From the NCBI GenBank assembly GCA_001512965.1, contig LFRW01000043.1, positions 23,287-87,286 on the forward strand: a DNA stretch of 64,000 bases, in the 5' to 3' direction. Under the pieces are notes generated by a model, which had not been told where the DNA came from, made no database searches, and saw only the letters and a program-made list of their open reading frames with translations. Both the position numbers and the translations under genes were made by a program. The stretch is from Methanomicrobia archaeon DTU008. GTDB lineage: Archaea; Thermoplasmatota; Thermoplasmata; Methanomassiliicoccales; Methanomassiliicoccaceae. This document shows, piece after piece, positions 1 through 64,000 of the stretch; the stretch's first letter is position 1, and every line of letters begins with the position of its first letter.

Positions 1-115
1 CGGGGCGGGTGAGCGCTATTTGGGTGCCCTCCATGTACGGCTCGCCCTTTATAGCATCGCCGAGGGCGGTGCCGTCCGCAACTTCGACCTCCCTACCATT
101 CAGTCGGATCAACAT
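1..115 (-). CDS. 5-prime end of an unidentified gene running off the left edge (N-terminus MLIRLNGREVEVADGTALGDAIKGEPYMEGTQIALTRP)
   Basis: Own minus-strand translation: ATG at 115-113, open to position 1. The start looks beta-grasp-like (IRLNGxEVEV). A TATTAAT-like box lies at about 143-149 on the minus strand, roughly 30 nt upstream. Too short for the ORF track; identity not assignable. Confidence 0.3.
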   Translation of the reverse strand, partial: MLIRLNGREVEVADGTALGDAIKGEPYMEGTQIALTRP

Positions 116-212
116 CTGGTCATCCAGTGATAGGGTGAACGAATTAATAGCCTTTCGCCGGATTGCTGAACGGGGAGTGGAAAATATAAAATCCAGACTA
201 AGCGATGTATCA

Positions 213-788
213 ATCGTGTCATCGAAACGGGAAACTGTTCTGGCCAACGTGGAGAAGGTCGTCCTAAGCATCCCTGGCGTCGAAGGGGTCAGGTTCCTTG
301 AGCCAGAGCTTAAGGAGGAGCTTACCCGTTTGGAGCTTCAAGCGGAACGGAACGGCGCCTGCGGTGGCCTGATACCGTTTCGAAATGGAGGGGTCTGGGC
401 GGCCCTCTCCCGCGAGGTGAGCCTGCTTGTCATCGGCAATGCTCATATGATTGTCGACAACGAGGGGCTGTTATACATGATGGATACCTCCGGACAGGTT
501 ATCGGAGAGTATGTGCCCCCGCACCTCAGGGAGAAGTTCATGAAGGAGAATCCATCGGCGAACTTCCTATCGGAGGATTTCGTGCTCCACTCCGATGTGA
601 CCGTCCAGGGCGAGCCGTACTTCCTCATCGACGAGATCGGCTTCCCTTACCTGGAAGGAGTGGAAGGAATAACGAGGATCACATCGGGCAGCGTATCCAC
701 CCTGTCGGATGACAGGATGCGCTCACTGCTGGGCTTCGAAGGACCGAACCTCTGGACCCATCTCGTTGGCTTCGATATCCTGCCCTGA
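213..788 (+). CDS. conserved hypothetical protein, paralog of 8206-8766 (about 190 aa)
   Basis: ORF track 9-788. The part alignable to the 186-aa paralog begins near VSSKRETVLANVEKV. I therefore prefer the in-frame GTG at 213, about 30 nt downstream of AAAATATAAAAT (170-181). Shared blocks: EYVPPHLREKFM/EEVLPHFKKEFL, FLSEDFVLH/WLSEEFVMY, PYLEGVEG/FPEVEEFG. No family recognised. Confidence 0.55.
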   Translation: MVSSKRETVLANVEKVVLSIPGVEGVRFLEPELKEELTRLELQAERNGACGGLIPFRNGGVWAALSREVSLLVIGNAHMIVDNEGLLYMMDTSGQVIGEYVPPHLREKFMKENPSANFLSEDFVLHSDVTVQGEPYFLIDEIGFPYLEGVEGITRITSGSVSTLSDDRMRSLLGFEGPNLWTHLVGFDILP

Positions 789-1391
789 TCACAGATGCTT
801 CCGCACCTTGGAGACTATCTCGTCCAGCTTGTGCTGGGGACTGTTCGCCCCTCGGATGACACCTGTCACTATCTCCACTATCTCTCCCTTGGTGGCGACA
901 TCTTCCTCCCTGGGGCGGACCACCCGGGTCTTCACGCCGATGCGGGCGAAGTCCTCGAAGTCCACCGGTGCCTGACACACCACCACGGCCGGTAGGTCCA
1001 CGTTTCTAAGGATGAGTCGGGCCTTGTAGATGATGTGGTTCCTGACATTGCCCAGATGGATCAATGCCAGTTTGAACTGCTGGATGCGGTCGACCTCCAA
1101 CTGGTCAAGGCCGAATATGGAACCCGTGCTCATATCAGGCGCATCGGCGGGGACGCCGGCGCCCGCATTGATCACGATGACGCTGGTGTCGATGCCTTCT
1201 TCACGGAGCGCATAGGTGATCTCACAAACCGGCTTCGTGATGTGGCGCTTGCCGGGGCCCATGGCCACTGCCACCACGTCCCTTCCGCTCTCGGAGATGG
1301 TGGCCCTCTGTGCCAGCCCGCCTCCCACGCCGAGCCCTCGGGACTCCCGGCATTCCACGAAGCTGAGATGTCGGCCGATCTTTGCCTTCAT
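789..1391 (-). CDS. mcrC: methyl-coenzyme M reductase operon protein C (McrC)
   Basis: 200 aa with McrC hallmarks: [73 protein letters not shown]. The start overlaps the atwA stop by 4 nt. Confidence 0.9.
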
Positions 1392-3013
1392 TCTTCAGCA
1401 CCGCCCTCTAGCATGATGCGGGCCTCTCTATCGGTGAGGTGGGCAACGATCTCCTCCGGCTTGCCTATCGATACCACCTTGCCATCCTTCATGAAGACGG
1501 CTCGGTCGCAGCAATTGATGACGAAATCCATGTCGTGCGAGACGATGAGGAAGGTCTCGCCCAGTTCCTTTCGTGCGGTCAGGACCGATTTGGCCACCGA
1601 CAGTTTGGTGATCGGGTCCATCGTACCGGTGGGCTCGTCGAGGATGACCAGTCTCGGCTCGCGTATGAGCACCTGGGCCAGTGCGACCCTTTGCTTCTCC
1701 CCCACCGATAACGTGTCAGGATAGGCGTACAATATGCGATCGACCTGCGTCCGTGTGAAGCCTACGGCCAAGAGGGTCTGTATCGCCTTCATCTTGGCGA
1801 GTTCGGCAGGAAGATTGATGCCAATGCATACGGTGAGGTTCTGAAGGATGGTATCGAAAGGATAGAGCGTGAACTCCTGATGCAAGATGCCGATGTACTG
1901 GGTGGCCCTCCCCCTCCCCTCTGGCCCAGGGACGGACATGTCGACCCAATCATCCCCGACCCTCACGGACACCTTCCCATCGGAGACGACGTTCAGACCG
2001 GCGATGAGCCGCGAGAGCGTTGTCTTGCCGGCACCGCTGAGGCCCACCAGGCCGATTATCTCCTTCTCGTTCACATCGAAGGTCACTCCGTCGACCGCCT
2101 TGACGACGCCCCTCGCGTAGGAGTAGAAGTATCTCTTGGCATTTTCGATCCGTATCAATGGCTGCCCGACGTCCACCTCTTTCTCGATGTTGGGCTCGAA
2201 GCCCACCATGAACTCCTTTGTAACCTCCTCAGGAGGACCGATCTTCATCATCTCCCCCGATTCGAGCCATATGGCGCGGTCCGCCATCATGTTGATGGCC
2301 TTGGGCCAGTGCGACGTTACGACCATGGCCATGCCGCTTTCCCTGACGGCCTTCACCAAGGTCTCATGGACCATATCGGCGGTTTGAGGGTCCAGCGTCC
2401 CCGTCGGCTCGTCCGCCAGGAATAGCAGGGGGTTGCGGGCCAGTTGGCGTGCGAGGACGCACCTCTGCTTCTCGCCTCCCGACAGGTCGCGGGCGATGTG
2501 GGTCACCCGATGCTGGAGGTTGACCATGTTGAGAAGTTCAAGGGAGCGATCTATCTTCCTATGGTCGTCCATGTCCGGACCGAGGGCTTCGAAGATGTTC
2601 TCGATGACGGACATGTCGCCGAAGAGTGCAAAGGTCCTCTGGAGCATGATGGCGATGCGGCGATGGATCGCACCGCGCAGCGGGTCATCCTTGTCGAGGG
2701 CCCAGAAGTCGATCTCTTGGACCTCCATATCCTTGCCGCACTTGCCGCATTTCCTTCCCGGGAACGGAAGGTCGAGATGACCGCAAGTGTTGCATGTGTT
2801 GAAACGATATATCACTGAGCCAGCGTCAGGCCGGTATTCCTCGGTCCCTCTCAGCATGTTGATGAGGACCGATTTCCCGGCGCCGCTCCTCCCGATGAGT
2901 CCAAGGATCTCGCCAAGATGAATAGTAGCACTGATATCTCTCAGGACATAATTGCCACCAAACTTCTTGCTGACGTTGTTGATGACTATGAATGCCTCTG
3001 CGCCCTCTGCCAT
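1388..3013 (-). CDS. atwA: methyl-coenzyme M reductase system component A2 (double ABC ATPase, AtwA)
   Basis: 541 aa with two ABC ATPase modules (Walker A GRSGAGKS and GLSGAGKT; signatures LSGGEKQR and LSVGEKQR). A CxxC...CxxC zinc-ribbon insert (CNTCGH...CGKCGK) sits in module 1. Sits immediately upstream of mcrC. TATATAG box at 3032-3038 (minus), 17 nt before the ATG. Confidence 0.88.
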
Positions 3014-3133
3014 ATGATTCTGGTAAAGAGCTATATACCGTTTAAACCCTTTGTCGAATGCGCATGAGGCCTAGGCAGGGAATTAACGATAGATGGGTCC
3101 AGTCGTCGAGGTCCGATGGGCAGGGTGGCACAC

Positions 3134-4516
3134 TCAAGGCATGTCCAGGCCCTGCTTGCGCAGCATATCCACCACCGTCTCGTAGATCTTGAGATATTCC
3201 TTGGTGGGGGTCACCCTCCGGACGTTGTAGCACTCCTGGAACGTCCTTCCGGCCGGAGCGGTCAGGAACCTGCGCTCATAGCGTCTCAGCAGCCTCTGCA
3301 GGATGTCGTTCACCTCTCCCAGGTCCATGCCGGCGGCGGCCTGGGCGACCTCGCCCAGCATGCGGGCATCCATGCCCGAGGTGTGGTCCTCCAGCACGCC
3401 CTTGGCCGATGCGCAGCCTGACATGAGCTCCCTTCCGCTGGCGGTGTCCAGGATGGCCTGGGTGGCGATCTCGGTCAGGCACATCTCGGTGCACGGCCCC
3501 GAGATGGGATAGTATTGGTTAGCGATCAGGAGGTCGGTGTTGTGATCGATGGCCGCCGCCACGTGCCCGGCTATCTGCAGGGTCTCGCGGGAGGTGGTGG
3601 TCCCCCACCGGATGTGGATCGGCCCGTCCAGATGATAGCTGGCATTGAGCAGGGTGAACGAGGCCAACGTGGTGGCGACGTCGCATATGGCCGTCTCCTC
3701 GATCCCCCCGATGTAGCCGCCGAAGATGGGCATCTGCTCCACCATGATGACGTTGCCGTTGTGGAGCCACCCGGCGATCATGCTGAGGGACGCGTTGTCG
3801 ATCTTGAGCTCGTTGAGCTGGGACACCTCATGGCTGTCGCACGGGCGCAGCCCGCCCTTGGAGTCGCTAGCGAGACGTCCCGCCGCGGACAGCGGAGTCT
3901 CAGGTCCCTATATGGCGATGTCGGGCCTGCCCGCCCGGCTGCAAGCCTCGCGGACGGCCCGTATCTCGGCCAGGGCGGCCTTGATCTCGAAGGGGGTGTT
4001 GGTCGCCGACGGTATCCCGTCGATGGTGGCCATGACGCCGTTCACGATGGTGTCCACCACCGGCTCCTGCGCATAGCTCTGGAACATGGGCACGAAGATG
4101 TCCTCGGAGACGGTGGCGCCCGTCGGTCCTCCCTGGATGATCGGTTTTCTCCGGGAGTTGCCCTTGCGGGGCTCCAGCAGGACCATGTCCTTGTTGGCGC
4201 CCAGCTGGATGCGCTTGGGCGCATTGCGGATGGCCGCCATCACCTCGTCCTCGGTGACGTTGATGACCTTTCCCGAGTCCACGTTGAAAATGCCGGTCGA
4301 CACCAGCATGTCCACCCCGGCCCGGAACAGCCGGTCGATCAGGTCCCGGTCGGTGGGGATGAGGTCCTCGCCGAAGACGATCTCGTGCTTCTCCTTGATC
4401 CTCAGCGCCGCGTCTGGGACCACCTTGTTGTCCCAGACGTTCTCGGTCATATTAGGCCCCTTCTCGGAGCGAAGATAAGTATCATAGACGGTAAGCGCTT
4501 TCTCGATCGGTGCCAA
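3134..4516 (-). CDS. mtmB: monomethylamine:corrinoid methyltransferase MtmB, translated through an in-frame UAG (pyrrolysine)
   Basis: ORFs 3908-4516 and 3134-3826 are in the same frame, separated by one TAG and 27 sense codons. The joined product is about 460 aa and collinear with Methanosarcina MtmB (GRPDIAI-UAG-GPETPLSA..., DSHEVSQLNELKID, EQMPIFGGYIGGIEET, NQYYPISGPCTEMCL, APAGRTFQECY). TTG start at 4516, 5 nt after GGAGGC. Confidence 0.9.
3908..3910 (-). other. in-frame amber codon, predicted pyrrolysine site of MtmB
   Basis: The plus strand reads cta (TAG on minus) at codon 203. The flanks AGRPDIAI / GPET match the position of the Pyl codon (residue 202) in Methanosarcina barkeri MtmB. 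Confidence 0.85.
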
Positions 4517-4532
4517 GCTTAGCCTCCAGTGT

Positions 4533-5192
4533 TCAACGGAGGAGCCGCTCTATGGTGGCCACCACCTCTGCGCCGCACGCGCAGTGGGCATCGCCGCCAA
4601 AGCTTTCCACCCATTTCGGGGTGCAACACGCGCCCCCGAATATAGTTTTAACGTCGAACATCCTCTCCGCCTTCAGGCGCTCGACGATCCTCTTCTGGCA
4701 CACCAGCGTGGTGGTCATGAGGGCCGACGCGCCGATGACGATGGCGCCCTTTTCCTTGGCGGTCTGGACGAAATCTTCCGGGGGGACGTCCTTCCCCAGA
4801 TCGATGACCGTATATCCTGAGCCGCGGAGGAAGGCGCATACCACGTGCTTCCCTATCTCGTGTATGTCCCCCTGCACCGTCCCCATGACCACCACGCCCT
4901 TGGTGGGGATACAATCTCCCGACAGGTAGGGCTCGAAGACCTTCATCCCCTCCTCCATGGCCTTGGAGGCGGCCAGCACCTGCGGCAGGAAGATCTTTCC
5001 CTCGTTGAACCGCTTGCTGATGCTCACCATTCCCAGGCCCAGGCCCTTTTCGATGGCCTCGAGTGGGTCGATGTTCAACCTCAGGGCCTCGTTGGCCGCC
5101 TCTCGCGCCAGCTGGAACCAGGACCTCATGCTCATGGGCGTGATCTGTGCCATCACGGTGGTCATTGCCATAGGTGTGTTCTTAGGAACCAT
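4533..5192 (-). CDS. mtmC: monomethylamine corrinoid protein MtmC (B12-binding)
   Basis: Has the DxHxxG cobalamin motif (GDIHEIGKHVV) and the downstream Rossmann half (GAIVIGASALMTTTL, FGGA). The cap region reads EALRLNIDPLEAIEKGL and FLPQVLAASKAM. Sits directly upstream of mtmB. Start uncertain: ATG at 5192, 5171, 5135 or 5129; the ORF track opens at 5273. Confidence 0.85.
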   Translation of the reverse strand: MVPKNTPMAMTTVMAQITPMSMRSWFQLAREAANEALRLNIDPLEAIEKGLGLGMVSISKRFNEGKIFLPQVLAASKAMEEGMKVFEPYLSGDCIPTKGVVVMGTVQGDIHEIGKHVVCAFLRGSGYTVIDLGKDVPPEDFVQTAKEKGAIVIGASALMTTTLVCQKRIVERLKAERMFDVKTIFGGACCTPKWVESFGGDAHCACGAEVVATIERLLR

Positions 5193-6033
5193 CAAGATGT
5201 GGCAGTACCTCCTGGCGGGAGTCCTGTTCGCCCCCGTGTTCGTGGCCCTGGAGTACTTCCTGTTCACGGTCATGGATGCGACCGATCCCGGTGGATCGAT
5301 GCTTGTTCACATGTGCGCTGCCTACTTCGGTCTGGGTGTCGCGTTGGCCGTCCGGGAGAAGCGGGCGTTCGACGAACCTATGTACACCACGACGCACAGC
5401 GTGTCGTTCGTTTGGCTGGCATCGATGCTTCTGTGGATGCTGTGGCCGTCCTTCGTGACCGCCCTGCTGCCCTCTGACCAGGTCACCTGGGGTATGATCA
5501 CCTGCTACATGGCAGGTCTCGGTTCGATCATAACCACGTACCTGATCTGCCAGATCGTCCAGAAGAAGGTCAACCCGCTCATCTACACCTATGCGATGCT
5601 GGCAGGACCAGTCGCCATCGGCTCTCCCCTGCTGTCGGTGAACCAATGGGGCGCGCTGGTCGTCGGTCTGGTGGCTGGTGCCATTTCGGCGCTGTCGTTC
5701 ATCTACCTGCAGCCCAGGCTGTGCAAGTTCCTGGGCGTCCTCGACGTGATGGGCGTCCACAACCTGCACGGCGTGGCCGGGTGGATAGGTGCGCTGTCCA
5801 TCGTGGTGATCACTGGGACCTTTACCAATGCCATAGCGGCCGTTGGAACCATGGTCATCACGCTTGTCGGCGGCCTCATCGCGGGCATCATCATCCGGGC
5901 GACCCGTGGCAAGATACCTGATGAGGACCTGTTCAGCGACGATGCTGACTTCATCAAGACCGAGGCGCCGCCAGAGCAGACGCTTCCCCGGGAGGTGATC
6001 ATGGGGACCGAAGGGTCCCAGAAGACCGCCTGA
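5134..6033 (+). CDS. Rh-family (Rh50-like) ammonium/ammonia channel, N-terminally truncated relative to the family (possible gene remnant)
   Basis: Rh signatures DPGGSMLVHMCAAYFGLGV, LLWMLWPSF and DVMGVHNLHGVAGWIGAL. The Asp/His motif lies only about 50 residues from the first usable Met, versus about 160-175 in full-length Amt/Rh proteins. Upstream frame (to 4957) is antisense to mtmC. Start could be 5128, 5134 or 5197. Confidence 0.65.
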   Translation: MGVICAITVVIAIGVFLGTIKMWQYLLAGVLFAPVFVALEYFLFTVMDATDPGGSMLVHMCAAYFGLGVALAVREKRAFDEPMYTTTHSVSFVWLASMLLWMLWPSFVTALLPSDQVTWGMITCYMAGLGSIITTYLICQIVQKKVNPLIYTYAMLAGPVAIGSPLLSVNQWGALVVGLVAGAISALSFIYLQPRLCKFLGVLDVMGVHNLHGVAGWIGALSIVVITGTFTNAIAAVGTMVITLVGGLIAGIIIRATRGKIPDEDLFSDDADFIKTEAPPEQTLPREVIMGTEGSQKTA

Positions 6034-6037
6034 AGGT

Positions 6038-6054
6038 AGGTGGAGTTCGCACCT
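6038..6054 (+). terminator. short hairpin AGGTG-N7-CACCT followed by CTTT, just after the Rh stop
   Basis: Inverted repeat read directly, 5 nt downstream of the TGA at 6031-6033. Weak: 5-bp stem and a short T run. Confidence 0.25.
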
Positions 6055-6085
6055 CTTTAGTAGCCCAAAGCTATGATTCCGCCGT

Positions 6086-6118
6086 AAACCTTTTCCAAAC
6101 CCCTTCCAAACCCTTTCC
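6086..6118. repeat. three tandem 11-nt units AAACCTTTTCC / AAACCCCTTCC / AAACCCTTTCC
   Basis: Read directly. The period is about one helical turn. Located 50-80 nt upstream of the TATA box of the 6199 gene. Confidence 0.8.
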
Positions 6119-6167
6119 GATCTTCTTCAATCACACCATTGCCTCGTTCGACGTGTCGATATCAAGC

Positions 6168-6190
6168 TTTATAGGATGGATGCACCATCC
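6168..6190 (+). promoter_or_regulatory. TATA box (TTTATA 6168-6173) abutting perfect palindrome GGATGG-ATGCA-CCATCC (6174-6190)
   Basis: The TATA lies about 28 nt before the ATG at 6199, implying a leaderless or near-leaderless transcript. The palindrome fills the TATA-to-start interval, a classic repressor position. The same motif recurs at 13567-13585 and 22166-22182. Confidence 0.6.
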
Positions 6191-6198
6191 AGGTTTAA

Positions 6199-7176
6199 AT
6201 GGCTCTCAGATTCCAATCATATACCGGTGGAGGACCTACTCCCAAGTTCTCACTTTTCCATGTCTGGAAGACGTATGATGTCCTCAATTCCCAGGGACCG
6301 ATCGGCAGAAAGGGTCTATCACAGATCCTTGACATCGGCGAGGGGAGCACGCGTACCATCCTAGACAAGATGATCCGGGAGGGCTCGGTGGAGAGTACTA
6401 AGAAAGGTGCGGTGTTAACCGAACGGGGACGAAAGATGTTCAGATCCTCTGGCATCTTCGCCGCGCCCATCAACATCGATGGATTGACCATCGGGCCGAA
6501 GAACTGCGCGGCATTGGTGAAGGGGATGGCGGACCGGATCGCCACTGGCTATGAGCAAAGGGATGAGGCGGTGCGCTCCGGGGCGATGGGTGCCACCACC
6601 TTGATAGTCAGGGACGGAAATGTGCTGTTCCCGGATGATTCCAACATTCCAGACCAGGCGACCTTCCAGCCTCTCAGGTCACTCTTCACCCTTGAAGATG
6701 GTGACGCCATCATCCTGGGTACCGCCCACAGTTATGAAGCGGCGGAGAAGGGAGCTGTGACCGCGGCACTCGCCCTCAGCGACACGACGCAACCCTGTTG
6801 GAGGGATGGTGCCACAAGTCTCATCTCCGCCGATACGGGAGCGGAGGATCTGAAATGCCTCGCGCTGGCCGTTCATGAGCTGGTGGGCCGAATGCCCGTA
6901 ACGATGAGGAGCCGCAACAACTACGGCGTCAGATGTGAGGACGGCGAGATCATCGACGATAAGTACACCGGCCCGGTCCTGGAGGAGGCGCTGAAGCGCA
7001 ATGCAGTGGTGCGCAGGACAGCCCCATCGGGAGTCTATCGCGGCGTACCAGTCGTCGTGGTCCCGATCATTCGAAAGAAGGAGGCCGTCGCCGTCTTCGG
7101 CGTGGTGGACATAACCAAGGGTGGAATGTTCGAGCTTATCTCCAAATCACGGAAGGAACGCGCCTTTCCACGATGA
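6199..7176 (+). CDS. putative transcription regulator: N-terminal winged helix-turn-helix plus C-terminal archaeal domain of unknown function (resembles DUF4443 + DUF2111 architecture)
   Basis: wHTH-like segment GRKGLSQILDIGEGSTRTILDKMIREGSVESTKKGAVLTERGRKMF. The C-terminal block reads YTGPVLEEALKRNAVVRRTAPSGVYRGVPVVVVPIIRKKEAVAVFGVVDITKG. DUF names are from memory, not searched. Confidence 0.5.
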   Translation: MALRFQSYTGGGPTPKFSLFHVWKTYDVLNSQGPIGRKGLSQILDIGEGSTRTILDKMIREGSVESTKKGAVLTERGRKMFRSSGIFAAPINIDGLTIGPKNCAALVKGMADRIATGYEQRDEAVRSGAMGATTLIVRDGNVLFPDDSNIPDQATFQPLRSLFTLEDGDAIILGTAHSYEAAEKGAVTAALALSDTTQPCWRDGATSLISADTGAEDLKCLALAVHELVGRMPVTMRSRNNYGVRCEDGEIIDDKYTGPVLEEALKRNAVVRRTAPSGVYRGVPVVVVPIIRKKEAVAVFGVVDITKGGMFELISKSRKERAFPR

Positions 7177-7245
7177 TGACCAGGCATGGGCGACCACACC
7201 GACCCTCTTGGAAAGGGTTAAGAGTTCGCTAGCATCTTCACACCC

Positions 7246-7590
7246 ATGGCATCCAGCGAGGAGAACGCTAGAAAGACCCGCCTCTGCGTGGACGCAGGCG
7301 TCTGCCGCTTCCACACCACCGTTCGGGCCTTCAGCGATGATGAGGGTAACATATTGTACGAGATCGAGAGCGAGTGCCCGCACGCAAGTAAGATCCAGGA
7401 TAACATCCCTCGAGAGATGACACCATTTGACGTCATGAAGATGCCCTTCTCCGAAAATCCCATCTATGAGTGCTGCGGGAAGGTCCTCCCGCATTCGGCC
7501 TGTCCGGTGCCTTCAGCGTTGATAAAGGCCGCTGAGGTCGCCGCGGGATTCGGCTTGAAGAGGCGTGTTTGCATGACGTTCGAGGATTAG
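7246..7590 (+). CDS. small cysteine-rich hypothetical protein (114 aa, 7 Cys)
   Basis: ORF with Cys clusters CVDAGVC, ESECPH, YECCGKVLPHSACPVP. No family recognised. Ends in TAG. Confidence 0.45.
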   Translation: MASSEENARKTRLCVDAGVCRFHTTVRAFSDDEGNILYEIESECPHASKIQDNIPREMTPFDVMKMPFSENPIYECCGKVLPHSACPVPSALIKAAEVAAGFGLKRRVCMTFED

Positions 7591-7916
7591 TCAGCCTCTA
7601 GCGGCCCTCCCAGGATCGCATCCACCTTTTCAGACCAGACCACGGTGGCGGGCCCGGCCAGATACATGGCTACGAGCATGGACTCCCTCAGCTCATCCAC
7701 CGTGGCTCCAAGCTCCTTGGCCCGTTCCGCCCATGTCTCGAGACAGGTATCGCATCGCATCAGGCACGAGATGCCTACGGCCATGAGGGCCTTCTCCTTC
7801 GAGCTTAGAGCCCCGTCACGAAATATCTCGTTCTTCAATTTGTACAGCGCATTTATCGCTGCCGGTTGCTGCTTGGCCAGCAGAGTTAAGCTCATAGCGT
7901 GAAAACTCCATGTCAC
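7587..7916 (-). CDS. carboxymuconolactone decarboxylase / AhpD-like family protein
   Basis: 109 aa with the CMD-family pattern LSSKEKALMAVGISCLMRCDTCLETW (CxxC redox motif). Confidence 0.7.
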   Translation of the reverse strand: MTWSFHAMSLTLLAKQQPAAINALYKLKNEIFRDGALSSKEKALMAVGISCLMRCDTCLETWAERAKELGATVDELRESMLVAMYLAGPATVVWSEKVDAILGGPLEAD

Positions 7917-8205
7917 ATATATTAACGATATCTCTCAGGTGGTCCCCATCCTGAGCTCATGAGAATTGGGCGGGGATGCAGCGCCGCGAAGAACATCCTC
8001 ACAATGGGATCCAGAGGAACCGGAAGGGAACGCCCGGATCGACGCTGTGGGCATTCGCGCTAATGCAATTGAATTGATGAATGCAATAGGGGTGGTGAAG
8101 AAGCCTTGACCTCGACCCCATGGGTCAGGTCGTTGATGGTTCACTCTCCTTTTGTCTAGAACCTGCAGCATCCTTTAAGAATCCAAAGACCGTTCGAGAT
8201 GGCAT

Positions 8206-8766
8206 ATGGTGAACCTAGCGGACATCATTTCACGGATCAAGGAGATGAGGGGAGTGGTGCACGCGTTCCCTTTAAATGTCGAATGCCGAGAGAAGATACT
8301 CGAGATAGAGAGCAACATAACCGCTGCTCTAGGCATCAAGGTGATCAACGAGGGCGTCATCGAGTGTCTGAAGAGGCAGTATATCATATGCATCATCAAG
8401 AGGGCTTCGTTCCGCCCACCACCTGAACCCACCGTGATGTTGATCTCCGACGACGGCGTGGTTCTAGGTGAGGAGGTCTTGCCTCACTTCAAGAAGGAGT
8501 TCCTTGCCAATGTCAAGGAAGATATCATATGGCTGTCTGAAGAGTTCGTCATGTACCCTGAGAGGAAGGGGCAACGGAAGGAATACTTCGTCATGCCTCC
8601 GGTGTCGTTCCCTGAGGTGGAGGAGTTCGGCATGCTTGATGTGGTATCATGTTCCCCCTCAGCCCCGGCGGACATGATGCTAAGGCAGATGCACGGTCAC
8701 GAGGACAATCCAAGACTTGCCTCGATCCTCGTAGGGTTCAACGCCCCTGATGGCGTCGAACTCTGA
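8206..8766 (+). CDS. conserved hypothetical protein, paralog of 213-788
   Basis: 186 aa, collinear with the left-edge paralog over the full length (see that entry). Convergent with the end of the mcr operon. Confidence 0.6.
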   Translation: MVNLADIISRIKEMRGVVHAFPLNVECREKILEIESNITAALGIKVINEGVIECLKRQYIICIIKRASFRPPPEPTVMLISDDGVVLGEEVLPHFKKEFLANVKEDIIWLSEEFVMYPERKGQRKEYFVMPPVSFPEVEEFGMLDVVSCSPSAPADMMLRQMHGHEDNPRLASILVGFNAPDGVEL

Positions 8767-8770
8767 AATC

Positions 8771-8800
8771 TTTCCCTCATTTTGATGTTTATTTTTTGAG
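8771..8800 (+). terminator. T-rich tract (tttccctcattttgatgtttattttttgag) after the 8206-8766 gene
   Basis: Oligo-T runs on the coding strand directly after the stop, the usual archaeal termination signal. Confidence 0.4.
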
Positions 8801-8909
8801 GACAGCGTTAGCTCTCCACTTGATCTATGAATGGAACATCGTGATGATCCGAGTCAACGAAGAAACGTAAAAAGGTGAAGGGAAGGGGTTTGGTTCGCTT
8901 GGGACTGCT

Positions 8910-9197
8910 TCATCCTCCGCCTGAAGGAGTTATCTGGGAGGCTTTCGCCTGGATGTCTTCTATCTGCTCGCGCAGACGGTTGACCTCCTCCAGTTGGTCC
9001 TCCAGGCTCCTGTCGCGTGTGGATTCCTTGCGGTACTCCTCCGGCTTGGCAGGAACAAGGGTCGAGACATCGTAGTAGAGGTTGGTGGTGTCCAGGAGTG
9101 CCCAGGTCCTTCCTTCCTCTTCCTTGATGTCCTCTATCTTTCCCACCGATCCGGTGTTGCGATACTTGGCAAGGTCTCCAACTTTCATCGCGATCAC
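8910..9197 (-). CDS. small conserved archaeal protein (resembles DUF2098), last gene of the mcr transcription unit
   Basis: N-terminal SH3/KOW-like [44 protein letters not shown], then a charged coiled tail. The GTG at 9197 overlaps the mcrA TGA (GTGA); an alternative ATG at 9188 lies 5 nt after the stop. Confidence 0.6.
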
Positions 9198-10858
9198 TTG
9201 GCGGGGATGATGATGGTCCTCTCACCCGCAGGCATGAACTCCCTGAGGGCGCCACGGCCGAACTCCTTCGTGATGTTCGCGAAGTCGAACGGCAGGCTCT
9301 TGTCGGCGAAGGCAACCTTGATGAGGGGGTTGCAGGCAAAGGCATCGCCGCGAGCTGCGTGAGGCGCCATCGCAATACCGGCGTAGCCGCTCATGTGACC
9401 GACGTTCATGGCGTAGTTCGGGTAGTTGGGTCCCCTCATCTCGAAGGCCAGACCCTCGTCGCTCCTGTAGGAGAACGAGTTCGCGGAACCGCACTGGTCC
9501 TGCAGGTCGAAGCCGTAGAAGCCGAGACGTCCGTGCCTCTCCTTGTGCTGGAGCATGGACAGGTACCAGCCGTTGACACCGAAGTCGGCGTTGCCGGTCG
9601 CCATCGCACATGCGATACCAGTGGCAGCAGCGGCTACGGTGGCACGCTGGGAACCGCCGAAGTGGGCTTCCATCGCGGCGGGGTACCTCTCGTACATCTC
9701 CAGAGCGTAGGAGTTGACCTCGGTACCGAGCTTCTCCATCAGGTCCATGGAGGGTTTGCTGTTGCACAGGCCGCCGTACTTGGTCTTGATCAGGTCAAGA
9801 GCCCAGTAGACGTAGTCCTCCAGGATGTCGTCGGTGTAGGCCGCAGTAGCGTACTGGGTGAATCCGACACCGCCGGACATGTAGGAACCAAGGTAGATCT
9901 GGTCGTAGATGACGGCACCGAGAGCGACGGTCTCGAGCGCAGCCCTGGCGGGGTCGTCAGGGTAGACGCGGGTGGACTGGACCATGTCGGCCAGGAACCC
10001 GAAGGGAATTCCACCGGGCTCGTTGGGGCCACGGGCCCTGCGGGCCGGCATCATGGTACCCATGTTCACGACCGAGGCGTGCTTGGCAGCGTAGGCGAAG
10101 TCCGCGATGGCGGCCTCACCGGCAGCGAGCCTGTAGGCGCTGATGAAGGACATCGAGATCTGCATGGCAGACCAGCGGGAGATGGTACCTCCGTCGCAGA
10201 CGCGGCCGACAAGGGTCGGGGCGCGGACGACCTGGTACACGGACTTGCCGATGGCGTCCTTCAGCTGCTTGGCCTGGTCCTTGGGGAACTCCTTGTTGAT
10301 GTCGATCACGAAGCGCTTGTCGATCTGGCTGATGAGCTCGTCGTCACCGCTGAAGACCTTCACATAGCAGTCCTCGGCCAGAGCGGGGCTGACCTCAGCC
10401 ATGTGCTCCTGGACGACCGCACCGCCGGGCATGGCATGGTTGACGGTCTCGAGGTACAGGTTGATGGTCTCAGGGGTAACTTCCTTGCCCAGTCTCTTCT
10501 CGATGACGCTGTGAGCGGTGTCGAGACCCACGATGACGGTCCTGCGGATGTCATCCCACGCCTGCTGCATGGCGGCGTTGTTCATGAAGTGCAGGTCGTC
10601 AGCCTCGGCGTAGATGTCGGTGTGGGACAGCCTGTAGGGCATGAGGACACGCTGGCCAAGGGGAACGCCAATGTCCTGGTTCATCATCGGGATGCCACGC
10701 TTCTTGGCGATCTGGTTGGCCTGCTCTACCCACTCCCTCTTCCTCTTGGACTGCTTCCAGCCACCAAATGTGTAGTAGTGAGTGTTGACCTCGGTCGGGT
10801 CCTCTTCGAACTTCTTCTTCATCGCTTCGATGAAGAGCTTCTCCTTAGACTTAGCCAT
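9194..10858 (-). CDS. mcrA: methyl-coenzyme M reductase alpha subunit
   Basis: 554 aa with the canonical blocks [50 protein letters not shown] and [16 protein letters not shown]. The residues that are modified in characterised MCRs are present: H260, R274, Q404, G449, D454, C456. Confidence 0.97.
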
Positions 10859-10862
10859 TTAT

Positions 10863-11636
10863 TTACTCCCCCTTCAGAGCGTAGGCCTGGTAACCGCAAA
10901 GGGTCCTCAGCCTGTGGATCCTCAGGTTGATGGCCATGACCTCGGGGTCGTCCCTCATGTCCACGCCATCGGCCCTGAAGATGGTGGTCATATTCTTCAG
11001 GTCAGCTTCGGGCAGGGGCTTGCCAACGGAGATGGGCTTGTCCAATGGTAGAGCCACCTGGTCCTTGACGTACTCTACCTCTCCGGTCTTGGCGTTCCAG
11101 CGGTACCTCTGCCAGGCATCGAACATCAGACCGTTCTCGTCAAGCCTGCAAGCGTGGCCGTGCACAGTGGCGCCACGGATACCGGTCTTGGCGGGGTCGA
11201 ACGTCTCGTTGTCGATGAGTTCCTTGGAGACCTTCTCGAGGTCACGCTCCCTCATCTCAATGATCTGCCTTCCAGAAAGAGTACCAGTGTCGAAGCCGCG
11301 AATGCGGGTCATGTACATCCAGGCCCTCAGGTATGGAACCATCGGGGCGAAGTACACCGAGTCGGTGAACTGGACGTACCTGATCCTGTCTCCAGCCTTG
11401 GCACCCTCGATGGGGGTGACAAGTTGCCTGATCAGGTCTTCGGGCTCGCTCCCCTCAGCGAGTGGGGGGTGGATGCTCTTGTAATCTTCTCCAGGAGCCC
11501 TGTGTCCAAGGATCCTGATGACGTCGTCCATGGCCACATCGCGAAGCTTCTTCAGCTTCTCGGAGGGGTCCATGTAGCGGCGCCTGTTCTTGGCCACCTG
11601 GCTCTCACCGGGATAGAACTGTCTCTTGTATGCCAT
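10863..11636 (-). CDS. mcrG: methyl-coenzyme M reductase gamma subunit
   Basis: 257 aa: [10 protein letters not shown]..., [46 protein letters not shown]. Confidence 0.95.
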
Positions 11637-11637
11637 G

Positions 11638-12063
11638 TTAACACCTTTTACCCTTTTTGTAATCGGTCACTGTCGGCCTGTATTTCGAGTACCGCCCCAC
11701 TTCCAGGTTGAATCCAAAGGTCAGGATCTCCTGGCAAACCTTCTCGATCTCGTCTAGTGCACCCTGCAGATGATCGATGTCGTCTATCTCGACGAACACC
11801 CTTCCCACCTGGAGCTGCAGTTCGACTTCCTTTCCCTTGACCTTGATCACCCGGCGTTCGGAGTGGTCCACGGGTAACCCGATGTGAGGACCATAGGTGA
11901 CCTTCGTCGGGAGGGATTCGCCAGATAGATTGATCTGACGGACATGCGGAACCTCATAGAGCCTGTTAAGGAGCTTTTCCGTGGTTTCCGCGGAAAGGAG
12001 ACGGTGTGGGAATATGAGAACCTCGGGGAGAGGTATCGATTCAGCGTCAGTACTCGTCATCAA
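11638..12063 (-). CDS. mcrD: methyl-coenzyme M reductase operon protein D
   Basis: 141 aa: [43 protein letters not shown]. Sits between mcrB and mcrG. Confidence 0.88.
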
Positions 12064-12077
12064 GCCACCGTAACCGC

Positions 12078-13397
12078 TTACTTCAGCTTCTTGGCCTCCT
12101 TCCCGACAGCCTTCAACGGGGCCTTGAACTCAGGGATGTCACCATAGACGTCCTTGATCAGGGTCGAAGTGGCCTCAGGAGAGAAGTACTGGGTTCCGGC
12201 ATCGAGGCTGCAAGCAGCGGCGATACATGGGATCACGAAGCCCTTGCTGTGCCTGGTAACGACGTGGTTGCCGTGGAACAGACCGGGACCGCCACCACCA
12301 TAGATGGAGTGCGAGAAGAAGGACATACCGACGGAAACACCCATCGCACGCCCAAAGTCAACGCTGGGAAGTCCAGTCTCGTGCTCGAGCAGGTCGTTGT
12401 AGTACAGAATGGTCGCAGGTACAGCCTGAGATGCCCTAGCAGCACCGATGTTCACCATGACAGCGGCTAGCATACCAGTGGCCGCGTAGGCGTTCCACAG
12501 GGGGAAGTCGTTGGTGGTGTACACCTTGTACCCAGAGGGCAGCTTCTCCTTCACCTTGATGACCTTGTCCTCGATAGCGCGGCCGACGATGGCGCCGACG
12601 ACATCGCCGACGGTACCGTTCTTGCCGCATTCCTTCACAAGGTCAACGGTCAGGTTGTTCGCGTTCAGGCCCTGGTAAGCCAAGCCCAAGAGGTGGTACC
12701 TCTCGAAGGGACCGATAGCGTCACCGAGCTCGAACATGGCGGTCTGCTCGAAGATCGAAGAGATCGCCGCAGCATTCAGAGAGTTCTTGCTGGCAAGAGC
12801 AACCACGTGGTTGGCCATGATGTTCCTGAGAGCGTAGCCAGCACCCTCGTTGTTCTGGGGAACCTCGAGGATGGACTTGACGTTGGAGCCCAGGAAGTTG
12901 ATGGTCTGGGGGTATCTGCCCCACACGGCGGTCTTAACCATGTTCGCGTGGAACATGTCAATTCCGAACTCATCGATGATGGCCTGCGTGACCGCTGCAG
13001 CGGCTGCAGTGAAACCGGTCGTGTACTCGACACCGGTCTCTACCCTGCGGGTCGGAACCTGGACAACCAGCCTCTTTCCGCCAAGGATGGGGTGCACATC
13101 GGTGTCGTCGTCCTTGTCGACCTTGAGGATGTCCTTGACCCTCTTGGCGATCTTGTCAGCGTTGGCCACTACCTCTACGTCGATCTCCTTGCCCTTGATG
13201 TATCCGCCGGCGACACGTCCGGTCTTGAGACCCTTCTCAATTCCGGCAAGGTCTACCGCGATGGTCCTCTTGGCAAGAGATACGATTCTCTGGATCGCAG
13301 GGTTGTACAGAGGGTTGATCGCATCGAGGGGCACATCCTTCTCGATGAGTTTGCCCTTGTCGTCATACAAGTCTATTTTGTCCTTGTATTTCGCCAA
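12078..13397 (-). CDS. mcrB: methyl-coenzyme M reductase beta subunit (TTG start)
   Basis: The track ORF opens at 13427. The family N-terminus (M)[14 protein letters not shown] begins at the TTG at 13397, exactly 6 nt after GGAGGT (13404-13409). The remainder is typical McrB ([22 protein letters not shown]). Confidence 0.93.
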
Positions 13398-13460
13398 ATT
13401 TCTACCTCCTTTTTCATCTTCCTTCAATCGCCCGGAGTTCCCCCCGCGCGATTAAGACGT

Positions 13461-13480
13461 TTATAGATTATATAGATTAT
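13461..13480 (-). promoter_or_regulatory. candidate mcr promoter: tandem TATAGATTA x2 (minus strand ATAATCTATATAATCTATAA)
   Basis: AT-rich TATA-like element 64-83 nt upstream of the mcrB TTG. It would give a leader of about 45 nt containing the SD. Confidence 0.45.
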
Positions 13481-13566
13481 CATCAGGTCGGTTTTTTTCC
13501 TCACTGATGAAAATCGAATCCCCTTGCGTTGGCTTGTAAGTATAGAGATGCATATAAGACTAGTGA

Positions 13567-13585
13567 TGGATGGATTAACCATCCA
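13567..13585. promoter_or_regulatory. perfect 19-nt palindrome TGGATGG-ATTAA-CCATCCA upstream of the mcr operon
   Basis: Read directly. About 170 nt upstream of the mcrB start and about 70 nt downstream of the tfuA stop. On the minus strand it is preceded by TTTATCTT. Same half-sites and spacing as 6174-6190. Confidence 0.6.
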
Positions 13586-13655
13586 AGATAAACAATCGTG
13601 ATTTTTTGAAGGGAGCCAGTCATTTTTTGAAAAACTTAACGGCAGTTAATTTTTC

Positions 13656-14288
13656 TCAATTTTTTTGAGCCGATTTAACAGCTTTAATGACAGAAATAGC
13701 GTCGATTCGTTTAAAATTTCGATTCTTAGATTTAATATAGGATTCGAATTTTTTCATCGTTGTCTGTTGCAAAACTTTTCTAGATATGGCCAATAGCATT
13801 TCATAGGATCTCTTGGGGTAAAACGTTGATTTCAGTTGCTCAATAATAATCATTGCATCTGATTCTGATATGACTCTATCTTTGACCGCCTCCTCCACAT
13901 TGAGCCGCAGGTTGACCAACGGCTCTGAGAGGGCGGCAAGGGTGAACGGATCGAACATTAGCACCACCTCATCGTCGCCCTCGATGCGCCCAGAGGAATA
14001 TTCCTCGTAGATCCGTCCCACTCCTATCATGCCAAGGCTGTCCAGCTCGGCCGCGCGGAGCGCTCCCATCGAACCGCCGCCGATGACCCTTGTACCTCGC
14101 TGCATCAGCTGAAGTATCTCCCTATGGCCGACCGCGGCATCGCTGAGCAGTACGCCATCTATTATCCCTACCACCTCCACTCCTTCGGGGAGTTCTAGAA
14201 GATCCCCTCGCTTCACCGGAGGGCGGTAGTCCGCATCGAGGATACGCCTAGCCTCCTCATGAGGGAGGCTGGGGCCAAGGAAGATCAC
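13656..14288 (-). CDS. tfuA: TfuA-like protein (YcaO partner for McrA thioamidation)
   Basis: 210 aa: MIFLGPSLP, PPVKRGDL, GIIDGV, VIGGGSMGALRAAEL, GVGRIYE. Sits directly downstream of ycaO. Confidence 0.85.
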   Translation of the reverse strand: MIFLGPSLPHEEARRILDADYRPPVKRGDLLELPEGVEVVGIIDGVLLSDAAVGHREILQLMQRGTRVIGGGSMGALRAAELDSLGMIGVGRIYEEYSSGRIEGDDEVVLMFDPFTLAALSEPLVNLRLNVEEAVKDRVISESDAMIIIEQLKSTFYPKRSYEMLLAISRKVLQQTTMKKFESYIKSKNRNFKRIDAISVIKAVKSAQKN

Positions 14289-14293
14289 CGGCT

Positions 14294-15496
14294 TCAGCGG
14301 AAACCACCCATCAGGCGTGCGCCGACGCGATCCTCGTCGATGGCGAATACTTCCATCCCAGGCACGATCACGCGAACCACTGGAATGCCCAGCTCCTTCC
14401 GGGTGAGGTCCACGACCACGGTGCGGTTCATTCCCTGCGCATTGATCTTGGCTCTGACTATCTGCAGGTCATCGAAGATATCGTCCGTCCCCATGCGGGG
14501 GAGATCGTCAAGGGAGCGCTTGTTTCCCGAGGGGGTGAGCCACATCTTGTTTATCCTCTTCATTCGCTCATAGCCCAACTTCCGGTTGCCTATCGCATAC
14601 ACGGCATCCTCCCTTGCACCATGGATCTGCGTGAGACGGCTCTGGGCCACCTCCAGCAACGCCTTGGTGGCGGCCACCTCGGGATCGAGATGGGTGCCGA
14701 TGCCCAGGTTCAGAAGTGCGGGGTCCTGCATTATGGTGTCATCGACGGCTGCGGCGATGGTCGGGATCCCTATCTCGGTCGTCAGGTCCTTGAGGTGCAC
14801 ATCGATGCCATTGCTCGTGAATCGCTCGACCAGTTCCTTCACCGGCCCGGACGACGGCACCTCTATGTCGCCGGTTATCCTGCGCCTTCCCTCCGCGAAG
14901 GACCAATCATTGCGCTCCACCACCTCATATAGGCCGTGCAACACCGCCTCCTCCACATTGTTGCCGCTGGCCAGACCGTTCGTCGACGTTCTGAAGAGAG
15001 GGAAATCCATCTTGGACACATATGGATGGAACACAGCACTGGCCGGCACCCAGGTCTCCTCATTGCCGTTCAGCTCCCATCCCTTCACCCATGCCACGGA
15101 CTGGCGCATGACGTAGAACGCCGCATGCTGCGAGAGGATCAGGTCCATCGGGTGAACGGCGACGTGGGAGGCCATGAACTCCTCGACGCCCTGCCTGATG
15201 ATGAAGTCGTCCCGGACCTCCGCGCTATACCTCTCCAGGGCCTCCATGATGGCGGAGACCTTCGCCTCCTCCTTGGTCAGCCCCTTCCCATTGTACACCG
15301 AGATGGCGCCGCTCTTGGCGGTAGGGCGGATGGCCGAGAAGACCGGAATTCCCACACGGTCGAGATCCGTGATGTCCGCAACCCTGGTCACACCCGCAAC
15401 GCCCATCAGGGGCTCAATCCTGGCAAGGGTCTCGGCAGGCTCGACCGATCGATGCCCGTCAGAGGTGAATTTCTTGGGAGTGCTTCCGAGCTTCAT
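14294..15496 (-). CDS. ycaO: YcaO-family ATP-dependent cyclodehydratase/thioamidase
   Basis: YcaO blocks: GIPVFSAIRP, SVYNGKGLTKEEAKVSAIMEALERYS, TNGLASGNNVEEAVLHGLYEVVERN. Homology starts at MKLGSTPKK (ATG 15496). The 100-codon track extension to 15799 is S/R-rich and overlaps the divergent gene. Confidence 0.88.
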   Translation of the reverse strand: MKLGSTPKKFTSDGHRSVEPAETLARIEPLMGVAGVTRVADITDLDRVGIPVFSAIRPTAKSGAISVYNGKGLTKEEAKVSAIMEALERYSAEVRDDFIIRQGVEEFMASHVAVHPMDLILSQHAAFYVMRQSVAWVKGWELNGNEETWVPASAVFHPYVSKMDFPLFRTSTNGLASGNNVEEAVLHGLYEVVERNDWSFAEGRRRITGDIEVPSSGPVKELVERFTSNGIDVHLKDLTTEIGIPTIAAAVDDTIMQDPALLNLGIGTHLDPEVAATKALLEVAQSRLTQIHGAREDAVYAIGNRKLGYERMKRINKMWLTPSGNKRSLDDLPRMGTDDIFDDLQIVRAKINAQGMNRTVVVDLTRKELGIPVVRVIVPGMEVFAIDEDRVGARLMGGFR

Positions 15497-15557
15497 GCCC
15501 TCGCCATAATCTCCTCCCCTATTAAATCTCACGAAGCGGACATATACCTGGGATACA

Positions 15558-16409
15558 TTGACGGGACGGTTTTCGCTGATGAGAACAAGTGAGATCATGG
15601 GCATGAGCGCCAGGTTCATCGAACCGTCCTTCGATGCGCTGGTCGACGAGTCGTTCACCGGGATAATCCTCACCCTGCCCGCCCAGGAGGCTCGATTGGT
15701 CGTAGACGAGGAAGACTGGCCCCTTGCGTTGGCGGTGCGCGACGGCGAGGCGTGGAATGCCGCTTCGTTCCTGCTTCGCCCCCCGATCATCGAGGTCATC
15801 GAGAGGTTCGAAGAACTGGGGGGAGATGTCGTTCATACCACCCAGGACGAGTTCATGCTGGCAATGCGGGAGTACTACTCGCTCCATATCCTCAACAATA
15901 CACTGATGGCCATGGAGGACCTGTCCCCGGACCGTACAGCCAAGGTCGAGGAGCTCATAGCTTCGGTATGGAAGGGCCGACGAGGAGAGGAGTGCATGGA
16001 CTGCGGGTGCGGCTCGGGCATGGGGTCCCTCGCCCTCAGGAACCAAGGCATCATCCCTCTGGCCTTCGACAATGACGCTGGCCTCATTGCTCGCGGCCTG
16101 CACGAGGGTCGCCTGATCCCCGAAAGGACCATGTGCATCGATGCCACCTTGCTATCCCATTATGCTAGACAGGTGCCTCTTGGGCTCGCTCTGATGGCTG
16201 GTTCCATAATCGATCAGACCGCCATGATGTGGAGAGCCATCCTGGAAGAGCTGTTCTCCATGACCAGGGAGACGTTGATAACCGTGGAGACGGAGAAGGA
16301 GGCGAACATGGTTCGGACGTGGGCCCTGGAAAATGAGAAGAACGTGGAGATGTTCGAGAACGAGCGTGACCCCTTCTACGATCGCTGGGTTTGCCTGGTG
16401 AAGGATTGA
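15558..16409 (+). CDS. class I SAM-dependent methyltransferase with unrecognised N-terminal domain
   Basis: Motif I ECMDCGCGSGMGSLAL, acidic post-I residue in PLAFDNDAGLI, and later strands CIDATLL and GLALMAGSI. About 130 aa of N-terminal sequence has no motif I recognise. Start may be 15597 or 15603. Divergent from ycaO across about 60 bp. Confidence 0.65.
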   Translation: MTGRFSLMRTSEIMGMSARFIEPSFDALVDESFTGIILTLPAQEARLVVDEEDWPLALAVRDGEAWNAASFLLRPPIIEVIERFEELGGDVVHTTQDEFMLAMREYYSLHILNNTLMAMEDLSPDRTAKVEELIASVWKGRRGEECMDCGCGSGMGSLALRNQGIIPLAFDNDAGLIARGLHEGRLIPERTMCIDATLLSHYARQVPLGLALMAGSIIDQTAMMWRAILEELFSMTRETLITVETEKEANMVRTWALENEKNVEMFENERDPFYDRWVCLVKD

Positions 16410-16883
16410 TCAGCGCAGGTTCCCCATCTTCTTCTGGTAGAGGTCCAGTTCAGCGTTGGGGTTGATAGTCACGCTGTCTATGATGATGTCGACCTCGACA
16501 TTGTTGATGTTAGGTATCTTGAGTATGTGCGTCTGAATCAGTTCATAGAGGGAATCGACGCTAGTGGTGTAGATGTTCAAGACCAGGCTGTGGTCGCCGA
16601 ACGTCCTCATCACCGACTCCACTTCTGGATACTTCTTCAGCTCCTCCACCACATTGTTGACGGCGGTGCCAGTGACCTGCAGGCCGACCAGTGCCTTCAT
16701 CAACCCAAGCTTGGCCGGGTTGGTCTCCATAGAATAGCCAGAGATTATTCCTTCCTCCTCCATCTTGGAGAGTCGGCGAGATACCGTTGCCTTTGATATG
16801 TTAAGCTCCTCAGATATTTTGCCGAGACTGTCCCGGGAATTTTCCCGTAGGCATTTCAAGATAGAGATGTCGGTTGGGTCCAT
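16410..16883 (-). CDS. Lrp/AsnC family transcriptional regulator
   Basis: 157 aa: the HTH is DISILKCLRENSRDSLGKISEELNISKATVSRRLSKMEEEGII, followed by a RAM/ACT-like C-terminal domain. Confidence 0.85.
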   Translation of the reverse strand: MDPTDISILKCLRENSRDSLGKISEELNISKATVSRRLSKMEEEGIISGYSMETNPAKLGLMKALVGLQVTGTAVNNVVEELKKYPEVESVMRTFGDHSLVLNIYTTSVDSLYELIQTHILKIPNINNVEVDIIIDSVTINPNAELDLYQKKMGNLR

Positions 16884-17102
16884 TCGTCACCTTTGCAACA
16901 TTGTTCCATTTCCAGCAGATTGTCGGCTCATAATTGGGACAATGTTTCAGAGAAATACCATTTTATGTATTAATCGTTGTCGAATTTTGGTATTGTGGGA
17001 ACGTTGGGATCGATGAAGGGCATCGAAGGAATGGATGCGGGGGCGCATAGGACGGAATAGAAATAAAATAGAATGGATAAAGGGGGTTTATGAGAGTCCA
17101 GC

Positions 17103-18743
17103 TCAAGCGCGCTGGGTGACCTTGAGGTCGCCGAATCGGTACACCTTTTGAGGGCAGACCGACTCGCAGTGCTTGCAGGCCGTTCCAAGGCAGTGCTCGG
17201 TGGCGATCCTGATGGTGAAGTCGTGGGGGCCGCCCTCGAGCACCTGCAGCGCCCTCTCCGGACACTCCTCTTCGCACATCTTGCAGCCAATGCAGCCCTC
17301 GAAGCCGCCAGTGAGGTATACGCCGACATTGTCGAGGATGTGCAGCCCATGGTCGCCTATCACGGGGATGTCGGATACCACCAGACGCTTCATCTCCTTG
17401 GGGCGGACTATCGGCGGCAGAGGCTGGAGGCCGTTGCTCTTGAGCACCTCGTTATACATCTCCTCAGGCATCCCTTCCGCCCAGAACGCGATCTCGTTGA
17501 CATACATGTCCTCGAAGATCTTGCTGGTGGCGAACATGATGTGCTTCGACGCGATGGAGTCGGCGACCTTCTGCATCTCGTCGAGAGCAGAGTCGTCCCT
17601 GACTAGATCATATGCCATCATAAGCGAAGTGTTTCCCACCTGGACCGTGGCGTCTATGACCCGAGGCACCATCCCCACCCTCTGCGCCTTGAGCGGATCG
17701 ACATATGTGCCAGAGGCTCCCGCCAGGTACATGGTCTTGACATCGTTGTCCTTGATACCGACCTCTTCGATGAGCGTGCGGTGGCCTGCCCGTATGGCGC
17801 CCATGGCCTTTCCGGCCTCCGCCAGGTCGGTCTCGGAGAAGGTTATGCCATCCTGGAAGTGCAGTAGATGGTCGGGCGTCCTGATGCCCGGCAGCGAGAT
17901 GAGACCGGATTCGAGACCCACCGCCACTGCCGCAACTACTCCGGTGCCTGTGATGCCGCGTGCCCTGATGTCTGCCATCCGCTTCGACGTCCCGTTCGCC
18001 GGGTCGGTCAGGCTGCCCACAACGGGATGCAGGTTTGGATCCAGCACGACGTTTTTCCAGAGATCGTCCTCGCCGATGTTGAGGTCGGATATGGCGAACG
18101 GGGCTGCGAGCATCCCATGGTCGATGGCCTGCCCCTCCATGGCGGGACCCGCCGCGGCGGAGCCGCTATACAGCTCCCCGTCATGGAACAGCCCCATCTC
18201 GGCGTTCGTGCCATAATCGGTGACTATGCAGGTCTCCTTCTTTTCCAGTAGGCCGGACTTCATGATCATGGCCAGGGCGTCCGCCCCGATCTCATGTCGG
18301 ATCGCGGGAGGTATGACCACTTCAACCTCGGACCTCACAGATGTAAGGCCGAGATCGCCGGCCGTCGTCACGTGACCACGGCGCTCAGGAATCTTCACCT
18401 GGAGGCGTTTCAACAGCGACTGTCCGGCATATGCCAGGTCCCTGATCTCGATGTTCTCGAACATCGACACCTGGGCGGGATTGCCGCAGACCGCTATACG
18501 CTCGATCTCCTTGAGCGGTACGCCGTGAAGCTCTATGAGACGGCTCACGGTGTTCATTATGATGCTGTGACCCACCTCTGCCCCGTTCTCCAGCCAGAAA
18601 TGCAGATGGTCCATGATGTTTGCCCCTGGAAGGGGGTGTCTCATGGTGATCGCCGTCGAGACTATCTTGCCGTTTTTTGACAGGTCCACAAGGTGGGTCC
18701 TATAGCCACTTGTTCCTACGTCGAGTGCAACACCGTAGCCCAT
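17103..18743 (-). CDS. ramA: corrinoid protein reductive activase RamA (ASKHA ATPase + 2x[4Fe-4S] ferredoxin domain)
   Basis: 546 aa: ALDVGTSGYR, TDYGTNAEM and AGPAMEGQ (ASKHA fold). The C-terminus carries CIGCKMCEEECP and CLGTACKHCESVCP. Confidence 0.85.
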   Translation of the reverse strand: MGYGVALDVGTSGYRTHLVDLSKNGKIVSTAITMRHPLPGANIMDHLHFWLENGAEVGHSIIMNTVSRLIELHGVPLKEIERIAVCGNPAQVSMFENIEIRDLAYAGQSLLKRLQVKIPERRGHVTTAGDLGLTSVRSEVEVVIPPAIRHEIGADALAMIMKSGLLEKKETCIVTDYGTNAEMGLFHDGELYSGSAAAGPAMEGQAIDHGMLAAPFAISDLNIGEDDLWKNVVLDPNLHPVVGSLTDPANGTSKRMADIRARGITGTGVVAAVAVGLESGLISLPGIRTPDHLLHFQDGITFSETDLAEAGKAMGAIRAGHRTLIEEVGIKDNDVKTMYLAGASGTYVDPLKAQRVGMVPRVIDATVQVGNTSLMMAYDLVRDDSALDEMQKVADSIASKHIMFATSKIFEDMYVNEIAFWAEGMPEEMYNEVLKSNGLQPLPPIVRPKEMKRLVVSDIPVIGDHGLHILDNVGVYLTGGFEGCIGCKMCEEECPERALQVLEGGPHDFTIRIATEHCLGTACKHCESVCPQKVYRFGDLKVTQRA

Positions 18744-19155
18744 TGGTCTCTCCGGCCAGAAATCAGAACGGAGCTATAAAAAGAATAACACGAACAAGCC
18801 AGATGGCATAATGGACATTTCGTTGCGATCGGTCGATCGAACATCGGGGTTCTCTCGGCAGCATCGCGACCACATCGAGGTCATCACTTCGGCGGTCCAG
18901 GCGCTTACATGCCCGTTCCGGATCACTGCCATACCATCATCATCGCGGAACCGAGGAAAATCTGGATAACACCATGCGCCTAGCAAGTTGAGTTCCCCCA
19001 TGAGGATGGAGAGTTACGGCATAGTTCGACCATGCATCGCTTCCATTTGCCGCTATATATACGTAGCGTCTCGTCAAGAATCCAATGCGGCGAACAAATG
19101 ACGAGCTGACTCGCAACAGTGAAATGAAAATAAGAAAGGAATAAGGGGTTTCGGA

Positions 19156-19172
19156 AAACTGCAAGGCAGTTT
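19156..19172 (-). terminator. hairpin AAACTGC-N3-GCAGTTT overlapping the MT2 stop codon, followed by T-rich tract
   Basis: 7-bp perfect stem read directly. The minus-strand transcript continues TTTTCCGAAACCCCTTATTCCTTTCTTATTTTCATTTC. Confidence 0.4.
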
Positions 19173-20169
19173 ATCCCTTGATGGCCTTGACCATCGCCTC
19201 GATGTTCGCCTTGGGAACACGAGCGGCGAGACCGCAGCCAGGAGCGACGACGTTGAAGCCGGCGTTCTTGATGTCCAGGGCGTGCTCGCGGCACTCCTCG
19301 GGAGTTCCCTGAAGCAGCGGGCGGACGACACCCATGTTACCGACAAGGGCGGCGCGGCCAGCGACGAGCTCGACGGCCCTGTGGGGGTTTACCTTCTCCT
19401 CGATCGAGAGCGCATCTGCACCAGTGTCGATCATGTGGTCCAGGAGAATGGTGGTGTCTCCGCAGATGTGCAGGATCTTGAGAGCGCCCTCGGCACCCTC
19501 CCACGCGGTCTTGGTGTACGGCTTGGCGAACTCGTCGAACATCTCACCGGACAGCATGTCGGTGGAGGCGGAGGGGTCGCTCATGGCGATGACGTCAGCA
19601 CCAGCGGCGACAAGGGCCTGCAGGTACTTCTTCTCCATCTCAGCGGCCACCTTGATGAACTTGTGAACGGCATCGGGATCGGTGATCATCATGAGCAACA
19701 GGTTCTCGGTGCCGACCAGGTGGCCAGCGATGGTCAGGGGACCGGTGGTGCCCACGACGATCGGGAGCTCGTCGCCATACTGCTGCTTCAGCAGCTTGGT
19801 GGCCTCGATGACCGTCTTGACCCTGCCCTTCTCAAGGAAGTCCTCGGGGTAGACGGGGGTGTCCTCAGCGGTGTAGATGTGCTTCTTAACCATGGGGGTG
19901 CGGTCTACCTTGCCCAGGTCCACGAGGCAGCCAAAGGCCTCAGCCTCGACGGTCAGGCAGAACGGGATCCTGGCGTTCTCGAATCCAAAGACCTTGTAGC
20001 CAGCAGCTCCGAGCTCAGCCATCTGCTTGGCGTCGGTGTGTGCCTCGGGCCAGAAAGCACCAACAGCTTCCATCTGGTCAACGGTTACGGATTGGGTGAC
20101 GCATCCGACTGCGGGCCTGTCCAGCTCCTCACGCTTAAGTGCTGCAATGAACCTCTCTTTCGGGGTCGT
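19171..20169 (-). CDS. methylcobamide:coenzyme M methyltransferase (MT2, MtaA/MtbA family), apparent ACG initiation
   Basis: UroD-like MT2: the track ORF starts at ATG 20073 (MEAVGAFWPEAH...), yet the 32 in-frame codons upstream encode TTPKERFIAALKREELDRPAVGCVTQSVTVDQ, the conserved family N-terminus. The frame is closed by TAA at 20182-20184. The only candidate start is ACG 20167-20169, 6 nt after GGAGGT (20176-20181). Confidence 0.8.
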   Translation of the reverse strand, partial: TTPKERFIAALKREELDRPAVGCVTQSVTVDQMEAVGAFWPEAHTDAKQMAELGAAGYKVFGFENARIPFCLTVEAEAFGCLVDLGKVDRTPMVKKHIYTAEDTPVYPEDFLEKGRVKTVIEATKLLKQQYGDELPIVVGTTGPLTIAGHLVGTENLLLMMITDPDAVHKFIKVAAEMEKKYLQALVAAGADVIAMSDPSASTDMLSGEMFDEFAKPYTKTAWEGAEGALKILHICGDTTILLDHMIDTGADALSIEEKVNPHRAVELVAGRAALVGNMGVVRPLLQGTPEECREHALDIKNAGFNVVAPGCGLAARVPKANIEAMVKAIKG

Positions 20170-20214
20170 AGAATTACCTCCTTATCCAAAAGATTTAGTT
20201 GGCAATTGGAATAA

Positions 20215-20222
20215 CTATATAA
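20215..20222 (-). promoter_or_regulatory. TATA box TTATATAG for the MT2 gene
   Basis: Lies 46 nt upstream of the ACG at 20169. The predicted transcript start is near 20190, leaving about 20 nt of leader with the SD. Confidence 0.4.
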
Positions 20223-20393
20223 TTAGTTTTCGTCAATTTTGGTGAACAATCGTTGGTATCGGGAACAGTCTGGCTCATGTTCATGTTCGCTTTCAAAATG
20301 CGAGCGATATGTATCTTTTCATGGATGTAAGGAGGTCAAGGACATCACCCCCTTGAGTACATCTGGGAGAAGCGATATGATGGCCTTGAAGCA

Positions 20394-21341
20394 TCATTGC
20401 TCCGGCAACCGGCCGCCCCGGAAGTCGATATCGCTCCATGGGTCCTTCGAGGCCTTTTCCCATACGTTTCGTATGTTGAAGCTCCGTGGACCCAGGTCAG
20501 GATCGTCCAGTTCCTCCCACCGCAAGGGCGCTGCCACCGGAGCGCCGTCCCTTGCCCTGACAGCATACGGGGCCACCCCGGTCTGGGCATAGGCGTTGCG
20601 GAACACGTCCACAAGCAGACGGCCTTCCCTCTCCGTAACAGAGCGTTCCATCGTCAGCCTGTCATCCATCTGGACCATCTCATCCGCTATGCCCATGGCA
20701 TAGGACCTGACGGCATCGAAGTCAGCGGTGCGATCGAGCGGTACCACGACATGCATTCCTCTGGACCCCGTCGTCATGACGAAACCTTTCAGCCCATCGT
20801 CGGAAAGGAGCTCCCGCGCCAGAAGGGCGGCCTCCTTCACCACCTCGAAGTCATCATCGCCAGGGTCGAGATCGAGAATCATGCGATCCGGACATTCCGG
20901 ACGGTCCACGCGGCTCAACCATACGTGAGGGGTGATGCAGTCGAGGTTGGCTAGATAGACGAGGTCCGCGGTCTTCTCACACACCATGTGCCTCACATAT
21001 CCGCCCTGCTTGGGCATGTTCTCGGTTCGTAACCAGGAAGGCGCCCCTCGGGGTACGTTCTTCTGTATGAAGCCAGGGGCATCGATGCCATTTGGATGCC
21101 GTACCATAGACACCGGCCTCTCCTTGATGAATGGAAGCATGAACGGAGCTATGCGCCTGTAATAATCGACCAGGTCTGCCTTGGTATACCCATTGCGAGG
21201 AAACAATGGACGATCAGGGTTCGTGATATCGATCTCTATGATCCCAGGGGATCCTTCGACCTCGATATCGATACCGCATGAACTTGCATCCTCCCTCGGA
21301 TCATGCATTCGCCAGACCATGGGAGGACGATGGGTGCCCAT
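20394..21341 (-). CDS. stand-alone LigD-type polymerase/primase domain (NHEJ PolDom, AEP superfamily)
   Basis: 315 aa: ITNPDRPLFPRNGYTKADLVDYY, ERPVSMVRHPNG, ILDLDPGDD, FVMTTGSRGMHVVVPL, LVDVFRNAYAQTGVAPYAVRAR. No ligase, Ku or phosphoesterase domain is attached. Confidence 0.8.
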   Translation of the reverse strand: MGTHRPPMVWRMHDPREDASSCGIDIEVEGSPGIIEIDITNPDRPLFPRNGYTKADLVDYYRRIAPFMLPFIKERPVSMVRHPNGIDAPGFIQKNVPRGAPSWLRTENMPKQGGYVRHMVCEKTADLVYLANLDCITPHVWLSRVDRPECPDRMILDLDPGDDDFEVVKEAALLARELLSDDGLKGFVMTTGSRGMHVVVPLDRTADFDAVRSYAMGIADEMVQMDDRLTMERSVTEREGRLLVDVFRNAYAQTGVAPYAVRARDGAPVAAPLRWEELDDPDLGPRSFNIRNVWEKASKDPWSDIDFRGGRLPEQ

Positions 21342-21406
21342 AGCTTCTATAATCTATCACTCGCTCGGCTGCGACGATAGGAATCGATCGGAAAAGTAGG
21401 TTGAAA

Positions 21407-21425
21407 GGAGGGACGTGGTCCCTCC
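21407..21425 (-). terminator. GC-rich hairpin GGAGGGAC-GTG-GTCCCTCC downstream of the corrinoid gene
   Basis: Perfect 8-bp stem, 20 nt after the stop at 21445. Followed on the minus strand by TTTCAACCTACTTTTCC. Confidence 0.5.
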
Positions 21426-21444
21426 GTGGTTTGTGTGGTTATGT

Positions 21445-22083
21445 TTACTTCAGAAGGTTCTGGACGACCTGGACGGCCTCGACAGCGTCGTAAGCCCATC
21501 CATCGGCACCGATCTGAGCGGCGAACTCCTTGGAGGTAGCACCGCCACCGATGATGGTCTTCATCTTGCCCTTCAGGTTCTCCTCGGCGAGCATGCGCTC
21601 GATCTCCTTCATGGCCGCCAGGGTGGGGGTCATGAGGGTAGAGGCAGCAACAACCTGGGCCTCCTCGGCCTTAGCCTTCTCAACAATGTTCTTCACGGGC
21701 ACATCGCGGCCGAGGTCGAAGATGGTGAGTCCAGCTCCGGTCAGCATGGCCTTGACGATGTTCTTTCCGATGTCGTGCACGTCACCCTCGACGACAGCGA
21801 GGACGATCTTACCAGGAACGGCGTTTGCATCAACGACGAGCTTAGGCAAGGCAACGTCAAGAGACTGGTACATGGTCTGAGCGGACAGAAGGACCTGGGG
21901 CAGGAAGTACTGCTTGTTCTCGTACTTCTCGCCTACGACAGCCATGGCCTTGCTGAGGCTATCAAAGATGATGGTCTTAGCGTCGATGCCAGCAGCGAGT
22001 GCTTCCTCGGTGAGAGGTTTGGCCTCCTTGATCTTTCCCCTAATAACAACATCTGCTAGCTTTTCGAGTATCTCATTGCTCAT
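21445..22083 (-). CDS. methyltransferase-cognate corrinoid protein (MtaC/MtbC/MttC family), no adjacent MT1 gene
   Basis: 212 aa: EEALAAGIDA, FLPQVLLSAQTM, EGDVHDIGKNIVKAML (DxHxxG), VVAASTLMTPTL, IGGGA. Confidence 0.85.
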   Translation of the reverse strand: MSNEILEKLADVVIRGKIKEAKPLTEEALAAGIDAKTIIFDSLSKAMAVVGEKYENKQYFLPQVLLSAQTMYQSLDVALPKLVVDANAVPGKIVLAVVEGDVHDIGKNIVKAMLTGAGLTIFDLGRDVPVKNIVEKAKAEEAQVVAASTLMTPTLAAMKEIERMLAEENLKGKMKTIIGGGATSKEFAAQIGADGWAYDAVEAVQVVQNLLK

Positions 22084-22165
22084 GCTCTGATTCCCTCCGT
22101 AGTTATTCTACTCGGTTAAGGAGTTTCGAAATTGCATCAGGTTGCATAATAATAAACCCTTTTAT

Positions 22166-22182
22166 GGATGGATGATACATCC
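22166..22182. promoter_or_regulatory. near-perfect palindrome GGATGG-ATGAT-ACATCC upstream of the corrinoid gene
   Basis: One mismatch relative to GGATGG-N5-CCATCC. Lies 83-99 nt upstream of ATG 22083. Flanked by TTTTAT on the plus strand and TTTATTATTATG on the minus strand. Confidence 0.5.
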
Positions 22183-22335
22183 ACGAGGGCCGTCCTAGTT
22201 GTTTTCTAACATCTGACTAGCGATTCTGAGAACAACAATTGTTACATTGTTGCATGGCCGCAACGAGGGCATTGTGATTTTAAAAAATGCTGATTTCATC
22301 AATTGTTTGAGGTGATTCGTATGATTTATATTCCA

Positions 22336-23058
22336 TCATAGGCGGAGGCCTTCAAGCCCAGATAGGCATCCCAGGGGGAGCAGGCCTATGTCGGTGCAAG
22401 CGTAGATGTCCGCGGCACCGATATCCGCACAACGGAGTATCGGGGAGAGGCGATCGGTCGATGATGCCGTAAGGTCGGTCCCGCTGGCAAGAGGACTGAA
22501 GGCTGGTAGGACGATGATCCCCTCCTTCTTGAAATGCACGAAGCATGGGAGCTTGAGATAGGCGCCCACCCGGTCGACAAGCTTTATGGATGGGTGCTCA
22601 TGCCCCATTACCAGCGGCCGTTGGGCGCAATCGAAATGGCCGTGAACGATCGTGACCCCTCCTTGGAGAAGACTGTCCACCACGGGCATCTCGATCCTAG
22701 AGACTATGTTCTCCAGGTAGTTGTCATGATTCCCCTTCACCAGGACGACCTCGGTGCGGTCCGAGAGACCGTTCAGGACACTTCTTACATCCTTGAACTC
22801 CTGACCGAGATTTCGGCTGAACTCATGTTTTATGTCTCCAGCGACCACCAGCCTGTCAGGGTCATACAGGTCGACGATCCTGTTCAGCATCTCCTCGACG
22901 GCAGCGGTCTGTATGCGGGGTATGTGAATGCCATCATACTCAAGGGCGCTTTCATAACCGATATGGAGATCCGCGACGACCACCGCAGCATCCTCTGGCA
23001 TCCATAGACACCTATGCGAGGTTATCCTGATCCCGGGCATCAGTTCGATCTCTTCCAT
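22336..23058 (-). CDS. calcineurin-like metallophosphoesterase (SbcD/PdeM-like, archaeal small family)
   Basis: 240 aa: VVADLHIGYE, VVAGDIKHEF, VKGNHDN, VHGHF, GHEHP. Confidence 0.7.
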   Translation of the reverse strand: MEEIELMPGIRITSHRCLWMPEDAAVVVADLHIGYESALEYDGIHIPRIQTAAVEEMLNRIVDLYDPDRLVVAGDIKHEFSRNLGQEFKDVRSVLNGLSDRTEVVLVKGNHDNYLENIVSRIEMPVVDSLLQGGVTIVHGHFDCAQRPLVMGHEHPSIKLVDRVGAYLKLPCFVHFKKEGIIVLPAFSPLASGTDLTASSTDRLSPILRCADIGAADIYACTDIGLLPLGCLSGLEGLRL

Positions 23059-23182
23059 GCGATCCGATCCGGCCGCCTAGGGCGGCTTCTCCATGTTGAA
23101 AAAAGGGACGCTATTAGTATCTTCTTGAAGATGATGTATCTTCGTTGAAGCAACTTTCGAGCCTCCCTCCGAAAATGACTTC

Positions 23183-23971
23183 ATGGACCGATCCGTATGG
23201 GATGATATGATCCGTCGGACCTTTCTCATCCTCCCTTCCATCGGTTGCAAGACCGAGTCACGCCTATGGCGGTGTGGGATAGAGGATTGGAGCGATTTCA
23301 TCTCTGCCGATCGCATAGAAGGGCTATCTCAAACGAGAAAGGAGAAGATGGACAGGCAGTTGGGGCAGGCCGAGAGATTCCTGGACCGGCGCATCACCGA
23401 ATATTTCTGCCAGATGCTCCCCTCGACCGAGCATTGGCGCATGTTCGACCGGTTCAAGGACGACTGCGCCTATCTGGACATCGAGACGGATGGTCAGTAT
23501 GCCCATGCCAACGTGACCATGGTGAGCGTCCATCTCAGGGGGAGGACCACCACCCTCGTGAAGGGGGAGGACCTTGATGCCTCGAGCCTATCCAGCGCCC
23601 TGGAGGGCGCGAAGATGCTGGTGACGTTCAATGGATCCTCCTTCGACCTGCCCATCTTGCACTATCACTATCCCATGGCAGTGCCGAGACTGCCACATTA
23701 TGACCTGAGGCATGCCTGTCGGCGGGTAGGCCTCACCGGAGGGCTGAAGAGGATAGAAAGGGAGATGGGCATCGCCAGGCCAAGGGAAGTGGAGTACGTC
23801 ACCGGGGAGGAAGCGGTGTATCTCTGGAGAGCATGGAAGAGAAGCGGCAGCAAGAACGCCCTCAAGCTCTTGAAGAGATATAATCAGGAAGATACTGAGA
23901 ACCTCGTGCCGATAGCCCAGCGTATATATGAAGAGCTGAAGTTACGCACCCTGGATGTGGAGGACGGATGA
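23183..23971 (+). CDS. RNase H-fold 3-5 exonuclease-like protein (YprB/COG3359-like)
   Basis: AYLDIETDG (DEDD Exo I-like), LVTFNGSSFDLPIL, NQEDTENL. The start may be MIRRTF at 23207. Confidence 0.6.
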   Translation: MDRSVWDDMIRRTFLILPSIGCKTESRLWRCGIEDWSDFISADRIEGLSQTRKEKMDRQLGQAERFLDRRITEYFCQMLPSTEHWRMFDRFKDDCAYLDIETDGQYAHANVTMVSVHLRGRTTTLVKGEDLDASSLSSALEGAKMLVTFNGSSFDLPILHYHYPMAVPRLPHYDLRHACRRVGLTGGLKRIEREMGIARPREVEYVTGEEAVYLWRAWKRSGSKNALKLLKRYNQEDTENLVPIAQRIYEELKLRTLDVEDG

Positions 23972-25527
23972 GCGACCGCAACGAAGCCGGCTTCGAGAGA
24001 GCAGCCGCTAAGGCCGCGTCCACGCTTTGTCAGGCGAAGAGCGTGACGGTCGTGGCACATATCGATGCTGACGGCATAACCGCGGCATCCATCGCATCGG
24101 CCGCCCTATCGAGGTCGGGAGTGCACCACAGCGTACGTTTCGTCAAGAAGGTCGACGATGAGGAGGTCCGCCGTGTGAACGACGACCCCTCCGACATCGT
24201 TTGGCTGGTGGACCTCGGCAGCGGTTCCTTCTCGAAGTTGGATCCCATGAAGGTGGTCGTGACCGATCATCACCGGGCCGACCGCTCAAGCCGGGCAAGG
24301 ATGGACCTGTTCTCGTTCGGTTCGGACCATGTGAACCCGCACCTTTACGGACTCGACGGCTCGAAAGAGATCTCGGGCGCAGGGTCGACCTATGCCGTGG
24401 CCAGGAACATGGGCTCCAACAACAAGGACCTGGCTTCACTGGCCGTCGTCGGGGCGGTGGGAGATCTCCAGGACCATGACAGCGGGCGGCTGGTCGGATA
24501 TAATCGCAAGATCCTTCAGGACGCTGTCGAAGCCGGCAGGGTGAAGCCGCTCATCGACCTGCGGCTGTTCGGCCGGCAGACCAGGCCGCTTCACTCATAT
24601 CTCGCATACGCGAACGATCCAGCACTGCTTCCTGTGATAAGGCAGACATATCAGGCGTCCTTCCAGCGTGCTGATGAGTTCGAGAATGGAGACCGTAAAC
24701 TGATATCCTCCTTCCTGGCAGGCCTGGGGATCGAGCCCCAGGACGGCTCAGGATGGAGAAGCTGGGCATCCCTCCGCCCGGAGGAGAGGACAGTGCTGGC
24801 ATCCGCCCTTTGCACCTGCCTCCTCGATGCAGGCCATGGCGTCAGGGCCATCCGCCGCCTCATCGGGGAGGCGTATGTCCTCGATCCCCGATTGGTGGAC
24901 GCCCCCGATGGCTGGCTGGCCGGACCAGGCGTTAATTGCGATGGCGACGGCGAAGCGATGCCGAACGCAAGAGCGCTCCTTGACGCGAAGGAGATGGCCA
25001 CCCTTCTGAACGCCTGCGGGCGGCACGGCCGCCCCGAGATCGGAATGACCATATGCCTTGGGGATAGAGGAGAGGGGCTGTCCGAGGCCCTTCAGCTACA
25101 GACCAGACACCGCAACGCCCTGCGGGAGGCGGTCGCCCTGGTACAGGAAGGAGGGGAGTTCGGCATCAAGGAGTGTGAAGAGCTGCCCTGCCTGCGTTAT
25201 TTCCACGGCGGAGACCGCATCGAGGACACGATCGTGGGCATCGTCGCGGGGATGCTGATAGGGGATTCCGTGCCCGCCGACCGTCCGCTCCTAGGTCTGG
25301 CGAACGCCACCGACGGCACGTCAACCGTAAAGATATCCGCGAGAGGCACCATGGGCCTGGTCGGACGCGGGCTGGACCTATCGACCGTCATGCGCAAGGC
25401 CGCCGAGGCCGTGGGGGGCGCGGGAGGCGGGCACGATGTGGCCGCCGGCGCTTCCATACCGGAAGGGACGGAGGAAGAGTTCCTCCGTATCGCCGACGGC
25501 ATCGTCAGAGAACAGATCAGCCGTTGA
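23968..25527 (+). CDS. DHH-family phosphoesterase, archaeal RecJ-like nuclease
   Basis: 519 aa: VVAHIDADGITAASI, VVTDHH, GAGSTYAVA, and a DHHA1-like end GGGHDVAAGASI. Overlaps the upstream gene by 4 nt. Confidence 0.75.
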   Translation: MSDRNEAGFERAAAKAASTLCQAKSVTVVAHIDADGITAASIASAALSRSGVHHSVRFVKKVDDEEVRRVNDDPSDIVWLVDLGSGSFSKLDPMKVVVTDHHRADRSSRARMDLFSFGSDHVNPHLYGLDGSKEISGAGSTYAVARNMGSNNKDLASLAVVGAVGDLQDHDSGRLVGYNRKILQDAVEAGRVKPLIDLRLFGRQTRPLHSYLAYANDPALLPVIRQTYQASFQRADEFENGDRKLISSFLAGLGIEPQDGSGWRSWASLRPEERTVLASALCTCLLDAGHGVRAIRRLIGEAYVLDPRLVDAPDGWLAGPGVNCDGDGEAMPNARALLDAKEMATLLNACGRHGRPEIGMTICLGDRGEGLSEALQLQTRHRNALREAVALVQEGGEFGIKECEELPCLRYFHGGDRIEDTIVGIVAGMLIGDSVPADRPLLGLANATDGTSTVKISARGTMGLVGRGLDLSTVMRKAAEAVGGAGGGHDVAAGASIPEGTEEEFLRIADGIVREQISR

Positions 25528-26425
25528 GGACGGCGATCAATATGGCCTTCTGGGCATGGAGACGGTTCTCCGCCTGATCGAAGACCACGCTGTGCTTGCC
25601 GTCCATCACCTCGTCTGTCACCTCGTTCCCGCGGTGCGCGGGGAGGCAGTGCATGAAGATCGCATCAGGCTTGGCGGCGGACATGAGCGCCTCATTGACC
25701 TGATAGGGCATCATGGCCTTCTTCCTCTGGGCCATCTCCTCCTCATCGCCCATCGACACCCAGGTGTCGGTGTAGACGATGTCGGCGCCCTTGACCGCCT
25801 CGAATGGATCGCGGATGACCTCCGAGACCGCCCCGTTCTCCTTGGCGATGGAGGCAGCCTTGGCGGCTATGTCGGGATCGGGGCAATAACCGTCAGGGCA
25901 GCCAATTGCGACATCCATTCCCACGAGGGCCCCTCCCAGCAGGAGGGAGTTGGCCACATTGTTGCCATCGCCGACATATGCGAGCTTCAGACCTTTCAAA
26001 CGCCCCTTGTGCTCCTTGATGGTAAGCAGATCGGCGGTTATCTGGCATGGATGCTCCTTGTCATCCAGCGCGTTGATGACAGGTACCGTGGCATGTTTCG
26101 CAAGGTTGACCATGTCGACGTGCCTGTACGCCCGATACATGATGACGTCAACGTAACGGCTCAGCACCCTGGCGGTGTCGGCGATGGTCTCCCCCCTTCC
26201 CAGCTGGGTATCGTTCTGACTGAGGAATATGGCGTGGCCTCCCATCTGCGTCATGGCCACCTCGAAGGACACTCTCGTACGCGTGCTGGACTTCTCGAAG
26301 ATCATGGCAAGGCTCTTACCGCCCATCTCCCTGCCAGTGGTCTGACCGTTCTTCAGCTCTACGGCCCGATCCAGGATCTCCTCTAGATCGGGCAGGTCCA
26401 GCATCGATAGGATGTCCCTCTTCAT
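25517..26425 (-). CDS. argF: ornithine carbamoyltransferase
   Basis: FEKSSTRTRVSFE, HPCQ, DGNNV and HCLP motifs. Homology begins at MKRDILSML (ATG 26425). The track extension to 26590 runs into the tRNA promoter region. Confidence 0.88.
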   Translation of the reverse strand: MKRDILSMLDLPDLEEILDRAVELKNGQTTGREMGGKSLAMIFEKSSTRTRVSFEVAMTQMGGHAIFLSQNDTQLGRGETIADTARVLSRYVDVIMYRAYRHVDMVNLAKHATVPVINALDDKEHPCQITADLLTIKEHKGRLKGLKLAYVGDGNNVANSLLLGGALVGMDVAIGCPDGYCPDPDIAAKAASIAKENGAVSEVIRDPFEAVKGADIVYTDTWVSMGDEEEMAQRKKAMMPYQVNEALMSAAKPDAIFMHCLPAHRGNEVTDEVMDGKHSVVFDQAENRLHAQKAILIAVLNG

Positions 26426-26612
26426 ACAGATCGGTGGTCCTAATCCGGTCGTCCACTTAACCGTTATGTATGGTGGCGAACATTCCACGCGCAGGGTGTC
26501 TTTTATTTGACCAGTGTCTATATCTCGAGAAGAGTTCTTGCTAAGTTGCGCTGGAAATAGGAAGCTGGAAGAAAATTTTATGTACCTCAACGCGTTGAGG
26601 TGAACCCGTCAT

Positions 26613-26687
26613 GGCCGGGTTGGGGTAGCTTGGTTATCCTGAGGGACTGTGGATCCCTCGACTCGGGTTCAAATCTCGGACCCGGCC
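26613..26687 (+). tRNA. tRNA-His (anticodon GTG at 26649-26651) with encoded G-1
   Basis: Hand-folded. G-1 (26613) lies opposite C73 (26687). Acceptor stem GCCGGGT/ACCCGGC, anticodon arm AGGGA-CTGTGGA-TCCCT, T arm TCGGG-TTCAAAT-CTCGG. No encoded CCA. An AAAATTTTATGT box lies at 26573-26584. Confidence 0.85.
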
Positions 26688-26730
26688 CCTTACTTCTGTC
26701 CGATCCCTTGTGAAAAAGCTGCGAAGCGCT

Positions 26731-27897
26731 TCATGCGGTCGCATATTGGACGGTGAACTCCTTCTCCATCATGGCAAGATCCTTCTCATGCAATATCTCT
26801 GGATCGAGCAGGATTATGAGCTTGGATCCTGTCACGATCGCCGAGTCTCGCATGGAATACAAGGTGCGTAGCACCTCGCCCACGGAGTTCTGGGTTATCA
26901 GACATTCGACGCCTTCGATGAGGATCACGGCAGGAGCCGACCTTTCGATGAATCTGGTGACAGTGTGCAGGAGGATGTTGAGGGAGGTCGGATCGACATG
27001 GTCCTGCCCCGGCTGGGATGACAGCCAGATCATCGGCACGTCCAGGGGGCTCAGCTCCTTGCGCACGCGATCCGGATAGCGCCTGCAGATGATCAGTCCC
27101 GAATATCCGGCCGAGACGTCGTTAAGGAAGGTCCGGTAGGCGTAACGCATGTCGATGCCTTCCATGAGGATGGAGCCCCCACTTGCGGCCCTCCTTGTCC
27201 TAGGAGCACGGCTCGATGATGGGATGGACATTATCTTGTGCTTCTCCACCAGGTGAGCATATATCAGGGCGGCGGCGAACAGTCCGGGAGATAGCAATAT
27301 CGGCATGCCGAAGGCCATGAAGGGAGCGGCGGCAACGAACGGAAGGAAGGGAGCGGCAGCAAGGAGGAGGACGTTGCTTCGAAAGGATGCGTCCTTCGAG
27401 CCCTGCCTCGCGGTGACCGCGATGAACGATGCCAGTGTGGCGAGGGCCAGGGATGTCCCGTATCCAACGAGCGCTGAGGGCGCTTTTTCGATCATGTATC
27501 CCCATGGAGTGTCGACGACACTGTCGAGCGCGATGGCGGAGACGGTCGCAAGTATCGCTATCCCCGCCCAATAGTGAGCGGAGTATCTGGCAAGACCGCC
27601 CCTATATCGAGAGTACGGCAAGAAGGATGCCAGATAGCAGGTCGAACCATAGAAGAGGACCGTGGCTGCCATGACGGCCTTGCCCCGCATCAATGCCGCC
27701 TCCGGTTCCGTGGAATGCAGGAAGTATGTGGTCAACAGGCAGCGTATGGCTATGATGATCATGAGGATGAAGAAAGCCTGCCCTGGCCTGTGATAAGGGT
27801 TCTTGAGCATTATGTGTAAACCCAGTAAGAACGAGAAGGCCGCCAGCGCCAACAGCAAGAGCGTGTAGATGAGGCTTTCCATGATCCGATCGTTCAA
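26731..27897 (-). CDS. multi-pass membrane protein with C-terminal DUF835-like cytoplasmic domain
   Basis: About 7 hydrophobic helices, then ICRRYPDRVRKEL...PMIWLSSQPG...VILIEGVECLI..., as in archaeal DUF835 proteins (from memory). Confidence 0.55.
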   Translation of the reverse strand: MNDRIMESLIYTLLLLALAAFSFLLGLHIMLKNPYHRPGQAFFILMIIIAIRCLLTTYFLHSTEPEAALMRGKAVMAATVLFYGSTCYLASFLPYSRYRGGLARYSAHYWAGIAILATVSAIALDSVVDTPWGYMIEKAPSALVGYGTSLALATLASFIAVTARQGSKDASFRSNVLLLAAAPFLPFVAAAPFMAFGMPILLSPGLFAAALIYAHLVEKHKIMSIPSSSRAPRTRRAASGGSILMEGIDMRYAYRTFLNDVSAGYSGLIICRRYPDRVRKELSPLDVPMIWLSSQPGQDHVDPTSLNILLHTVTRFIERSAPAVILIEGVECLITQNSVGEVLRTLYSMRDSAIVTGSKLIILLDPEILHEKDLAMMEKEFTVQYATA

Positions 27898-27969
27898 AAT
27901 CCTATAAGATTAGATAAATCTACCACCTTAAATTATCATAATTATGATATTTGATAATAGATGTTATTT

Positions 27970-29073
27970 CTACACCCAATCCGTGTCCCCGAGCATGATA
28001 TGACATGCAGGAGATGGCGATGACAGCGTGTCAAGATCGTGATCGCCACGGGGGAACCATATCATGCGCATAGGCTCATCCCCGGTCATGCGCACCTCGG
28101 CGACGAAGCCTGATTCGCGGAGATTACGCTCGTACCTATGCCCCTTTGGCAGACAGCAGGTCAGGGATTCCGAACCATGTCGCTGACCCTGCTCCAGGGC
28201 GTCCTGCAGCAAGAACGGGATGACGTCCGGGCGTCCTGGATCGGCAAGCATGTCCACGATCATCATCTCCCCATCGCCCTCCGGCTTCAGGACCGCATAC
28301 CCTAGCAGCTCCTCGTTCTCGCGCGCCCCCCTGACGATGTAGGCGCCTCCTCTTGGATCGCAGAACCTCCAGTTGAGGTAGCGATGGTCTCGGACGGCGA
28401 TGAGATCGAAGTCGGTGGCAGCCTTGCGGTATAACCTGTCATCATCATCGGAGAACCGTTTCACGTCATCGACGTGAAGGCCGGTCTCACCGGAACGGTG
28501 GATGGTTCGCTGCAGCGCCACATAGGAGACGTATCCGAGCCTCTTCAACGAGCCCATGCTGACCTTTTGGAAGTATCTTTCCCGATCGATGATGAAGCGA
28601 TGCTGCATCATCGTCATGTCGACCTCACGGAAGCCTTGCCGCTTCATGCTAACGCGATAGGAGCCATGGTTGGGAAAGCCGAAGTCGAAGGCCACTCCGT
28701 GGTCCGCCTTCAGTCGGTCGCGGTGGTCCAGCAGACCGCTCATCAAGCCCTTCCCCCTATGATCTGGATGTGTGCAAAGGTCCACTCCTTGAGTGGCAAG
28801 AACCTCCCAGCCGCCGACGTTCATGCGGACCGGCAGGCTGGCGCAATAGGAGACCATCTCGTCCCCGATCTCGATCATGCAGACGATCACCGGGCCAGCG
28901 GGATTGGATAGGAACTTCCATCTCCAGTGATCGACCTTGGGGACGTCCACGGATGCCGCGGGCCAAACTGTATGGGCATCGAGAAATTCCACTATTCGGT
29001 GCTCATCGCCTGGATGATAGCTCTTCACTTCTCCGACGAAGGATGATTGGAGGCTGTGAACGGTGTCCGTCAA
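27970..29073 (-). CDS. GNAT-family N-acetyltransferase (two-domain, Eis-like size)
   Basis: 367 aa with the acetyl-CoA pocket motif THPDHRGKGLMSGLL. Confidence 0.6.
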   Translation of the reverse strand: MTDTVHSLQSSFVGEVKSYHPGDEHRIVEFLDAHTVWPAASVDVPKVDHWRWKFLSNPAGPVIVCMIEIGDEMVSYCASLPVRMNVGGWEVLATQGVDLCTHPDHRGKGLMSGLLDHRDRLKADHGVAFDFGFPNHGSYRVSMKRQGFREVDMTMMQHRFIIDRERYFQKVSMGSLKRLGYVSYVALQRTIHRSGETGLHVDDVKRFSDDDDRLYRKAATDFDLIAVRDHRYLNWRFCDPRGGAYIVRGARENEELLGYAVLKPEGDGEMMIVDMLADPGRPDVIPFLLQDALEQGQRHGSESLTCCLPKGHRYERNLRESGFVAEVRMTGDEPMRMIWFPRGDHDLDTLSSPSPACHIMLGDTDWV

Positions 29074-29202
29074 GTGTTCTCATAATTGATTTGGAGCGGG
29101 TGGGATATTAAGCGTTGCCATATTCGGACGTTCCTGAGCGATTCCCGCCGTGACCTCTCAGTAATCTTAAATCAAGGTGCCATCATAATCAGCTCGATTC
29201 AC

Positions 29203-30654
29203 ATGGCATACACTGGACCTCTGGAAAAGGTGGACGATCATCGTTGGCGGATACCAAGGAACTATAAGGACGGAATGAGGACCGACGCGATCATCTTCGC
29301 CTCAGAGGACATGCTGCCCTCCATCAGGGAAGACAACGCCCCGGAGCAGGCAGCCAATGTGGCGACCCTGCCTGGAATAGTCGGACCATCACTGGCCATG
29401 CCCGACATCCATTGGGGATATGGCTTCCCGATCGGCGGCGTGGCGGCCATGGATGCCAAGGAGGGAGTGATATCTCCCGGCGGCATCGGCTTCGACATCA
29501 ACTGCGGGGTCAGGCTCGTCCGCACGGACCTGGAGGTCGACGATGTGCGGCCTCGCATCAAGGAGTTGATAAACCGCCTGTTCAAGAACGTGCCCGCCGG
29601 GGTCGGCTCCAAGGGTGTCATAAAGTTCTCCGGCAGCGGCTTCGATGACGTTCTCAAGTACGGCGCGGAATGGGCGGTCGAGAACGGATACGGCTGGAAG
29701 GAAGACCTGAAGGCCACCGAGGAAGGGGGCCGGATGACCGGCGCCGACCCGTCCAAGGTGAGCGACAAGGCCAAGCAGAGAGGTATCCCGCAGATAGGTT
29801 CGCTCGGGAGCGGCAACCACTTCCTTGAGGTCGACGTGGTGGAGAAGGTCTTCGACGAGGAGGCCGCCAAGGCGTTCGGGCTGCGGGAGGGGCAGGTCAC
29901 CGTCACTGTGCATTGCGGCTCCAGGGGCGCCGGTCATCAGATCGCCACGGACTACCTTCAGGTGATGGAGCGCTCGGTGCGAAAGACCGGGATCCAGCTG
30001 CCAGATCGCCAGCTGGCCTGCGCCCCCGTCGGATCTCGAGAGGGCCAGGATTACTTCGCGGCGATGTCGTGCGGGGCCAACTACGCATGGGCCAACCGGC
30101 AGATGATCCTGCATTGGATAAGACAGTCGTTCGAAGAGGAGTTCCGCACCGACGCCGAGAAGCTGGGGCTGCATCAGGTGTACGATGTCGCGCACAACAT
30201 CGCGAAGGTGGAGGAGCATGAGGTGGACGGCCGCCGCCACGAGGTGTACGTGCATCGCAAGGGGGCCACCAGGGCCTTCCCCAAGGGACATCCGGACGTA
30301 CCAGAGCAGTACCGGAGCGTCGGCCAGCCTGCGCTGGTCCCGGGCAACATGGGCGCCGGGTCCTACGTGCTGGTGGGAGAGGAGAGAGTGATGAAGGATG
30401 CATTCGGCTCCACCTGCCACGGTGCCGGACGTGTGATGTCTCGCTCCCAGGCGCTGCGAACCTTCACGGTGCAGGGCATCAGGGAGGATCTCGACAGGAA
30501 AGGCATCTACCTCAAGTCCGCGACCAAGGATGGCGTTCTGGAAGAGGCGCCTGAAGCATACAAGAGCATCGAGCAGGTGATATCGGTCGTGGTCGGAGCT
30601 GGACTGTCGCGAAGGGTCGCCAAGCTCACGCCGCTTGGCGTCATGAAGGGTTAG
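29203..30654 (+). CDS. rtcB: RNA 3-phosphate/5-OH ligase RtcB
   Basis: PDIHWGYGFPIGG, GGIGFDINCG, GSGNHF, HCGSRGAGH, AHNIAK, HRKGAT, THGAGR. Homology starts at MAYTGPLEKV (29203). No intein. Confidence 0.92.
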   Translation: MAYTGPLEKVDDHRWRIPRNYKDGMRTDAIIFASEDMLPSIREDNAPEQAANVATLPGIVGPSLAMPDIHWGYGFPIGGVAAMDAKEGVISPGGIGFDINCGVRLVRTDLEVDDVRPRIKELINRLFKNVPAGVGSKGVIKFSGSGFDDVLKYGAEWAVENGYGWKEDLKATEEGGRMTGADPSKVSDKAKQRGIPQIGSLGSGNHFLEVDVVEKVFDEEAAKAFGLREGQVTVTVHCGSRGAGHQIATDYLQVMERSVRKTGIQLPDRQLACAPVGSREGQDYFAAMSCGANYAWANRQMILHWIRQSFEEEFRTDAEKLGLHQVYDVAHNIAKVEEHEVDGRRHEVYVHRKGATRAFPKGHPDVPEQYRSVGQPALVPGNMGAGSYVLVGEERVMKDAFGSTCHGAGRVMSRSQALRTFTVQGIREDLDRKGIYLKSATKDGVLEEAPEAYKSIEQVISVVVGAGLSRRVAKLTPLGVMKG

Positions 30655-31961
30655 GAGAAGAGAACCTTCACCGCCACCTTCCTGACGCTCTCCCGGCACT
30701 CGGCGGGCGCCGATACCATGACCGCCCAGTCATGCACTCCGCGCGACTGGATGGCCTTGGCCAGCGGGCTGTATCGGGACAATGGCCTGACGCGGCCACC
30801 GTCCAGTATGCCCACGTCGGTCTTGCCTATGCGTGGCTCCGACAGCAGTAGCGCCTTCTCCGGCACGTCAAGGACCACGTCATCGACGCTGACCCCTGCC
30901 CGGTCGGCGATCTCTCGCTCCTTGGCCTTCCGCCTTTCATAGTTCACCAGGGGGATCAACGCCTGCGACTGTTCGTCGGTCATGGCCATTATGGGCAACG
31001 TGTACGCCTTCTTGTACAGCCGGCGATAGCGAAGCATGGTCATGAGCCGAGACGATGCGCCGCCTGCCGCGGCCAGTTTGGATGAGAGTGAGCAATCGGT
31101 ATCGAGGAACAGGTCCTCCAGGATCTCCTGGGGGGCGGCCTCGACGGCCTTGCACATCATCATCTCCGCTATTCGCACCGTCTTGTGGAAGTAAACCGAG
31201 GTGTACATCAGGGAGCGGGCGACCATGAGGCCCTCGACCGCCACGAGGCCGCTCTTGTCCACCACCAGGTTGCCATGGTGCACCATGAGGGTCTGGAACA
31301 GCCTGTCGACGTCGATCGTCCCATGGGCCACGCCGGTGTAGTACGCGTCCCTCAGCAGATAGTCCATCTGGTCCACGTCCAGCGGTCCTGATATGATCTG
31401 TTTGAGGAAGTTGTTCTGACCAAAATGGGCCTGTTCGCCGTCGACCATCAGGATGCTTTGGCCCACCTCCTGCTGGCGCGCCGACGTCACCAAATCGGCG
31501 ACCCTTTCCGGGTCCAGGCCGGCACCCCTCAGGACGTCGGGCAGCGGGGGTATGCTGCCCACCACTTCGGTATCGCGGTCCTTGTACGGCATGTAATCGC
31601 CGACGATGATGTCCCGGGAGATGTCCATGTGGTCCTTGCCAAGGCGGTGATGGATAACTTCCTCGAGAGTGTGGGAGAAGGGAGTGTGTCCTATGTCATG
31701 CAGCATCGCGGCGGCCCTGACCTCCATTTGGTCGAGGGGGTCGATCTCCAGCGAGGAGCACAGCTTCGATGCGATGTGATACGTGCCCAGGGAATGCTCC
31801 AGACGGGTGTGGTTGGCACCCGGGAAAACGAGGTGTGCCAGGCCTAGCTGGTGAATACCATGCAGCCTCTGCATCTCGGGGCGTTCCAACAGTTCAAGGA
31901 AAACGCCGTCTACCTTGACCGTGCCGTGTACGCTGTCGTGGATGACCTTATAGCCTGGCAC
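30651..31961 (-). CDS. HD-domain phosphohydrolase (dNTP triphosphohydrolase-like)
   Basis: IHDSVHG, RLHGIHQLG, TRLEHSLGT, LHDIGHTPFSH, DQMDYLLRD. Confidence 0.75.
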   Translation of the reverse strand: MPGYKVIHDSVHGTVKVDGVFLELLERPEMQRLHGIHQLGLAHLVFPGANHTRLEHSLGTYHIASKLCSSLEIDPLDQMEVRAAAMLHDIGHTPFSHTLEEVIHHRLGKDHMDISRDIIVGDYMPYKDRDTEVVGSIPPLPDVLRGAGLDPERVADLVTSARQQEVGQSILMVDGEQAHFGQNNFLKQIISGPLDVDQMDYLLRDAYYTGVAHGTIDVDRLFQTLMVHHGNLVVDKSGLVAVEGLMVARSLMYTSVYFHKTVRIAEMMMCKAVEAAPQEILEDLFLDTDCSLSSKLAAAGGASSRLMTMLRYRRLYKKAYTLPIMAMTDEQSQALIPLVNYERRKAKEREIADRAGVSVDDVVLDVPEKALLLSEPRIGKTDVGILDGGRVRPLSRYSPLAKAIQSRGVHDWAVMVSAPAECRESVRKVAVKVLFS

Positions 31962-32009
31962 GAGCTAAATATTACGTGTTTGCTATATATTCCTGCCGAC
32001 GAACCGGGC

Positions 32010-32393
32010 TCAGCGGAAGCCGCCGCGAATCTTCTGGCGATCGATGCGCATGCCGTTGGGGGCAATGACGATGAAGTTGCCGCCGATGGCCGCCACGTCG
32101 CCGTTGGTGTCACGCGCCACTGACTTGAGCTCAGAGGTGATCCGGCGCAAGGACTCGGTATCGTTGGCGATGTGAGAATAATCGATCAGCATCACTGAAC
32201 CCTCATACACGGGCTGGGTGATGTCCGCGAGATCCTCGTAGCGGTAGACCTCCGCGACCTTGATATTTCCCTTTCCGCCAGAGGAAGCCTCCCCCTCGAA
32301 CGACATCGCTCCGAGGTCGATAAACTGGTCGGATTCAACCGTGGGCACTTCATCCCTGATCTTGCCGAAAGGCTTCCTGCTCAATAAGGCCAA
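32010..32393 (-). CDS. sepF: cell division protein SepF (archaeal)
   Basis: The C-terminal domain VAEVYRYEDLADITQPVYEGSVMLIDY...ELKSVARDTNGDVAAIGGNFIVIAPNGMRIDRQKI aligns with haloarchaeal SepF. Preferred start is the TTG at 32393 ((M)ALLSRKPFGKI, amphipathic), 6 nt after GAGGGA. The track ORF opens at 32450. Confidence 0.8.
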   Translation of the reverse strand: MALLSRKPFGKIRDEVPTVESDQFIDLGAMSFEGEASSGGKGNIKVAEVYRYEDLADITQPVYEGSVMLIDYSHIANDTESLRRITSELKSVARDTNGDVAAIGGNFIVIAPNGMRIDRQKIRGGFR

Positions 32394-32480
32394 ACTGCAT
32401 CCCTCGACGTGTGAATATGATAGTGCATATTTAGCTTTTACATTCGACAAGTTACATATTTCACTCTGGAGGCCGTCTCT

Positions 32481-32975
32481 TCACTCCTCATCCAGCTTCC
32501 ACAGCTTGTCCGTCACGTGGTGTATGCTCTTTATCGCCTTGCCTGGCGACCGCTCCCTCATCTGCAGGCCGGGGATCAACGCCTCGCCGACCGCCAGGGG
32601 CACCCCGTTCTTGATATCCTTGACCCAGACCATGTCTCCAGGCTGGATGTCGGGGTCCGCATCCACTATTCCCGGGCCCATCACATCTGCGCCCTTGGTG
32701 ATGAAAGGTACCGCTCCCATGTCCACCGTGACCGCCGCCTTCTCCGGCCGGCAGCGCAGCAGCCCACGCACGGTGAGGAATATCTTGTCCTTGTAAACGA
32801 GCCCTTCCGCGACATTATTGATGAACAGTATGTCGAAATCGGTGCTCTCCGCCCGGTCCACTGGCATCCCTGGCCCTATGGGTTCCACCCCCAGGGTGGT
32901 CTCCAACTCCTCGGCCAGGGCCCTTACCTCCTTCTCTCGCAGGCGGCGGCGTCTTCTCACACGGATGTCGCTCAT
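32481..32975 (-). CDS. PUA-domain RNA-binding protein
   Basis: VTVDMGAVPFITKGADVMGPGIV...GDMVWV...PLAVGEAL, with the start at MSDIRVRRRRR (32975). Confidence 0.7.
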   Translation of the reverse strand: MSDIRVRRRRRLREKEVRALAEELETTLGVEPIGPGMPVDRAESTDFDILFINNVAEGLVYKDKIFLTVRGLLRCRPEKAAVTVDMGAVPFITKGADVMGPGIVDADPDIQPGDMVWVKDIKNGVPLAVGEALIPGLQMRERSPGKAIKSIHHVTDKLWKLDEE

Positions 32976-33258
32976 CGGCACAACATTCCTGACCAGATAG
33001 AGATATTTTATCGTTCGGAACTGTGCGACGGCTCCGATGTCCAACGCGGTCCGCCCTTACGCTCGCCATCATAGCGACGTCTTACATGTTCCGACATGGT
33101 CCCGACCATGGGTCCCGATCGCATGCTTGCGGTGGACAGGGATGTGTTGGAGCATTAAACATGAGCTGCCGGGCAACGTGACATCGCTCCTTTCCCTGCC
33201 CCAGAGGTGTTTAGGTTTTTTATTTGGAACTCTCGACCTCAATTAAAATAGAGCAATA

Positions 33259-34095
33259 ATGCAATGGGGTGTCATGCGTTGGGGACCCCTCGCCTTCACC
33301 TCCGCCGCGATAGCGGTGGACCTGTTCGTCGCAGCCATCCTCATGCTGAGCGTCATGCCTCTGGCCTCAGGAGGTTTGCAGATAAACCCGGGAGATGATG
33401 GTTCGACCGATACATCTTTCCAGGATGGTGTGCTCACCATGAGCCTTCCCCTGGAGGCGTACAACGGCGGCTACTTCGACATCGATGACGTCCGTGCATC
33501 GATCAAGCTGAGCAGGGGCGGTGAGGTGCTGGCAGAAGGCATCTCTGGTGCCATGCATGTCCAGGCAGGAAAGGTCAACGAGCTCCATCCAGTTCTATCC
33601 TTCGATCTGAAGGAGGTTGATAAGGATAAGCTCGCCGCCCTGGTGTTTGAACGGAGCGAGCTGGAGTTCGACATCAGGGTGGAGGGGTCGTACGCGCTCG
33701 GCCTCATCGATGCCAACGTCGGCATCAAGCGGACGGTCGAATGGGAGCCGTTGGTGAGCGACCTTGGCATCGAGCTCGAAGGGTATGAGATCGTTGACAG
33801 CTCCGTCGATGTGATCTTGCATTATAGCTTTGGCGCATCGTCCGTGCTCCATGGCCTGTCGACGGACCTTGCCCTGACCCTCAAGGGAGCGGGCGGGGTG
33901 CTAGGGGATGGAGGGACCTCATTGGTCGTCGGCCCCGGCAACGAGGGGACCATACGTGTGAACGTTCCGGCAGATGCCGTCGAATCGCTGAGGGACCCGC
34001 AGGTGCTGACCCTGGAGATCGGCATCATGGTAGAAGGACTTGAGGCGCAACTCGAACGGACCATCGACTGGGAGGGAATGGAGGGATGGCCATGA
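33259..34095 (+). CDS. membrane-anchored hypothetical protein (N-terminal TM, two LEA14-like beta-sandwich-like repeats)
   Basis: Hydrophobic N-terminus, then a beta-rich extracytoplasmic region. Domain call is tentative. Confidence 0.4.
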   Translation: MQWGVMRWGPLAFTSAAIAVDLFVAAILMLSVMPLASGGLQINPGDDGSTDTSFQDGVLTMSLPLEAYNGGYFDIDDVRASIKLSRGGEVLAEGISGAMHVQAGKVNELHPVLSFDLKEVDKDKLAALVFERSELEFDIRVEGSYALGLIDANVGIKRTVEWEPLVSDLGIELEGYEIVDSSVDVILHYSFGASSVLHGLSTDLALTLKGAGGVLGDGGTSLVVGPGNEGTIRVNVPADAVESLRDPQVLTLEIGIMVEGLEAQLERTIDWEGMEGWP

Positions 34096-34559
34096 ACGAT
34101 TTCTCCATCTCCCACGGCAGCTGGAAGAAGGGTGCGCTTGCCGCGGTGGGCGGCGTGATCAAGTACGTTGTCGTACCCATCCTGATAGTGTTGGGCATGA
34201 TCACCGTCATGGAGCGCGCCGGCGTCGAGGAACTGATAGAATCGCTTGGCCTTCGATCGCTGGTGATGCAGGTGGCGATCCTGGGCGAAGTGGTGGCGGC
34301 CCTATCGTTCTTCCGGGGATTCTATCCCAAGGGCTCGTTGTCCCGCATGACCTTCGGAGTCATCAGCATGGCCGCCGCAGGCGTTTGGCTGTGGACCATC
34401 GTAAAGGGCGGAGACATCGCCCTAACAAGCGGGGAGCTGGACCTGGGGGTCCGGTACACGAGCATCGTGCTGCTGCTCCTCGTTGCAGTGGCACTGCGCG
34501 GAGGATACTATGTTGCAGAGATGCTCTCACATCGCAAGGAGTGGCTTGACACGCTGTAG
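34086..34559 (+). CDS. 4-TM membrane protein, hypothetical
   Basis: Four hydrophobic segments. Overlaps the upstream gene by 10 nt, suggesting an operon. Confidence 0.5.
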   Translation: MAMNDFSISHGSWKKGALAAVGGVIKYVVVPILIVLGMITVMERAGVEELIESLGLRSLVMQVAILGEVVAALSFFRGFYPKGSLSRMTFGVISMAAAGVWLWTIVKGGDIALTSGELDLGVRYTSIVLLLLVAVALRGGYYVAEMLSHRKEWLDTL

Positions 34560-34661
34560 CCAGCATGAACTGGAACATCGAGCGTACGGGGATGGAGCGT
34601 TCTAGGAAAGACAGATATACTTACTTGGAGCTTGACGCCAACACAAGGGGGCACTCGATCA

Positions 34662-35387
34662 ATGGGTATTAGCATCGCGATCTGTGAGCTCGACAGCGAC
34701 GAGTCATTATGCAAGAAAGGAAAGTTGACCATACTGAAGGCGCGCCTCGATGATGTATCCGGTTACGAGGCTATCGCCGATTATGATGAGGTCGTGCCCA
34801 CCGCCGAGGCCAGGCGTCTGCTTGGAGGCGAATGGGAAGCGTTCCTGAAGAGGAACCGCATCGATGGCGAAGGTGAGAGCTTCCTCCTTAGCAAGGTGAA
34901 GAACGAGGCCGACTCCGCAAGATTGAAGGACGTGGCCCGCAAGGAGTACAGCGGCTGGATCGACCTCTCCCAGCTTCCGCCCGAAGAAGCGGAGGCCGTG
35001 ATGAAGAAGGCGGGAGAGGACAACCTGATGAGCGAGTGGAACACCATACCCCTGGACGAGACCAATGAGATCTGCGCCAGGTGCGTCATGTCCTGGGACA
35101 AGGGCCGCGGATGCATCGGCAACTTCGGGCCAGAGAATTCTCAGCTTCCCGACATCGCTAAGAAATACGATTGCGAGATCGTGGCATCGGTTCCGGAATT
35201 GGCCAAGAGCGGGAAGAAGCTAAGCCCCGAGGAAGCCAGGCGTCTGTCCGAGGAGTGCAAGGTCTTGAGGGAGAAGTTGCCCGAGGAGGGCAAGGGTCCA
35301 GCGCGCCGCTACGGCGGGGTGGTGGATCGCCTGGAGACCGTGGCAGACCTCTGCGCCGCCAAGGGCGTCCGCATATATTTCCTGTGA
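34662..35387 (+). CDS. hypothetical cytoplasmic protein
   Basis: Charged, helical ORF with CARCVMSWDKGRGCIGNFGP. No family recognised. Start taken at MGISIAICELD. Confidence 0.45.
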   Translation: MGISIAICELDSDESLCKKGKLTILKARLDDVSGYEAIADYDEVVPTAEARRLLGGEWEAFLKRNRIDGEGESFLLSKVKNEADSARLKDVARKEYSGWIDLSQLPPEEAEAVMKKAGEDNLMSEWNTIPLDETNEICARCVMSWDKGRGCIGNFGPENSQLPDIAKKYDCEIVASVPELAKSGKKLSPEEARRLSEECKVLREKLPEEGKGPARRYGGVVDRLETVADLCAAKGVRIYFL

Positions 35388-35396
35388 GGTAATGGC

Positions 35397-35753
35397 TTGC
35401 CTTCAGATCATGTCGACCATACCGTCAGGGAGATATTCTTCGCCAGGGCCTTCAGGTCAGGCTTCCTCAAGCTCGCCATCCTTCGGCTGGTGGCGACGAA
35501 GCCCATGCACGGATATGCCATCATGAAGGAGATCGAGAGGCTGACCTGTTCCGATTGGAGGCCAAGCCCTGGCTCCATCTACCCCACGCTGCAGGAGCTG
35601 GAGGACAACGGGCTCCTCTCCCAGCATGTCGAGGGACGCAAGCATATCTATGAGGTGACATCGCTCGGGGCCGACGTCCTGGCGGCGGCGTTGGAGTACA
35701 CTCGTGAAGGCATAACGACCCTTCAGAAGATCCTAGATTACCGGCCCGAATGA
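35397..35753 (+). CDS. PadR family transcriptional regulator (TTG start)
   Basis: LKLAILRLVATKPMHGYAIMKEIE...GSIYPTLQELEDNGLL. The TTG at 35397 lies 6 nt after GAGGT. Confidence 0.8.
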   Translation: MPSDHVDHTVREIFFARAFRSGFLKLAILRLVATKPMHGYAIMKEIERLTCSDWRPSPGSIYPTLQELEDNGLLSQHVEGRKHIYEVTSLGADVLAAALEYTREGITTLQKILDYRPE

Positions 35754-36478
35754 CCTAGGCGGGAACAGGCCGGGCACTCCCTTGCGCGGCCGATGTCCAC
35801 CACATCCCAGTATTGAGAGCTCAGGTCGCCTATCAACATCCTTGATTCAAGGGGCTGGCCGATGCCGGTGATGAGCTTGATGGCCTCTCCGGCCTGAATG
35901 CAACCGAAAGTGCCGGCCGTGACGCCGATTATCGGTATGAGCCTGTCGTTAGGCGGAACGCGCGGATAAAGGCAGGCAAGGCACGGCGTTCTACCTGGCC
36001 TCAACACCGTAACCTGCCCATGCCACCCTTCCACGGCGGCATGGACGACCGTCGTCCCGGTCCTCAGGGCATGATCGTTCAGATCCAGCCTGGCGGACAC
36101 GCTGTCCAGGCAATCCATGATCATGTCGCATCCCTCGAACACGGTCGCTATGTTCTCGGGCGACACCTTGACCGCCTCTGTCACCACTTCTACGCCGGGG
36201 TTCAGCGCGGTGAGCTTGGCGGCCGCCGACTCCACCTTGCTCCTTCTTCCGACGTCTTCGGTCCAGTGCAACACCTGGCGGTTCAGGTTGCTCTCCTCCG
36301 GCACTTGAGGGTCGGCGAGCACCAGGCGCCCTACCCCCGCAGCGGCGAGATACATCGAGACGGGGCTGCCCAGGCCACCCACGCCCATCACTCCCACCGT
36401 GGCGCCTGAAAGCTTCCTCTGCCCTTCCTCCCCCATCCCTGGGATGATCGTCTGGCGGACATAGCGGTCGGCGGTCAT
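35738..36478 (-). CDS. ThiF/MoeB/UbaA-type E1-like adenylyltransferase
   Basis: RYVRQ, VGVMGVGGLGSPVSMYLAAAGVGRL, SNLNRQ, the CLACLYP...CPAC zinc site. Confidence 0.8.
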   Translation of the reverse strand: MTADRYVRQTIIPGMGEEGQRKLSGATVGVMGVGGLGSPVSMYLAAAGVGRLVLADPQVPEESNLNRQVLHWTEDVGRRSKVESAAAKLTALNPGVEVVTEAVKVSPENIATVFEGCDMIMDCLDSVSARLDLNDHALRTGTTVVHAAVEGWHGQVTVLRPGRTPCLACLYPRVPPNDRLIPIIGVTAGTFGCIQAGEAIKLITGIGQPLESRMLIGDLSSQYWDVVDIGRARECPACSRLGHSGR

Positions 36479-36631
36479 GCCCCTGCAATGTCATCAGGAT
36501 AAATCATCATTGCGAACGATACCGTGTCGTTGCCCAATATATCGAGGGCCAGCATCTGAAATCGGAACGATTCTACTCGATGGAAAAATGGTTAAGTATG
36601 GTGCGGATGGTACCGACACGGTCACTTCATT

Positions 36632-37549
36632 ATGAGCGATGTTATCACTGTTAGAGGGCTCGTCAAGCGATACGGGGACCTCCGCGCGGTCGACGGTATC
36701 GATCTGGACGTAAGGAGCGGGGAGGTGTTCTCCATCCTAGGCCCGAACGGAGCCGGGAAGACCACCACCGTGGAGATCCTGGAATGCATTAGAAAGGCCA
36801 CGAGCGGGGAGGTCAACATCCTGGGGCATGACCTTGGCAACGGGAGCAAGGAGATCAAGAAGGAGATCGGAGTGCTGCCCCAGCAGTTCAACGCCTTCGA
36901 ACTGCTCACTACAAGGGAGAACATCGCCTTCTTCGCGAACATGTTCGACCGGAGAGTGGACATCGACGAGCTCATCGCCCTTGTGGACCTGGAGCACAAG
37001 AGGGACACTTACTTCAAGAACCTGTCCGGCGGGCTGAAACAGAGGGTCGGCATCGCGATAGCCATGGTGAACGACCCCAAGATAGTCTTCCTGGACGAGC
37101 CGACCACCGGCCTTGACCCCAAGGCCCGGAGGGAGGTCTGGGATGTGATCAAGGGTTTGCGGGCCAAGGGAAGGACCATCATACTCACGACCCACTACAT
37201 GGAGGAGGCCGAGGTCCTCTCGGACAGGCTAGCCATCATGAACGGGGGAAAGTTCATCGCGATGGGGAGCCCGAGGGAGGTCGTGGAGCAGCACGGCGGC
37301 GGCAGATCGTGCATAGTTCGCGGAGGCGGCGATGCGGCCATGCGTTCCCTCCAGGACATGATGCCGCGGCAGAACGACGGTGACGTGTCGGTATCCATAG
37401 CGGACAAGGGCGATCTGGTCCGCATCGTGTCGGCCCTCGAGCGCGACAATGTCCCATACGATGAGATCATGCTGAAACGACCATCGCTGGAGGATGTCTT
37501 CCTCAAGCTCACCGGTAGAAGGATCGAGGAAGGTGATGTCAGTGGTTAA
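36632..37549 (+). CDS. ABC transporter ATP-binding protein (ABC-2/DrrA type)
   Basis: [28 protein letters not shown]. Confidence 0.88.
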   Translation: MSDVITVRGLVKRYGDLRAVDGIDLDVRSGEVFSILGPNGAGKTTTVEILECIRKATSGEVNILGHDLGNGSKEIKKEIGVLPQQFNAFELLTTRENIAFFANMFDRRVDIDELIALVDLEHKRDTYFKNLSGGLKQRVGIAIAMVNDPKIVFLDEPTTGLDPKARREVWDVIKGLRAKGRTIILTTHYMEEAEVLSDRLAIMNGGKFIAMGSPREVVEQHGGGRSCIVRGGGDAAMRSLQDMMPRQNDGDVSVSIADKGDLVRIVSALERDNVPYDEIMLKRPSLEDVFLKLTGRRIEEGDVSG

Positions 37550-38630
37550 TCGCGTCAAAACGGTCTTCGCCGGCCTGGCCAAGCAGTTCTTCCGCAGCCC
37601 TGGCTCGGTGTTCTGGACCATCGCCTTCCCGGTGATGCTCATCCTGATATTCGGCGCCATCTTCGCTGGAACCGGAGCCTCATCGTTCGATCTGTACCTA
37701 CAGGACCGCGATGACACCATTGCCTCCAGCGAGTTCATCAAGGGCCTGGAGGCCACGGGGGTCTTGAACATCCATATGGTCCCTGCGGATGAGGATGTCG
37801 ACGCCTTCATAGAGCGCAACTCGATCGCGAACATGCTGATCATACCGGAGGGCTTCGAGGATGCGATAATCTCTGGATCCTCCACCGAGCTGATATTGCG
37901 CCAGGACACCACATCAGGCGCTTCGACCGCCGTATTTACGGCCGTCAACGCGGTGGCGCAGGAGGTCAACATCAACGCGACGGGCGGTAAGAAGATAGTG
38001 AGCGTGAGCCAGGGGAGCATAATCGGCAAGGACCTCTCCTACATCGACTTCTTCCTCCCGGGCACCATCGGCCTCATGGTCATGATGATTGCGGTGCAAT
38101 CCATCGTGGGCTACCAGACCAGGTACCGCAACACCGGCATATTCAGGAAGCTTGCCACGACGCCCATAAACAACGCTGAATGGCTGTTGGGCATGATGCT
38201 CTGGATGCTGGTGATGGTGGCCATATCGGTGGCGGCGATCATGATAACAGGCATACTGCTCTACGATGTGCGAATGTCCCTTGACGCCGTGTCCATCGCA
38301 ATGATCATGGCGGCCACGGGCCTGTTCACCGCGATTGGGATGATCATATCCCAGTTCGTCAGGGACGAGGAGGTGGCGGCCACCGCCGCCGGAGCCATCA
38401 CCTTCCCGATGATGTTCCTGGCCGGCTCGTTCTTCCCCCTGGAGAGCATGCCCAGCTACCTGCAGTCCTTCGCGCAGGTGCTGCCGCTGACATACGTGAA
38501 CAACGGGCTAAGGGACGCCATGGTGTATGGGAACGCCGCAGGCGCAATGGACAACTTCCTGATCGTCCTGGCGATGCTCGCGGTGGTGACCGTCATAACG
38601 ATCGCCATCTCCGGTTGGAAGAGGGAGTAG
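37536..38630 (+). CDS. ABC-2 type transporter permease
   Basis: One N-terminal TM, a large loop, then 5 TMs (GTIGLMVMMIA..., FPLESMPSYLQ). The ATG at 37536 overlaps the ATPase gene end. Confidence 0.8.
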   Translation: MSVVNRVKTVFAGLAKQFFRSPGSVFWTIAFPVMLILIFGAIFAGTGASSFDLYLQDRDDTIASSEFIKGLEATGVLNIHMVPADEDVDAFIERNSIANMLIIPEGFEDAIISGSSTELILRQDTTSGASTAVFTAVNAVAQEVNINATGGKKIVSVSQGSIIGKDLSYIDFFLPGTIGLMVMMIAVQSIVGYQTRYRNTGIFRKLATTPINNAEWLLGMMLWMLVMVAISVAAIMITGILLYDVRMSLDAVSIAMIMAATGLFTAIGMIISQFVRDEEVAATAAGAITFPMMFLAGSFFPLESMPSYLQSFAQVLPLTYVNNGLRDAMVYGNAAGAMDNFLIVLAMLAVVTVITIAISGWKRE

Positions 38631-38637
38631 GCAGCCC

Positions 38638-39567
38638 TCAGACCTCTTCCAGCGCCGCGGCGAGATCGTCGGGAAGGTCATCGGGGCAACCATGTCCCAT
38701 ACCTTCGACGACGCGTATCTCGTTATCCACGCCGGCATCGTCCAGCAGGGAGCCGAGGCGGGCCAAGCGCTCAAGGCACTCCTCGTCGCGCTCGCCGACG
38801 ACGATGCGGACCCTTACCCCCTTCAACGTCTCAGGGCGGAAGGCCGTCCCGTCTAGGACTGGCAGTCTTGGAGAGATCAAGAGGAGCGTGGATGCCTTCA
38901 CCCTCCCTTCCAGGATCGCCCTCATTATCACGTCGCAGCCGGAGGAGAAGCCCGCGAGGACTGTACGCTCCGGCGGGACGGAGAACCTTTCCTGAAGGGG
39001 ACGGAGGTGGCCTTCCAGCTCGGCGGCGCCCTTCTCCACGTCATCCCAGATGAACGCGTCGGAGAAGCTTTCCACCGACGATTGCGCCAGAGCGGCCACG
39101 CCGCCCATGTCCGCGGCGAATCTCCAGTACATCTCGCTGATGTCGTTGCTGCCCAGCTCGCCATGAAGTACGAGGAGCAGGAAGTCGTTGCTGCCCTCGG
39201 ACAGCATCCTAAGCCGGGGGGCGGCGCTCTGCCTCGCCTCCTCCTCCCTCTGGGCGCAGGTGTTCAAGACATCCTCGAACGCATCGAAGCGATGCAGAGG
39301 CTCCAGATCGGGATCCGAACGAAGGCGGTCCGGCGAGAGCCAGAGCCCCTTGTCCACGGCCTCCTGCATGATGGCGAGCGCGAGATTGAACTGTCCCATG
39401 CGGCTCGTCAATGAACATAGGCGATCGTAGATGTGCGCCACGTTGCCTCCCACCTTGTGCCCATGGAGGTTGAGGAGGCGTACGGCCTCCTGGTATCGCT
39501 CCTCCTTGTACAGTACGGCGACCTCATCGAGGAGCCGCAGGTATGTCATCTCCCGCCGTTCTTCCAT
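38638..39567 (-). CDS. alpha/beta hydrolase (carboxylesterase/dienelactone hydrolase-like) with N-terminal helical repeat region
   Basis: Nucleophile elbow GFSSG, LLLVLHG, and a late GHGCP histidine. Confidence 0.6.
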   Translation of the reverse strand: MEERREMTYLRLLDEVAVLYKEERYQEAVRLLNLHGHKVGGNVAHIYDRLCSLTSRMGQFNLALAIMQEAVDKGLWLSPDRLRSDPDLEPLHRFDAFEDVLNTCAQREEEARQSAAPRLRMLSEGSNDFLLLVLHGELGSNDISEMYWRFAADMGGVAALAQSSVESFSDAFIWDDVEKGAAELEGHLRPLQERFSVPPERTVLAGFSSGCDVIMRAILEGRVKASTLLLISPRLPVLDGTAFRPETLKGVRVRIVVGERDEECLERLARLGSLLDDAGVDNEIRVVEGMGHGCPDDLPDDLAAALEEV

Positions 39568-39571
39568 GCCC

Positions 39572-40594
39572 TCACTTCCATCGTACGAGGATCTCCTCCC
39601 TCTGGAAGGTCTTCAGCGTCAGGTAGGCGATCCCCACGTCCACCAGACCGATCGCCCCGCTGATGGCCAGCATGACGAGCGGTCCGAGGGTGAACAGTCC
39701 GGACAGGGAGATAACGAACAGCGCCACCACCGGCAGGACGACCAATGAACCGATCTGCTGGGAGGCCCGCACGTCGCTGACGCGTGACGATACGATCACG
39801 TTCAGGGCGATGGACATGACGCAGAACAGCGGGGCCAGGACGAACACCCCGATGAGCCATGTCAGGTCGGGCAGGGGCGCATGGCCTATGATGGGCGTGG
39901 CAAGGAAGTTCACCAGCAGGACGAACGGTATGAACGAGAGCCACGTGACCAGCATGGTGGGCAGGAATATCGAGAGGCTCTTTCCTGCCAGCAGCTCGGC
40001 GTCCGTGGTCGGCGTTGCCAGAAGAGGCTCCAGGCTGCGGTTAAGCTTCTCGCCAACGAAGGTGTAGGACGCGATGACCGTCGGTACGATGGCCGGGATG
40101 AGGATGAAGAACAGCATCAGGAAGCCTATGAACTGGAACAGGAACCCTTCCTGCTCCGTGTCCTCACCCAGGATGCGGGTGTCCGATCCCACCGAACCGT
40201 CGAACGTGACGTTCAGAACGTTGGAACGCATGACCGCCCCGTTGATCACGGTGGTGTTCGCCACATGCGACGATCGAACAAGGCTTGACCGGATCTCGCA
40301 TGATTCGAAGCGGCAGTTCTCGGCCACGACGTTCTCGAGGTTGCAGTTGATGAACGTGACATTGGCAAACGTGCCTTCGTTGAAGGTCTCCCCTATCCTG
40401 ATGTCGGTGTCAGGGATGTTGATATCGAACGGCTCGTTCGGCTGGGCGAACATTGTGAAGGGTGCGAGATAGATCGTTGGGAGGACCACTGCGATCAAGA
40501 TGGGCATCAGCACCAGCGAGTAGATGATGTATTTATTGGTGCGGAACTCGGACATGTCCTTCCTGGCCACGGTCCAGATGCGGTCCAGTCTCAT
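39572..40594 (-). CDS. ABC-2 type permease with pentapeptide-repeat extracytoplasmic loop
   Basis: TM1, then about 12 consecutive 5-residue repeats (FANVT FINCN LENVV AENCR FESCE IRSSL VRSSH VANTT VINGA VMRSN VLNVT), then 5 TMs. Overlaps the ATPase gene by 4 nt. Confidence 0.75.
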   Translation of the reverse strand: MRLDRIWTVARKDMSEFRTNKYIIYSLVLMPILIAVVLPTIYLAPFTMFAQPNEPFDINIPDTDIRIGETFNEGTFANVTFINCNLENVVAENCRFESCEIRSSLVRSSHVANTTVINGAVMRSNVLNVTFDGSVGSDTRILGEDTEQEGFLFQFIGFLMLFFILIPAIVPTVIASYTFVGEKLNRSLEPLLATPTTDAELLAGKSLSIFLPTMLVTWLSFIPFVLLVNFLATPIIGHAPLPDLTWLIGVFVLAPLFCVMSIALNVIVSSRVSDVRASQQIGSLVVLPVVALFVISLSGLFTLGPLVMLAISGAIGLVDVGIAYLTLKTFQREEILVRWK

Positions 40595-41514
40595 CTCCTT
40601 TCCCCCAGCAGCTTGATGTATACATCCTCAAGCCCGCGCTTCAGCTCGCCCATGGACAACACCTCGCCGCCCATGTTGACCAGGGTCTTCGTGATCAGAG
40701 GGTTGACGTCTTCGGGGTATCCGACATCGACCAGCATCGCCGACCCTTCCTGCTTCACGCCGGTGACGCCAGGGAGAGAGCTCACGGCATCTATCATACC
40801 TGGAGCGATGTGGCGGAGCCTCACCACGGTGGTGTTTCCCCAGAACATTCCCGAAAGTTCGTCCGGGGTGCCGACGGCGAGCAGTCTAGTGCTCATCACG
40901 CCGACGCGGTCGCACAGACGGGCGGCGTCATCCAGGTTATGTGTATTGATGAATATGGTGCGCCCTTCCTTCTTTAGGTCCAGCAGGTAATTGCGTACTG
41001 TGAGGGATGCTTCGGGATCCAGACCGGAGGTGGGCTCGTCCAGGAAGAGATAGTCGGGCTCATGGACAAGGGCTCGGGCCATGGCGATCTTCTGCTTCAT
41101 CCCCTTTGAGAACTTGCCCACCGGATCGTCCCTTCGCTCCCACATGCCCAGTGTTTGAAGCAGCTTCTGTATGCGCTCCTCCCTTACTCCTTTCGGCACG
41201 TCGTACAGCTGGGCGTAGAAGTCCAGGTTGCGGTACGCCGACAACGACTCGTACAGGCCAGGCATCTCGGGCAGCAGCCCTATCTTGCCCCGTATCATCA
41301 GCGCCTCCTCCGGCTTCGAGATGTCCAAGCCGTGGATGTGCGCCGAGCCGGACGTGGGGGCGATAAGGCAACATAGCATCCTGACGGTGGTGGTCTTTCC
41401 CGCGCCGTTCGGGCCAATGAAACCGAAGACCTCGCCATCTCGTATCTTCAAGTTCAGATCGTCGACGGCGGTGATGGTTCCAAATTTTCGTGTGAGCCCT
41501 CGTGTCTCGATCAT
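40591..41514 (-). CDS. ABC transporter ATP-binding protein
   Basis: GPNGAGKTT, FSKGMKQK, LFLDEPTSGLD, with the start at MIETRGLTRKFG. Confidence 0.88.
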   Translation of the reverse strand: MIETRGLTRKFGTITAVDDLNLKIRDGEVFGFIGPNGAGKTTTVRMLCCLIAPTSGSAHIHGLDISKPEEALMIRGKIGLLPEMPGLYESLSAYRNLDFYAQLYDVPKGVREERIQKLLQTLGMWERRDDPVGKFSKGMKQKIAMARALVHEPDYLFLDEPTSGLDPEASLTVRNYLLDLKKEGRTIFINTHNLDDAARLCDRVGVMSTRLLAVGTPDELSGMFWGNTTVVRLRHIAPGMIDAVSSLPGVTGVKQEGSAMLVDVGYPEDVNPLITKTLVNMGGEVLSMGELKRGLEDVYIKLLGERR

Positions 41515-41552
41515 CCGTTCACCAAGATGGCAGTACAACGGGAAGGAGGGCT

Positions 41553-42149
41553 TTAAGGATGATTATCGGTCGCGCCCTCCGCCGGCGCACTGGCGATCTG
41601 CCGCCTCAGGTCCTCCAGGTTGATGTCCAGCATGATCATGTCCCCCATCGCTCGGATGTCCACGGTGCGCACCGGCACAAGGGGAGCGTTGAGGAGGCTC
41701 TGCTGCAGATCGAGCGCTGACACCGCCTCGCGGTCCAGCTTCACCTGGAGAAACCGGATCGGCCAATCCCCCTGGGGGTCGAAGAGGATGTTGTCGACCG
41801 TCCCGAGGCTGCGGGCATTGCGGCATATCACCCTCATGCCCAGGAGGCCTCCCACCGGGATCAGGGAGCTATCGTCTTGCCGGACCGTCTCGCTGACGGA
41901 GGAGACGGGCGTGTGCATGATGACCGTGTCGGAGACCATATCGACGAATTCGGTGGACATCATGATCTTCTCCACGGAGAACATGTGGCGCCTTACCCCC
42001 AGTTGCTCCTCCAGTCCCCGGCGGAGCCCGACGCGGAGGGCCTTGATGCGCCAGTCCTTCACGTCGATGCCTACCCCCTCCACCGTCCCCACCACCCTGG
42101 CGTCCGAGCTGACCACTTCAAGGCCTATTATGTCCTCCAGACCCAGCAT
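41553..42149 (-). CDS. tandem PRC-barrel domain protein
   Basis: Two repeats of the pattern GLEVVSSDARVVGTVEGVGIDVKDWRI / GMRVICRNARSLGTVDNILFDPQGDWPI. Confidence 0.7.
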   Translation of the reverse strand: MLGLEDIIGLEVVSSDARVVGTVEGVGIDVKDWRIKALRVGLRRGLEEQLGVRRHMFSVEKIMMSTEFVDMVSDTVIMHTPVSSVSETVRQDDSSLIPVGGLLGMRVICRNARSLGTVDNILFDPQGDWPIRFLQVKLDREAVSALDLQQSLLNAPLVPVRTVDIRAMGDMIMLDINLEDLRRQIASAPAEGATDNHP

Positions 42150-42261
42150 TGAACGTTACAACGATGCTGCGTCCATATGAGGTTTTTGAGGATTCGGCTC
42201 CCTTCGGATGAGGTCTAGCGTATTCTCCAGCTCTACGGCGCGAGGCCTGGGGACGCTGATG

Positions 42262-43836
42262 TCAGTTCCGGATGACCGTTCGAGACTGTTCGCGCATGAA
42301 CTGGGGCAGGTAATAGCGGGAGCCGGTCCCCATGCCGGTCGAGCCTGACGCCTTCCATCCGGCGAAGGCCTGGGAGCCGACCATCGCCCCTGTCGTGGCA
42401 CCTCGCCGCCTGTTCACGTAGACCACGCCGGATTCGATCGTCTCGAGGAAGTAGCGTATTTCCGTCTCGTTCCTTGAGAAGAGACCGGCGGTGAGGCCGT
42501 ACTCCGAGGCGTTGCATCTCACGACCGCGTCCTGCAATGTGCGATAGCTCTGCGCGCAAAGGATCGGCACGAAGAGTTCGCGGCGCATCAGCTCATGCTC
42601 CTCCGGCAGCGACTCCACGATGGCCGGGCGTGCGAACAGGCCGTCGCCGCGTGCAGGGCTGGAGGCCTCCCCGCATATCGTCAGCTTTCCATCCCGGCGG
42701 GCCATCTCGATCCACCTGAGATAGTTGTCCATGGCGTTCCTCGTTATCACGGGCCCTATGTCGACCTCCCGCTCGAACGGGTCGCCCACCACCATCCTTG
42801 ATGCCCTCTCGATGAGCTTGGACATGAACGACCCGTAGACGGATTCGTGCACGTATACACGGGAGCATGCGGAGCACTTCTGCCCCGAGAACAGGAACGC
42901 CGATGCGGCCACGCCATCGGCCGCCGCATCCAGATCGGCCTCCCCGCTCACGATGACGGGGTTCTTCGACCCCAGCTCCGCTATGACCCTTCGTCCATCG
43001 GAGGCCGCCGACCGCATGATCCTCCTCCCCACGTCCAGGGACCCTGTGAAGGCGACGCCGTCGACCGCGCTTCCCAGCAGCGCCTCTCCCGTCTCGTTGC
43101 CGCCCCCGGCGACGAGGTTCAGCGCCCCGGGAGGGAGGCCAGCACGGTCCAGTATCTCGTAGAGCATGTGCACCGGCAAGGGCGCTGCGGACGAGGGTTT
43201 CACGACCACCGTGTTGCCCGTGATGAGCGCGCCGACCGTCATCCCGGTGCTTATGGCTAGGGGGAAGTTGAAAGGGCAGATGACCGCCCATACCCCATAT
43301 GGTCGAAGCGTGATCGAGATCTCTTCCTCCGGATAGGCGGGATCGGAAGTACGCTGGAAGCCATCGGTCCTCCTCATCTCCTCTGAATAATATGTGAGGA
43401 AGTCTATCGCCTCATCTACATCGGCCACCGCCTCGTGCCTCGTCTTCCCGTTGTCAAGCGTGATGGCGGCCGCCAGCTGGAACTTCTCCTCCCGCATCAG
43501 TTCCGCCGCCTTCTCGAAGATCTTCACGCGGTCGCCCCAATCCGTTCGCGACCACTCCAGGAACGCTTGCCTCGCCGAGCTCACGGCACGGGAGACCTCG
43601 TCCGAGGTCGAGCGTTGGAACCTTCCTACCAGGATGTCCGGGTGAGATGGACTGCGATCGTCGAATGTGTCGCGGGCCAGGCTGGGAGCGCCGTCGATAT
43701 GGTTGGGGTATACGATAGGAGCGCCCTTGACCGTTGTCAGAAGTTCGTCGGCCGCCTGCTCGTATGACGAGTGGTATTCCTCCTCCCGTCCTTCCGCCCT
43801 CATCCTCTCCCAAGTGAGCTCGCTCCTGAAGGTCAT
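42262..43836 (-). CDS. aldehyde dehydrogenase family protein (1-pyrroline-5-carboxylate dehydrogenase-like)
   Basis: 524 aa: FNFPLAI, VVKPSS, ELGSKNP, and the catalytic FSGQKCSACSR. Confidence 0.75.
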   Translation of the reverse strand: MTFRSELTWERMRAEGREEEYHSSYEQAADELLTTVKGAPIVYPNHIDGAPSLARDTFDDRSPSHPDILVGRFQRSTSDEVSRAVSSARQAFLEWSRTDWGDRVKIFEKAAELMREEKFQLAAAITLDNGKTRHEAVADVDEAIDFLTYYSEEMRRTDGFQRTSDPAYPEEEISITLRPYGVWAVICPFNFPLAISTGMTVGALITGNTVVVKPSSAAPLPVHMLYEILDRAGLPPGALNLVAGGGNETGEALLGSAVDGVAFTGSLDVGRRIMRSAASDGRRVIAELGSKNPVIVSGEADLDAAADGVAASAFLFSGQKCSACSRVYVHESVYGSFMSKLIERASRMVVGDPFEREVDIGPVITRNAMDNYLRWIEMARRDGKLTICGEASSPARGDGLFARPAIVESLPEEHELMRRELFVPILCAQSYRTLQDAVVRCNASEYGLTAGLFSRNETEIRYFLETIESGVVYVNRRRGATTGAMVGSQAFAGWKASGSTGMGTGSRYYLPQFMREQSRTVIRN

Positions 43837-43893
43837 GGAGTTAGGATTGATCTCCAGGATTGATATGGTTTCTTATCGGCCCGAGCGCGACGC

Positions 43894-45210
43894 TCATCCC
43901 ACCAGACATCTCCTCTCTCGCTCGATCACGAACAGGTAGAGGGAGGAAAGCGCTATGATGAAACCGCCGGTGATGGCCATGACCTCGGCGAGCAGCTGTG
44001 GGGTGAACAATGTGCCAGTGGAGATGACGCCGCCCACGAGCGCGAAGAGCACGAAGACGGCCGTCAACAGGATCACGACATATGCGTGGCTGTCGGTGGC
44101 CAGACCGTACAGCATGAAGACGTTTGCCAGGCCCAGCAAGGTCATTGCTATCGCGAGGACCTGCATGGGACGGGCCACTAGAGGCAGGTATGGATTGTTG
44201 GGGACCAGGATGTTCAGGACGAGGTCGGGGAAGAATATGAACGCCAGGGCAACGACGCCGGAGAGCGTGACGGTCGCCAGGATGGATGTCTTGAGCATCC
44301 TCCACGTGCTCTTTCGCTGGGCGTACAGCTTGGCGATCTTGGGGAACATCACCGACGCTATGGCCCCCGGAAGGTACAGTATGATGCTCGCCAGCCTCGT
44401 TGCGGCGGTATAGACGTTGGCGGGGTCCTTCTCCATCAGCAAGGCCGCTATGATGATGTCCACGTTGGTGAGCACGGTGAATCCCAGGGCGGCGATGGTG
44501 GTGGGTATGGTGAATCGCCACACCTCCCCGCTCTCCGCCCTCTCGCCCTTCATGATCAGGTGCTTCCGCATGGCCAGCATGGAGAAAGCCACTCCGAAGG
44601 CGATGCCCACCACCACGCCCCCGACCGCTCCCGCGACGCCAAGGCCCATCACGACCAATCCGACCCCGAGGCCCAGCTTGATCAGGTAGTTGCCTCCGTA
44701 ACTGATGCCGAACGCGGTGAAGCGCTGCAGCCCCTGCAACGGACCGGAGCCTACCGGAAGCACCAGGGACAGAAGGACGCCGACGCCGACGAGCGCGATG
44801 GCGGCCGATGAGGTGAGATTGAGCGATGAGCGGACCTCGGGAGCATTGAGGATCGCCACGATGCCTATGGCGGCCAAACCGCCCAGGCCAAGGGCCAGCA
44901 GCAGGGTTCTGCGCATGAGCCAGGCTATGGACCCGTCGCGGCCCTGGGCGTTGTACTTGGCGGTATAGCGCACGAGAACGTTGCTGATGGCCGTGGAAGG
45001 CACTCCGGCTATGATGATGATGGCCAGGAACGTGTTTATCTCGGCGAGCTCGGTGGCCGCAAGATTCTGCATCATCAGCTGGTAGAAGAAGTTGCATGCT
45101 CCACCGCCGACCGTGGCGATGAACATTATCAGGACAGGTCCGCCCATCCCCTCCACCGATGTCAATCTTCTCAACCGATCGAGCATGAACCCCCACGCCA
45201 TGATGCCCAA
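43894..45210 (-). CDS. oligosaccharide flippase (MOP/Wzx family)
   Basis: 438 aa with about 12-14 TMs and a family-typical N-terminus. Confidence 0.7.
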   Translation of the reverse strand: MGIMAWGFMLDRLRRLTSVEGMGGPVLIMFIATVGGGACNFFYQLMMQNLAATELAEINTFLAIIIIAGVPSTAISNVLVRYTAKYNAQGRDGSIAWLMRRTLLLALGLGGLAAIGIVAILNAPEVRSSLNLTSSAAIALVGVGVLLSLVLPVGSGPLQGLQRFTAFGISYGGNYLIKLGLGVGLVVMGLGVAGAVGGVVVGIAFGVAFSMLAMRKHLIMKGERAESGEVWRFTIPTTIAALGFTVLTNVDIIIAALLMEKDPANVYTAATRLASIILYLPGAIASVMFPKIAKLYAQRKSTWRMLKTSILATVTLSGVVALAFIFFPDLVLNILVPNNPYLPLVARPMQVLAIAMTLLGLANVFMLYGLATDSHAYVVILLTAVFVLFALVGGVISTGTLFTPQLLAEVMAITGGFIIALSSLYLFVIERERRCLVG

Positions 45211-45290
45211 CCGATTTTAATATTTATGCAGAAAATTGCTCGAAAATGTTTAATTGCGCTCAGAGCATGGAGCCGCCCAGGGATGATTGA

Positions 45291-46553
45291 GTGAAGGTAT
45301 CGATCGTGGGGACGGGCTATGTCGGCCTGGTGACCGGCCTCTGCCTTGCTGAACTTGGGAACGAAGTGGTATGCATCGACGTCGTCCCGGCCAAGGTGAA
45401 GAGCATCATGGAAGGCCGTGCGCCGATCTACGAGCCAGGCATAGACGGGTTGTTGGAACGCAACCTGCGCTCCGGGCGCTTCCGCGCGACCATGGACATG
45501 GGCGAGGTCGCAGCGACGGATGTCACGTTCATAGCCGTGGGGACCCCATCCAGGGAGGATGGGTCCCTCGATCTCGAGTATGTCAAGGGAGCGGCCGAGG
45601 ACATCGGAAGAGCGCTGGCGTCCAAGGAGGGATATCACGTCGTGGTGGTGAAGTCCACCGTCACCCCCACCACCACGGACACCGTGGTCGGCCCGATCGT
45701 CGAGAAGGCGTCCGGCAAGAGGATCGGAGATGGGCTGGGAATAGCTTCCAACCCCGAGTTCTTGAAGGAAGGCATGGCCATCGAGGATTTCATGCATCCG
45801 GACAGGGTGGTCATCGGCGCTTCCGACGCGAAGGCCGCCGAGGTGGTGCGGTCCCTGTACTCGTCGTTCGACTGCCCCGTGGTGGAGGTCCCGACCGCCA
45901 CCGCCGAGATGATCAAGGTCGCGTCCAATTCCTTCCTGGCGACCAAGATATCCTTCGTCAACGAGGTTGGGAACATCTGCAAGGACATGGGGATCGATAT
46001 GCGCCAGGTCGCCGAGGGGATGGGGCTGGACCCAAGGATCGGCAAGCAGTTCCTTCGAGCCGGTTGCGGCTTCGGCGGTTCCTGCTTCCCCAAGGATGTG
46101 TCCGGCCTTGTCGCCGAGGCGGAGCGAAGGGGGATCCGCCCGAGCGTGATGAAGGCCGCGCTCGAGGTCAACGCGAGACAGCCGTTGAGGCTGCTGGAAC
46201 TGCTCGACCGGCGAATGGACGTCCAGGGGCGAACCGTGGCGGTGCTAGGCCTGGCGTTCAAGCCCTTCACCGACGATATCAGGGAGGCAAGTTCCCTCAA
46301 GATCGTGGCCGGCCTGCTGGAGAGAGGCGCCCAAGTGCGTGCATACGACCCGAAGGCGATGGACAACTTCCGCAATGTGCATCCCGAGGTGACGTACTGC
46401 TCATCGGCGAAGGAATGTCTGGAAGGTGCGGATGCCGCCGTCATCGTGACCGAGTGGCCGGAGTTCGCACCGCCCGAGCTGTACGGCGACATGCTCGTGG
46501 TGGACGGGCGAGGCGTCACGAGGACGTCTAACTACGAGGGAATATGCTGGTGA
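45291..46553 (+). CDS. ugd: UDP-glucose 6-dehydrogenase (GTG start)
   Basis: VSIVGTGYVGLVTG, NPEFLKEG, GFGGSCFPKD. Confidence 0.9.
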   Translation: MKVSIVGTGYVGLVTGLCLAELGNEVVCIDVVPAKVKSIMEGRAPIYEPGIDGLLERNLRSGRFRATMDMGEVAATDVTFIAVGTPSREDGSLDLEYVKGAAEDIGRALASKEGYHVVVVKSTVTPTTTDTVVGPIVEKASGKRIGDGLGIASNPEFLKEGMAIEDFMHPDRVVIGASDAKAAEVVRSLYSSFDCPVVEVPTATAEMIKVASNSFLATKISFVNEVGNICKDMGIDMRQVAEGMGLDPRIGKQFLRAGCGFGGSCFPKDVSGLVAEAERRGIRPSVMKAALEVNARQPLRLLELLDRRMDVQGRTVAVLGLAFKPFTDDIREASSLKIVAGLLERGAQVRAYDPKAMDNFRNVHPEVTYCSSAKECLEGADAAVIVTEWPEFAPPELYGDMLVVDGRGVTRTSNYEGICW

Positions 46554-46557
46554 GAAT

Positions 46558-47421
46558 ATGAAAGCGATCATCCCAGCGGCCGGAACGGGGGTGCGGTTCC
46601 TCCCCTTGACGAAGGACATGCCGAAGGAGATGCTCCCGGTGGTGCACAAGCCCACCATCCAATATGTCGTGGAGGAGGCGGTGGCGGCCGGCATCACGGA
46701 CATCCTGATCATCACCGGCCGGGGGAAGCGATCGATCGAGGACCACTTCGACCGTTCCCTTGAACTGGAGAGCGTCCTTGACAACAACGGGCGCCAGAAG
46801 GAACTGGACGAGATAATGCGGATCGCCAACATGGCCACCATACATTATGTGAGGCAGAAGGTGCCGCGCGGCCTCGGGGACGCCGTCCTGCTGGCGAGGC
46901 AGCACGTCGGCAACGAGCCGTTCGCCGTCATGCTAGGTGACACCATCAACCTGTCCGCGGTTCCGGTGGTCAAGCAGCTCATGGACGTCCAGGCGAGGAT
47001 GGGTGGGTCGGTGATCGCCGTGGAGCCTGTCGCCCGTGAGAAGGTCGGGGACTACGGCATCATCAAGGGGACTCAGGTCTCCGACCGCCTCTATGACATC
47101 GACGATCTGGTGGAGAAGCCGTCCCCCGAGGAAGCGCCGTCGAACCTGGGCATCACGGGGACATATGTCCTATCGCCGCTCATCTTCGATTGTATCGAAC
47201 GAACGCCTCCGGGACGGGGAGGGGAGGTGCAACTGACCGATGCCCTGCGGTTGCTGAGCAAGGAGGAGAAGGTCTATGGGCTGCAGTTCGATGGACGACG
47301 GTATGACATCGGTGACAAGCTCGGATGGCTGAAGACCACGATGGAACTGGCCCTCGGAGATCCTGACCTTGGCCCACCGCTCCGGGACCACATGCGTTCG
47401 CTCATGGAGAGGCAAGGGTGA
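46558..47421 (+). CDS. galU: UTP--glucose-1-phosphate uridylyltransferase
   Basis: KAIIPAAGTGVRFLPLTKDMPKEMLPV, VRQKVPRGLGDAV, GRRYDIGDKLG. Confidence 0.9.
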   Translation: MKAIIPAAGTGVRFLPLTKDMPKEMLPVVHKPTIQYVVEEAVAAGITDILIITGRGKRSIEDHFDRSLELESVLDNNGRQKELDEIMRIANMATIHYVRQKVPRGLGDAVLLARQHVGNEPFAVMLGDTINLSAVPVVKQLMDVQARMGGSVIAVEPVAREKVGDYGIIKGTQVSDRLYDIDDLVEKPSPEEAPSNLGITGTYVLSPLIFDCIERTPPGRGGEVQLTDALRLLSKEEKVYGLQFDGRRYDIGDKLGWLKTTMELALGDPDLGPPLRDHMRSLMERQG

Positions 47422-48010
47422 CATCGCATATGCCATAGTCCTCCTCCAGACGGTCCAGGTATGGAGGGATCAGTATGGCCACCAACGCCCCGCCGAGAAT
47501 ATCGACCGACAGGTCGACAGCGGTGTCATGGAGGGAGTATTGGGTCAACTGACCGAGGAACACATCGGCAGCGAACTCGGCCACCTCCCACACCATGCCC
47601 AGGACTATCACCATTCCGAGGGAGATGAGCGGCACATATCTCACCGGGAGCTGGCGGGGAACCGCCCTCCTCCCTCGCACCACGATGACGAGGTTGGCCG
47701 CCACCGCGATGACGGAGGTGGCCATCATATGGGTGAGCATGTCCCACCACCAAATGACGTCGTATGCGCCGATAAGTATGCCCATGGAATGGAGGACGGT
47801 CACGATCGCGGTCAGGGCCGCCATGATCCATGGAAGTGGCATGCAGAGGCGAAGACGGGCCTGGCGCGGCAGCGCCACCATGGCCATGCATAGGAGGGAG
47901 GTCAGTGCAGGGTACGGCTCCCAGACCAGGACCGATGCGACAAGGATCAGGGCCAGGGCGTAGAGGCCCAGCCGCGTGCTTATCAACTCCTTGCGCTCGT
48001 CGGACATCAT
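47402..48010 (-). CDS. integral membrane protein, hypothetical
   Basis: Five to six hydrophobic helices. The 3-prime end overlaps the galU end by 20 nt (convergent). Confidence 0.45.
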   Translation of the reverse strand: MMSDERKELISTRLGLYALALILVASVLVWEPYPALTSLLCMAMVALPRQARLRLCMPLPWIMAALTAIVTVLHSMGILIGAYDVIWWWDMLTHMMATSVIAVAANLVIVVRGRRAVPRQLPVRYVPLISLGMVIVLGMVWEVAEFAADVFLGQLTQYSLHDTAVDLSVDILGGALVAILIPPYLDRLEEDYGICDVTLASP

Positions 48011-48522
48011 GCCTTCACCTCATGGATGGAAGCCAGGTGGAATATCAAGGCCGTCAAGCCTATGCCGATCAGTCCAGAGGACAGATGGAGCATGAACGTC
48101 TCGTTGGTAGGGATGAAGGACGTCCCGACGATCCGGTCGACGTAGTAGAAGGCCAGGGCGCTGAGGCCTATGAACGCGTTCGCAAGCAGGAAGGACATTG
48201 CAGGGATGAGGTCCTCGGCCCCTATGTCCATGGTGATCGACGTCAGGTAGGATAGCAGGAACGCCACCACGGGCAACAGGATGAACTGGACATCTGGAGC
48301 GAGAGATGCGCCGGCAAGATTAGGGGCAAGGAGCAGGATGGCGAGGGTGGAGGCCATGAGGGGAGTGGTCGTCAGGTGCCTGTACGCGGTTATGGCCAAG
48401 GCGAGGGCCCACACACCCGCCACCGGCCAGTAGATGTTCCCGTCCGGGTATGGGATGAAGGAGCAAAAGGCCGCCGCCGCCAGCAGGAAGGAGGGGAGGA
48501 AGCCAAAGATCATCTTTCGCAC
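48007..48522 (-). CDS. integral membrane protein, hypothetical
   Basis: 171 aa, almost entirely hydrophobic. 4-nt overlap with the downstream gene. Confidence 0.45.
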   Translation of the reverse strand: MRKMIFGFLPSFLLAAAAFCSFIPYPDGNIYWPVAGVWALALAITAYRHLTTTPLMASTLAILLLAPNLAGASLAPDVQFILLPVVAFLLSYLTSITMDIGAEDLIPAMSFLLANAFIGLSALAFYYVDRIVGTSFIPTNETFMLHLSSGLIGIGLTALIFHLASIHEVKA

Positions 48523-49319
48523 GGCACCACCAGAAGAGGAATGGGAGACCTCCTTATCACGTCTTCGGAGTTACCGCCGAGCGCCACCTCTCGAAGGAGG
48601 GACCGGCGGCGGATGCCCATCACCATGATGGACGAGTCCAGCTCCCGCGCCGCCTCCAGGATGTTATAGGACACGGTTCCGAAATGGACATGGTAGGACA
48701 AGTCGCATCCTCCGCTGGACAACCTGAGCCGGATATCGTCAAGCATGTCGGCCACCTGTGTGAATCGGTCATCATCGTCGAGCGAGTAGTGGGTCGAGGG
48801 GATGACATGAAGGAGCACCGCCTTCTGAAGACCAAGACCTATCAGGGCTGGAAGCACGCGGTCGACGATCTCCCGGCAGGACGACAGGTCAAGGGCCACC
48901 AGGGCATTGCTGAGGATCGGGCGGTCGCTAACATCCATGGACCCGCCTATCAAGACAGGGCGGTCGGTGGAGCGGAGCACCTTCCAGGAAGTGGAACCGA
49001 TGAACAGTTCCCATGCCCTGCCCTTCCCGCTCGAGGCCATGGCGATGAGGTCCGCATTCTCCCGCCCCGCTGCGTTCAATATCTCGGCGGCGGGGTCGCC
49101 GAACACTACGATCTCCCTTGATGTGATACCCACCTCATCCAGCCTGCGATGCATTTCGTCCAGGGTCGACCTGCGATCTTCCGTCAATCGCTCATCTGGG
49201 CTGGAGACGAACATGAGGATCATCTCCATGGAGGTGAGGTCCGGCATCTCGAGCAGGCGGTCGAACAACCGGAGGGAACGGTCGGAGAAATCGAGAGGGA
49301 ACAGGATGCGGCCGAACAT
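48510..49319 (-). CDS. tandem universal stress protein (UspA) domains
   Basis: ILFPLDFS...ADLIAMASSGKG and a second copy ALVALDLS...MVMGIRRRS...GGNSEDVIRRSPIPLLVV. Confidence 0.8.
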   Translation of the reverse strand: MFGRILFPLDFSDRSLRLFDRLLEMPDLTSMEMILMFVSSPDERLTEDRRSTLDEMHRRLDEVGITSREIVVFGDPAAEILNAAGRENADLIAMASSGKGRAWELFIGSTSWKVLRSTDRPVLIGGSMDVSDRPILSNALVALDLSSCREIVDRVLPALIGLGLQKAVLLHVIPSTHYSLDDDDRFTQVADMLDDIRLRLSSGGCDLSYHVHFGTVSYNILEAARELDSSIMVMGIRRRSLLREVALGGNSEDVIRRSPIPLLVVPCER

Positions 49320-49568
49320 CGCAGTGATACATCATGTGGCTCATTTCTACAATATCTTATCGGAGACTCATGTCTGGACGAGGTTGAAGGGGATCGGCGC
49401 CGCCCGCCTCGTCCGGGATGCGGTCCATCTCACCTGCACGGCCTCTCGTCTTCTTTATTAGTCTCGACGGCCTCGCCCCCTGAACGGCGTGCCTATACAT
49501 ACTTGGGCGGTAGCGAGAAAGCCTAAGTGCATGGAATGGCTTCAACAAGGGTCATCGGTGAGGTTGGG

Positions 49569-50456
49569 ATGTTCGGGGTATCGAGCGAGGGGGAGCGGAA
49601 CGAGCGATCAGCCGTGGTCCTATCGATCATGGCCGCCCTCCTCTTCGGTTCCCAGTATGTGGTCATAAAGTTGGGGATGAAGGACATCGACCCATTGTTC
49701 TTCGGCGCGATGACCACTGCCATCGGAGGCCTGGTAGCCCTTACGTACATGCAATGGGTCGGACGCTTTCCCCTCCGCACGTTCCTTCATTGGGAGGTGT
49801 GGGCGGCCGCCGTGTCCACCGCTGGCCTGATCGCCTTTCAATACATCGGACTCACGATGACCACTGCCTCGGTCGGCGGCCTCATCATCGGAAGCAACAT
49901 CATCTTCGTTGCGCCGATCTCCGCCGTGGTTTTCAAGGAGCGGCTTGGCTGGCGGAGAACGATGGGAGTGGTCATCGGTTTGCTCGGTGTCTTCACCATA
50001 TCCACCGGATGGGACCTGTCATCCCTAACCTCGGGCGAGATACTGGGAAATGTCCTCTTGACGGGAGCATCGTTGTGCATCGCCCTGTCCTACCCGATAA
50101 ACAGACTTGCCACGAGGAAGATGGGGTTCGAGGAATGGGTCACCGGCTTTCACCTGCTGGCTCCGCTGTTCCTGTTGCCCCTGGCGGTGATGGACGGCGA
50201 GATAGGTACGGCTTCCTGGGAGGCTGCACCCGCGGTCCTGTTCGTTGGAGCGCTGTGTACTTCGGTGCCGACGCTGCTATGGGCAAAGGGCCTTCAGTCT
50301 CTCACCTTCGTGACCTCGGCCACCATCCTGCTGTCCGAGTCGGTGTTCGCGGTCATATTGGGGCTGGTGATACTAGGGGAGCCCATGACCGCCCTTACCA
50401 TCGCGGGAGCGCTTATGGTGTTCGCGGCGATATTCCTGGCCTCTTACAAGAGATAG
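49569..50456 (+). CDS. EamA/DMT-family transporter
   Basis: Ten hydrophobic helices in two EamA halves. Start taken at MFGVSSEG. Confidence 0.75.
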   Translation: MFGVSSEGERNERSAVVLSIMAALLFGSQYVVIKLGMKDIDPLFFGAMTTAIGGLVALTYMQWVGRFPLRTFLHWEVWAAAVSTAGLIAFQYIGLTMTTASVGGLIIGSNIIFVAPISAVVFKERLGWRRTMGVVIGLLGVFTISTGWDLSSLTSGEILGNVLLTGASLCIALSYPINRLATRKMGFEEWVTGFHLLAPLFLLPLAVMDGEIGTASWEAAPAVLFVGALCTSVPTLLWAKGLQSLTFVTSATILLSESVFAVILGLVILGEPMTALTIAGALMVFAAIFLASYKR

Positions 50457-50731
50457 GTGAACGTTAGGATAGTGAGGATGATGGAGCGGCTCGCTCATCA
50501 CTTCATCACTACTTTCTCCTTCCTGCCCTTCTTACCGTACCTGTAAGGGATCATGCAAGGGCCTCCATCCCGGTAGCTCCTCGCATTCCTATGGGGATCG
50601 CGATGAACGACTGGCCGGAACCAGGTGAATCTTATTATCAATAATTCTATTTATTACCGAGAATCTCTACGAAAAACCCATCTGGCATGTGTAGAATCCT
50701 AACATTCAAGAATGATAATCAATCGAGATTC

Positions 50732-50770
50732 ATTATATAATCTGCATAAGGGTCGCGACCCTCACAGGGT
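50732..50770 (+). promoter_or_regulatory. TATA box ATTATATAA (50732-50740) plus overlapping palindromes GGGTCGCGACCC (50750-50761) and ACCCT-CAC-AGGGT (50757-50769)
   Basis: Read directly. The palindromes lie between the TATA box and the ATG at 50779 of a wHTH gene, an autoregulatory geometry. Confidence 0.5.
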
Positions 50771-50778
50771 GCAATACC

Positions 50779-51141
50779 ATGCATGCTCTGGAAACGTCAA
50801 GGTTACTAACGGAAGAATACTCGGCAAAGATACTGTTAGCCACCATGGGCAGGGCCAAGAGCGCTTTCGAACTGTCCGAGAAGCTAGGCATACCTATCGC
50901 AGCCTGCTACCGGAAGATCAACCTGCTTGTCAGCGCCGGTCTCCTGTACTGCGAGGAGAGGAAGCTAACGAGGGCGGGCAAGAGGGTCAACCTCTACAAG
51001 GCGAAGGTGAAGAACGCCAGGATCACCTTCGAGAAGAACTGTATCAAGGCCACCATAGACATGATCGACGGCACCACTGAGGACTATAACTACAACATCG
51101 ACATGAGCCTGTTCATGTCAGATGGTTCGGCCAGTCAGTGA
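50779..51141 (+). CDS. ArsR-like winged-helix transcriptional regulator
   Basis: 120 aa: SAKILLATMGRAKSAFELSEKLGIPIAACYRKINLLVSAGLL. Confidence 0.65.
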   Translation: MHALETSRLLTEEYSAKILLATMGRAKSAFELSEKLGIPIAACYRKINLLVSAGLLYCEERKLTRAGKRVNLYKAKVKNARITFEKNCIKATIDMIDGTTEDYNYNIDMSLFMSDGSASQ

Positions 51142-52032
51142 TCATTGAAAAAAATCACGAAGACCTTCTTCCAGCCCGGTCCTGGTCTCGAAGCCCAGGA
51201 CCTGCCTGGCCCTTGAAATGTCCGCCACCGAGTCCCTTATGTCGGAGGTACGGGGGGGCACATGCTCCACCCTCACCTTTTCGGGGAATATATCCGAGAA
51301 GGTGCTGGCCAACTTAATTATGCTGGTCCCCTTCCCTGAGCCGCAGTTGAGCGTCTCGCCTGATAGGTCCGACTCCACGGCCATGGTCACCATTCTTGCC
51401 ACGTCCCGGGCGTGAAGGAAATCACGGGTCTGGAGCCCGTCGCCTTCGATCCGAAGAGGCCGATCCTCCCTGACCGCCTGTGCGAACTTCGTGATCACGC
51501 CCGAGTAGGGAGAGGATGGGTCCGCCCGGGGGGAATAGAAGTTGAACGGTCTGATGACGACCCATTCCAGGCCGAAGGTGCTGCCGAACGCTCTCACATA
51601 ATGCTCGCCGCACAGTTTGCTGGCACCGTAGAAGGATTTTGGAGCCAATGGATGCTCCTCGTCCACGGGCACTCGCTGCGGATCGCCGTACACGGCCGCG
51701 CTGGAGATGTATACGACCTTCCTGACACCGGCAGCCACGGCGGCCCGCAGGACTCCGATGGTCCCCATGACGTTGGTGTCGGCATCGCCAGAGGGGTCCT
51801 CCGTGGAACGCTGCACCGAGACCTGGGCAGCGGTATGCACCACGGCATCGCACCCCTCCATCGCGGAGGTCATGGCCTCGACGTCCCTGATGTCGCCCAT
51901 GGCGACCCTGCCCATCGCCGGTTCATGGACCGGCGGTCGGATGTCGACGCCCGAGACTTCATGCTCCGATGACATCTCCTCGAAGAGGTAGGATGCCAAC
52001 TGACCCGACCCACCGGTGATGAGGACCTTCAT
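51142..52032 (-). CDS. NAD-dependent epimerase/dehydratase (SDR)
   Basis: MKVLITGGSGQLASYL and YGASK. The track extension to 52209 is rejected, because a TATA-like CGTATTTATCG lies about 28 nt upstream of ATG 52032. Confidence 0.8.
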   Translation of the reverse strand: MKVLITGGSGQLASYLFEEMSSEHEVSGVDIRPPVHEPAMGRVAMGDIRDVEAMTSAMEGCDAVVHTAAQVSVQRSTEDPSGDADTNVMGTIGVLRAAVAAGVRKVVYISSAAVYGDPQRVPVDEEHPLAPKSFYGASKLCGEHYVRAFGSTFGLEWVVIRPFNFYSPRADPSSPYSGVITKFAQAVREDRPLRIEGDGLQTRDFLHARDVARMVTMAVESDLSGETLNCGSGKGTSIIKLASTFSDIFPEKVRVEHVPPRTSDIRDSVADISRARQVLGFETRTGLEEGLRDFFQ

Positions 52033-52129
52033 GAATGGCCAGAAGGGGTGCGGGTCGATAAATACGTTATTGGACATAATATGATGCTGGCCATTGAGGG
52101 TTTTATACCTGTCCAGCGTTGCAGTGTTC
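52033..52129. promoter_or_regulatory. bidirectional promoter region with two TATA boxes, both genes apparently leaderless
   Basis: TTTTATA at 52101-52107 lies 23 nt before the uxs ATG (52130). TATTTATCG on the minus strand (about 52055-52064) lies about 28 nt before ATG 52032. Confidence 0.45.
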
Positions 52130-53062
52130 ATGGACAGGGTGCTGGTAACGGGTGGCGCTGGATTCATAGGCTCCCACTTGTGCGCTCGACTGGTCACCGA
52201 GGGCCACATGGTCTATTGTTGGGACAATATGGAGACCGGCTCGGAGAGCAACCTTGCAGCCATCATGTCCTCCCCGCGGTTCGAGCTGGTACGCCACGAC
52301 ATCATAACGCCAAGGGACCTCGCGGTCGACCGCATATACAATCTGGCATGTCCCGCCTCTCCCGTCCACTATCAAAGGGACCCCATCCACACGATCATGA
52401 CCTCCACCGTGGGGGTCATGAACATGCTGGAACTGGCAGAGCGCTACGGCGCGACACTGCTGCAGGCCTCCACATCGGAGATATATGGCGATCCCAAGGT
52501 GCATCCCCAGAAAGAGGACTATTGGGGGCACGTGAACCCCATTGGCCCTCGCGCCTGCTATGATGAGTCGAAACGACTTGCCGAGACGCTTCTCGTTGCC
52601 CATGAGAGGCAGCGGGGAACCAATGTGCGCATAGCTCGCATCTTCAACACATACGGCCCCCACATGTCCGCTGACGACGGCAGGGTCGTATCCAATTTCA
52701 TCGTGAACGCCCTGCGAGGCGATGACATCACGATCAACGGCGATGGCAGCCAGACGCGCTCCTTCTGCTATGTCAGCGACATGGTGGACGGCCTTGTCCG
52801 CCTCATGCATTCTAACTTGCGCGGCCCGGTCAACCTTGGCAACCAGGTGGAGACGAGCATAATGGAGCTGGCCGAGAGGATCAATGCCCTTGCCGGGGGC
52901 CGGTCAGCCTTGGTGCATCGTCCGATGCCGATCGATGACCCATATCGGCGAAACCCGGACATAACGCTCGCGCGGCAACGGCTCGGATGGGAGCCGAGGG
53001 TCTCATTGGACGAAGGTCTTAGGGCAACCCTGAAGTACTTTCGCAGCATGATGGGGACCTAG
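52130..53062 (+). CDS. uxs: UDP-glucuronate decarboxylase (UDP-xylose synthase)
   Basis: VLVTGGAGFIGSHLC, STSEIYGDP, YDESKR, RIFNTYGP. Confidence 0.85.
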   Translation: MDRVLVTGGAGFIGSHLCARLVTEGHMVYCWDNMETGSESNLAAIMSSPRFELVRHDIITPRDLAVDRIYNLACPASPVHYQRDPIHTIMTSTVGVMNMLELAERYGATLLQASTSEIYGDPKVHPQKEDYWGHVNPIGPRACYDESKRLAETLLVAHERQRGTNVRIARIFNTYGPHMSADDGRVVSNFIVNALRGDDITINGDGSQTRSFCYVSDMVDGLVRLMHSNLRGPVNLGNQVETSIMELAERINALAGGRSALVHRPMPIDDPYRRNPDITLARQRLGWEPRVSLDEGLRATLKYFRSMMGT

Positions 53063-53084
53063 CAAGGGCGCCCGCCCTCGAAAC

Positions 53085-53306
53085 GTGAAGAACATGCTGA
53101 TACTGGACGGAGGATTGTCGCTCCTCGCCACCTTGGCAATGCTGGTCGTTGGCATAATCTTGCTCATCCTGCTCGTAAAGGTAGTGCTCTTCATAGCCAT
53201 CCCGGGCATCCTGGCCCTGGTGGTCTGGTTCATGACGAAGGATCCATTTCTGACGGGTGCGACGTTCCTAATCATAGCCGTGCTGACCATCATCTTCAAG
53301 CGTTGA
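53085..53306 (+). CDS. small 2-TM membrane protein
   Basis: 73 aa with two hydrophobic helices, between uxs and a flippase gene. Confidence 0.4.
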   Translation: MKNMLILDGGLSLLATLAMLVVGIILLILLVKVVLFIAIPGILALVVWFMTKDPFLTGATFLIIAVLTIIFKR

Positions 53307-53368
53307 GACACATAGGTCATTAAATAAGCCCAGCTCGAATAGTTCCGTTTCGACGGGGCAGGGGAAGC

Positions 53369-54823
53369 ATGGGGTTGGTACGTAACGTTGCAAGGAACAG
53401 CCTAGCCCTGGGCACGGTCCAGGTTGCGGGCCAGATCTCCACCTTCATCCTCTCGATATTTCTTGCCTCGCATCTGCCGGATCAATATGGGACATACACC
53501 TATGCGTTCTCCCTCTCCGCCCTCGTGTTCATCCTGGCCGACTTCGGCCTGGGGTTCCAGATGGTGGTCGAGGTGGCGCCCGATCATCGGAAGGCTTCTC
53601 AGCATCTCACCAACACCATCTTCCTGCGAGGGGTGCTGGGAGCTGCGTCATTGTTGGTGATGGTGGCGATAGTCGCCATCGACAGGCCGCCGGAGACCGT
53701 CACGTTCGCCATACTGATAATCGGCCTGTCCACGGCGTTCAACTGGATCACGATGACGTTCAATTCGATCCTGACCGCCTTCGAGAGCATGCATTACGTC
53801 ATGTACACAAACCTGGTGGAGAGGCTATTCACCGTCTCGATGGCCATCGTGATGCTGTTGCTAGGCTTCGGACTGGAGGTCATCGTGATGGTAGTCCTGG
53901 TAGGCAGCATCCTCAACGTGGTCCTGAGCTACCTGGTGACAACGCGATATGTATGCGTCCCCGCAAGGAGGGTCGACATCAGGGGGGCGATAAGCCAGTT
54001 CAAGCGTGCGACGCCGTATGCGACGGCAGGCCTCCTTCAGACCTCGCTGTACTCCCTCAACGCCGTTCTCGTGTGGCAGATCATCCTTCGCGTTGGAGGG
54101 ACCGTGCAGGAGGCGAGCGAGGCGACCGGCTACTATAATCTGGCGTTCAACATGGTGGTGGTGCTGGTCTCCGTACCCACGGTGCTCATGAACGCCCTAT
54201 TGCCCGTTATCTCCCGGCTGTATCATACATCGACCGACCTTGCCAAGCTGACGCAGCAGAAGACCATGAAATACATGTTCGCCCTGGGCCTGCCGATCAC
54301 GGTCGGCGGCATGTTCCTCGCCCAGGACATCATCCTCCTATTCTATCCAGAAATGTTCATCCCATCGGCTGCCGTGTTCCGCGTCCTGATCATATCGGTG
54401 GCATTATCGTTCTTCGGAGTGGGCATAGGAAGCGTGCTTGCCTCGGCATCCCTGATCCGTTTGAACACCCTGGCGGCCGGCGCCGGCGCGCTGGTGAACG
54501 TGCTGCTGTGCCTTGCCCTGATACCGCTTTTCAGCGAGGTCGGCGCGGCCATAGCGTTCACTGCCGCCTTCTTCAGCATCACGGCGACCGCACTGTACTT
54601 CATGAGCACCAGGGTGTTCAAGGTGAACTTGACGGACATCCTGCTCAAGCCGCTCGTGGCGGCTTCAGGCATGGCGCTGGTGTTATTGATATTCCCTGAC
54701 CTGGGCCTGTTCCCCTCGATCGGACTGGGAGCCGTGGTCTACTTCGCCCTTCTGTTCGCCGTCAGGGCCCTGGACAAGGAGGACCGGGACATACTGGTCA
54801 GGATATTGAACAAGGAGGCATAA
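53369..54823 (+). CDS. oligosaccharide flippase (MOP/Wzx family)
   Basis: 484 aa with about 14 TMs. Confidence 0.7.
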   Translation: MGLVRNVARNSLALGTVQVAGQISTFILSIFLASHLPDQYGTYTYAFSLSALVFILADFGLGFQMVVEVAPDHRKASQHLTNTIFLRGVLGAASLLVMVAIVAIDRPPETVTFAILIIGLSTAFNWITMTFNSILTAFESMHYVMYTNLVERLFTVSMAIVMLLLGFGLEVIVMVVLVGSILNVVLSYLVTTRYVCVPARRVDIRGAISQFKRATPYATAGLLQTSLYSLNAVLVWQIILRVGGTVQEASEATGYYNLAFNMVVVLVSVPTVLMNALLPVISRLYHTSTDLAKLTQQKTMKYMFALGLPITVGGMFLAQDIILLFYPEMFIPSAAVFRVLIISVALSFFGVGIGSVLASASLIRLNTLAAGAGALVNVLLCLALIPLFSEVGAAIAFTAAFFSITATALYFMSTRVFKVNLTDILLKPLVAASGMALVLLIFPDLGLFPSIGLGAVVYFALLFAVRALDKEDRDILVRILNKEA

Positions 54824-54870
54824 CGATAAGGTTATAATGGCCGGATTGTGTCTTTTTATCCAGAGGGATA

Positions 54871-55188
54871 ATGATGCAGGAAACTACCACCCAGAGCCGC
54901 CCCCTGGAAGTAGGGGAGATCGAGGAGAGGGATGTCATCACCAGAGACGGCCGCATCATCGGCCATCTCAAGGGCGCGTGGATCGACACGAGCAACTGGA
55001 CGATATCCAGCTTGATCATCGACCTCAAGAAGGACGTGGTGGACGAGCTCAACGTCAAGAAGCCGATACTGAAGGCGGCCCGAATCAACCTGCCGACGAA
55101 CTACGTGCAGAGGGTAGCCGACGTGATCCAGCTGAACGTTGACATGTCCGGCCTGTCCGCCTCCCTGGCCACAGGGACGGGCGCCTAA
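54871..55188 (+). CDS. PRC-barrel domain protein
   Basis: VITRDGRIIGHLKGAWIDTSNWTISSLIIDL. Confidence 0.6.
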   Translation: MMQETTTQSRPLEVGEIEERDVITRDGRIIGHLKGAWIDTSNWTISSLIIDLKKDVVDELNVKKPILKAARINLPTNYVQRVADVIQLNVDMSGLSASLATGTGA

Positions 55189-55325
55189 ATCCCTTCCATA
55201 TTTTTCTTAACCGACGGCATTGGACACCGAACCGGCCGCATCGACGGCGCGCCGACATCACCACGGCATGAGTCCAAGCGCGATCTGGAAAATGATGAAA
55301 AGGGAAGGGTTTGGGGCATCGATGC

Positions 55326-57266
55326 TTACATGCCCAGCGCCTGGCGTTTCTGCTCGATGTGGTCGAAGAGGATCGCACACGCCTTCCGCGGGTCCGGCTC
55401 CACCCAGAACTTGGCATTGATCAGGTGCTCGATGTCGTCGGTGAGCAGCTTGGTGACATATGGGCTCCCGCCGATGCGCGGCATCACTCCCAGCAGCGTG
55501 CTGACGCCCGTGCCGACGAAGTACTCGGCGATCGAGACCGCCTTGGGAGAGTACCACTCGGGCGCGGCGCCGGCGACAGGGAGCTGATCGATCCGCACTC
55601 CCGCCAGATTGGCCAGCTCTGCCACCAGGTTCAGTATCCTGGTGTTGTCGACGCATGACCCCATATGCAGCACCGGAGGTATGCCGAGCGACCCGCACAC
55701 TTCCTTCAGCCCCTTTCCCGCTTGATCGATCGCGGAGGGCAGCAGGAGGCCGGCCTTGCCGGACGCGATGGATGCGCATCCCGTCTCCACCACCAGGATG
55801 TCCCTCTTTATCAAGGCCTTTGCCAAGGCCACATGCCCCTGGTCGTGGCGTATGTGGGGATTGTTGCATCCTACGATGCCCACCGCCCCTCTGATCTTCC
55901 CTTCCACGATGACGTCCAGCAATGGCTTCAGGCTCCCCCCGAGCGCCTTCTTGATGGCCTCGACCGAGAAGCCTACCATCGCCTCCATCGGGTCATCGGG
56001 GATCTGTACCTTCTCCGGGATGCGGTTGGGATAGTTGTCGATGGCCATCTCGAGCATGCGCTTGGACTGCTGATAGGCGTTCTCCGGGGTGACCTCGATA
56101 TACTCGGCCCCGGACATGGTGGCCTTGGGAGAGGTGGAGAACACCTTGGTGTGATAGCAGGCCGCGGTGAACGGCAGGGATGGGAATATGCACTGATAGT
56201 CGACTATCATCGCCTCCAGCGCCCCGGTTATTATGGTGAGCTCCTGGTCAAGGTGATTGCCGGCCTGTGGAACTCCCTTTCTCATGAGCAGTTCGTTCCC
56301 GGTGCAGCACAACCCCACCAGGTTCACGCCGGCCGCGCCCACCTTCTTGGCCCTGGCCACGATGTCATGGTCCGCCGCCGCTCTGACGATCATCTCGGAG
56401 AGGACAGGGTTATGTCCATGCAGCGCCACGTTCACATGGTCCTTCTTCAGGACGCCGAGGTTGACCCGCGAGGTCTTGATCTCCGGCGTGCCGAACAGCA
56501 CATCGGATATCTCCATCGCTTGCATCGAGCCTCCCCAGCCGTCCGACATGGAGGTCCGGAAGCCATGCATGACCACGCCGAAGGGATCGTTCCCGACCCC
56601 CATATGGATCCGGTGCATCGCCTCGACCACCTCGCGGTCGATGCCGCGAGGCAGGATGTCGGCCTTCCTCATCACCTCCAGGCTGGCGGCCGGTACGCGC
56701 TTGATCATCTGAAGCTCGCCGCGCGTGGTGCCGAACTCGTCAAGCATGGCGAGGGCAAGTCTCTCCGCGATCTGCTGGGTCGTTCCTTCGGTATCGATCC
56801 CATACTCCTTCGCCAGATCGTTCAGCTTTTCGACATCGGTCACCGTATATTCCGGCGCACTGCCTGTTACGCCCTTCAGCAGCGCCTCCACCACATCCCT
56901 TCCATGGTCGGAGTGCGCGGCCGCCCCCATGGCGACCCAGTCGAGCAGATTCCTGGCCACGATGAGGTTGGCGTCGTTGCCGCACACCCCCCTGGTGCGG
57001 TCTCCGCCCATGATGCGGCAGGGGCCCATGGCGCAGCGCTGGCAGGAGACGCCTTCCGAGCAGAACTTGCAATGAGGGGTCTGCCTCTCCAGGCGATCCC
57101 ATACGGTGTCGGTGCCCTCCTCCATGGCCTTTCGAAGCACCATCTGCGAGGTGCGGTCCAGCGTTCTCTCCTCGACCTTCTGGTCCATCTCCTCCGGGGT
57201 GAGAGCTTGCTTGGCAGGCCTCCTCAAACACTCCACAGACAAGATCTCGGGATAATCGTCCGCCAT
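55326..57266 (-). CDS. cooS: anaerobic Ni-dependent carbon monoxide dehydrogenase catalytic subunit
   Basis: 646 aa: N-terminal cluster cysteines HCKFCSEGVSCQRCAMGPCRI and GVCG, then AAAHSDHGRD, LHGHNP, VGLCCTGNELLMR, GCNNP, MGSCVDN. Confidence 0.9.
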   Translation of the reverse strand: MADDYPEILSVECLRRPAKQALTPEEMDQKVEERTLDRTSQMVLRKAMEEGTDTVWDRLERQTPHCKFCSEGVSCQRCAMGPCRIMGGDRTRGVCGNDANLIVARNLLDWVAMGAAAHSDHGRDVVEALLKGVTGSAPEYTVTDVEKLNDLAKEYGIDTEGTTQQIAERLALAMLDEFGTTRGELQMIKRVPAASLEVMRKADILPRGIDREVVEAMHRIHMGVGNDPFGVVMHGFRTSMSDGWGGSMQAMEISDVLFGTPEIKTSRVNLGVLKKDHVNVALHGHNPVLSEMIVRAAADHDIVARAKKVGAAGVNLVGLCCTGNELLMRKGVPQAGNHLDQELTIITGALEAMIVDYQCIFPSLPFTAACYHTKVFSTSPKATMSGAEYIEVTPENAYQQSKRMLEMAIDNYPNRIPEKVQIPDDPMEAMVGFSVEAIKKALGGSLKPLLDVIVEGKIRGAVGIVGCNNPHIRHDQGHVALAKALIKRDILVVETGCASIASGKAGLLLPSAIDQAGKGLKEVCGSLGIPPVLHMGSCVDNTRILNLVAELANLAGVRIDQLPVAGAAPEWYSPKAVSIAEYFVGTGVSTLLGVMPRIGGSPYVTKLLTDDIEHLINAKFWVEPDPRKACAILFDHIEQKRQALGM

Positions 57267-57317
57267 GGGCGAACATACCTAGGACAACTCATATAATAAT
57301 AGCAGTGAGATGCTTCA

Positions 57318-58121
57318 TCATTCCCGTCCTTTGATCACAGCGCCGTAGATCCTCTCCTTCAGAGCCGATATGGCCTGCTCTCCGACCGAAGAGAGCCCGA
57401 CCGGCCTGCCGGCCAGGTCCGCCGCCACCAGACCTCCATCATGACGGATGACGGCCGCAACCTGGAGACCTTCCTTCTCGACGAGGGAGCGAAGCTCTTG
57501 CTGCTGGGCATCGTCGTGAACCTTGTTCAGGACGGCCAGCACGCTGCCGACGCCCAGTGAGCTGGCCATGTCGGCTATCCTGACCGCCGTTTCCACCGAG
57601 CGTCGGCCCGGTTCGACTATGACCAGCAGCACATCGACATCACGCACGGTAGAACGGCCCAGATGCTCCAGGCCCGCCTCCATGTCCAGTATCACCACGT
57701 GTTCCCTGTCCAGCACAAGGTGGTTCATGAGGTTCTTCAGCAGAGCGCTCTCCGGGCAGAAGCATCCCGATCCCGGGGCCTTTATCGTACCCAGGACCAT
57801 CACCTTGACGCCTTCCATCCCCTGGACCGCGAACCTGTCCACGAGATCGTCCACCTTGGGGTTCAGTGAGAACATGCCGCCATAGCCCTCCCCCGGCCTG
57901 ACGCCCGTCCGCTCCTCTATGAGGTCCAGCATATCGGACAGCGGCGTTATGCCGTTGCGCACCTCCTCCGGCACCCCCAGCGCCACTGGCAACGAGGACG
58001 CTGGATCGGCGTCCACCGCCACCACGTCCATACCCTCTCTGGCATACTGCAGTGCAAGCGATGCGGCGACCGTGGTCTTGCCCACGCCGCCCTTGCCGGA
58101 TACGGCGATCTTGATGGCCAT
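57318..58121 (-). CDS. cooC: CODH nickel-insertion accessory ATPase CooC
   Basis: VSGKGGVGKTT P-loop, the metal-binding CxC in GSGCFCPE, and MinD/ParA-fold length. Confidence 0.88.
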   Translation of the reverse strand: MAIKIAVSGKGGVGKTTVAASLALQYAREGMDVVAVDADPASSLPVALGVPEEVRNGITPLSDMLDLIEERTGVRPGEGYGGMFSLNPKVDDLVDRFAVQGMEGVKVMVLGTIKAPGSGCFCPESALLKNLMNHLVLDREHVVILDMEAGLEHLGRSTVRDVDVLLVIVEPGRRSVETAVRIADMASSLGVGSVLAVLNKVHDDAQQQELRSLVEKEGLQVAAVIRHDGGLVAADLAGRPVGLSSVGEQAISALKERIYGAVIKGRE

Positions 58122-58313
58122 TCAGAACCTCTCCAGAATGATGCGATGTCGCAGCAGGTCTATCTCCGAGATCCTGGCACTATCAACGGTCGTCTCTCGG
58201 CCGATGATGTCCACACATCTGATCTTGTCTCCCTCGACGCGCACCGAGATGGCTTCAGGCATGACCGTGGTTATTCCTGTCTCCGACTTCATGAGAACGG
58301 TCGACTCGCACAT
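58122..58313 (-). CDS. cooT: CooT-like small nickel-binding protein
   Basis: 63 aa starting MC (Cys2). The beta-rich pattern VLMK..G....EAISVRVEGDKIRCVDIIGRE....ARISEIDLLRHRIILE resembles Rhodospirillum CooT. Abuts the cooC start. Confidence 0.7.
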   Translation of the reverse strand: MCESTVLMKSETGITTVMPEAISVRVEGDKIRCVDIIGRETTVDSARISEIDLLRHRIILERF

Positions 58314-58402
58314 CGTATCTTATGAAAAACACACACTTATTTCAATACGGGGGCAGGAGGAAGTTGATTTACACGCAAAAATGGTAGCAGCTAAGGGAAT
58401 GG

Positions 58403-58810
58403 TCACTTCATTCTGTTGGATGGCTTCGCATCGAAGTATGTGCGACCTAGCGGCGTGAGGACATAGATCCGCCACCTTTTCTGGGGTACAGACCTTATCA
58501 ATCCTGCCTGCTCTAGAACATTGAGATGATATGACAATCTGGAATCGGATAGACCTGTGATCTCGGTCAAAACGCAAGGGCATAGGTCGCATACGGACAG
58601 TGTATGTACGATCTGAAGTCGAATAGGCTCAGCAAGTGCTTGGAAGATCCTGGCTTCACCCTCAAGCTCTTGCCTATCGGGCACAGCGGAACGTATCGCA
58701 TCCAGGCCACCTCGCTCCCGTAACGTTTCCTCTACCTCATCAGGGAGATCCCTGAAATCGGAGCAATCCTGCTCACGAGATCGCTTAGCGATATCGTTCC
58801 CTTCGTTCAT
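58403..58810 (-). CDS. arsR: ArsR/SmtB family metal(loid)-sensing repressor
   Basis: IFQALAEPIRLQIVHTLSVCDLCPCVLTEITGLSDSRLSYHLNVLEQAGLI (Cys-x2-Cys-x-Cys in the alpha3 position). Preferred start is MNEGND (58810), 30 nt after the AATTATAATT box (58836-58845). The track ORF opens at 58855. Confidence 0.8.
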   Translation of the reverse strand: MNEGNDIAKRSREQDCSDFRDLPDEVEETLRERGGLDAIRSAVPDRQELEGEARIFQALAEPIRLQIVHTLSVCDLCPCVLTEITGLSDSRLSYHLNVLEQAGLIRSVPQKRWRIYVLTPLGRTYFDAKPSNRMK

Positions 58811-59100
58811 CTTGCATAAGCAAAGTGATGGAGGCCAATTATAATTTCCCTCCACTCAACCAACATCCTTTACTCATCCGATCGACAGAACGTCGTTGGA
58901 GGCTTTTGAGACATCGGGTTCGGGCACGACACCATGGTTTCGATATGGTGTCATGGGACCGAAGTGATTCTCATAGCCATACCTAAGTATCAGCACCTGA
59001 TCGTTGGTCTTGCTAGCCTTACAGGTCGATCGCGAATCGACGCAGTAAGCGCTCATGCGCCAAAATAACAATGGGTAGGTATCATTTTATATGAGCTTTT

Positions 59101-59124
59101 TCATTTCAAGAATATTTGAAATCA
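59101..59124. promoter_or_regulatory. imperfect 12-0-12 palindrome TCATTTCAAGAA/TATTTGAAATCA (core ATTTCAA-N6-TTGAAAT) between TATA (TTTTATAT 59085-59092) and the acr3 start
   Basis: Read directly. It overlaps the expected transcription start of acr3, a typical position for an ArsR/SmtB operator. Confidence 0.5.
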
Positions 59125-59138
59125 TAACAGAGCAAAGC

Positions 59139-60269
59139 ATGAGCGAAATTGCTGGAGAATACTGCCCGCCGTCAGGGTCGGAGACTAAGAGACTATCATT
59201 CTTGAATCGCTACCTGACCATATGGATATTCTCCGCTATGGGGATCGGCATCGCCCTGGGAGCGTTCTTACCAGGTGTTGCTGACGTCATCAATTCTTTC
59301 AGCGTCGGCACTACGTCGATACCTATCGCCATCGGCCTCATCCTAATGATGTATCCACCATTGGCCAAGGTACGGTATGAGGAACTACGGAAGTTGACCG
59401 TGATGCCTGGGTCTAAGGCCATGTTCACGACATCACTCGCCTTGAACTATGTGGTCGGACCGTTGCTCATGTTCGTGCTAGCTTGGATCTTCCTTCCTGA
59501 CCTGCCAGAGTATCGCATAGGCCTGATCCTTACCGGTGTGGCAAGATGCATCGCCATGGTTCTGGTGTGGAACCAGCTGGCGGATGGTGATAGTGGATAT
59601 GCCGCCGTACTTGTCGCGTTGAACTCGCTCTTCCAGATAGCACTATACTCGTTCTACGCTTACTTCCTCATCGCCGTGCTGTCTGACGTCGTCTCGCCAG
59701 GCTCGGGTGTGGTGGTGAACATTTCCGTAGCATCGGTCGCAGCGAGCGTTCTTTTCTACCTGGGCATTCCGTTCCTTGCCGGGATCGTCACGCGGTATAC
59801 GCTCTTACCGCGAAAGGGGGCCGATTGGTATGATAATCATTTCATGCCTAGGCTTTCCAAGCTATCGCTTCTAGCACTGCTCTTCACCATCGTCGTCATG
59901 TTTTCCCTGCAAGGAGGGAACATCCTGAGGCTCCCGGTGGACGTCGTTCGCATCGCAATACCCTTACTGGCCTATTTCCTGATCATGTTCCTTCTGTCAT
60001 TTGGGGTATCGATATGGCTGAAACTCGATTACCCGCATGCCGCGGCACAGTCCTTCACCGCCGCGAGCAACAACTTCGAGTTGGCGATCGCCATCGCCGT
60101 CGGTGTGTTCGGCATAGGTTCAGGTGTTGCCCTGGCCGCGGTCATCGGCCCCCTGGTAGAGGTGCCCGTGCTCATATCATTAGTCAATCTGGCGCTGTAC
60201 TTCAAGAGGAAGTATTACAACGCTGACGGTTCGATAATCGATGGCATAGCGAAGGCTGAACGGCAATGA
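59139..60269 (+). CDS. acr3: arsenite efflux permease, ACR3 family
   Basis: RLSFLNRYLTIWIF, IPIAIGLILMMYPPLAKV, ARCIAMVLVWN, and about 10 TMs. Start taken at MSEIAGEY. Confidence 0.88.
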   Translation: MSEIAGEYCPPSGSETKRLSFLNRYLTIWIFSAMGIGIALGAFLPGVADVINSFSVGTTSIPIAIGLILMMYPPLAKVRYEELRKLTVMPGSKAMFTTSLALNYVVGPLLMFVLAWIFLPDLPEYRIGLILTGVARCIAMVLVWNQLADGDSGYAAVLVALNSLFQIALYSFYAYFLIAVLSDVVSPGSGVVVNISVASVAASVLFYLGIPFLAGIVTRYTLLPRKGADWYDNHFMPRLSKLSLLALLFTIVVMFSLQGGNILRLPVDVVRIAIPLLAYFLIMFLLSFGVSIWLKLDYPHAAAQSFTAASNNFELAIAIAVGVFGIGSGVALAAVIGPLVEVPVLISLVNLALYFKRKYYNADGSIIDGIAKAERQ

Positions 60270-60302
60270 GGAGGAGTATGATCGACGAAGCATGATGGGA
60301 GA

Positions 60303-60941
60303 ATGGGGGATATCATGACGATCGAGGAGATCGACCTGTATCGACTGGAGGCAAAGGACATAAAGAAATATTTGCCAGAAGGTGAGAGGACCGCCTGCGG
60401 TGCTGGTGATTGGGACGAGTTCGCGCAGATGCTGCTAGATGGTGAGGCGAGAGCGCGTGAATGCGAGGTAATGGACCCACGCCTGGCGTTAGCGATGGAC
60501 GCCGTGCTATCTCTGGACATCCACCTTCCTGAAAGCGATCCGATGCAACAGAAGGTTCCCGAGAAGCTCATTGAGTTCAATTCCCCGGACGAGAGCTCTC
60601 CGGTATTGCTCACTGGCAATTCCATCGTCACTCATCGCATATTGAGGATGATCTTCGACGCCGCTCGCGTGCCTGCATTTCTTATCGTCGTCGACACCAA
60701 CGGTCTAACGACCGACAACGCCGTAGCGGCAGGAGCGTTCACCCCGATGGCGGTCATGAAGGCCATGACCGAAAGCGGCATATCGACCCGTTCAAGATCG
60801 CGAAGGATCATCATCCCCGGTCTGGCTAGAGACCTGAAGAGCAGTATCGAGCGCGTCACGCGCTGGTCGGTAGAGGTCGGCCCGGTCAGCGGCTTCGAGC
60901 TCCCGCTATACCTATTGAAGAGAGAAACGTCTGAAAGGTGA
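60303..60941 (+). CDS. miniature CFeSP/HgcA-like corrinoid-binding-domain protein with degenerate N-terminal Fe-S module
   Basis: Residues 98-205 align with the corrinoid-binding domain shared by the CFeSP large subunit (AcsC/CdhE C-terminus) and HgcA. SPVLLTGNSIVTHRILR, AFLIVVDTNGLTTDNAVAAGAFT, RRIIIPGLA and VEVGPVSGFELPLYL correspond to PVLVTANYKLSFD, AWLLVLDTRGINVWCAAGKGTF, RRLVLPQLA and VLWGPVRAADLPAYL. Residues 24-56 resemble the AcsC N-terminal 4Fe-4S motif but keep only 2 of 4 Cys. No TIM barrel and no TM domain. Confidence 0.65.
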   Translation: MGDIMTIEEIDLYRLEAKDIKKYLPEGERTACGAGDWDEFAQMLLDGEARARECEVMDPRLALAMDAVLSLDIHLPESDPMQQKVPEKLIEFNSPDESSPVLLTGNSIVTHRILRMIFDAARVPAFLIVVDTNGLTTDNAVAAGAFTPMAVMKAMTESGISTRSRSRRIIIPGLARDLKSSIERVTRWSVEVGPVSGFELPLYLLKRETSER

Positions 60942-60944
60942 GCG

Positions 60945-61244
60945 ATGGGTACGGAAGGGCACACCGCGGTCATGTATCGAGCTAGGCCGCCAGCCTGGCT
61001 GAAGGGTGAAGTGACGAGGCATTGCGCCCGATGCGAGGGCCGAGTGGACTGGATGCAGATCGTCTGCCCCAACTGCGGCGCTCAGCTGCTCAAAGAATGC
61101 CCACGGTGCCATTGCCATGTGGCAATGGACACCACGTTCTGCACCATTTGCCGATACAGCTTCCCGTTGCCACCTCCTCCCAAGGCTACTGTCTGCATGT
61201 GGCATAGTCATATCGTTCCATCTGGACAATATGAAGGGCTATGA
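60945..61244 (+). CDS. double zinc-ribbon protein
   Basis: 99 aa with four CxxC knuckles (CARC, CPNC, CPRC, CTIC). Starts 3 nt after the upstream stop. Confidence 0.55.
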   Translation: MGTEGHTAVMYRARPPAWLKGEVTRHCARCEGRVDWMQIVCPNCGAQLLKECPRCHCHVAMDTTFCTICRYSFPLPPPPKATVCMWHSHIVPSGQYEGL

Positions 61245-61474
61245 CCCGATACTACTTGGGTCGATTATCGAAGCGTTCTCGCACTGACCGTTCATTGACA
61301 CGGGGTTGAGCGCGAGGGACATTGTGAAATGAACTAGATGCATCTTGCACAGACCCAGGACCATGGCGCGAGCGTTCATAGAAAAACATACGCTTCGAAG
61401 ATGTCGTGGAAGCGAGTCGTGTCACCCTCGCACATCCTCGAAGGTCGATACATAAGCGATGATCCGTTTCGATA

Positions 61475-62536
61475 TCAGCGAACGACACCGCGCAACCTAT
61501 CACCAGCGAGATGCTTGATCTTCTCTATCAGCTCACCTATCGTTCCCGGGTACTCGATCTCATCCTTGCCGTGGAATATCCTCTCACGGACCAGGGCGCC
61601 GACCTGATCGTCGTTGCTTGGACGTAGAACGATCCGAACCGATCCTTCAGCGGCCCTCCGGTCCATACAGATACCGTCCTCGTCACCGTCCACGATGCCT
61701 ATCACCGGTACGTTCAATCTTGCAAGCAGCGAGGTCGCGATGCATGTTGTGTCATCTCCCACCGATACCGCGGCCTTTATGTCCTGTCCACGGAACAGGG
61801 CGTCCTCGGCGCGATGATCGATTAGTATGACCCTATCGCCGGCCACGTGAAGACGTCGATCGCCACCTATGGTCCTACGCACCGAACCGGACCGGATTAT
61901 CGCCTTGCTGAGGTCCGTGATCGATAGTTTGGATATGCCATGCTCCTTCGGTTCCAGACCGGTGAAGACCAGCTCGCCCTTGACCAATCGCACTTCCACG
62001 ACCTCGTCGATCGCCTTCCCGACCACTATGCCGTTTATCCACACGTTCTCCCCGATCTCCACGCCGGATATCACGCGCCGGTTCGGGGAAGGCGTCGGAA
62101 TGATGGAGGGCGGCGCCTCCCTCAAGCCCATCGAACGGATGAGGGATGCGGTGGCCGGACTCATCGGCGGTTTCCACCCGATGTAGAAGCCGTCGTCGAT
62201 CTGCACAAGTGGGACCTTGAGACGCTGGATGACGCGGGATACCACCATCTGGCCGAAAGCCTGTCCCGATGCGGGCGTCTTGGAGGAGTTCAACAATATG
62301 ACCTCGTCGCTGCGTCGGTCCATCTCCACTATCGCTTCCGACACGAGTTGACGACCCTTGACGATCACCCGGTCCTGCAGACCAGCGTCGATCAGGGCAG
62401 CGAAGCCCATGGCGCCACCTATCGTCGCCTCCACCTCTCCCAAGGCGCCTAGCCTATCGAGCACCTTCGCCGCGACCCCGGAATCGATGACCTCTGGGCC
62501 ATGAATGACCACGCCATACCTCATAGCGCGTCCCAT
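61475..62536 (-). CDS. conserved archaeal hypothetical protein with C-terminal Toprim-like acidic motif
   Basis: 353 aa. VSVGDDTTCIATSLLARLNVPVIGIVDGDEDGI resembles a Toprim E...DxD arrangement. The central VWINGIVVGKA segment is beta-barrel-like. Family not recognised. Confidence 0.4.
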   Translation of the reverse strand: MGRAMRYGVVIHGPEVIDSGVAAKVLDRLGALGEVEATIGGAMGFAALIDAGLQDRVIVKGRQLVSEAIVEMDRRSDEVILLNSSKTPASGQAFGQMVVSRVIQRLKVPLVQIDDGFYIGWKPPMSPATASLIRSMGLREAPPSIIPTPSPNRRVISGVEIGENVWINGIVVGKAIDEVVEVRLVKGELVFTGLEPKEHGISKLSITDLSKAIIRSGSVRRTIGGDRRLHVAGDRVILIDHRAEDALFRGQDIKAAVSVGDDTTCIATSLLARLNVPVIGIVDGDEDGICMDRRAAEGSVRIVLRPSNDDQVGALVRERIFHGKDEIEYPGTIGELIEKIKHLAGDRLRGVVR

Positions 62537-62558
62537 TATGGCGCAATGATTGATAAAG

Positions 62559-63701
62559 TCAGCCCCGGCCCGTCGCTATGCCCTGCTCCATCGAGCGTAT
62601 CTCAAGTGTGCGGATCAGGTCCGAACGCGAGACGATGCCCACCAGCCGTTCCCCTTCCATGACAAGAAGTCGTCCCACCTGCTGCCTTGCTATCATCTGG
62701 ATGGCGTCCTCCGCCGGGGTGTCCGGGGATACCGCGATGATGTTGCGGCTCATGATGCTGCGGATCTCCGTATCATAGTGGTGCGAGGCGGGAACGCCCT
62801 GGGCATCCTGAAGGGTGACGATCCCCACCACACGGTCGCCGTCCATGACGGGATATCCCATGTGCTTCTCCCGCATTATCTTGTCCAGCAGCTCCCTCAC
62901 CGTCATGTTGGGCGTCACGACGCTCAGTTCACGCGTCATGATGTTGCCCACCGTGACGCCTTCCAACGCCTTTCCGACCAGCGTGCTCCGCTCCTCCTCC
63001 TTCGCCCCGAAGTATATGAAGAGGGCGATGAGGATCAACCAGATGTTGAAGAAGAATCCGAAGATGGCCATGGCGACCGCTATCGCCTTGCCGACCGCCA
63101 CCGCGATCCTGGTGGCAGGTATGAACCCCATGCGCTTGGCCAAGGCCGAACGCAGAACCCGGCCCCCATCCATCGGGAACGCCGGGATGATGTTGAACCC
63201 TGCCAGCAGGATGTTGTAGAAGCTCATCATGCTGAACATGGTGGCCACTATCACGCTGACGAGCCCCGTCTCCTCTCGCAGCAGCAGCCAGAAGGGGAGG
63301 AGGACAACACCGATCACGAAGCTGGTCGCTGGCCCCACGAAGGCCATGAACCCTTCCCCCAACGCCTCCTTGGGCTGCTTCTCGATCTCCGACACCCCGC
63401 CGAAGATGAACAGGGTGATTCCTGAGATCTGATAACCGCGGCGAAGGGCTACGATAGAATGGGCCAGCTCATGAAGGAGCACGGCGGAGAAGAACAGAAC
63501 GGCGGCGATGAGGCCCAGGCCCAGCTTCCCTGGCCAATCCAGAGGGAGGTCGCCGAAACCAAGACGGAAGCCGAACAGATCGGGGACGAAGGTGAACCCG
63601 AAGACCAGCGCGAAGAAAGGGAGGATGAAGAGGAAGGAGATGTGTATCTTGATGGGTATCCCCTTCACCCTGCCCATCTGGAGCGACGACCTCATGCCCA
63701 T
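62559..63701 (-). CDS. site-2 protease (M50) family metalloprotease with tandem CBS domains
   Basis: HELAHSIVALRRGY (HExxH) and a second motif, NIIPAFPMDGGRVL. The C-terminal CBS pair reads VGNIMTRE...VMDGDRVVGIVT and IMSRNII...VMEGERLVGIVS. Confidence 0.85.
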   Translation of the reverse strand: MGMRSSLQMGRVKGIPIKIHISFLFILPFFALVFGFTFVPDLFGFRLGFGDLPLDWPGKLGLGLIAAVLFFSAVLLHELAHSIVALRRGYQISGITLFIFGGVSEIEKQPKEALGEGFMAFVGPATSFVIGVVLLPFWLLLREETGLVSVIVATMFSMMSFYNILLAGFNIIPAFPMDGGRVLRSALAKRMGFIPATRIAVAVGKAIAVAMAIFGFFFNIWLILIALFIYFGAKEEERSTLVGKALEGVTVGNIMTRELSVVTPNMTVRELLDKIMREKHMGYPVMDGDRVVGIVTLQDAQGVPASHHYDTEIRSIMSRNIIAVSPDTPAEDAIQMIARQQVGRLLVMEGERLVGIVSRSDLIRTLEIRSMEQGIATGRG

Positions 63702-63734
63702 ACAATTGGCAGGGCGGGGATAATTATGGTTTGG

Positions 63735-64000
63735 TTAGTGCGAATGGCCCGTCATCAATGTGATGATGTACATGAAGACGATGCCCAGCACGACCATGAG
63801 GAAGGCACGGTACCCTCTCTTCTCAAGGTGGAACGCCTCCGGAAGCAGATCGCATATCCCCACGTACAGGAACGTGCCTGCCGCCAGCGCCAGGGGGAAG
63901 CCGACCTCTATCCCCTCCATGAAGTCGATGAGCGGCACCGCCGCGAAGGCCGCCACGGGAACCAGGAGGGAGAATGCGGCCACGAGGAACATGGATCGCC
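63735..64000 (-). CDS. ZIP-family metal transporter, C-terminal part (gene continues beyond the right edge)
   Basis: LALAAGTFLYVGICDLLPEAF and a terminal GHSH. The frame stays open upstream of the ATG at 63992 to the window end. Confidence 0.6.
   Translation of the reverse strand, partial: RSMFLVAAFSLLVPVAAFAAVPLIDFMEGIEVGFPLALAAGTFLYVGICDLLPEAFHLEKRGYRAFLMVVLGIVFMYIITLMTGHSH

Follow-up and report, generated by a model that had tools for sequence, protein, structure and literature searches.

A Conserved Palindrome as Candidate Regulator-Binding Site Linking the mcr, Corrinoid-Carrier, and Regulator Genes of Methanomassiliicoccales

A palindrome, GGATGG-N5-CCATCC, was found in three promoters of the analyzed DNA of a methane-producing archaeon of the Methanomassiliicoccaceae (herein referred to as the window: the whole stretch of 64 kb). 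Judged from comparative sequence analysis, it is a conserved, predicted regulator-binding site that links the mcr operon, the gene for a corrinoid carrier, and the gene for a putative regulator. With a probability of roughly 0.6, the protein encoded at 6199-7176 binds this palindrome as a dimer, represses its own promoter, and probably activates the mcr operon and the corrinoid-protein gene.

MCR mediates the methane-forming step. The mcr promoter is usually treated as constitutive, and control of mcr is poorly understood in any methanogen. The present analysis defines a 17-bp element whose position in the mcr promoter is fixed and which is kept across a family-level radiation, as well as a second target, a highly expressed corrinoid protein outside the specific families. 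It also defines a specific syntenic candidate regulator, apparently autoregulated, from a family without known function. The question of mcr control is now directly testable in one methanogen order, including the cultured M. luminyensis, and a first functional lead is provided for DUF4443/PH0730 and DUF2111.

Palindromic Sites and Adjacent Genes

The three sites and the associated TATA boxes are as follows.

6167-6173, plus strand: TATA box of the regulator gene, cTTTATA, abutting site 1 (direct sequence reading)
6174-6190, unstranded: site 1, GGATGGATGCACCATCC, perfect, in the regulator gene's own promoter
13551-13558, minus strand: mcr TATA box, CTTATATG on the minus strand, beginning 9 nt past site 2
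13568-13584, unstranded: site 2, GGATGGTTAATCCATCC on the gene strand, in the mcr promoter upstream of BRE/TATA
22149-22156, minus strand: TATA box of the corrinoid gene, TTTATTAT on the minus strand, beginning 9 nt past site 3
22166-22182, unstranded: site 3, GGATGGATGATACATCC, one mismatch (GGATGTATCATCCATCC on the gene strand), in the corrinoid-protein promoter

With up to one mismatch allowed, GGATGG-N5-CCATCC was found in the 64-kb window only at 6174, 13568, and 22166, in all three cases in intergenic DNA. The coordinates, sequences, and spacing given for these sites in a preliminary description of the same DNA were exact on re-check. Its remark that there is no other intergenic copy also holds, with no further match of one mismatch or fewer anywhere in the window.

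Site 1 is located directly 3' of TTTATA (6168-6173), and the start codon ATG (6199) follows 8 nt further on. The site thus covers about -24 to -8 of the leaderless regulator transcript and is centred at about -16, the position expected of a repressor operator. Site 2, together with its flanking bases (13567-13585, TGGATGGATTAACCATCCA), forms a perfect 19-mer 141 nt upstream of the TTG start of mcrB (13427, minus strand), and its centre falls at about -49 relative to the inferred transcription start. Site 3 is located 83 nt upstream of the ATG of the corrinoid gene (22083, minus strand), with its centre likewise at about -49 from the transcription start. Thus, site 1 is found downstream of its TATA box, whereas at sites 2 and 3 the palindrome comes first and the TATA box 9 nt later, and this difference between the regulator gene and the two targets implies opposite regulatory outcomes.

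The refined form of the site is an 8-1-8 palindrome, GGATGGAT-N-ATCCATCC, from which site 1 deviates in two positions and sites 2 and 3 in one each. The order-wide core, GGATG-N7-CATCC, is perfect in all three sites.

The genes belonging to these promoters are listed below.

6199-7176, plus strand: candidate cognate regulator, 325 aa, with wHTH (PH0730-like_N/CggR_N), DUF4443, and DUF2111
8910-13427, minus strand: mcr operon (Pfam MCR_beta, tblastn synteny, and one metatranscriptome contig spanning 8880-13516)
12078-13427, minus strand: mcrB, mcr operon
11638-12063, minus strand: mcrD, mcr operon
10863-11636, minus strand: mcrG, mcr operon
9194-10858, minus strand: mcrA, mcr operon
8910-9197, minus strand: DUF2098 gene, 95 aa, labelled after its homologue in locus L209
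20394-22083, minus strand: corrinoid transcription unit (contig 20702-21774 bridges both genes)
21445-22083, minus strand: corrinoid protein gene (Pfam B12-binding, B12-binding_2)
20394-21341, minus strand: PrimPol-like gene (Pfam LigD_Prim-Pol), co-transcribed with the corrinoid gene

The corrinoid protein is classified by NCBIfam as a methyltransferase-cognate corrinoid protein and falls below the cut-off of each specific family. The same-strand genes upstream are tfuA at site 2 and a metallophosphoesterase gene at site 3.

Specificity of the Palindrome

In shuffles of the whole window, GGATGG-N5-CCATCC occurred 0.73 times on average, and three or more copies were reached in 5 of 100 shuffles. 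This result is only borderline, and the shuffle is blind both to two copies being perfect and to all three falling in 5.7 kb of intergenic DNA; therefore, a motif-agnostic intergenic simulation and an independent weight matrix were added. In the simulation, which comprised 1000 intergenic sets, any 6-Nk-6 palindrome (k = 0-10) was found twice in perfect form in 0.6% of the sets, and an additional third copy with no more than one mismatch in none of them. The core GGATG-N7-CATCC has four matches in the window against 0.25 expected, a number reached in 0 of 100 shuffles; the fourth match (44284) is located within coding sequence.

The position weight matrix was built from 24 unique mcr-promoter sites, all from other genomes. 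Sites 2, 3, and 1 rank first, second, and third in the 64 kb with scores of 37.4, 29.4, and 17.3, respectively. The next-best score in the window is 11.4, and the maximum over 300 simulated windows is 22.0. The next-best matches (6477, 16196, and 44284) are weak or coding, and no further regulon members were recognized in the window by the matrix. The match at 6477 sits inside the regulator gene, where it encodes the conserved IDGLTIG. No site was found by the matrix in the promoters of the mtaA-like, ramA, lrp, and atwA/mcrC-like genes of the window. Rather than spanning methanogenesis broadly, the regulon seen so far is small and comprises the regulator gene, mcrBDGA with the DUF2098 gene, and the corrinoid gene.

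A weight-matrix scan for promoter enrichment had been proposed in the preliminary description. A scan of this kind favoured promoters: of the 95 matches with a score of at least 14 in related DNA (1.24 Mb), 91 were found at only two promoter classes, those of the regulator gene and mcrB. Among the matches listed from a metagenome scan, all those with a recognizable methanogen promoter context belong to mcrB promoters (at least 27) or corrinoid promoters (at least 12). The other matches listed come from unrelated organisms, mostly from coding sequence, and the methanogen-like ones (L128 and L199) end at contig edges. The palindrome is enriched in non-coding promoter DNA above chance.

Conservation in Related Genomes

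Conservation of the sites in related genomes, also named as a check in the preliminary description, was found for all three promoters. A recognizable palindrome is present in 67 of 77 orthologous regulator loci across Methanomassiliicoccales, in the order TATA, palindrome, 0-9 nt, and leaderless ATG, with the TATA-like box immediately 5' of the palindrome. Most regulator promoters contain a 21-bp form, GGATGGAT-N5-ATCCATCC, in which the distance between the arms exceeds that of the 17-bp form by 4 bp, and an extra assumption of two overlapping registers is therefore needed.

Upstream of mcrB, the palindrome was found in 29 of 37 orthologous loci (26 perfect and 3 with one mismatch). In these sites, the arms are invariant, the spacer is variable, and TTATAT always starts 10 nt after the palindrome, an offset that is fixed in 44 unique promoter sequences. 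A conserved GCAAGGGG box starts 22-25 nt after the mcr TATA box. Among the 37 mcrB loci compared, no site was found in the mcr promoters of Methanomethylophilaceae. Representatives of this family retain the regulator gene and the palindrome in its own promoter, which suggests that host-associated Methanomethylophilaceae rewired mcr control.

In the corrinoid promoter, 6 of 8 syntenic orthologous loci have the site with an unchanged offset, and the TATA box is kept as TTTATWAT in the orthologues. The exceptions are the closest orthologue (L081) and the M. luminyensis-like one (L084), both of which keep a half-site only. The apparent regulator and mcr sites of the cultured M. luminyensis are perfect. 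Altogether, the sites have the phylogenetic footprint of an operator, with half-sites kept, the spacer free, and the position fixed relative to the core promoter.

Transcription of the Target Genes

In three metatranscriptome runs, assembled mcr transcripts extend no further than 13512-13516, and the longest contig of the corrinoid transcript reaches 22125, about 27 nt from the centre of the TATA box. Both limits are located downstream of the respective TATA box and palindrome. According to these ends, which are those of assembled contigs and not mapped 5' ends, sites 2 and 3 are not transcribed. The amt transcript ends at 6103, short of site 1. The target genes are highly expressed in all metatranscriptomes. 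The regulator transcript is rare, with a depth of about 3-7 versus hundreds to thousands for mcr, which is too low for placing its 5' end.

Candidate Regulator

The only Pfam matches of the 6199-7176 protein are DUF2111, DUF4443, PH0730-like_N, and CggR_N. A PH0730-like wHTH domain (PF22167, 43.9 bits, cut-off 30.2) is followed by DUF4443 (PF14544, 90.9 bits), and residues 225-306 match DUF2111 (PF09884, 113.2 bits) over the full length of the profile (1-83 of 83). DUF2111, which may correspond to the methanogen-specific protein COG4029, is also found in stand-alone homologues of 110-140 aa. The PDB entry 2p8t matches the regulator with E = 4e-21 and was also found by Foldseek with the AF2 model (pLDDT 81.7; TM 0.76 on target, E = 1.3e-11); IclR-like regulators were found with TM 0.18-0.27, indicating an overall architectural resemblance only. 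At 50% identity, the three-domain fusion proteins group into only about ten clusters, and all full-length relatives that carry a name or title belong to Methanomassiliicoccales or to unclassified Thermoplasmata/Euryarchaeota bins.

Synteny of the regulator gene with mcr was found in about 60 loci, and the order-wide gene order is REG, CMD, a 186-aa gene, the DUF2098 gene, mcrAGDB, tfuA, and ycaO. A site kept in the own promoter across the order, together with tight synteny with the main target, is the classic signature of a cognate autoregulated factor. Two candidate regulators had been named in the preliminary description, and of these the 6199-7176 protein is favoured by this own-promoter site and the mcr synteny. 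The other, Lrp/AsnC (16410-16883), is encoded by a gene that is also syntenic, being found downstream of ycaO in many loci, but its promoter region (16884-17102) contains no site.

The recognition helix of the regulator, GEGSxRTIL, is invariant, in line with the invariant half-site. This motif is equally present in paralogues that lack the palindrome; therefore, helix conservation does not discriminate between the proteins, and helix-operator covariation is uninformative. A 194-aa two-domain paralogue adjoins a SAM synthetase gene, with no site nearby. Residues C220, H226, and C246 in the two C-terminal domains are invariant.

Proposed Mechanism

The preliminary description suggested an operator through which a single dimeric regulator would coordinate MCR and methyltransferase-related expression. 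All comparative tests support such a predicted operator, including the conserved positions, the near-absence of the palindrome elsewhere, and the absence of sites 2 and 3 from transcripts. The operator would have the core GGATG-N7-CATCC and the 8-1-8 full form, and the factor would be lineage-specific, most likely the wHTH-DUF4443-DUF2111 protein. This protein would bind in homodimeric form, with a distance of 11 bp, or one helical turn, between the centres of the half-sites. In its own promoter, the dimer would occupy the stretch from the TATA box to the leaderless start and block recruitment of RNA polymerase, resulting in negative autoregulation. In the mcrBDGA and corrinoid promoters, the site is placed just beyond BRE, near -49, which is the position from which archaeal activators promote the recruitment of TBP/TFB. 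From this upstream position, the factor would co-activate MCR and the corrinoid methyl carrier; the direction of regulation at both targets is deduced from position alone, and a site 2-3 bp from BRE may also repress. The C-terminal pair of domains probably serves as a sensor of a small molecule or of a redox/metal signal, for which CoM/CoB or the heterodisulfide, methyl-corrinoid, nickel/cobalt status, and redox via the invariant Cys/His would be candidates.

We put forward only tentatively a broader proposal, namely that the wHTH-DUF4443-DUF2111 protein is the first dedicated mcr regulator in any methanogen: a Methanomassiliicoccales-specific fusion that senses a methanogenesis-linked signal, activates mcr and the corrinoid carrier, and limits its own synthesis.

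Alternative Explanations

The same operator and regulator may instead act by repression at all three promoters, with derepression upon release by a ligand. Most characterized archaeal wHTH regulators are repressors, the sites 9 nt from the TATA box and about 2-3 bp from BRE could give a footprint that overlaps BRE and hinders TFB/TBP, and the high expression of the targets in all metatranscriptomes is compatible with a derepressed state. However, the strict TATA spacing in two unrelated promoters fits a face-of-helix contact with TBP/TFB, and archaeal regulators that have sites both upstream and downstream of promoters, such as TrmBL1, typically activate from the upstream position (PMC4706686). 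We therefore regard repression throughout as rather unlikely. Clearly less probable still is a genuine operator with another binder, whether Lrp/AsnC, the 194-aa PH0730-like paralogue, or an unlinked regulator, the 6199-7176 gene being merely a target. The position of the lrp gene downstream of ycaO and the recognition-helix motif common to the paralogues speak for such a binder, but neither the Lrp promoter region nor the locus of the 194-aa paralogue contains a site, and the order-wide own-promoter site and the mcr synteny point to the 6199-7176 protein.

The palindrome could also act as a nucleic-acid structure, either an RNA hairpin (terminator or processing signal of the upstream transcripts) or a DNA cruciform. 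Hairpins of 6-7 bp (-9 to -10.5 kcal/mol) would be possible in RNA copies of the sites, and sites 2 and 3 are located downstream of tfuA and the metallophosphoesterase gene. Such a role is highly improbable given that the transcript contigs of the genes downstream do not reach the palindromes, nor the amt transcript site 1, that the arm sequence itself is invariant and not merely complementary, and that spacing is fixed to the TATA box and not to the upstream stop codon. Moreover, the site of the regulator gene falls between TATA box and start, and a search against Rfam yielded tRNA only, with no family matching the palindrome. The sites lack the features of an intrinsic terminator or structured RNA, that is, presence in the transcript and compensatory pairing. 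The least probable origin, with almost no weight left, is chance recurrence or a mobile-element remnant. The whole-window shuffle, weak by itself, leaves some room for chance, but the motif-agnostic simulation, the ranking of the three sites by the independent matrix, and especially the conservation in orthologous promoters effectively refute it. As for a mobile element, no flanking similarity was found among the three sites beyond one base per side (T...A), and the extended repeated flanks of a MITE or IS terminal repeat are absent.

Comparison with Known Systems

The arrangement preferred here, with repression of the own promoter and activation of the two targets, resembles that of TrmBL1/Tgr and the Thermococcales glycolytic motif (TGM, TATCAC-N5-GTGATA). 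Both systems include a 6-N5-6 inverted repeat and a wHTH regulator with a sensor domain, and in both, sites are found upstream of BRE/TATA and downstream of the TATA box, the outcome here being predicted. The TrmBL1 motif leads to activation when upstream of the promoter and to repression when downstream (PMC4706686). Coordination of a central energy pathway is likewise shared, here as deduced from sequence. In contrast to TrmBL1, the 6199-7176 protein has no TrmB wHTH domain (PF01978) and does not belong to the TrmB family. The half-site sequence also differs from that of TGM, the regulon seen so far is tiny, and the downstream-of-TATA site belongs to the factor's own promoter.

The N-terminal 195 residues of the regulator are homologous to PH0730 (2p8t) and to DUF4443 two-domain proteins of Thermoplasmata, Bathyarchaeia, Hadesarchaea, and others, being ~35-45% identical to many proteins of 190-215 aa. 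Unlike the regulator, these proteins lack the C-terminal DUF2111, and they have no described function or operator. A similar wHTH is found in CggR/SorC repressors (CggR_N 27.3 bits; PDB 2o0m and 7oyk; Foldseek TM 0.64 on target for 7oyk), but the CggR_N score is below the Pfam cut-off of 30 and the SorC sugar-phosphate-binding domain is absent, which places the protein outside this family. CggR binds direct repeats as a tetramer. Pfam yielded no IclR match for the protein, which thus lacks the HTH_IclR and effector domains of that family.

A search of the literature on DUF2111, DUF4443, PH0730, mcr regulators, and the motif yielded nothing relevant, and no report of a factor whose conserved operator is located in the mcr promoter was found there. 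The statement of the preliminary description that no such regulon has been described agrees with this search. MsrA-G and MreA of Methanosarcina, MsvR, and FilR1 of Methanosaeta are likewise archaeal HTH factors acting on methanogenesis genes, several of them autoregulated, but they belong to other protein families and other lineages. FilR1 binds its own, acs, and mtr promoters and explicitly not the mcr promoter (PMC3991700).

Genomic Setting and Copies of the Palindrome

The window has a G+C content of 58.6%, and its source, a Methanomassiliicoccaceae archaeon, occurs in anaerobic digesters. The GGATGG-N5-CCATCC palindromes, read here as operators, are located within its methanogenesis island, which contains the following genes:

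789-1391, minus strand, mcrC-like gene
1388-3013, minus strand, ABC-ATPase gene, likely atwA (MCR component A2)
4957-6033, plus strand, ammonium transporter
6199-7176, plus strand, regulator gene, herein referred to as REG
7587-7916, minus strand, CMD-family gene
8206-8766, plus strand, 186-aa gene, function unknown
8910-13427, minus strand, mcrBDGA and a 95-aa DUF2098 gene
13656-14288, minus strand, tfuA
14294-15799, minus strand, ycaO
16410-16883, minus strand, lrp
17103-18743, minus strand, ramA
19171-20073, minus strand, mtaA-like gene
20394-21341, minus strand, PrimPol-like gene
21445-22083, minus strand, corrinoid protein gene, specificity unassigned

The gene order REG, CMD-family gene, 186-aa gene, DUF2098 gene, mcrAGDB, tfuA, and ycaO (then lrp) was found in ~60 loci. 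The 95-aa gene (8910-9197, minus strand), labeled DUF2098 from its homologue in the M. luminyensis-like contig L209, overlaps the mcrA stop codon, is kept after mcrA order-wide, and shares a transcript with mcrBDGA (contig 8880-13516). The 186-aa protein encoded between REG and mcr is also kept across the order, with no Pfam or NCBIfam matches; its paralogue, 27-31% identical, is located ~3 kb upstream of REG in many related loci.

Three copies of the palindrome were found in the window:

Site 1, 6174-6190, REG promoter: GGATGGATGCACCATCC
Site 2, 13568-13584, mcr promoter: GGATGGATTAACCATCC, a perfect 19-mer with the flanking T and A counted
Site 3, 22166-22182, corrinoid promoter: GGATGGATGATACATCC, one mismatch

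The positions reported in the preliminary description agree exactly with the sequence. Its statement that no further intergenic copy exists also held: a search of the 64 kb with at most one mismatch matched these three sites only, all within the ~5.7 kb of total intergenic DNA. In shuffled sequences GGATGG-N5-CCATCC occurred 0.73 times on average and three matches were reached in 5 of 100 shuffles, which is weak evidence alone. Since this test is blind to two copies being perfect and all three being intergenic, a motif-agnostic simulation was run. Two perfect copies of any 6-Nk-6 palindrome (k = 0-10) were found in 0.6% of 1000 simulated intergenic sets, and two perfect copies plus a third with at most one mismatch in none of the 1000. 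All three sites match the order-wide core, GGATG-N7-CATCC, perfectly. This core has four matches in the window (0.25 expected), the fourth being in coding sequence.

Conservation at Orthologous Promoters

Conservation in related genomes, proposed as a check in the preliminary description, was found for all three promoters, with the palindrome at a fixed place in each. Eighty REG loci were retrieved from Methanomassiliicoccales genomes with a regulator-protein profile, 77 of them with enough upstream sequence. In 67 of the 77, a GGATG…CATCC palindrome is located immediately 3' of a TATA-like box, 0-9 nt before the ATG. The most frequent form is a 21-mer, GGATGGAT-N5-ATCCATCC (49 loci), which may be viewed as a pair of overlapping 17-bp registers that each differ from the core by one mismatch. 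The 17-mer form belongs to the clade of the window, and Methanomethylophilaceae have the form TGGATG-N7-CATCCA.

The mcrB upstream regions (n = 37) were chosen by protein homology only. The palindrome was found in 29 of them, as a perfect GGATGG-N5-CCATCC in 26 and with one mismatch in three; it is absent from four Methanomethylophilaceae loci. The arms are invariant, the 5-nt spacer is variable, and TTATAT always starts 10 nt past the palindrome. Orthologues of the corrinoid gene were found by protein identity; the common gene order at their loci is DHH, RNase H-like gene, metallophosphoesterase gene, corrinoid gene, PrimPol-like gene, and mtaA. The palindrome is present at an identical offset in 6 of 8 orthologues, including those encoding proteins just 71-74% identical. 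The promoters in related locus L081 and M. luminyensis-like L084 contain the TATA-proximal half-site only. REG and mcr sites are both perfect on a contig with a protein named by NCBI as M. luminyensis, so the hypothesis is testable in a cultured organism.

Specificity of the Motif

Other genomes supplied 24 unique mcr-promoter sites, from which a weight matrix was built. In the window, the three sites rank first, second, and third (37.4, 29.4, and 17.3), followed by a score of 11.4. Among 300 simulated windows, the best score reached at most 22.0 (mean, 8.1) and the third-best at most 10.1. A weight-matrix scan of the kind suggested earlier was run on 1.24 Mb of related loci, where 91 of the 95 matches scoring at least 14 belong to regulator (58) or mcrB (33) promoters and four are located elsewhere. 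Public metagenome contigs were scanned for the exact pattern GGATGG-N5-CCATCCA-N9-TTAT, found in at least 120 stretches. The matches listed include at least 27 mcrB promoters and at least 12 corrinoid promoters, some in low-G+C corrinoid-mtaA operons; the others listed are unrelated sequences, coding for the most part.

The fourth-best weight-matrix match in the window, CGATGGATTGACCATCG (6477-6493), is located inside the REG coding sequence. Because it encodes a conserved peptide, IDGLTIG, this match is probably a coding coincidence.

Transcripts and Promoter Geometry

In three independent runs, mcr-operon metatranscriptome contigs stop at 13512-13516; the longest contig of the corrinoid gene ends at 22125. 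Both ends are downstream of the TATA boxes (minus strand; 13551-13558 and 22149-22156, respectively), and thus the palindromes are outside these transcripts. The corrinoid contig ends ~27 nt from the TATA center, as expected for an archaeal start. A conserved GCAAGGGG box starts 22-25 nt past the TATA box in mcr promoters of all lineages, and we infer that mcr transcription starts near 13527, the contigs being ~11 nt short. With these starts, sites 2 and 3 are centered at about -49. From the promoter geometry, the REG mRNA is predicted to be leaderless, with a start at ~6198 and the operator at -24 to -8. REG transcripts are rare (depth 3-7), and the depth for mcr varies between runs, from tens to thousands.

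The segment GCAAGGGGAnnCGATTTTC (13509-13527, minus strand) is conserved in all Methanomassiliicoccaceae mcr promoters at an almost unvarying distance, 22-25 nt, past the TATA box. It probably forms the 5' end of mcr mRNA and could function as a leader element; it had no match among Rfam families. Compared with the window, the mcr contigs of three metatranscriptome runs lack 9 nt at 13462, within the direct repeat aatctata of the 5' UTR; this deletion is a strain polymorphism. The ammonium-transporter gene, located upstream of REG, is strongly expressed in one biogas metatranscriptome (depth ~235), its contig ending within a CCAAACCC-repeat region (6103) with no read-through into the REG promoter.

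Candidate Regulator Protein

The protein encoded by REG contains three domains:

Residues ~29-82, PH0730-like/CggR-like wHTH
Residues 99-193, DUF4443
Residues 225-306, DUF2111

No NCBIfam match was found for this protein. PDB entry 2p8t (PH0730, function unknown) spans the wHTH and DUF4443 (E = 4e-21); the AF2 model (pLDDT 81.7) has a TM-score of 0.76 on this target and loosely resembles IclR-type wHTH-plus-effector regulators. Residues 11-193 are matched by many proteins of 190-215 aa and residues 209-318 by separate proteins of 110-140 aa, so the REG protein is a fusion. The three-domain form makes up just ~10 clusters at 50% identity in a library of 1.8 billion proteins, and all full-length relatives bearing a name or title belong to Methanomassiliicoccales or to unclassified Thermoplasmata/Euryarchaeota bins. 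Two-domain relatives were found in Thermoplasmata, Bathyarchaeia, and Hadesarchaea. The two-domain Methanomassiliicoccales paralogue adjoins a SAM synthetase gene, and the palindrome was not found nearby.

In related locus L210, such a wHTH-DUF4443 paralogue (194 aa, 4001-4585) is apparently co-transcribed with the archaeal SAM synthetase gene. A second three-domain paralogue is located beside ramA-mtaA-corrinoid clusters in some genomes (loci L055, L056, L058, and L066). The palindrome was not seen in its own promoters in the first three of these loci; its promoter in L066 contains a one-mismatch GGATG-N7-CATCC.

Proposed Mechanism

In the best-supported model, a homodimeric wHTH factor would occupy the palindrome, whose half-sites are spaced 11 bp apart. 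This factor would repress its own leaderless REG promoter by filling the interval between the TATA box and the start. At mcr and at the corrinoid gene, its predicted place of action is about -49, immediately upstream of the BRE, the position of archaeal activators. TrmBL1 offers the closest functional precedent: with its 6-N5-6 TGM, it acts as an activator where sites lie upstream of the promoter and as a repressor where they lie downstream (PMC4706686). The REG protein does not belong to the TrmB family.

Repression from the upstream site at the mcr and corrinoid promoters is a less likely alternative. It is improbable that the palindrome is bound by a factor other than the REG protein. The recognition helix GEGSxRTIL is invariant in REG proteins and fits the invariant half-site, but it is common to paralogues. 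The inverted repeat could also act as an RNA hairpin, which is unlikely because the transcript ends leave the palindromes out, the conservation of the arms is sequence-specific, and the spacing is locked to the TATA box.

The preliminary description had considered such a regulon undescribed for this lineage. Full-text literature searches yielded no account of a regulator with DUF2111 or DUF4443, of an mcr operator in Methanomassiliicoccales, or of the palindrome motif. Among the literature matches, a single methanogenesis regulator, FilR1, had been assayed against mcr, and it did not bind (PMC3991700). The proposed system would amount to a new regulon and add a new transcription-factor family member to archaeal operator-regulator pairs, a class already known.

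Additional Conserved Elements

A palindrome TTAAC-N4-GTTAA at 13636-13649, its sole match in the window, is located ~55 nt upstream (gene strand) of the mcr GGATGG site and may be bound by a second regulator. Similar TTAACnnnnGTTAA boxes recur in the majority of mcrB upstream regions of Methanomassiliicoccaceae; in some corrinoid promoters (loci L083, L086, and L095), they adjoin the GGATGG site. Another box, AACAATCGTT / ACGATTGTTTA, directly adjoins the palindrome in mcr promoters, where it is conserved (13589-13600 in the window); it is also present upstream of the mtaA-like gene (20245-20254) and farther upstream in the corrinoid promoter (22234-22243). Contig L209 has four tandem TTAACAATTGC-like repeats (9247-9442) in the intergenic DNA preceding its ABC-ATPase (atwA-like) gene.

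If translated from the ATG at 20073, the product of the mtaA-like gene aligns with MtaA profiles only from profile position ~36. The 35 codons upstream of this ATG are open and conserved, without ATG, GTG, or TTG; a GGAGGT Shine-Dalgarno sequence precedes an in-frame ACG at 20178 by 6 nt (20160-20181, minus strand), and transcript contigs extend to 20181. These observations suggest a non-canonical ACG start for the mtaA-like gene.

What the first reader, a model, noticed from the sequence alone, without database searches (positions are those of the whole stretch)
15558..16409. Uncharacterised SAM methyltransferase divergent from ycaO-tfuA next to mcr: candidate McrA-modifying enzyme
The ORF has a clear class I SAM-binding motif (MDCGCGSGMGSLAL) behind a roughly 130-aa N-terminal domain I cannot place. 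It shares a roughly 60-bp divergent promoter region with ycaO-tfuA, the pair that installs thioglycine in McrA, and lies 2 kb from mcrBDGA.

The McrA encoded here keeps every residue that is methylated in characterised MCRs.
- H260, codon 10079-10081
- R274, codon 10037-10039
- Q404, codon 9647-9649
- C456, codon 9491-9493

The Arg and Gln methylations use radical-SAM enzymes. A conventional SAM methyltransferase (McmA) makes S-methyl-Cys in Methanosarcina. The N1-methyl-His enzyme is, as far as I know, still unassigned.

A class I methyltransferase clustered with the other PTM genes is therefore a candidate for either the Cys or the His methylation.
Basis: partly seen in the sequence, partly recalled or inferred. 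Interest (0 to 1): 0.65.

Follow-up and report, generated by a model that had tools for sequence, protein, structure and literature searches.

The report
Unstudied methyltransferase beside methane-enzyme maturation genes
This gene encodes a SAM-dependent methyltransferase from an undescribed family found only in methane-cycling archaea; it is unrelated to the known cysteine methylase McmA but sits beside genes that chemically modify the methane-forming enzyme, so it is a testable candidate for one of that enzyme's unexplained methylations.

Summary
The ORF is real and conserved. The true start is probably ATG 15579 (276 aa), not TTG 15558. It lies divergent from ycaO-tfuA, 2.1 kb from mcrBDGA, in a Methanomassiliicoccus-like genome.

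AlphaFold2 (pLDDT 94) gives a small class I Rossmann methyltransferase domain behind an about 110-residue N-terminal domain with no fold match in the PDB.

It is not a McmA homologue. I retrieved the real M. acetivorans McmA (MA4545), and it shares only motif I with this protein.

The protein belongs to a narrow, unannotated superfamily of about 40 full-length clusters among 1.84 billion representatives. Every named member comes from Methanomassiliicoccales, Methanomicrobiales or Methanosarcinales/ANME-2.

Gene neighbourhood is mixed:
- Linkage to ycaO-tfuA-mcr holds in most Methanomassiliicoccales lineages, including one where the genes are rearranged.
- The Methanoperedens relative lies 1.5 kb from mmp10.
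- In Methanomicrobiales the gene follows apgM and ribosomal protein genes instead.

Published work says Methanomassiliicoccales lack mcmA, mmp10 and mgmA.

My best reading is an MCR-maturation methyltransferase (about 0.55). The target residue is unresolved: Cys456 about 0.3, His260 about 0.25. No experiment supports either.

The parts
15579..16409 (+). Methyltransferase CDS (276 aa plus stop). An alternative upstream TTG at 15558 would give 283 aa.
   Evidence: ORF list. The start is set by alignment with homologues of 276-278 aa and by the identical P0001. Metatranscriptome contigs cover it.
15579..15902 (+). N-terminal domain, residues 1-108: three short helices, a three-stranded sheet, a helix, a strand, then a long helix (89-107). 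It has no known fold relative and is the inferred substrate-recognition module.
   Evidence: AlphaFold2 pLDDT 96 when modelled alone. Foldseek against the PDB gives best E 0.025. Pfam gives no hit. The domain is conserved into the Methanosarcinales sister family (hhalign). Net charge is -13.
15975..16406 (+). Compact class I (Rossmann) SAM methyltransferase domain, residues ~133-276.
   Evidence: AlphaFold2 model. Foldseek gives probability 1.0 to ChlM, METTL5, PH1948 and GSMT. PDB profile hits cover motif I only.
15996..16025 (+). Motif I, M-D-C-G-C-G-S-G-M-G (residues 140-149). C144, G145 and G147 are invariant across both sister families.
   Evidence: Sequence; alignments A1 and A4.
16068..16076 (+). 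D164-N-D166 at the end of strand 2. D164 is the acidic residue expected to bind the SAM ribose.
   Evidence: D164 and D166 are invariant in A1. D164 is at least 90% conserved across A1 plus A2. The role is inferred from class I methyltransferase architecture.
16356..16388 (+). C-terminal signature E-N-E-R-D-P-F-Y-D-R-W (residues 260-270). D268 and W270 are invariant and Y267 and N261 nearly so. This is the family hallmark and an inferred part of the substrate pocket.
   Evidence: Alignments. It was used as the pattern that recovered 165 relatives in metagenomes.
15497..15578 (.). 82-bp divergent intergenic region between ycaO and the methyltransferase. It holds an AT-rich TATA-like element, TATTAAAT, at 15521-15528.
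   Evidence: Sequence. The block around the TATA-like element is shared with locus L005, and other lineages have their own AT-rich box upstream of the ATG. Promoter function is inferred; the available scan covers only sigma-70 promoters.
14294..15496 (-). ycaO (McrA glycine thioamidation), 400 aa.
   Evidence: TIGR03266 at 449 bits and Pfam YcaO; start position.
13656..14288 (-). tfuA (thioamidation partner).
   Evidence: NF033432 at 257 bits and Pfam TfuA.
9194..13427 (-). mcrB-mcrD-mcrG-mcrA operon, the proposed substrate. mcrC is elsewhere, at about 777-1301 (-).
   Evidence: ORFs; PDB hits for McrB and McrD; tblastn.
9491..9493 (-). McrA Cys456 codon, candidate S-methylation site.
   Evidence: Translation.
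10079..10081 (-). McrA His260 codon, candidate N1-methylation site.
   Evidence: Translation.
16410..16883 (-). Lrp/AsnC-family regulator. It abuts the methyltransferase stop codon and stays next to the methyltransferase in relatives, even where the gene order is rearranged.
   Evidence: Pfam and NCBIfam; loci L005, L006, L007 and L033.

Best explanation
The gene encodes a SAM-dependent protein methyltransferase of a previously undescribed family. The family has two branches: 'A1' in Methanomassiliicoccales and Methanomicrobiales, and a sister 'A2' in Methanosarcinales/ANME-2.

I propose that it takes part in maturation of methyl-coenzyme M reductase. The proposed mechanism has four steps, all inferred:
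1. The gene is transcribed from its own promoter, divergent from ycaO-tfuA, at a low level similar to ycaO.
2. The acidic, family-specific N-terminal domain recognises McrA before it folds or assembles. This parallels what has been suggested for McmA, Mmp10 and MgmA.
3. The compact Rossmann domain binds SAM through motif I (DCGCGSG) and Asp164.
4. A methyl group is transferred by SN2 chemistry to a nucleophilic side chain, with the conserved C-terminal Y-D-R-W element lining the substrate pocket.

The target is either the thiol of Cys456 or N1 of His260. I lean slightly to Cys456, which would make it a non-homologous functional analogue of McmA.

What is shown: the gene is real and conserved, it has a class I methyltransferase fold, it is not homologous to McmA, it has a narrow distribution in MCR-bearing lineages, and its synteny is as described. 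What is inferred: the substrate, the residue, the role of the N-terminal domain and the timing.
For: 1. Fold. The AlphaFold2 model has pLDDT 94. Foldseek gives probability 1.0 to class I methyltransferases.

2. Narrow family.
- An exhaustive profile search of 1.84 billion representatives found only 143 hits.
- About 40 are full length: A1, plus a 300-360-aa sister family A2.
- The lower tier is generic methyltransferases or ankyrin noise.
- A1 and A2 align end to end (hhalign probability 100%, E 2e-43, 277 columns).

3. Distribution. Every named member comes from an MCR-encoding lineage. These are Methanomassiliicoccus, Methanoculleus, Methanolinea, Methanoregulaceae, Methanoperedens, ANME-2a/c, Methanimicrococcus, Methanolapillus and Methanosarcina sp. 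MTP4.

4. Synteny with known MCR-modifying genes.
- The methyltransferase is adjacent to ycaO-tfuA-mcrBDGA in the window and in relatives at 46-53% identity (L005/6, L036, L039, L052).
- In L033 (49% identity) the order is rearranged to MT-Lrp-ycaO-tfuA-mcr on one strand, yet the linkage is kept.
- The Methanoperedens A2 gene is 1.5 kb from the mmp10 orthologue.
- In about 10 Methanoregulaceae-like loci mmp10 lies 5-7 kb upstream in the same block.

5. Need for such an enzyme. Published surveys report that Methanomassiliicoccales lack mcmA (PMC7058361), mmp10 (PMC5943407) and mgmA (PMC11796369). McrA here nevertheless keeps His260 and Cys456.

6. Known modifications. ANME-2c and ANME-2d MCRs, from lineages that carry A2, contain both S-methylcysteine and N1-methylhistidine (PMC12413448).

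7. Charge. The proteins are strongly acidic (median pI 4.5, net charge about -21), which fits a protein substrate better than RNA.

8. Expression. Metatranscriptome contigs cover the gene at a depth similar to ycaO.
Against: - There is no experimental datum for any member.
- In Methanomicrobiales, which supply about 65 of the 80 metagenomic loci, the gene follows apgM in a block of ribosomal protein genes with no mcr, ycaO or tfuA nearby.
- One Methanomassiliicoccales lineage (L032) has no mcr linkage.
- Most A2 loci show neither mcr nor mmp10 within 8 kb.
- The family was not detected in named members of Methanobacteriales, Methanococcales, Methanopyrus or core Methanosarcina. Their MCRs carry N1-methylhistidine, and some carry S-methylcysteine.
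- No MCR from Methanomassiliicoccales has been solved, and I found no analysis of its modifications in the papers searched. It is therefore unknown which modifications that enzyme has.
- Metatranscriptome contig depth is a poor measure of expression and can include DNA.
Confidence: 0.55

Rival explanations
1. The enzyme is specifically the N1-methylhistidine (His260) methyltransferase of McrA in the three orders that carry the family. Other methanogens would use unrelated enzymes.
For: - N1-methylhistidine is reported in every MCR examined, and its enzyme is still unassigned.
- According to published surveys, Methanomassiliicoccales have no other known MCR methylase. This is the only methyltransferase clustered with their mcr and ycaO-tfuA genes.
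- Phylogenetic profiling has found the Arg, Gln and Gly enzymes but no universal His methylase. That is what one would expect if several unrelated families do the job (inference).
- The enzyme is very acidic, while the McrA segment around His260 ([21 protein letters not shown]) is basic. This is weak evidence.
Against: - The family is not universal. The exhaustive profile search found it only in three orders among named members.
- Methanothermobacter, Methanopyrus, Methanosarcina barkeri and ANME-1 enzymes all carry the modification.
- Nothing in the sequence marks an N-methylase; there is no (D/N)PP(Y/F)-type motif IV.
Confidence: 0.25
2. The enzyme methylates some other methanogen-specific protein or small molecule, such as a cofactor, a corrinoid-system component or a different enzyme. 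Its position next to ycaO-tfuA-mcr in Methanomassiliicoccales would then be a lineage-specific accident.
For: - In Methanomicrobiales the conserved neighbours are apgM, rpS3Ae, rpS15 and a DHH protein.
- One Methanomassiliicoccales lineage lacks the mcr linkage.
- The best NCBIfam hits are the corrinoid-protein-associated methyltransferase CpaM and BchM. In the window the gene is also 0.7 kb from a RamA, MtaA-like and corrinoid-protein cluster.
- Foldseek's top hit is the tetrapyrrole methylase ChlM.
Against: - The CpaM and BchM scores are 15-22 bits against cut-offs of 159-180, and for the window protein they cover only motif I.
- The linkage to ycaO-tfuA-mcr survives a rearrangement.
- A separate link to mmp10 appears in Methanoperedens and Methanoregulaceae.
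- Methanomicrobiales mostly lack methylotrophic corrinoid systems (general knowledge).
- No SAM-dependent class I methylation is known in CoM, CoB or F430 biosynthesis (general knowledge).
Confidence: 0.25
3. The enzyme is an RNA (tRNA or rRNA) or ribosomal-protein methyltransferase.
For: - Foldseek neighbours include METTL5, PH1948, Bud23, Trm11, Trm14 and RlmO.
- The Methanomicrobiales context is ribosomal protein genes.
- The Methanoperedens gene is followed by an FtsJ/TRAM methylase.
Against: - The structural matches are generic Rossmann hits (TM about 0.45, 10-16% identity).
- The N-terminal domain is not THUMP, PUA or TRAM and matches nothing.
- The proteins carry about -21 net charge and the N-terminal domain -13, which is unfavourable for binding RNA.
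- Distribution is limited to three methanogen orders and is absent from their non-methanogenic relatives among named hits.
Confidence: 0.08

Closest known systems
McmA (MA4545, Q8THH2), the S-methylcysteine methyltransferase of M. acetivorans McrA
   Same: - Both are conventional SAM-dependent methyltransferases.
- Both have an uncharacterised N-terminal domain ahead of a C-terminal SAM-binding domain.
- Both are encoded beside mcr and other MCR-modification genes.
- Both are of similar size (326 vs 276 aa).
- The proposed mode of action is the same: SN2 methylation of a nucleophilic McrA side chain before assembly.
   Different: - They are not homologous beyond motif I (hhalign probability 36% over 41 columns; BLASTP E 0.017 over 26 residues).
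- McmA hits Pfam PrmA/MTS and has a Cys-rich N-terminus. The window protein hits no Pfam family and has a different N-terminal domain.
- McmA is experimentally proven. This protein is not.
Sister family 'A2': 300-360-aa 'class I SAM-dependent methyltransferase' proteins of Methanoperedens, ANME-2a/c, Methanimicrococcus, Methanolapillus and Methanosarcina sp. MTP4
   Same: - They are homologous over the full length, N-terminal domain included (hhalign probability 100%, E 2e-43).
- They share the invariant residues R119, C144, G145, G147, M206, G208, W218, E241, D268 and W270.
- They are also uncharacterised and also confined to MCR-bearing archaea.
   Different: - Identity is only 22-30%.
- A2 has insertions, including a Cys-containing LCxxC segment between the N-terminal and methyltransferase domains.
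- A2 members weakly reach Pfam Methyltransf_25/11.
- The neighbours differ: DUF2150, FtsJ/TRAM, CMD and mmp10 in Methanoperedens.
Mmp10/MamA and MgmA (B12-dependent radical SAM methylases of McrA Arg and Gln) and YcaO-TfuA
   Same: They are dedicated MCR-modification enzymes, often encoded beside mcr. The window gene clusters with ycaO-tfuA, and relatives lie near mmp10.
   Different: The chemistry and folds are entirely different: radical SAM and ATP-dependent YcaO versus a simple Rossmann methyltransferase.
Generic small class I methyltransferases (ChlM/BchM, METTL5/PH1948, glycine-sarcosine N-methyltransferase, TehB, CpaM)
   Same: They share the Rossmann fold and motif I.
   Different: Scores are far below the family cut-offs. 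They lack the N-terminal domain, and none has the C-terminal ENxxDxxYD(R/Q)W signature.

Membership tests
McmA (MA4545-type McrA cysteine S-methyltransferase) | Sequence homology to MA4545 over the whole protein | tested here: not met
   MA4545 was retrieved from the M. acetivorans mcr locus (L031:11864-12844). hhalign against the family profile gives probability 36% over 41 columns, motif I only. BLASTP gives E 0.017 over 26 residues. tblastn of MA4545 finds nothing in the window or in 113 related loci.
McmA (MA4545-type McrA cysteine S-methyltransferase) | PrmA/MTS-like methyltransferase domain with a Cys-rich N-terminal region | tested here: not met
   MA4545 hits Pfam PrmA (E 8e-7) and MTS. 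The window protein has no Pfam hit at E <= 0.1, and only MetW at E 0.16 when the threshold is relaxed to 1. The N-terminal sequences are unrelated.
McmA (MA4545-type McrA cysteine S-methyltransferase) | Catalyses S-methylation of the conserved McrA cysteine | not testable with these tools
   This needs mass spectrometry of McrA from a knockout or a complemented strain.
Class I (Rossmann-fold) SAM-dependent methyltransferases | Glycine-rich motif I (E/DxGxGxG) | tested here: met
   D141-C-G-C-G-S-G147 is present. G145 and G147 are invariant in 46 sequences.
Class I (Rossmann-fold) SAM-dependent methyltransferases | Alternating beta/alpha Rossmann-like fold with an acidic residue at the end of strand 2 | tested here: met
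   The AlphaFold2 model has pLDDT 94, with strands at 138-142, 159-164, 184-186, 199-204, 229-236, 255-260 and 270-275. Foldseek gives probability 1.0 and E 2e-7 to ChlM, PH1948 and METTL5. D164 is conserved at the end of strand 2.
Class I (Rossmann-fold) SAM-dependent methyltransferases | Binds SAM and transfers its methyl group | not testable with these tools
   This needs a biochemical assay.
New A1/A2 superfamily (this protein's own family) | Family-specific N-terminal domain plus methyltransferase domain ending in ENxxDxxYD(R/Q)W | tested here: met
   The window protein is the first row of alignment A1 and has all 26 invariant residues. A1 and A2 align over the full length.
CpaM (NF043040, corrinoid protein-associated methyltransferase) | Score above the NCBIfam cut-off (180 bits) over the whole model | tested here: not met
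   The score is 17.6 bits, covering residues 119-178 only.
THUMP/PUA-type RNA methyltransferases (Trm11, Trm14, RlmO) | N-terminal RNA-binding domain (THUMP, PUA or TRAM) | tested here: not met
   The N-terminal domain modelled alone has no significant fold match and no Pfam hit. Its net charge is -13.
MCR post-translational modification machinery (functional class) | Conserved genomic linkage with mcr or other MCR-modification genes | tested here: inconclusive
   The feature is met in the window and in the seven related Methanomassiliicoccales-type loci where linkage could be judged (L005-L007, L033, L036, L039, L052), and partly met near mmp10 in Methanoperedens and Methanoregulaceae. It is not met in most Methanomicrobiales or in most A2 loci.
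MCR post-translational modification machinery (functional class) | Present only in MCR-encoding organisms | tested here: inconclusive
   All named members are from methanogen or ANME lineages. Many members, however, are unnamed metagenomic sequences.

The most novel reading that the evidence does not exclude
This family is the long-sought N1-methylhistidine methyltransferase of methyl-coenzyme M reductase, at least in Methanomassiliicoccales, Methanomicrobiales and Methanosarcinales/ANME-2. That would imply that this universal modification is installed by different, unrelated enzymes in different methanogen lineages.
Probability: 0.25. Interest if true: 0.85.

Novelty: new variant of a known kind. 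Interest (0 to 1): 0.55.

Why it matters
MCR makes or consumes nearly all biological methane. Its active site carries several unusual modifications, and the installing enzymes are only partly known.

Two gaps remain open in the papers I could search:
- No enzyme is assigned to N1-methylhistidine, the one methylation found in every MCR examined.
- Nobody knows whether, or how, McmA-less methanogens such as the gut and digester Methanomassiliicoccales methylate the conserved cysteine.

This gene family gives a concrete candidate for one of those gaps, and the test is cheap. Knowing the full set of maturation enzymes is needed to produce native-like MCR in a heterologous host, which matters for methane bioconversion. 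It is also relevant to inhibitor strategies against rumen and gut methanogens. Even if the substrate is something else, this is a compact methanogen-restricted methyltransferase with an N-terminal domain that has no known fold relative.

Tried and rejected
1. **McmA orthology: rejected.** MA4545 was not directly retrievable, so I reached it in steps.
   - I took a fragment of M. acetivorans McrD from a PDB alignment (8gf5_X).
   - I used it to find the exact McrD protein and fetched its locus.
   - I translated the methyltransferase downstream of mcrA. It shares only motif I with the window protein.

2. **The A2 family is not McmA.** I first suspected that the 300-360-aa second-tier hits were McmA. 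They are not. They are a sister family of the window protein.

3. **N-terminal domain identity: no answer.** It has no PDB fold match when modelled alone and no Pfam or NCBIfam hit.

4. **Genome scan was truncated.** It cannot be used to infer absence in any genome.

5. I used A1 alone instead.

6. **Distribution of McmA across orders: not obtainable.**
   - Kahnt et al. 2007 is not held.
   - The supplements of PMC7058361 and PMC11796369 contain no McmA distribution table.
   - I therefore could not test whether McmA and this family are mutually exclusive.

7. **Promoter scan uninformative.** The tool covers only sigma-70 promoters, which do not apply to archaea.

8. **Low-scoring profile hits are noise.** P0232-P0246 are ankyrin or generic methyltransferases.

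9. **CpaM/BchM identity: rejected.** Scores are 15-22 bits against cut-offs of 159-180.
Full report
**Observation**

The window is a Methanomassiliicoccus-like genome of about 59% G+C. Its McrD aligns closely, but not identically, with the solved M. luminyensis McrD (phmmer E 1e-63). The same DNA is widespread in anaerobic-digester metagenomes.

Gene layout:

| Strand | Gene | Coordinates |
|---|---|---|
| − | mcrA | 9194-10858 |
| − | mcrG | 10863-11636 |
| − | mcrD | 11638-12063 |
| − | mcrB | 12078-13427 |
| − | tfuA | 13656-14288 |
| − | ycaO | 14294-15496 |
| + | flagged ORF | (15558) 15579-16409 |
| − | Lrp/AsnC regulator | 16410-16883 |
| − | RamA | 17103-18743 |

The ORF is real, and I make three corrections.
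- Homologues are 276-278 aa and start at the ATG at 15579. The identical database protein P0001 is 276 aa.
- The true ycaO start is 15496. The mechanical ORF list over-extends it to 501 aa.
- The divergent spacer is therefore 82 bp, not about 60. It contains a TATA-like TATTAAAT at 15521-15528.

Metatranscriptome assemblies cover the gene at 3-11x word depth. That is like ycaO and 20-100 times below mcr. This is a weak indication that the gene is transcribed at the level of a maturation gene.

**What the protein is**

Pfam gives no hit. NCBIfam gives only 12-18-bit motif-I matches to CpaM, BchM, PrmA and TehB, against cut-offs of about 155-330 bits.

AlphaFold2 with 28 homologues gives a confident model (pLDDT 94, pTM 0.90) with three parts:
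- an N-terminal α/β domain (residues 1-88);
- two long helices (89-131);
- a compact Rossmann domain (138-276).

Foldseek matches only generic class I methyltransferases: ChlM, METTL5/PH1948, glycine-sarcosine N-methyltransferase, Bud23 and Trm11/14. Query-normalised TM-scores are about 0.45 and identity is 10-20%. The N-terminal domain modelled alone (pLDDT 96) matches nothing in the PDB (best E 0.025).

Invariant residues include motif I (D141, C144, G145, G147), D164/D166, D188, M206/G208, W218, E241 and the C-terminal E-N-x-x-D-x-x-Y-D-R-W. The proteins are very acidic, with median pI 4.5 and net charge about -21. The N-terminal domain alone carries -13.

**Family and distribution**

A word-indexed search found 125 relatives. 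Nearly all are called 'hypothetical protein'. The named ones are from Methanomassiliicoccus/Methanomassiliicoccales and from Methanomicrobiales: Methanoculleus, Methanolinea, Methanoregulaceae and Methanomicrobiaceae.

An exhaustive profile search of 1.84 billion cluster representatives found only 143 hits. Apart from fragments, these fall into three groups:
- the family itself, 'A1';
- a second tier of about 25 proteins of 300-360 aa, 'A2';
- a low tier that is generic methyltransferases or ankyrin noise.

A2 proteins come from Methanoperedens, ANME-2a/c, Methanimicrococcus, Methanolapillus and Methanosarcina sp. MTP4/Mfa9. A1 and A2 are homologous end to end, N-terminal domain included (hhalign probability 100%, E 2e-43, 277 columns). 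They share ten invariant residues.

This is therefore a narrow superfamily seen only in MCR-bearing lineages of three orders. A neighbour-joining tree separates a ycaO-linked (Methanomassiliicoccales) clade from an apgM-linked (Methanomicrobiales) clade, with A2 outside both.

Nayak et al. 2020 (PMC7058361) identify McmA as MA4545. They describe it as an N-terminal domain of unknown function followed by a C-terminal SAM domain. They also note that McmA homologues are absent from Methanomassiliicoccus.

I retrieved MA4545 indirectly. I took an M. acetivorans McrD fragment from PDB entry 8gf5, used it to find the exact McrD protein, and fetched its genomic locus. That locus reads mamA, then divergently mcrBDCGA, then a convergent 326-aa methyltransferase.

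MA4545 has a Cys-rich N-terminus and a PrmA-like methyltransferase domain (Pfam PrmA E 8e-7). Against the A1 profile it aligns only over 41 motif-I columns (probability 36%). BLASTP gives E 0.017 over 26 residues. The window protein is therefore not a McmA family member. Any shared function would be by analogy.

**Genomic context**

In Methanomassiliicoccales the linkage to ycaO-tfuA-mcr is conserved.
- It holds in relatives at 53% identity (L005/6/7).
- It holds at 45-46% identity in metagenomic loci, including one from the human gut (L036, L039, L052).
- In a 49%-identity lineage the arrangement is MT-Lrp-ycaO-tfuA-mcrBDGA-DUF2098, all on one strand (L033). The linkage thus survives a rearrangement.
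- One lineage (L032, 41% identity) lacks it.

In Methanoperedens the A2 gene lies in the order DUF2150, A2, FtsJ/TRAM, CMD, a small gene, then mmp10. The mmp10 orthologue (61% identical to M. acetivorans MamA) is 1.5 kb away.

In Methanomicrobiales the gene almost always follows apgM in a block with rpS15, a DHH protein and rpS3Ae. About 65 of the 80 metagenomic loci show apgM or the block's ribosomal-protein gene. In Methanolinea and about 10 Methanoregulaceae-like loci, mmp10 heads that block 5-7 kb upstream. An MA4545-type gene occurs in none of the 113 loci apart from the M. acetivorans reference locus itself (L031).

**Literature constraints**

- Methanomassiliicoccales are reported to lack mmp10 (PMC5943407), mgmA (PMC11796369) and mcmA (PMC7058361).
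- The only established MCR-modification genes in this order are ycaO-tfuA.
[quoted passage not shown] Its enzyme remains unidentified in every paper I could search, up to 2026.
- ANME-2c and ANME-2d MCRs, from A2-bearing lineages, contain both S-methylcysteine and N1-methylhistidine (PMC12413448).
- Methermicoccus MCR has methyl-His but no methyl-Cys, and that genome lacks mcmA (PMC8070964).
- No Methanomassiliicoccales MCR structure is in the PDB.

**Interpretation**

Four observations make an MCR-maturation methyltransferase the best single explanation, at about 0.55:
- the family is restricted to methanogens and ANME;
- it is repeatedly, though not universally, linked to three different MCR-modification loci (ycaO-tfuA-mcr and mmp10);
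- its acidic character is unfavourable for an RNA substrate;
- no other known MCR methylase exists in this order.

By analogy with McmA, Mmp10 and MgmA, the family-specific N-terminal domain would recognise unfolded or unassembled McrA. The Rossmann domain would then methylate a nucleophilic side chain by SN2 chemistry. All of this is inference.

The target residue is unresolved.
- Cys456 (about 0.3) is favoured by the patchy distribution, which resembles that of a 'variable' modification. It is also favoured by the absence of McmA in Methanomassiliicoccus, and by the published inference that Methanosarcina acquired its McmA by transfer after a loss.
- His260 (about 0.25) is favoured because it is the only methylation expected in every MCR. 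It has no known enzyme, and this is the only methyltransferase in the order's mcr/ycaO cluster. It is disfavoured because the family is not universal.

The rivals are an unrelated methanogen-specific substrate (about 0.25) and RNA or ribosome methylation (about 0.08). The first draws on the apgM and ribosomal context in Methanomicrobiales and on weak CpaM/ChlM resemblance.

**Novelty and verdict**

The family is unannotated. It has no Pfam or NCBIfam model, carries an N-terminal domain with no known fold relative, and is not discussed in the MCR-modification literature I could search.

It is best filed as a new variant of a known kind: a conventional SAM methyltransferase that is a candidate MCR maturation enzyme, non-homologous to McmA. 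The clustering argument holds and extends to other lineages, but the McmA comparison is negative, the Methanomicrobiales context is neutral, and no data assign a residue. The experiments that would settle it are simple.

Noticed in passing
window 8910-9197 (-): A 95-aa DUF2098 gene sits directly downstream of mcrA. The same arrangement is kept in relatives L005, L006 and L033, so it behaves as a fifth gene of the mcrBDGA cluster in this order. It has no NCBIfam hit.
   Followed up: partly
window 7587-7916 (-); L008 9783-10223: A small CMD/AhpD-like protein lies about 1.3 kb beyond mcrA here. A CMD gene also sits in the same position beyond mcrA in L005. In Methanoperedens another CMD gene sits between the A2 methyltransferase and mmp10. 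This is a recurrent neighbour of MCR-modification genes with no assigned role.
   Followed up: partly
window 777-1301 (-): An mcrC homologue (54% identical to M. acetivorans McrC) is encoded about 8 kb from mcrBDGA rather than inside the operon.
   Followed up: no
window 14294-15799 (-): The mechanical ycaO ORF (501 aa) is over-extended by about 100 codons and overlaps the methyltransferase start on the opposite strand. Domain hits and relatives place the real start at 15496.
   Followed up: yes
L008/L014/L015/L016/L025, immediately upstream of the A2 gene: A DUF2150 protein (199 aa) directly precedes the A2 methyltransferase in Methanoperedens and ANME-2 loci, with a 6-bp gap in L008. It may be a partner protein. 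No homologue was found in the window.
   Followed up: partly
protein P0137 (409 aa, metagenomic): One family member is fused to an N-terminal HIT (histidine triad) domain (Pfam HIT, E 7e-20). Whether this is a true fusion or a gene-calling artefact was not checked.
   Followed up: no
alignment A4, columns ~195-215 (A2 proteins): A2 proteins carry a Cys-containing insertion (LCxxC...) between the N-terminal and methyltransferase domains. A1 lacks it. It could be a small metal site.
   Followed up: no
window 17103-22083: This is a methylotrophy cluster: RamA corrinoid reductive activase (TIGR04270, 724 bits), a URO-D/MtaA-like methyltransferase (19171-20073) and a B12-binding corrinoid-type protein (21445-22083). 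A LigD primase-polymerase-like ORF lies within it at 20394-21341.
   Followed up: no
window 12581-12651 (within mcrB): Two metatranscriptome assemblies (X27, X29) contain a contig that skips 69 bases inside mcrB. This is probably a strain variant with an in-frame 23-codon deletion or an assembly artefact.
   Followed up: no

Follow-up and report, generated by a model that had tools for sequence, protein, structure and literature searches.

What does a gene for a small corrinoid-type protein do directly behind the arsenite efflux gene acr3 of a Methanomassiliicoccales archaeon? We examined this for a stretch of 64,000 nucleotides from Methanomicrobia archaeon DTU008 (the window), where the gene, here called mini-CFeSP, lies between acr3 and a gene for a zinc-ribbon protein (Table 1). 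Methylotrophic methanogens demethylate methylarsenicals anaerobically, and thereby control both straighthead disease of rice and the speciation of arsenic in paddies. In Methanomassiliicoccus, a notable case, DMAs(III) is converted to MMAs(III), a step for which no gene is known (PMC10579292), and the order Methanomassiliicoccales is without arsM (PMC7824343). In studies of arsenic demethylation, mcrA or mtaB serve as stand-in markers (PMC10579292, PMC12478174, bioRxiv 10.64898/2026.08.27.747368). The methylcobalamin-dependent methylation of arsenic by methanogens has had no dedicated protein since the 1970s. A first-pass annotation of the window had stated that no dedicated corrinoid protein is known for arsenic; our literature search agreed, and found no description of the mini gene family or of a corrinoid protein in ars operons. 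The mini-CFeSP offers a clonable candidate, conserved in the ars operons of those archaea and of soil Actinomycetota.

Table 1. Positions in the window of the mini-CFeSP gene, its parts and its neighbours.
Feature	Position	Strand	Remarks
arsR, ArsR/SmtB metalloregulator	58403..58855	-	HTH profiles; divergent from acr3
Candidate acr3 promoter/operator	59085..59121	+	TATA-like TTTTATAT (59085-59092), then perfect palindrome TTTCAA-N6-TTGAAA (59104-59121)
acr3, arsenite efflux permease	59091..60269	+	TIGR00832 and Pfam SBF; probable true start 59139
Mini corrinoid protein gene (mini-CFeSP, DN-type)	60303..60941	+	212 aa; 208 aa from alternative start 60315
N-terminal domain, CFeSP/RnfB [4Fe-4S]-type origin	60315..60527	+	Family-profile match
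C-terminal Rossmann-type corrinoid-binding domain	60549..60923	+	Residues 83-207; Pfam, NCBIfam, PDB, Foldseek
Asp138-Asn139, first turn of cap helix	60714..60719	+	Invariant in alignment A1; model helix 137-142
Probable double zinc-ribbon partner gene	60945..61244	+	99 aa; four conserved CxxC pairs; PLPPPPKATVxMWH tail
DUF1638 gene remnant	61201..61329	+	tblastn with the DUF1638 of locus L019: 41% identity over 44 aa, E-value of 1.3e-4

The product had been described as the two terminal modules of a CFeSP large subunit, without the TIM barrel of CFeSP or the membrane domain of HgcA, and profile searches, PDB matches and structure prediction all bore this out. Residues 83-195 matched the Pfam family CdhD (PF03599) with 71 bits (cut-off 24.8, E-value of 1e-19), an alignment limited to profile positions 266-378 of 387, its C-terminal third. 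Among NCBIfam models, CdhE gamma matched at 5e-31 (profile positions 322-446 of 450 only; 108 bits versus an equivalog cut-off of 306), HgcAB_like at 1e-18 and HgcA at 1.7e-11 (43.9 bits versus a cut-off of 275). PDB sequence matches fell on CFeSP large-subunit residues ~306-433 (7e-17). The AF2 model was compact and two-domained (pLDDT 90, pTM 0.86), and Foldseek aligned it to CFeSP large subunits (E-values of 4.5e-10 to 5.4e-8; 2.0 Å rmsd over 131 columns for 2h9a) and to the HgcAB model 9a0b (5e-6), with no other match until E-values above 0.1. At 212 aa versus 440-450 aa, the protein has no TIM barrel, as the HMM and PDB alignments skip CFeSP residues ~60-305, and no membrane domain, as the chain stops five residues past the B12 domain.

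Both terminal domains of the CFeSP large subunit (AcsC/CdhE gamma; PDB 2H9A, 2YCL, 4DJD, 4C1N) are thus homologous to the mini protein, and CFeSP was its best match by sequence, profile and structure. The B12 domains share a T-x-N-x3-T motif, a DTxG loop and a cap helix, and both CFeSP and the mini family are linked to RACo/RamA-type activases, which act reductively and require ATP. The mini protein differs from CFeSP in lacking the ~250-residue central barrel, in its cap residue (Asn versus Thr374), in the loss of two of the four cluster cysteines from the window protein, and in its gene context, an ars operon without an AcsD/CdhD small-subunit partner. Neither the flanks of the mini gene in the window nor the related loci contain an acsD/cdhD, acsB, acsE, ACS or MeTr gene. 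HgcA belongs to the same PF03599 B12-domain family, and it too has a key cap-helix residue facing the cobalt, a small Cys-rich partner gene immediately downstream and a recurrent association with arsR, acr3 and arsC; in both cases a soft metal or metalloid is suggested as the donor or acceptor of the methyl group. However, the mini protein has neither the five-helix membrane domain of HgcA nor its cap Cys and N(V/I)WC(A/S) cap-helix motif (as defined in PMC10083202), and of the two, CdhE is the closer relative of the mini family by score and identity.

The N-terminal domain is divergent in the window protein, which on its own matched PF04060 with an E-value of 0.16. A profile of the family matched the CFeSP N-terminal [4Fe-4S] domain (residues 5-57; per-domain E-values of 4e-4 to 6e-3) and RnfB. 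Alignment to relatives that carry the motif CxxCGxxxC...C confirmed that two of the four ligands remain, Cys32 and Cys54. The motif spans 60363-60464, and not 60372-60470 as first placed. Because these two cysteines alone remain, a cubane cluster is unlikely in the window protein. Members of the archaeal ars-linked clade have lost one to three of the four cysteines, ligand loss affecting most archaeal members, and the Thermoleophilia-type ars-linked proteins keep all four. A single Cys is invariant in the mini protein.

In the corrinoid-binding domain, the motif T104-x-N106-x3-T110 is invariant and aligns to T339, N341 and T345 of CFeSP. The HgcA equivalents of its two Thr residues, Thr60 and Thr66, contact B12 (PMC7305189). 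The domain also has a DTNG loop and a cap helix, TNGLTTDNAVAAGAFT (residues 132-147, 60696-60743), and the model places the conserved motifs at the C-terminal ends of the β-strands. Asn139 aligns with CFeSP Thr374 and takes the position of HgcA Cys93, under the cobalt. Across the 31 sequences of alignment A1, of which the window protein is the first, D138, N139, G193, P194, S196, E199 and P201 are invariant. The cap helix (TTDNAVAAG) is therefore a third variant, with neither the Cys of HgcA nor the Thr of CFeSP, as the first-pass annotation had proposed; in the wider family the cap position is Met, His, Cys or Ser. We know of no case of Asn as a cobalt ligand. Genes of the wider, Met-type ('VDMA') family in Desulfobacterota lie in housekeeping contexts (response regulator, NTP-transferase, His_Phos_1), which gave no functional lead. 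For the mini protein itself, conserved contact residues and corrinoid-specific partners point to cobamide binding.

The spacing first reported for the locus was correct: the mini ORF begins 33 nt after the acr3 stop (60269), the zinc-ribbon ORF follows 3 nt further on and arsR is divergent. Neither gap contains a T-run. The mini protein probably starts at Met5 (60315) rather than at 60303, as its homologues start MTIEEIDLY, and acr3 probably starts at 59139, because the ATG at 59091 falls within the TATA-like box. A readthrough fusion of the mini and zinc-ribbon genes, which are in the same frame with TGA GCG between them, was considered and rejected, as their spacing or overlap varies in relatives such as L001. 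The claim that the block has a lower G+C content held mainly for arsR and acr3. G+C was 0.46-0.55 across arsR, acr3 and the first part of the mini gene, compared with 0.53-0.60 for the mini and zinc-ribbon genes and 0.59-0.64 for the flanks. An Rfam scan of the window returned one tRNA and nothing else.

ArsR matched two profiles, HTH_5 of Pfam at 2.3e-11 and HTH_metalloreg of NCBIfam at 6.3e-19 (67.6 bits versus a cut-off of 55), and Acr3 matched TIGR00832 (3.2e-125, 417.8 bits versus a cut-off of 282.8) and Pfam SBF (1.4e-52) and has the conserved motifs R-C-I-A-M-V and F-E-L-A-I-A. The ArsR translation carries CDLCPC, which we equate in position with CVCDLC, the classical motif that binds As(III) (the R773 ArsR site). 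An inverted-repeat search located the palindrome before acr3, about 18 nt 5' of the probable ATG. In a comparison with L001, a 77% relative, the palindrome and a ATAACAATGG..TAGG block were the only conserved parts of the intergenic region. The palindrome may be the binding site of ArsR. A scan for sigma-70 promoters and intrinsic terminators, models that are not applicable to an archaeon, found nothing above shuffled controls.

We then asked how often the arrangement recurs. The mini gene belongs to a family of at least 114 clusters whose proteins have ~205 aa. Within it we delineate a DN-type mini-CFeSP, which includes the window protein, by a length of about 200-215 aa, an Fe-S-type N domain plus a B12 domain, and the motifs EEIDLY, DTxGxTxDN and GPxSGxELP. 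The acr3 linkage seen in the window recurs in 38 of 62 related loci, where acr3 lies directly upstream on the same strand, at gaps of 3-260 nt or with one small gene between. These loci belong to two clades, the Methanomassiliicoccales (31 loci) and Thermoleophilia/Gaiellales-type Actinomycetota (7). Typically acr3 is followed by a small AhpD-like CxxC gene, mini, zinc ribbon and DUF1638, in that order, and the clusters also hold arsR, LMW-PTP arsC, arsD, arsA, thioredoxin and ArsP (methylarsenite permease family). Mini proteins are as little as 52% identical inside the archaeal clade and about 40% identical between clades.

In a neighbour-joining analysis of 128 columns, with modest support values, the archaeal and actinobacterial ars-linked clades were sisters in none of 500 bootstraps. 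The archaeal ars-linked genes, with the window protein among them, grouped with archaeal ramA-linked paralogues, and the mini proteins as a whole formed a group of their own apart from full-length CFeSP sequences. Because the two ars-linked clades are never sisters, the linkage was either gained twice or kept across a very long divergence. On sequence evidence, mini-CFeSP thus appears to be an undescribed family that was recruited into the ars operon. It adds a compact fourth branch to a published domain phylogeny that recognises only CdhD, CdhE and HgcA. Its linkage to ars genes echoes an unexplained one: in many genomes the genes flanking hgcAB include acr3, arsC, arsM and arsR (PMC7438021), and hgcAB is arsenic-responsive via an ArsR-like regulator (bioRxiv 10.1101/2022.10.17.512643). 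The mini-ars linkage therefore bears on the debate over the original function of HgcA.

The partner proteins also recur. Some 29 archaeal ars-linked loci, but no ramA-linked locus, have the zinc-ribbon gene downstream of mini. The four CxxC pairs of its product are kept in about 29 orthologues, and the dN/dS of the gene is 0.16-0.23. The protein scored just below the gathering cut-off of Pfam DZR PF12773 (27.1 versus 27.3 bits, E-value of 4.9e-6); a homologue search returned four close relatives and no more, and the AF2 model, from a three-sequence alignment, was of low confidence (pLDDT 48). The first-pass annotation had likened it to HgcB. The analogy stands for the position of the gene but not for homology, as the partner is a probable double zinc ribbon and not a 2[4Fe-4S] ferredoxin. 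DUF1638 is intact (Pfam 3.8e-29) after the zinc ribbon in L001, L002, L010, L013, L017, L019, L035 and L042-44, gives a single unbroken tblastn match at the same place in L048, and is split by a frameshift in L034 and its sister contigs L072/L073. DUF1638 shows cofitness with split MetH, and its distribution follows that of RamA-like B12 reactivases (bioRxiv 10.1101/192971, PMC12478193). The small CxxC protein encoded between acr3 and the mini gene in relatives, which is absent from the window's own locus, matches the AhpD domain of NF041537, an NCBIfam model for proteins in which AhpD and ArsM are fused. In four of the seven Thermoleophilia-type loci, the ars operon contains a second CFeSP-type Fe-S protein. 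The recognisable part of a 265-aa protein encoded between acr3 and mini in Thermoleophilia loci is its C-terminal Fe-S domain, and its N-terminal 200 aa had no Pfam, NCBIfam or PDB match.

We tentatively favour, as plausible though far from assured, the reading that the locus encodes a cobamide module under ArsR control, which transfers methyl groups from cobalt to arsenic or the reverse. The mini gene would be co-transcribed with acr3 from an ArsR-controlled promoter, and its product would hold the cobamide base-off, with Asn139 of the cap helix beneath the cobalt. Together with the zinc ribbon, and in relatives also with the AhpD-like CxxC protein and DUF1638, it would exchange methyl groups between trivalent arsenic and the cobalt. 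In one direction, methylarsenicals would be demethylated, the arsenic product leaving through Acr3 or ArsP and the methyl group entering methanogenesis through the cell's MT2 enzyme; in the other, the methyl-Co(III) state would methylate As(III) in organisms without ArsM. The RamA of the cell would reduce inactive Co(II) back to Co(I), aided by DUF1638 where the gene persists. The host encodes RamA (window positions 17103-18743), an MT2 enzyme and several MtaC/MtmC-type proteins. In this scheme we infer the binding of a cobamide, the methyl-exchange chemistry and its direction, the control by ArsR and the co-transcription with acr3.

A corrinoid-dependent methyl-transfer or handling module for metalloids was one of two readings that the first-pass annotation had offered, and is the best supported as a hypothesis. 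Its link to arsenic is strong, extending over two clades, and its corrinoid side agrees with the partners (DUF1638, and RamA for the paralogues); the methyl transfer itself is presumed. The actinobacterial mini loci, self-contained in the ars operons of non-methanogens, argue for arsenic as the target rather than the methanogenic enzymes. Against methyl exchange count the lack of an MT1-like methyltransferase gene in the conserved block, the absence of the AhpD-like gene from the window, the reduction of its DUF1638 to a remnant and the loss of Fe-S ligands in most archaea. ArsM and ArsI likewise add or remove methyl groups on arsenic from ars operons, often beside arsR and acr3, and the AhpD-like module adjoining the mini gene gives a further tie to ArsM. 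They are not homologous to the mini protein, however. ArsM uses SAM and ArsI needs O2, whereas the cofactor of the mini protein would be a cobamide, so that it could act without oxygen. That mini-CFeSP, zinc ribbon, AhpD-like protein and DUF1638 together form the anaerobes' missing cobamide-dependent system for arsenic methyl transfer, independent of ArsM and ArsI, is a possibility on the doubtful side. If so, demethylation of DMAs(III)/MMAs(III) or methylation of As(III) would proceed by Co(I)/CH3-Co(III) chemistry, the mini proteins would add a fourth branch, by function, to the CFeSP/HgcA family of B12 domains, and there would be evidence that metal(loid) methyl transfer, besides acetyl-CoA synthesis, is an ancient role of this fold.

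The main rival, which we consider unlikely but serious, is that the mini protein does not act on arsenic and is an arsenic-inducible maintenance factor for corrinoid enzymes. As a stress-induced paralogue of an accessory to corrinoid methyltransferase systems, such as a cobamide carrier or chaperone or a participant in reductive reactivation, it would ensure that MtaC, MtmC and similar proteins stay loaded and in the Co(I) state when arsenite oxidises or intercepts them, which would show how B12-dependent metabolism is shielded from arsenite. This accords with 16 loci at which the paralogue immediately follows ramA, with cobW also present and mtaB and mtaC adjoining; clustering of COG0523 and ramM with mta genes is documented (PMC2770081). 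One bacterial member heads an operon mini-mtaA-mtaC-mtaB...cobW-ramA, which already has its own corrinoid protein. Because complete MtaA/MtaB/MtaC, RamA and CobW are adjacent in related bacterial and archaeal operons, the mini family looks like an accessory in mta operons and not like a methyl carrier. The tie of DUF1638 to B12 reactivation fits a maintenance role, and the loss of Fe-S cysteines in the archaeal ars clade would make that isoform insensitive to arsenite. A sister species has lost arsR and acr3 and retains mini, zinc ribbon and DUF1638, so that the mini/zinc-ribbon pair seems also to work without the pump.

MtaC and MtmC are, like the mini protein, small stand-alone corrinoid proteins, and they need the RamA-type reactivation that we propose for it. 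They have an unrelated B12 fold, however (PF02310/PF02607, His-on, DxHxxG), whereas the mini domain is of the CFeSP type, base-off and His-off, and has no known cognate MT1. A maintenance factor is harder to reconcile with the non-methanogens of the Thermoleophilia type, where ars operons hold mini proteins with intact Fe-S ligands, and the extra Fe-S protein in four of seven cases, and where no Mta, RamA or DUF1638 was found within flanks of about 1 to 10 kb; a cobW-like gene lies about 3 kb downstream in L031. There is also no known mechanism by which one B12-binding protein reactivates another, and the tight recurrent position behind acr3, instead of behind methyltransferase genes, is left unexplained.

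It is improbable that the mini protein is a general methyl-corrinoid shuttle, parked beside ars genes without meaning, with an acceptor such as the core methionine synthase MesB. MesB/MesC are predicted to take a methyl group from a CFeSP B12 domain, and Methanomassiliicoccales have MesB only (bioRxiv 10.1101/2020.04.21.054031). Methionine synthesis in Phaeobacter requires DUF1638 and RamA-like genes (bioRxiv 10.1101/192971). In that split methionine synthase set, DUF1638 comes right after a stand-alone B12-domain protein, the same order as in the mini relatives, and depends on a RamA-like activase. Yet that set serves MetH-type B12 domains in Proteobacteria, whereas the mini relatives have a CFeSP-type domain within an ars operon and the window's DUF1638 is a remnant. 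Loci L072 and L017, with mini and zinc ribbon but without acr3, would suit a shuttle. The recurrence of acr3 in two non-sister clades is nevertheless far above chance or hitch-hiking, no annotated flank contains a mesB or metE-like gene, and actinobacterial hosts have no need of such a donor.

We give equally little credence to a cofactor-less adaptor, in which the B12 fold is a scaffold that, with the eight-Cys zinc ribbon, binds As(III) or thiols, as a metallochaperone for Acr3/ArsA or as a regulator. As(III) binds Cys triads, four CxxC pairs are at hand in the partner, and the same clusters encode ArsD-type chaperones; the degenerate Fe-S site and an Asn without precedent at the cobalt-facing position would also agree with loss of the cofactor. 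However, conservation in the family is strongest at the B12-contact residues T104, N106 and T110, in the DTxG loop and in the cap helix, and subfamilies differ at the cap position, with N, M, H, C or S there, all capable of acting as ligands, as expected of a site that faces cobalt. DUF1638 and RamA are corrinoid-specific partners, and that the mini protein itself has a single invariant Cys also speaks against such an adaptor.

The second first-pass reading, a decaying CFeSP large-subunit fragment left by a Wood-Ljungdahl/acs cluster, is effectively refuted: cooT, cooC and cooS lie on the minus strand beyond arsR, ~2 kb from the mini gene, the best HMM is CdhE gamma and the Fe-S ligands are partly lost, but a dN/dS of 0.09-0.13 against relatives indicates purifying selection, the model is confident, the ~205-aa architecture is shared by over 100 clusters, a part of which have intact Fe-S motifs, the mini proteins stand apart from full-length CFeSP, and cooS is adjacent in only a handful of loci, with acr3 the recurrent neighbour and no acsB, acsD or cdh genes nearby. 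The CODH neighbour in the window is a monofunctional cooS-cooC-cooT set.

Residues 83-195 of the mini protein, the small CFeSP/HgcA-like B12-domain protein encoded downstream of acr3 (CFeSP, corrinoid iron-sulfur protein), align with the final third of the Pfam CdhD profile (1e-19). The same residues also matched the NCBIfam models for CdhE gamma, over its C-terminal 125 residues (5e-31), HgcAB-like proteins (1e-18) and HgcA (2e-11), with scores far under the whole-protein cut-offs (108 versus 306 for the CFeSP large subunit and 43.9 versus 275 for HgcA). Sequence matches in the PDB fell on residues ~306-433 of CFeSP large subunits. A confident AF2 model based on 31 homologues (pLDDT 90, pTM 0.86) superposed on 2h9a at 2.0 A over 131 columns in Foldseek, where PDB matches were limited to CFeSP large subunits (E-values of 4.5e-10 to 5.4e-8) and the HgcAB model, the next match having an E-value >0.1. 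Queried as a single sequence, the N-terminal 75 residues gave a weak PF04060 match with an E-value of 0.16, while the family profile matched the CFeSP N-terminal [4Fe-4S] domain and RnfB. The Fe-S motif of relatives reads CxxCGxxxC...C, of which the window protein retains Cys32 and Cys54 only. The profile, PDB and fold matches thus identify the mini protein as a CFeSP large subunit without the TIM barrel, bearing out the first-pass annotation, which had described it as the terminal modules of that subunit.

P95, P100, T104, T110, G134, D138, N139 and a C-terminal GPxSGxELP are (near-)invariant in a 31-member alignment, as is N106 in wider sequence sets. T104, N106 and T110 align with CFeSP T339, N341 and T345, and N139 with Thr374. 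Cooper et al. (PMC7305189) state that HgcA conserves the polar CFeSP residues in contact with B12, and they list Thr60 and Thr66, six apart, and the cap-helix Cys93. In the AF2 model, the conserved mini motifs lie at the C-terminal ends of beta strands, and the DN pair belongs to the first turn of helix 137-142. At the cobalt-facing position, members of the wider ~200-aa family have Asn, His, Cys, Ser or, in the large 'VDMA' group, Met, and this variation at the cap fits a ligand-facing site. We infer that the mini protein binds a cobamide.

Features of the window and of related loci (L handles, from GTDB genomes and JGI metagenomes)
Feature	Position	Strand	Remarks
mtmB, monomethylamine methyltransferase	3134-4516	-	in-frame TAG at 3908-3910 (...DIAI*GPET...), expected pyrrolysine codon
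mtmC, corrinoid protein gene	4533-5273		adjoins mtmB
mcrB	12078-13427
YcaO gene	14294-15799
ramA	17103-18743
URO-D-family MT2 methyltransferase	19171-20073
LigD-type primase-polymerase	20394-21341
Another MtaC-type corrinoid protein	21445-22083
cooT, cooC, cooS	beyond arsR, within 55326-58855 (a stretch that includes arsR)	-	cooT 89 nt after arsR, same strand
arsR	58403-58855	-	divergent from acr3
TATA-like box, then perfect palindrome TTTCAA-GAATAT-TTGAAA	59085-59121 (palindrome 59104-59121)		just upstream of probable acr3 start
acr3	59091-60269	+	TIGR00832, 3e-125
mini corrinoid protein	60303-60941	+	212 aa; start 33 nt past acr3 stop
Zn-ribbon (putative double zinc-ribbon partner)	60945-61244	+	99 aa; 3 nt after mini ORF
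Group B loci	L022-L027, L032, L047, L049-L055, L062 (e.g. L027:2298-5694)		Fe-S cysteines of mini intact in most

Homologues open with MTIEEIDLY, so the true mini start is probably Met5 (60315). Similarly, acr3 probably starts at 59139, because the ATG at 59091 falls within the TATA-like TTTTATAT. When the intergenic region between arsR and acr3 was compared with that of the RumEn M1 relative (L001), the TATA-box/palindrome block was conserved and the remainder poorly so. The TTTCAA-N6-TTGAAA palindrome occupies the expected transcription-start position and is a candidate ArsR operator. The window ArsR carries CDLCPC where the As(III)-binding motif classically lies. No T-runs were found at the acr3-mini and mini-Zn-ribbon junctions. 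The G+C content is 0.46-0.55 across arsR, acr3 and the mini 5' end and 0.53-0.60 in mini and Zn-ribbon, with flanks at 0.59-0.64. At the junction (60939-60947), only TGA GCG separates the mini and Zn-ribbon ORFs, which share a frame; a readthrough fusion is unlikely, since the spacing varies among relatives, with the two ORFs directly adjoining each other at 6502 in L001. Behind arsR, most relatives carry an LMW-PTP-type arsC in the place held here by cooT-cooC-cooS. As arsR and these genes follow one another on one strand, the ArsR-family gene could share a transcript with a monofunctional CO dehydrogenase set in the window lineage and RumEn M1.

A word-indexed search identified 114 clusters of ~204-aa mini homologues, nearly all from Methanomassiliicoccales, and an exhaustive profile search added ~40 50%-identity clusters of ~200-aa proteins besides full-length CFeSPs. 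When GTDB genomes and JGI metagenomes were scanned, 64 loci emerged, 62 of them with a mini gene. We sorted these loci by searching with the genes neighbouring mini in the window (tblastn) and by annotating clustered neighbours with Pfam. Group A (38 of the 62 loci) is defined by a same-strand acr3 directly upstream; 31 of its loci are archaeal and seven belong to Thermoleophilia/Gaiellales-type Actinomycetota. The usual archaeal order is arsR<-arsC / acr3 -> AhpD/CMD-like -> mini -> Zn-ribbon -> DUF1638, often with arsD, arsA, thioredoxin and an ArsP-family permease close by. The AhpD/CMD-like protein (70-79 aa, CQPCFRHH motif) is found in ~22 archaeal loci. Actinobacterial loci have the order arsR-arsD-arsA-acr3-mini, and their mini proteins keep all four Fe-S cysteines. 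Four of these seven loci encode an additional ~265-aa protein adjoining mini (L029:9124-9921, L030:9139-9932, L058:834-1622, L060:5349-6143). Its last 50 residues form a second CFeSP/RnfB-type four-cysteine Fe-S domain, and its first 200 had no match in Pfam, NCBIfam or the PDB.

The 16 Group B loci contain, in this order, cobW, a gene for a 142-aa protein of no assigned function, ramA and, directly behind it, a mini paralogue, convergent with mtaB and mtaC. In Methanomassiliicoccales, the Group B mini forms an additional, unrecognised part of the activation cluster for the methanol methyltransferase. A bacterial mini, 39-40% identical, heads a sigma-54-controlled operon, mini-mtaA(URO-D)-mtaC-mtaB (L066:3769-7722 and the contig of protein P0112), with cobW and ramA some kb downstream. 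A third small group (L020 and L021) has neither acr3 nor ramA; DUF1638 lies 1.7 kb off in L020. The MAG MFD02138.bin.2.15 has two mini copies, one in an acr3-mini pair without Zn-ribbon (L015) and one with Zn-ribbon and DUF1638 but no acr3 (L017), following chemotaxis (PAS/HAMP/MCP) genes. In a neighbour-joining tree of the B12 domain only (128 columns, 500 bootstrap replicates), support was 100% for the actinobacterial ars-linked clade, 66% for the archaeal ars-linked clade and 73% for all archaeal members. None of the 500 replicates placed the two ars-linked clades as sisters.

Methanogen corrinoid proteins have RamA as their ATP-dependent reductive activase. In NCBIfam NF041537 an AhpD domain is fused to ArsM, and the small CxxC protein is a match to that domain. 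DUF1638 shows co-fitness with a split B12-dependent methionine synthase, is co-distributed with a RamA-like activase and is regarded as a component of cobalamin 'recharging' (bioRxiv 10.1101/192971, PMC12478193). Clustering of COG0523 and ramM with mta genes is also documented (PMC2770081). Each recurrent partner of mini thus belongs either to the ars genes or to the genes for corrinoid handling.

The ars cluster is in flux around a conserved mini/Zn-ribbon pair. In the window, DUF1638 is reduced to a 44-aa remnant at 61201-61329, where the full gene follows Zn-ribbon in relatives (L019:5056-5727, L035:6977-7558), and the AhpD/CMD-like CxxC gene between acr3 and mini has been lost, making its module a stripped-down version. 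A widespread, closely related sister species (L072:8340-9965 and L073; 24+ contigs) has lost arsR and acr3 and kept mini, Zn-ribbon and a split DUF1638. Its mini block occupies the corresponding position, from cooT to DUF2117, with the flanks of the window: polysaccharide synthase and cooS-cooC-cooT on one side and DUF2117, an M50 protease and Zip on the other. A further Zn-ribbon copy, on a low-coverage metagenome contig (L071:491-829, P0383), is identical over its first 68 residues and then frameshifted, which is probably an assembly error and not a variant.

The best-supported reading, which we favour tentatively, is that the mini protein would serve as the cobamide module of an ars operon, passing a methyl group from cobalt to trivalent arsenic or the reverse. 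It corresponds to the first reading of the first-pass annotation, a metalloid methyl-transfer or handling module under ArsR control, which thus stands as the leading hypothesis. Methylation would fit the classical observation of methylcobalamin-dependent arsenic methylation and the pairing of an AhpD-like reductant with ArsM elsewhere. The order Methanomassiliicoccales is without arsM (PMC7824343), which also fits methylation. In the other direction, methylarsenicals would be demethylated and the products exported by Acr3 and ArsP, both of which occur in the same clusters as mini. ArsI requires oxygen, which likewise fits demethylation. So does the conversion of DMAs(III) into MMAs(III) by M. 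luminyensis, for which the enzymes are unknown (PMC10579292). The host of the window is a methyl-reducing methanogen, with Methanomassiliicoccales MAGs as nearest named relatives, and the window also carries mcrB, a pyrrolysine-type mtmB, mtmC, ramA and an MT2 gene; the host thus owns an activase and an MT2 enzyme that could serve a methylated mini protein. Counting against both directions, the conserved mini block has no MT1-type catalyst, and, given the MtaC already encoded in mta operons, the family there resembles an accessory. There is a genuine, if less than even, chance that this system would form a new class of arsenic-transforming system.

The accessory appearance in mta operons leads to the main rival, namely that mini would be an arsenite-induced paralogue, often without an Fe-S cluster, of a factor that maintains or reactivates corrinoid proteins. 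The persistence of the mini/Zn-ribbon pair where acr3 is missing mildly supports this rival; the self-contained actinobacterial versions inside ars operons argue against it. We consider it rather unlikely. A role as general methyl shuttle, with MesB as one possible acceptor, seems improbable, and a cofactor-less arsenic-binding adaptor equally so. Lastly, a Wood-Ljungdahl/acs relic, the other reading of the first-pass annotation, deserves next to no credence and is rejected, because dN/dS of mini is 0.09-0.13 (Zn-ribbon, 0.16-0.23) when the window is compared with relatives that are 77-83% identical, and cooS adjoins the mini locus in few loci only.

At the domain level mini is a member of PF03599, whose published phylogeny comprises HgcA, CdhD and CdhE only (PMC10083202). 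Unlike the CFeSP large subunit, it has no TIM barrel, four-cysteine site or AcsD partner, and unlike HgcA it has no NVWC motif, membrane domain or HgcB. Our literature searches turned up no account of the mini family and none of a corrinoid protein encoded in ars operons, and a conserved B12-type gene in such operons of two domains of life would surprise specialists. With mini, which enzyme carries out anaerobic arsenic (de)methylation becomes a directly testable question. HgcA, the sister branch, repeatedly adjoins acr3, arsC, arsM and arsR (PMC7438021) and responds to arsenic via an ArsR-like regulator (bioRxiv 10.1101/2022.10.17.512643), so by analogy the arsenic link may be general to the CFeSP/HgcA-type B12 fold.

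Desulfobacterota have a much larger sister family of ~210-aa mini-CFeSPs, comprising at least 485 clusters (alignments A2/A3; proteins P0118, P0120, P0122 and P0129 among others; loci L068-L070). These proteins have Met at the cobalt-facing cap position (DTxGxTVDMA; His, Cys and Ser are rare) and the C-terminus GPxCAAELPLF, and their genes stand alone among housekeeping genes.
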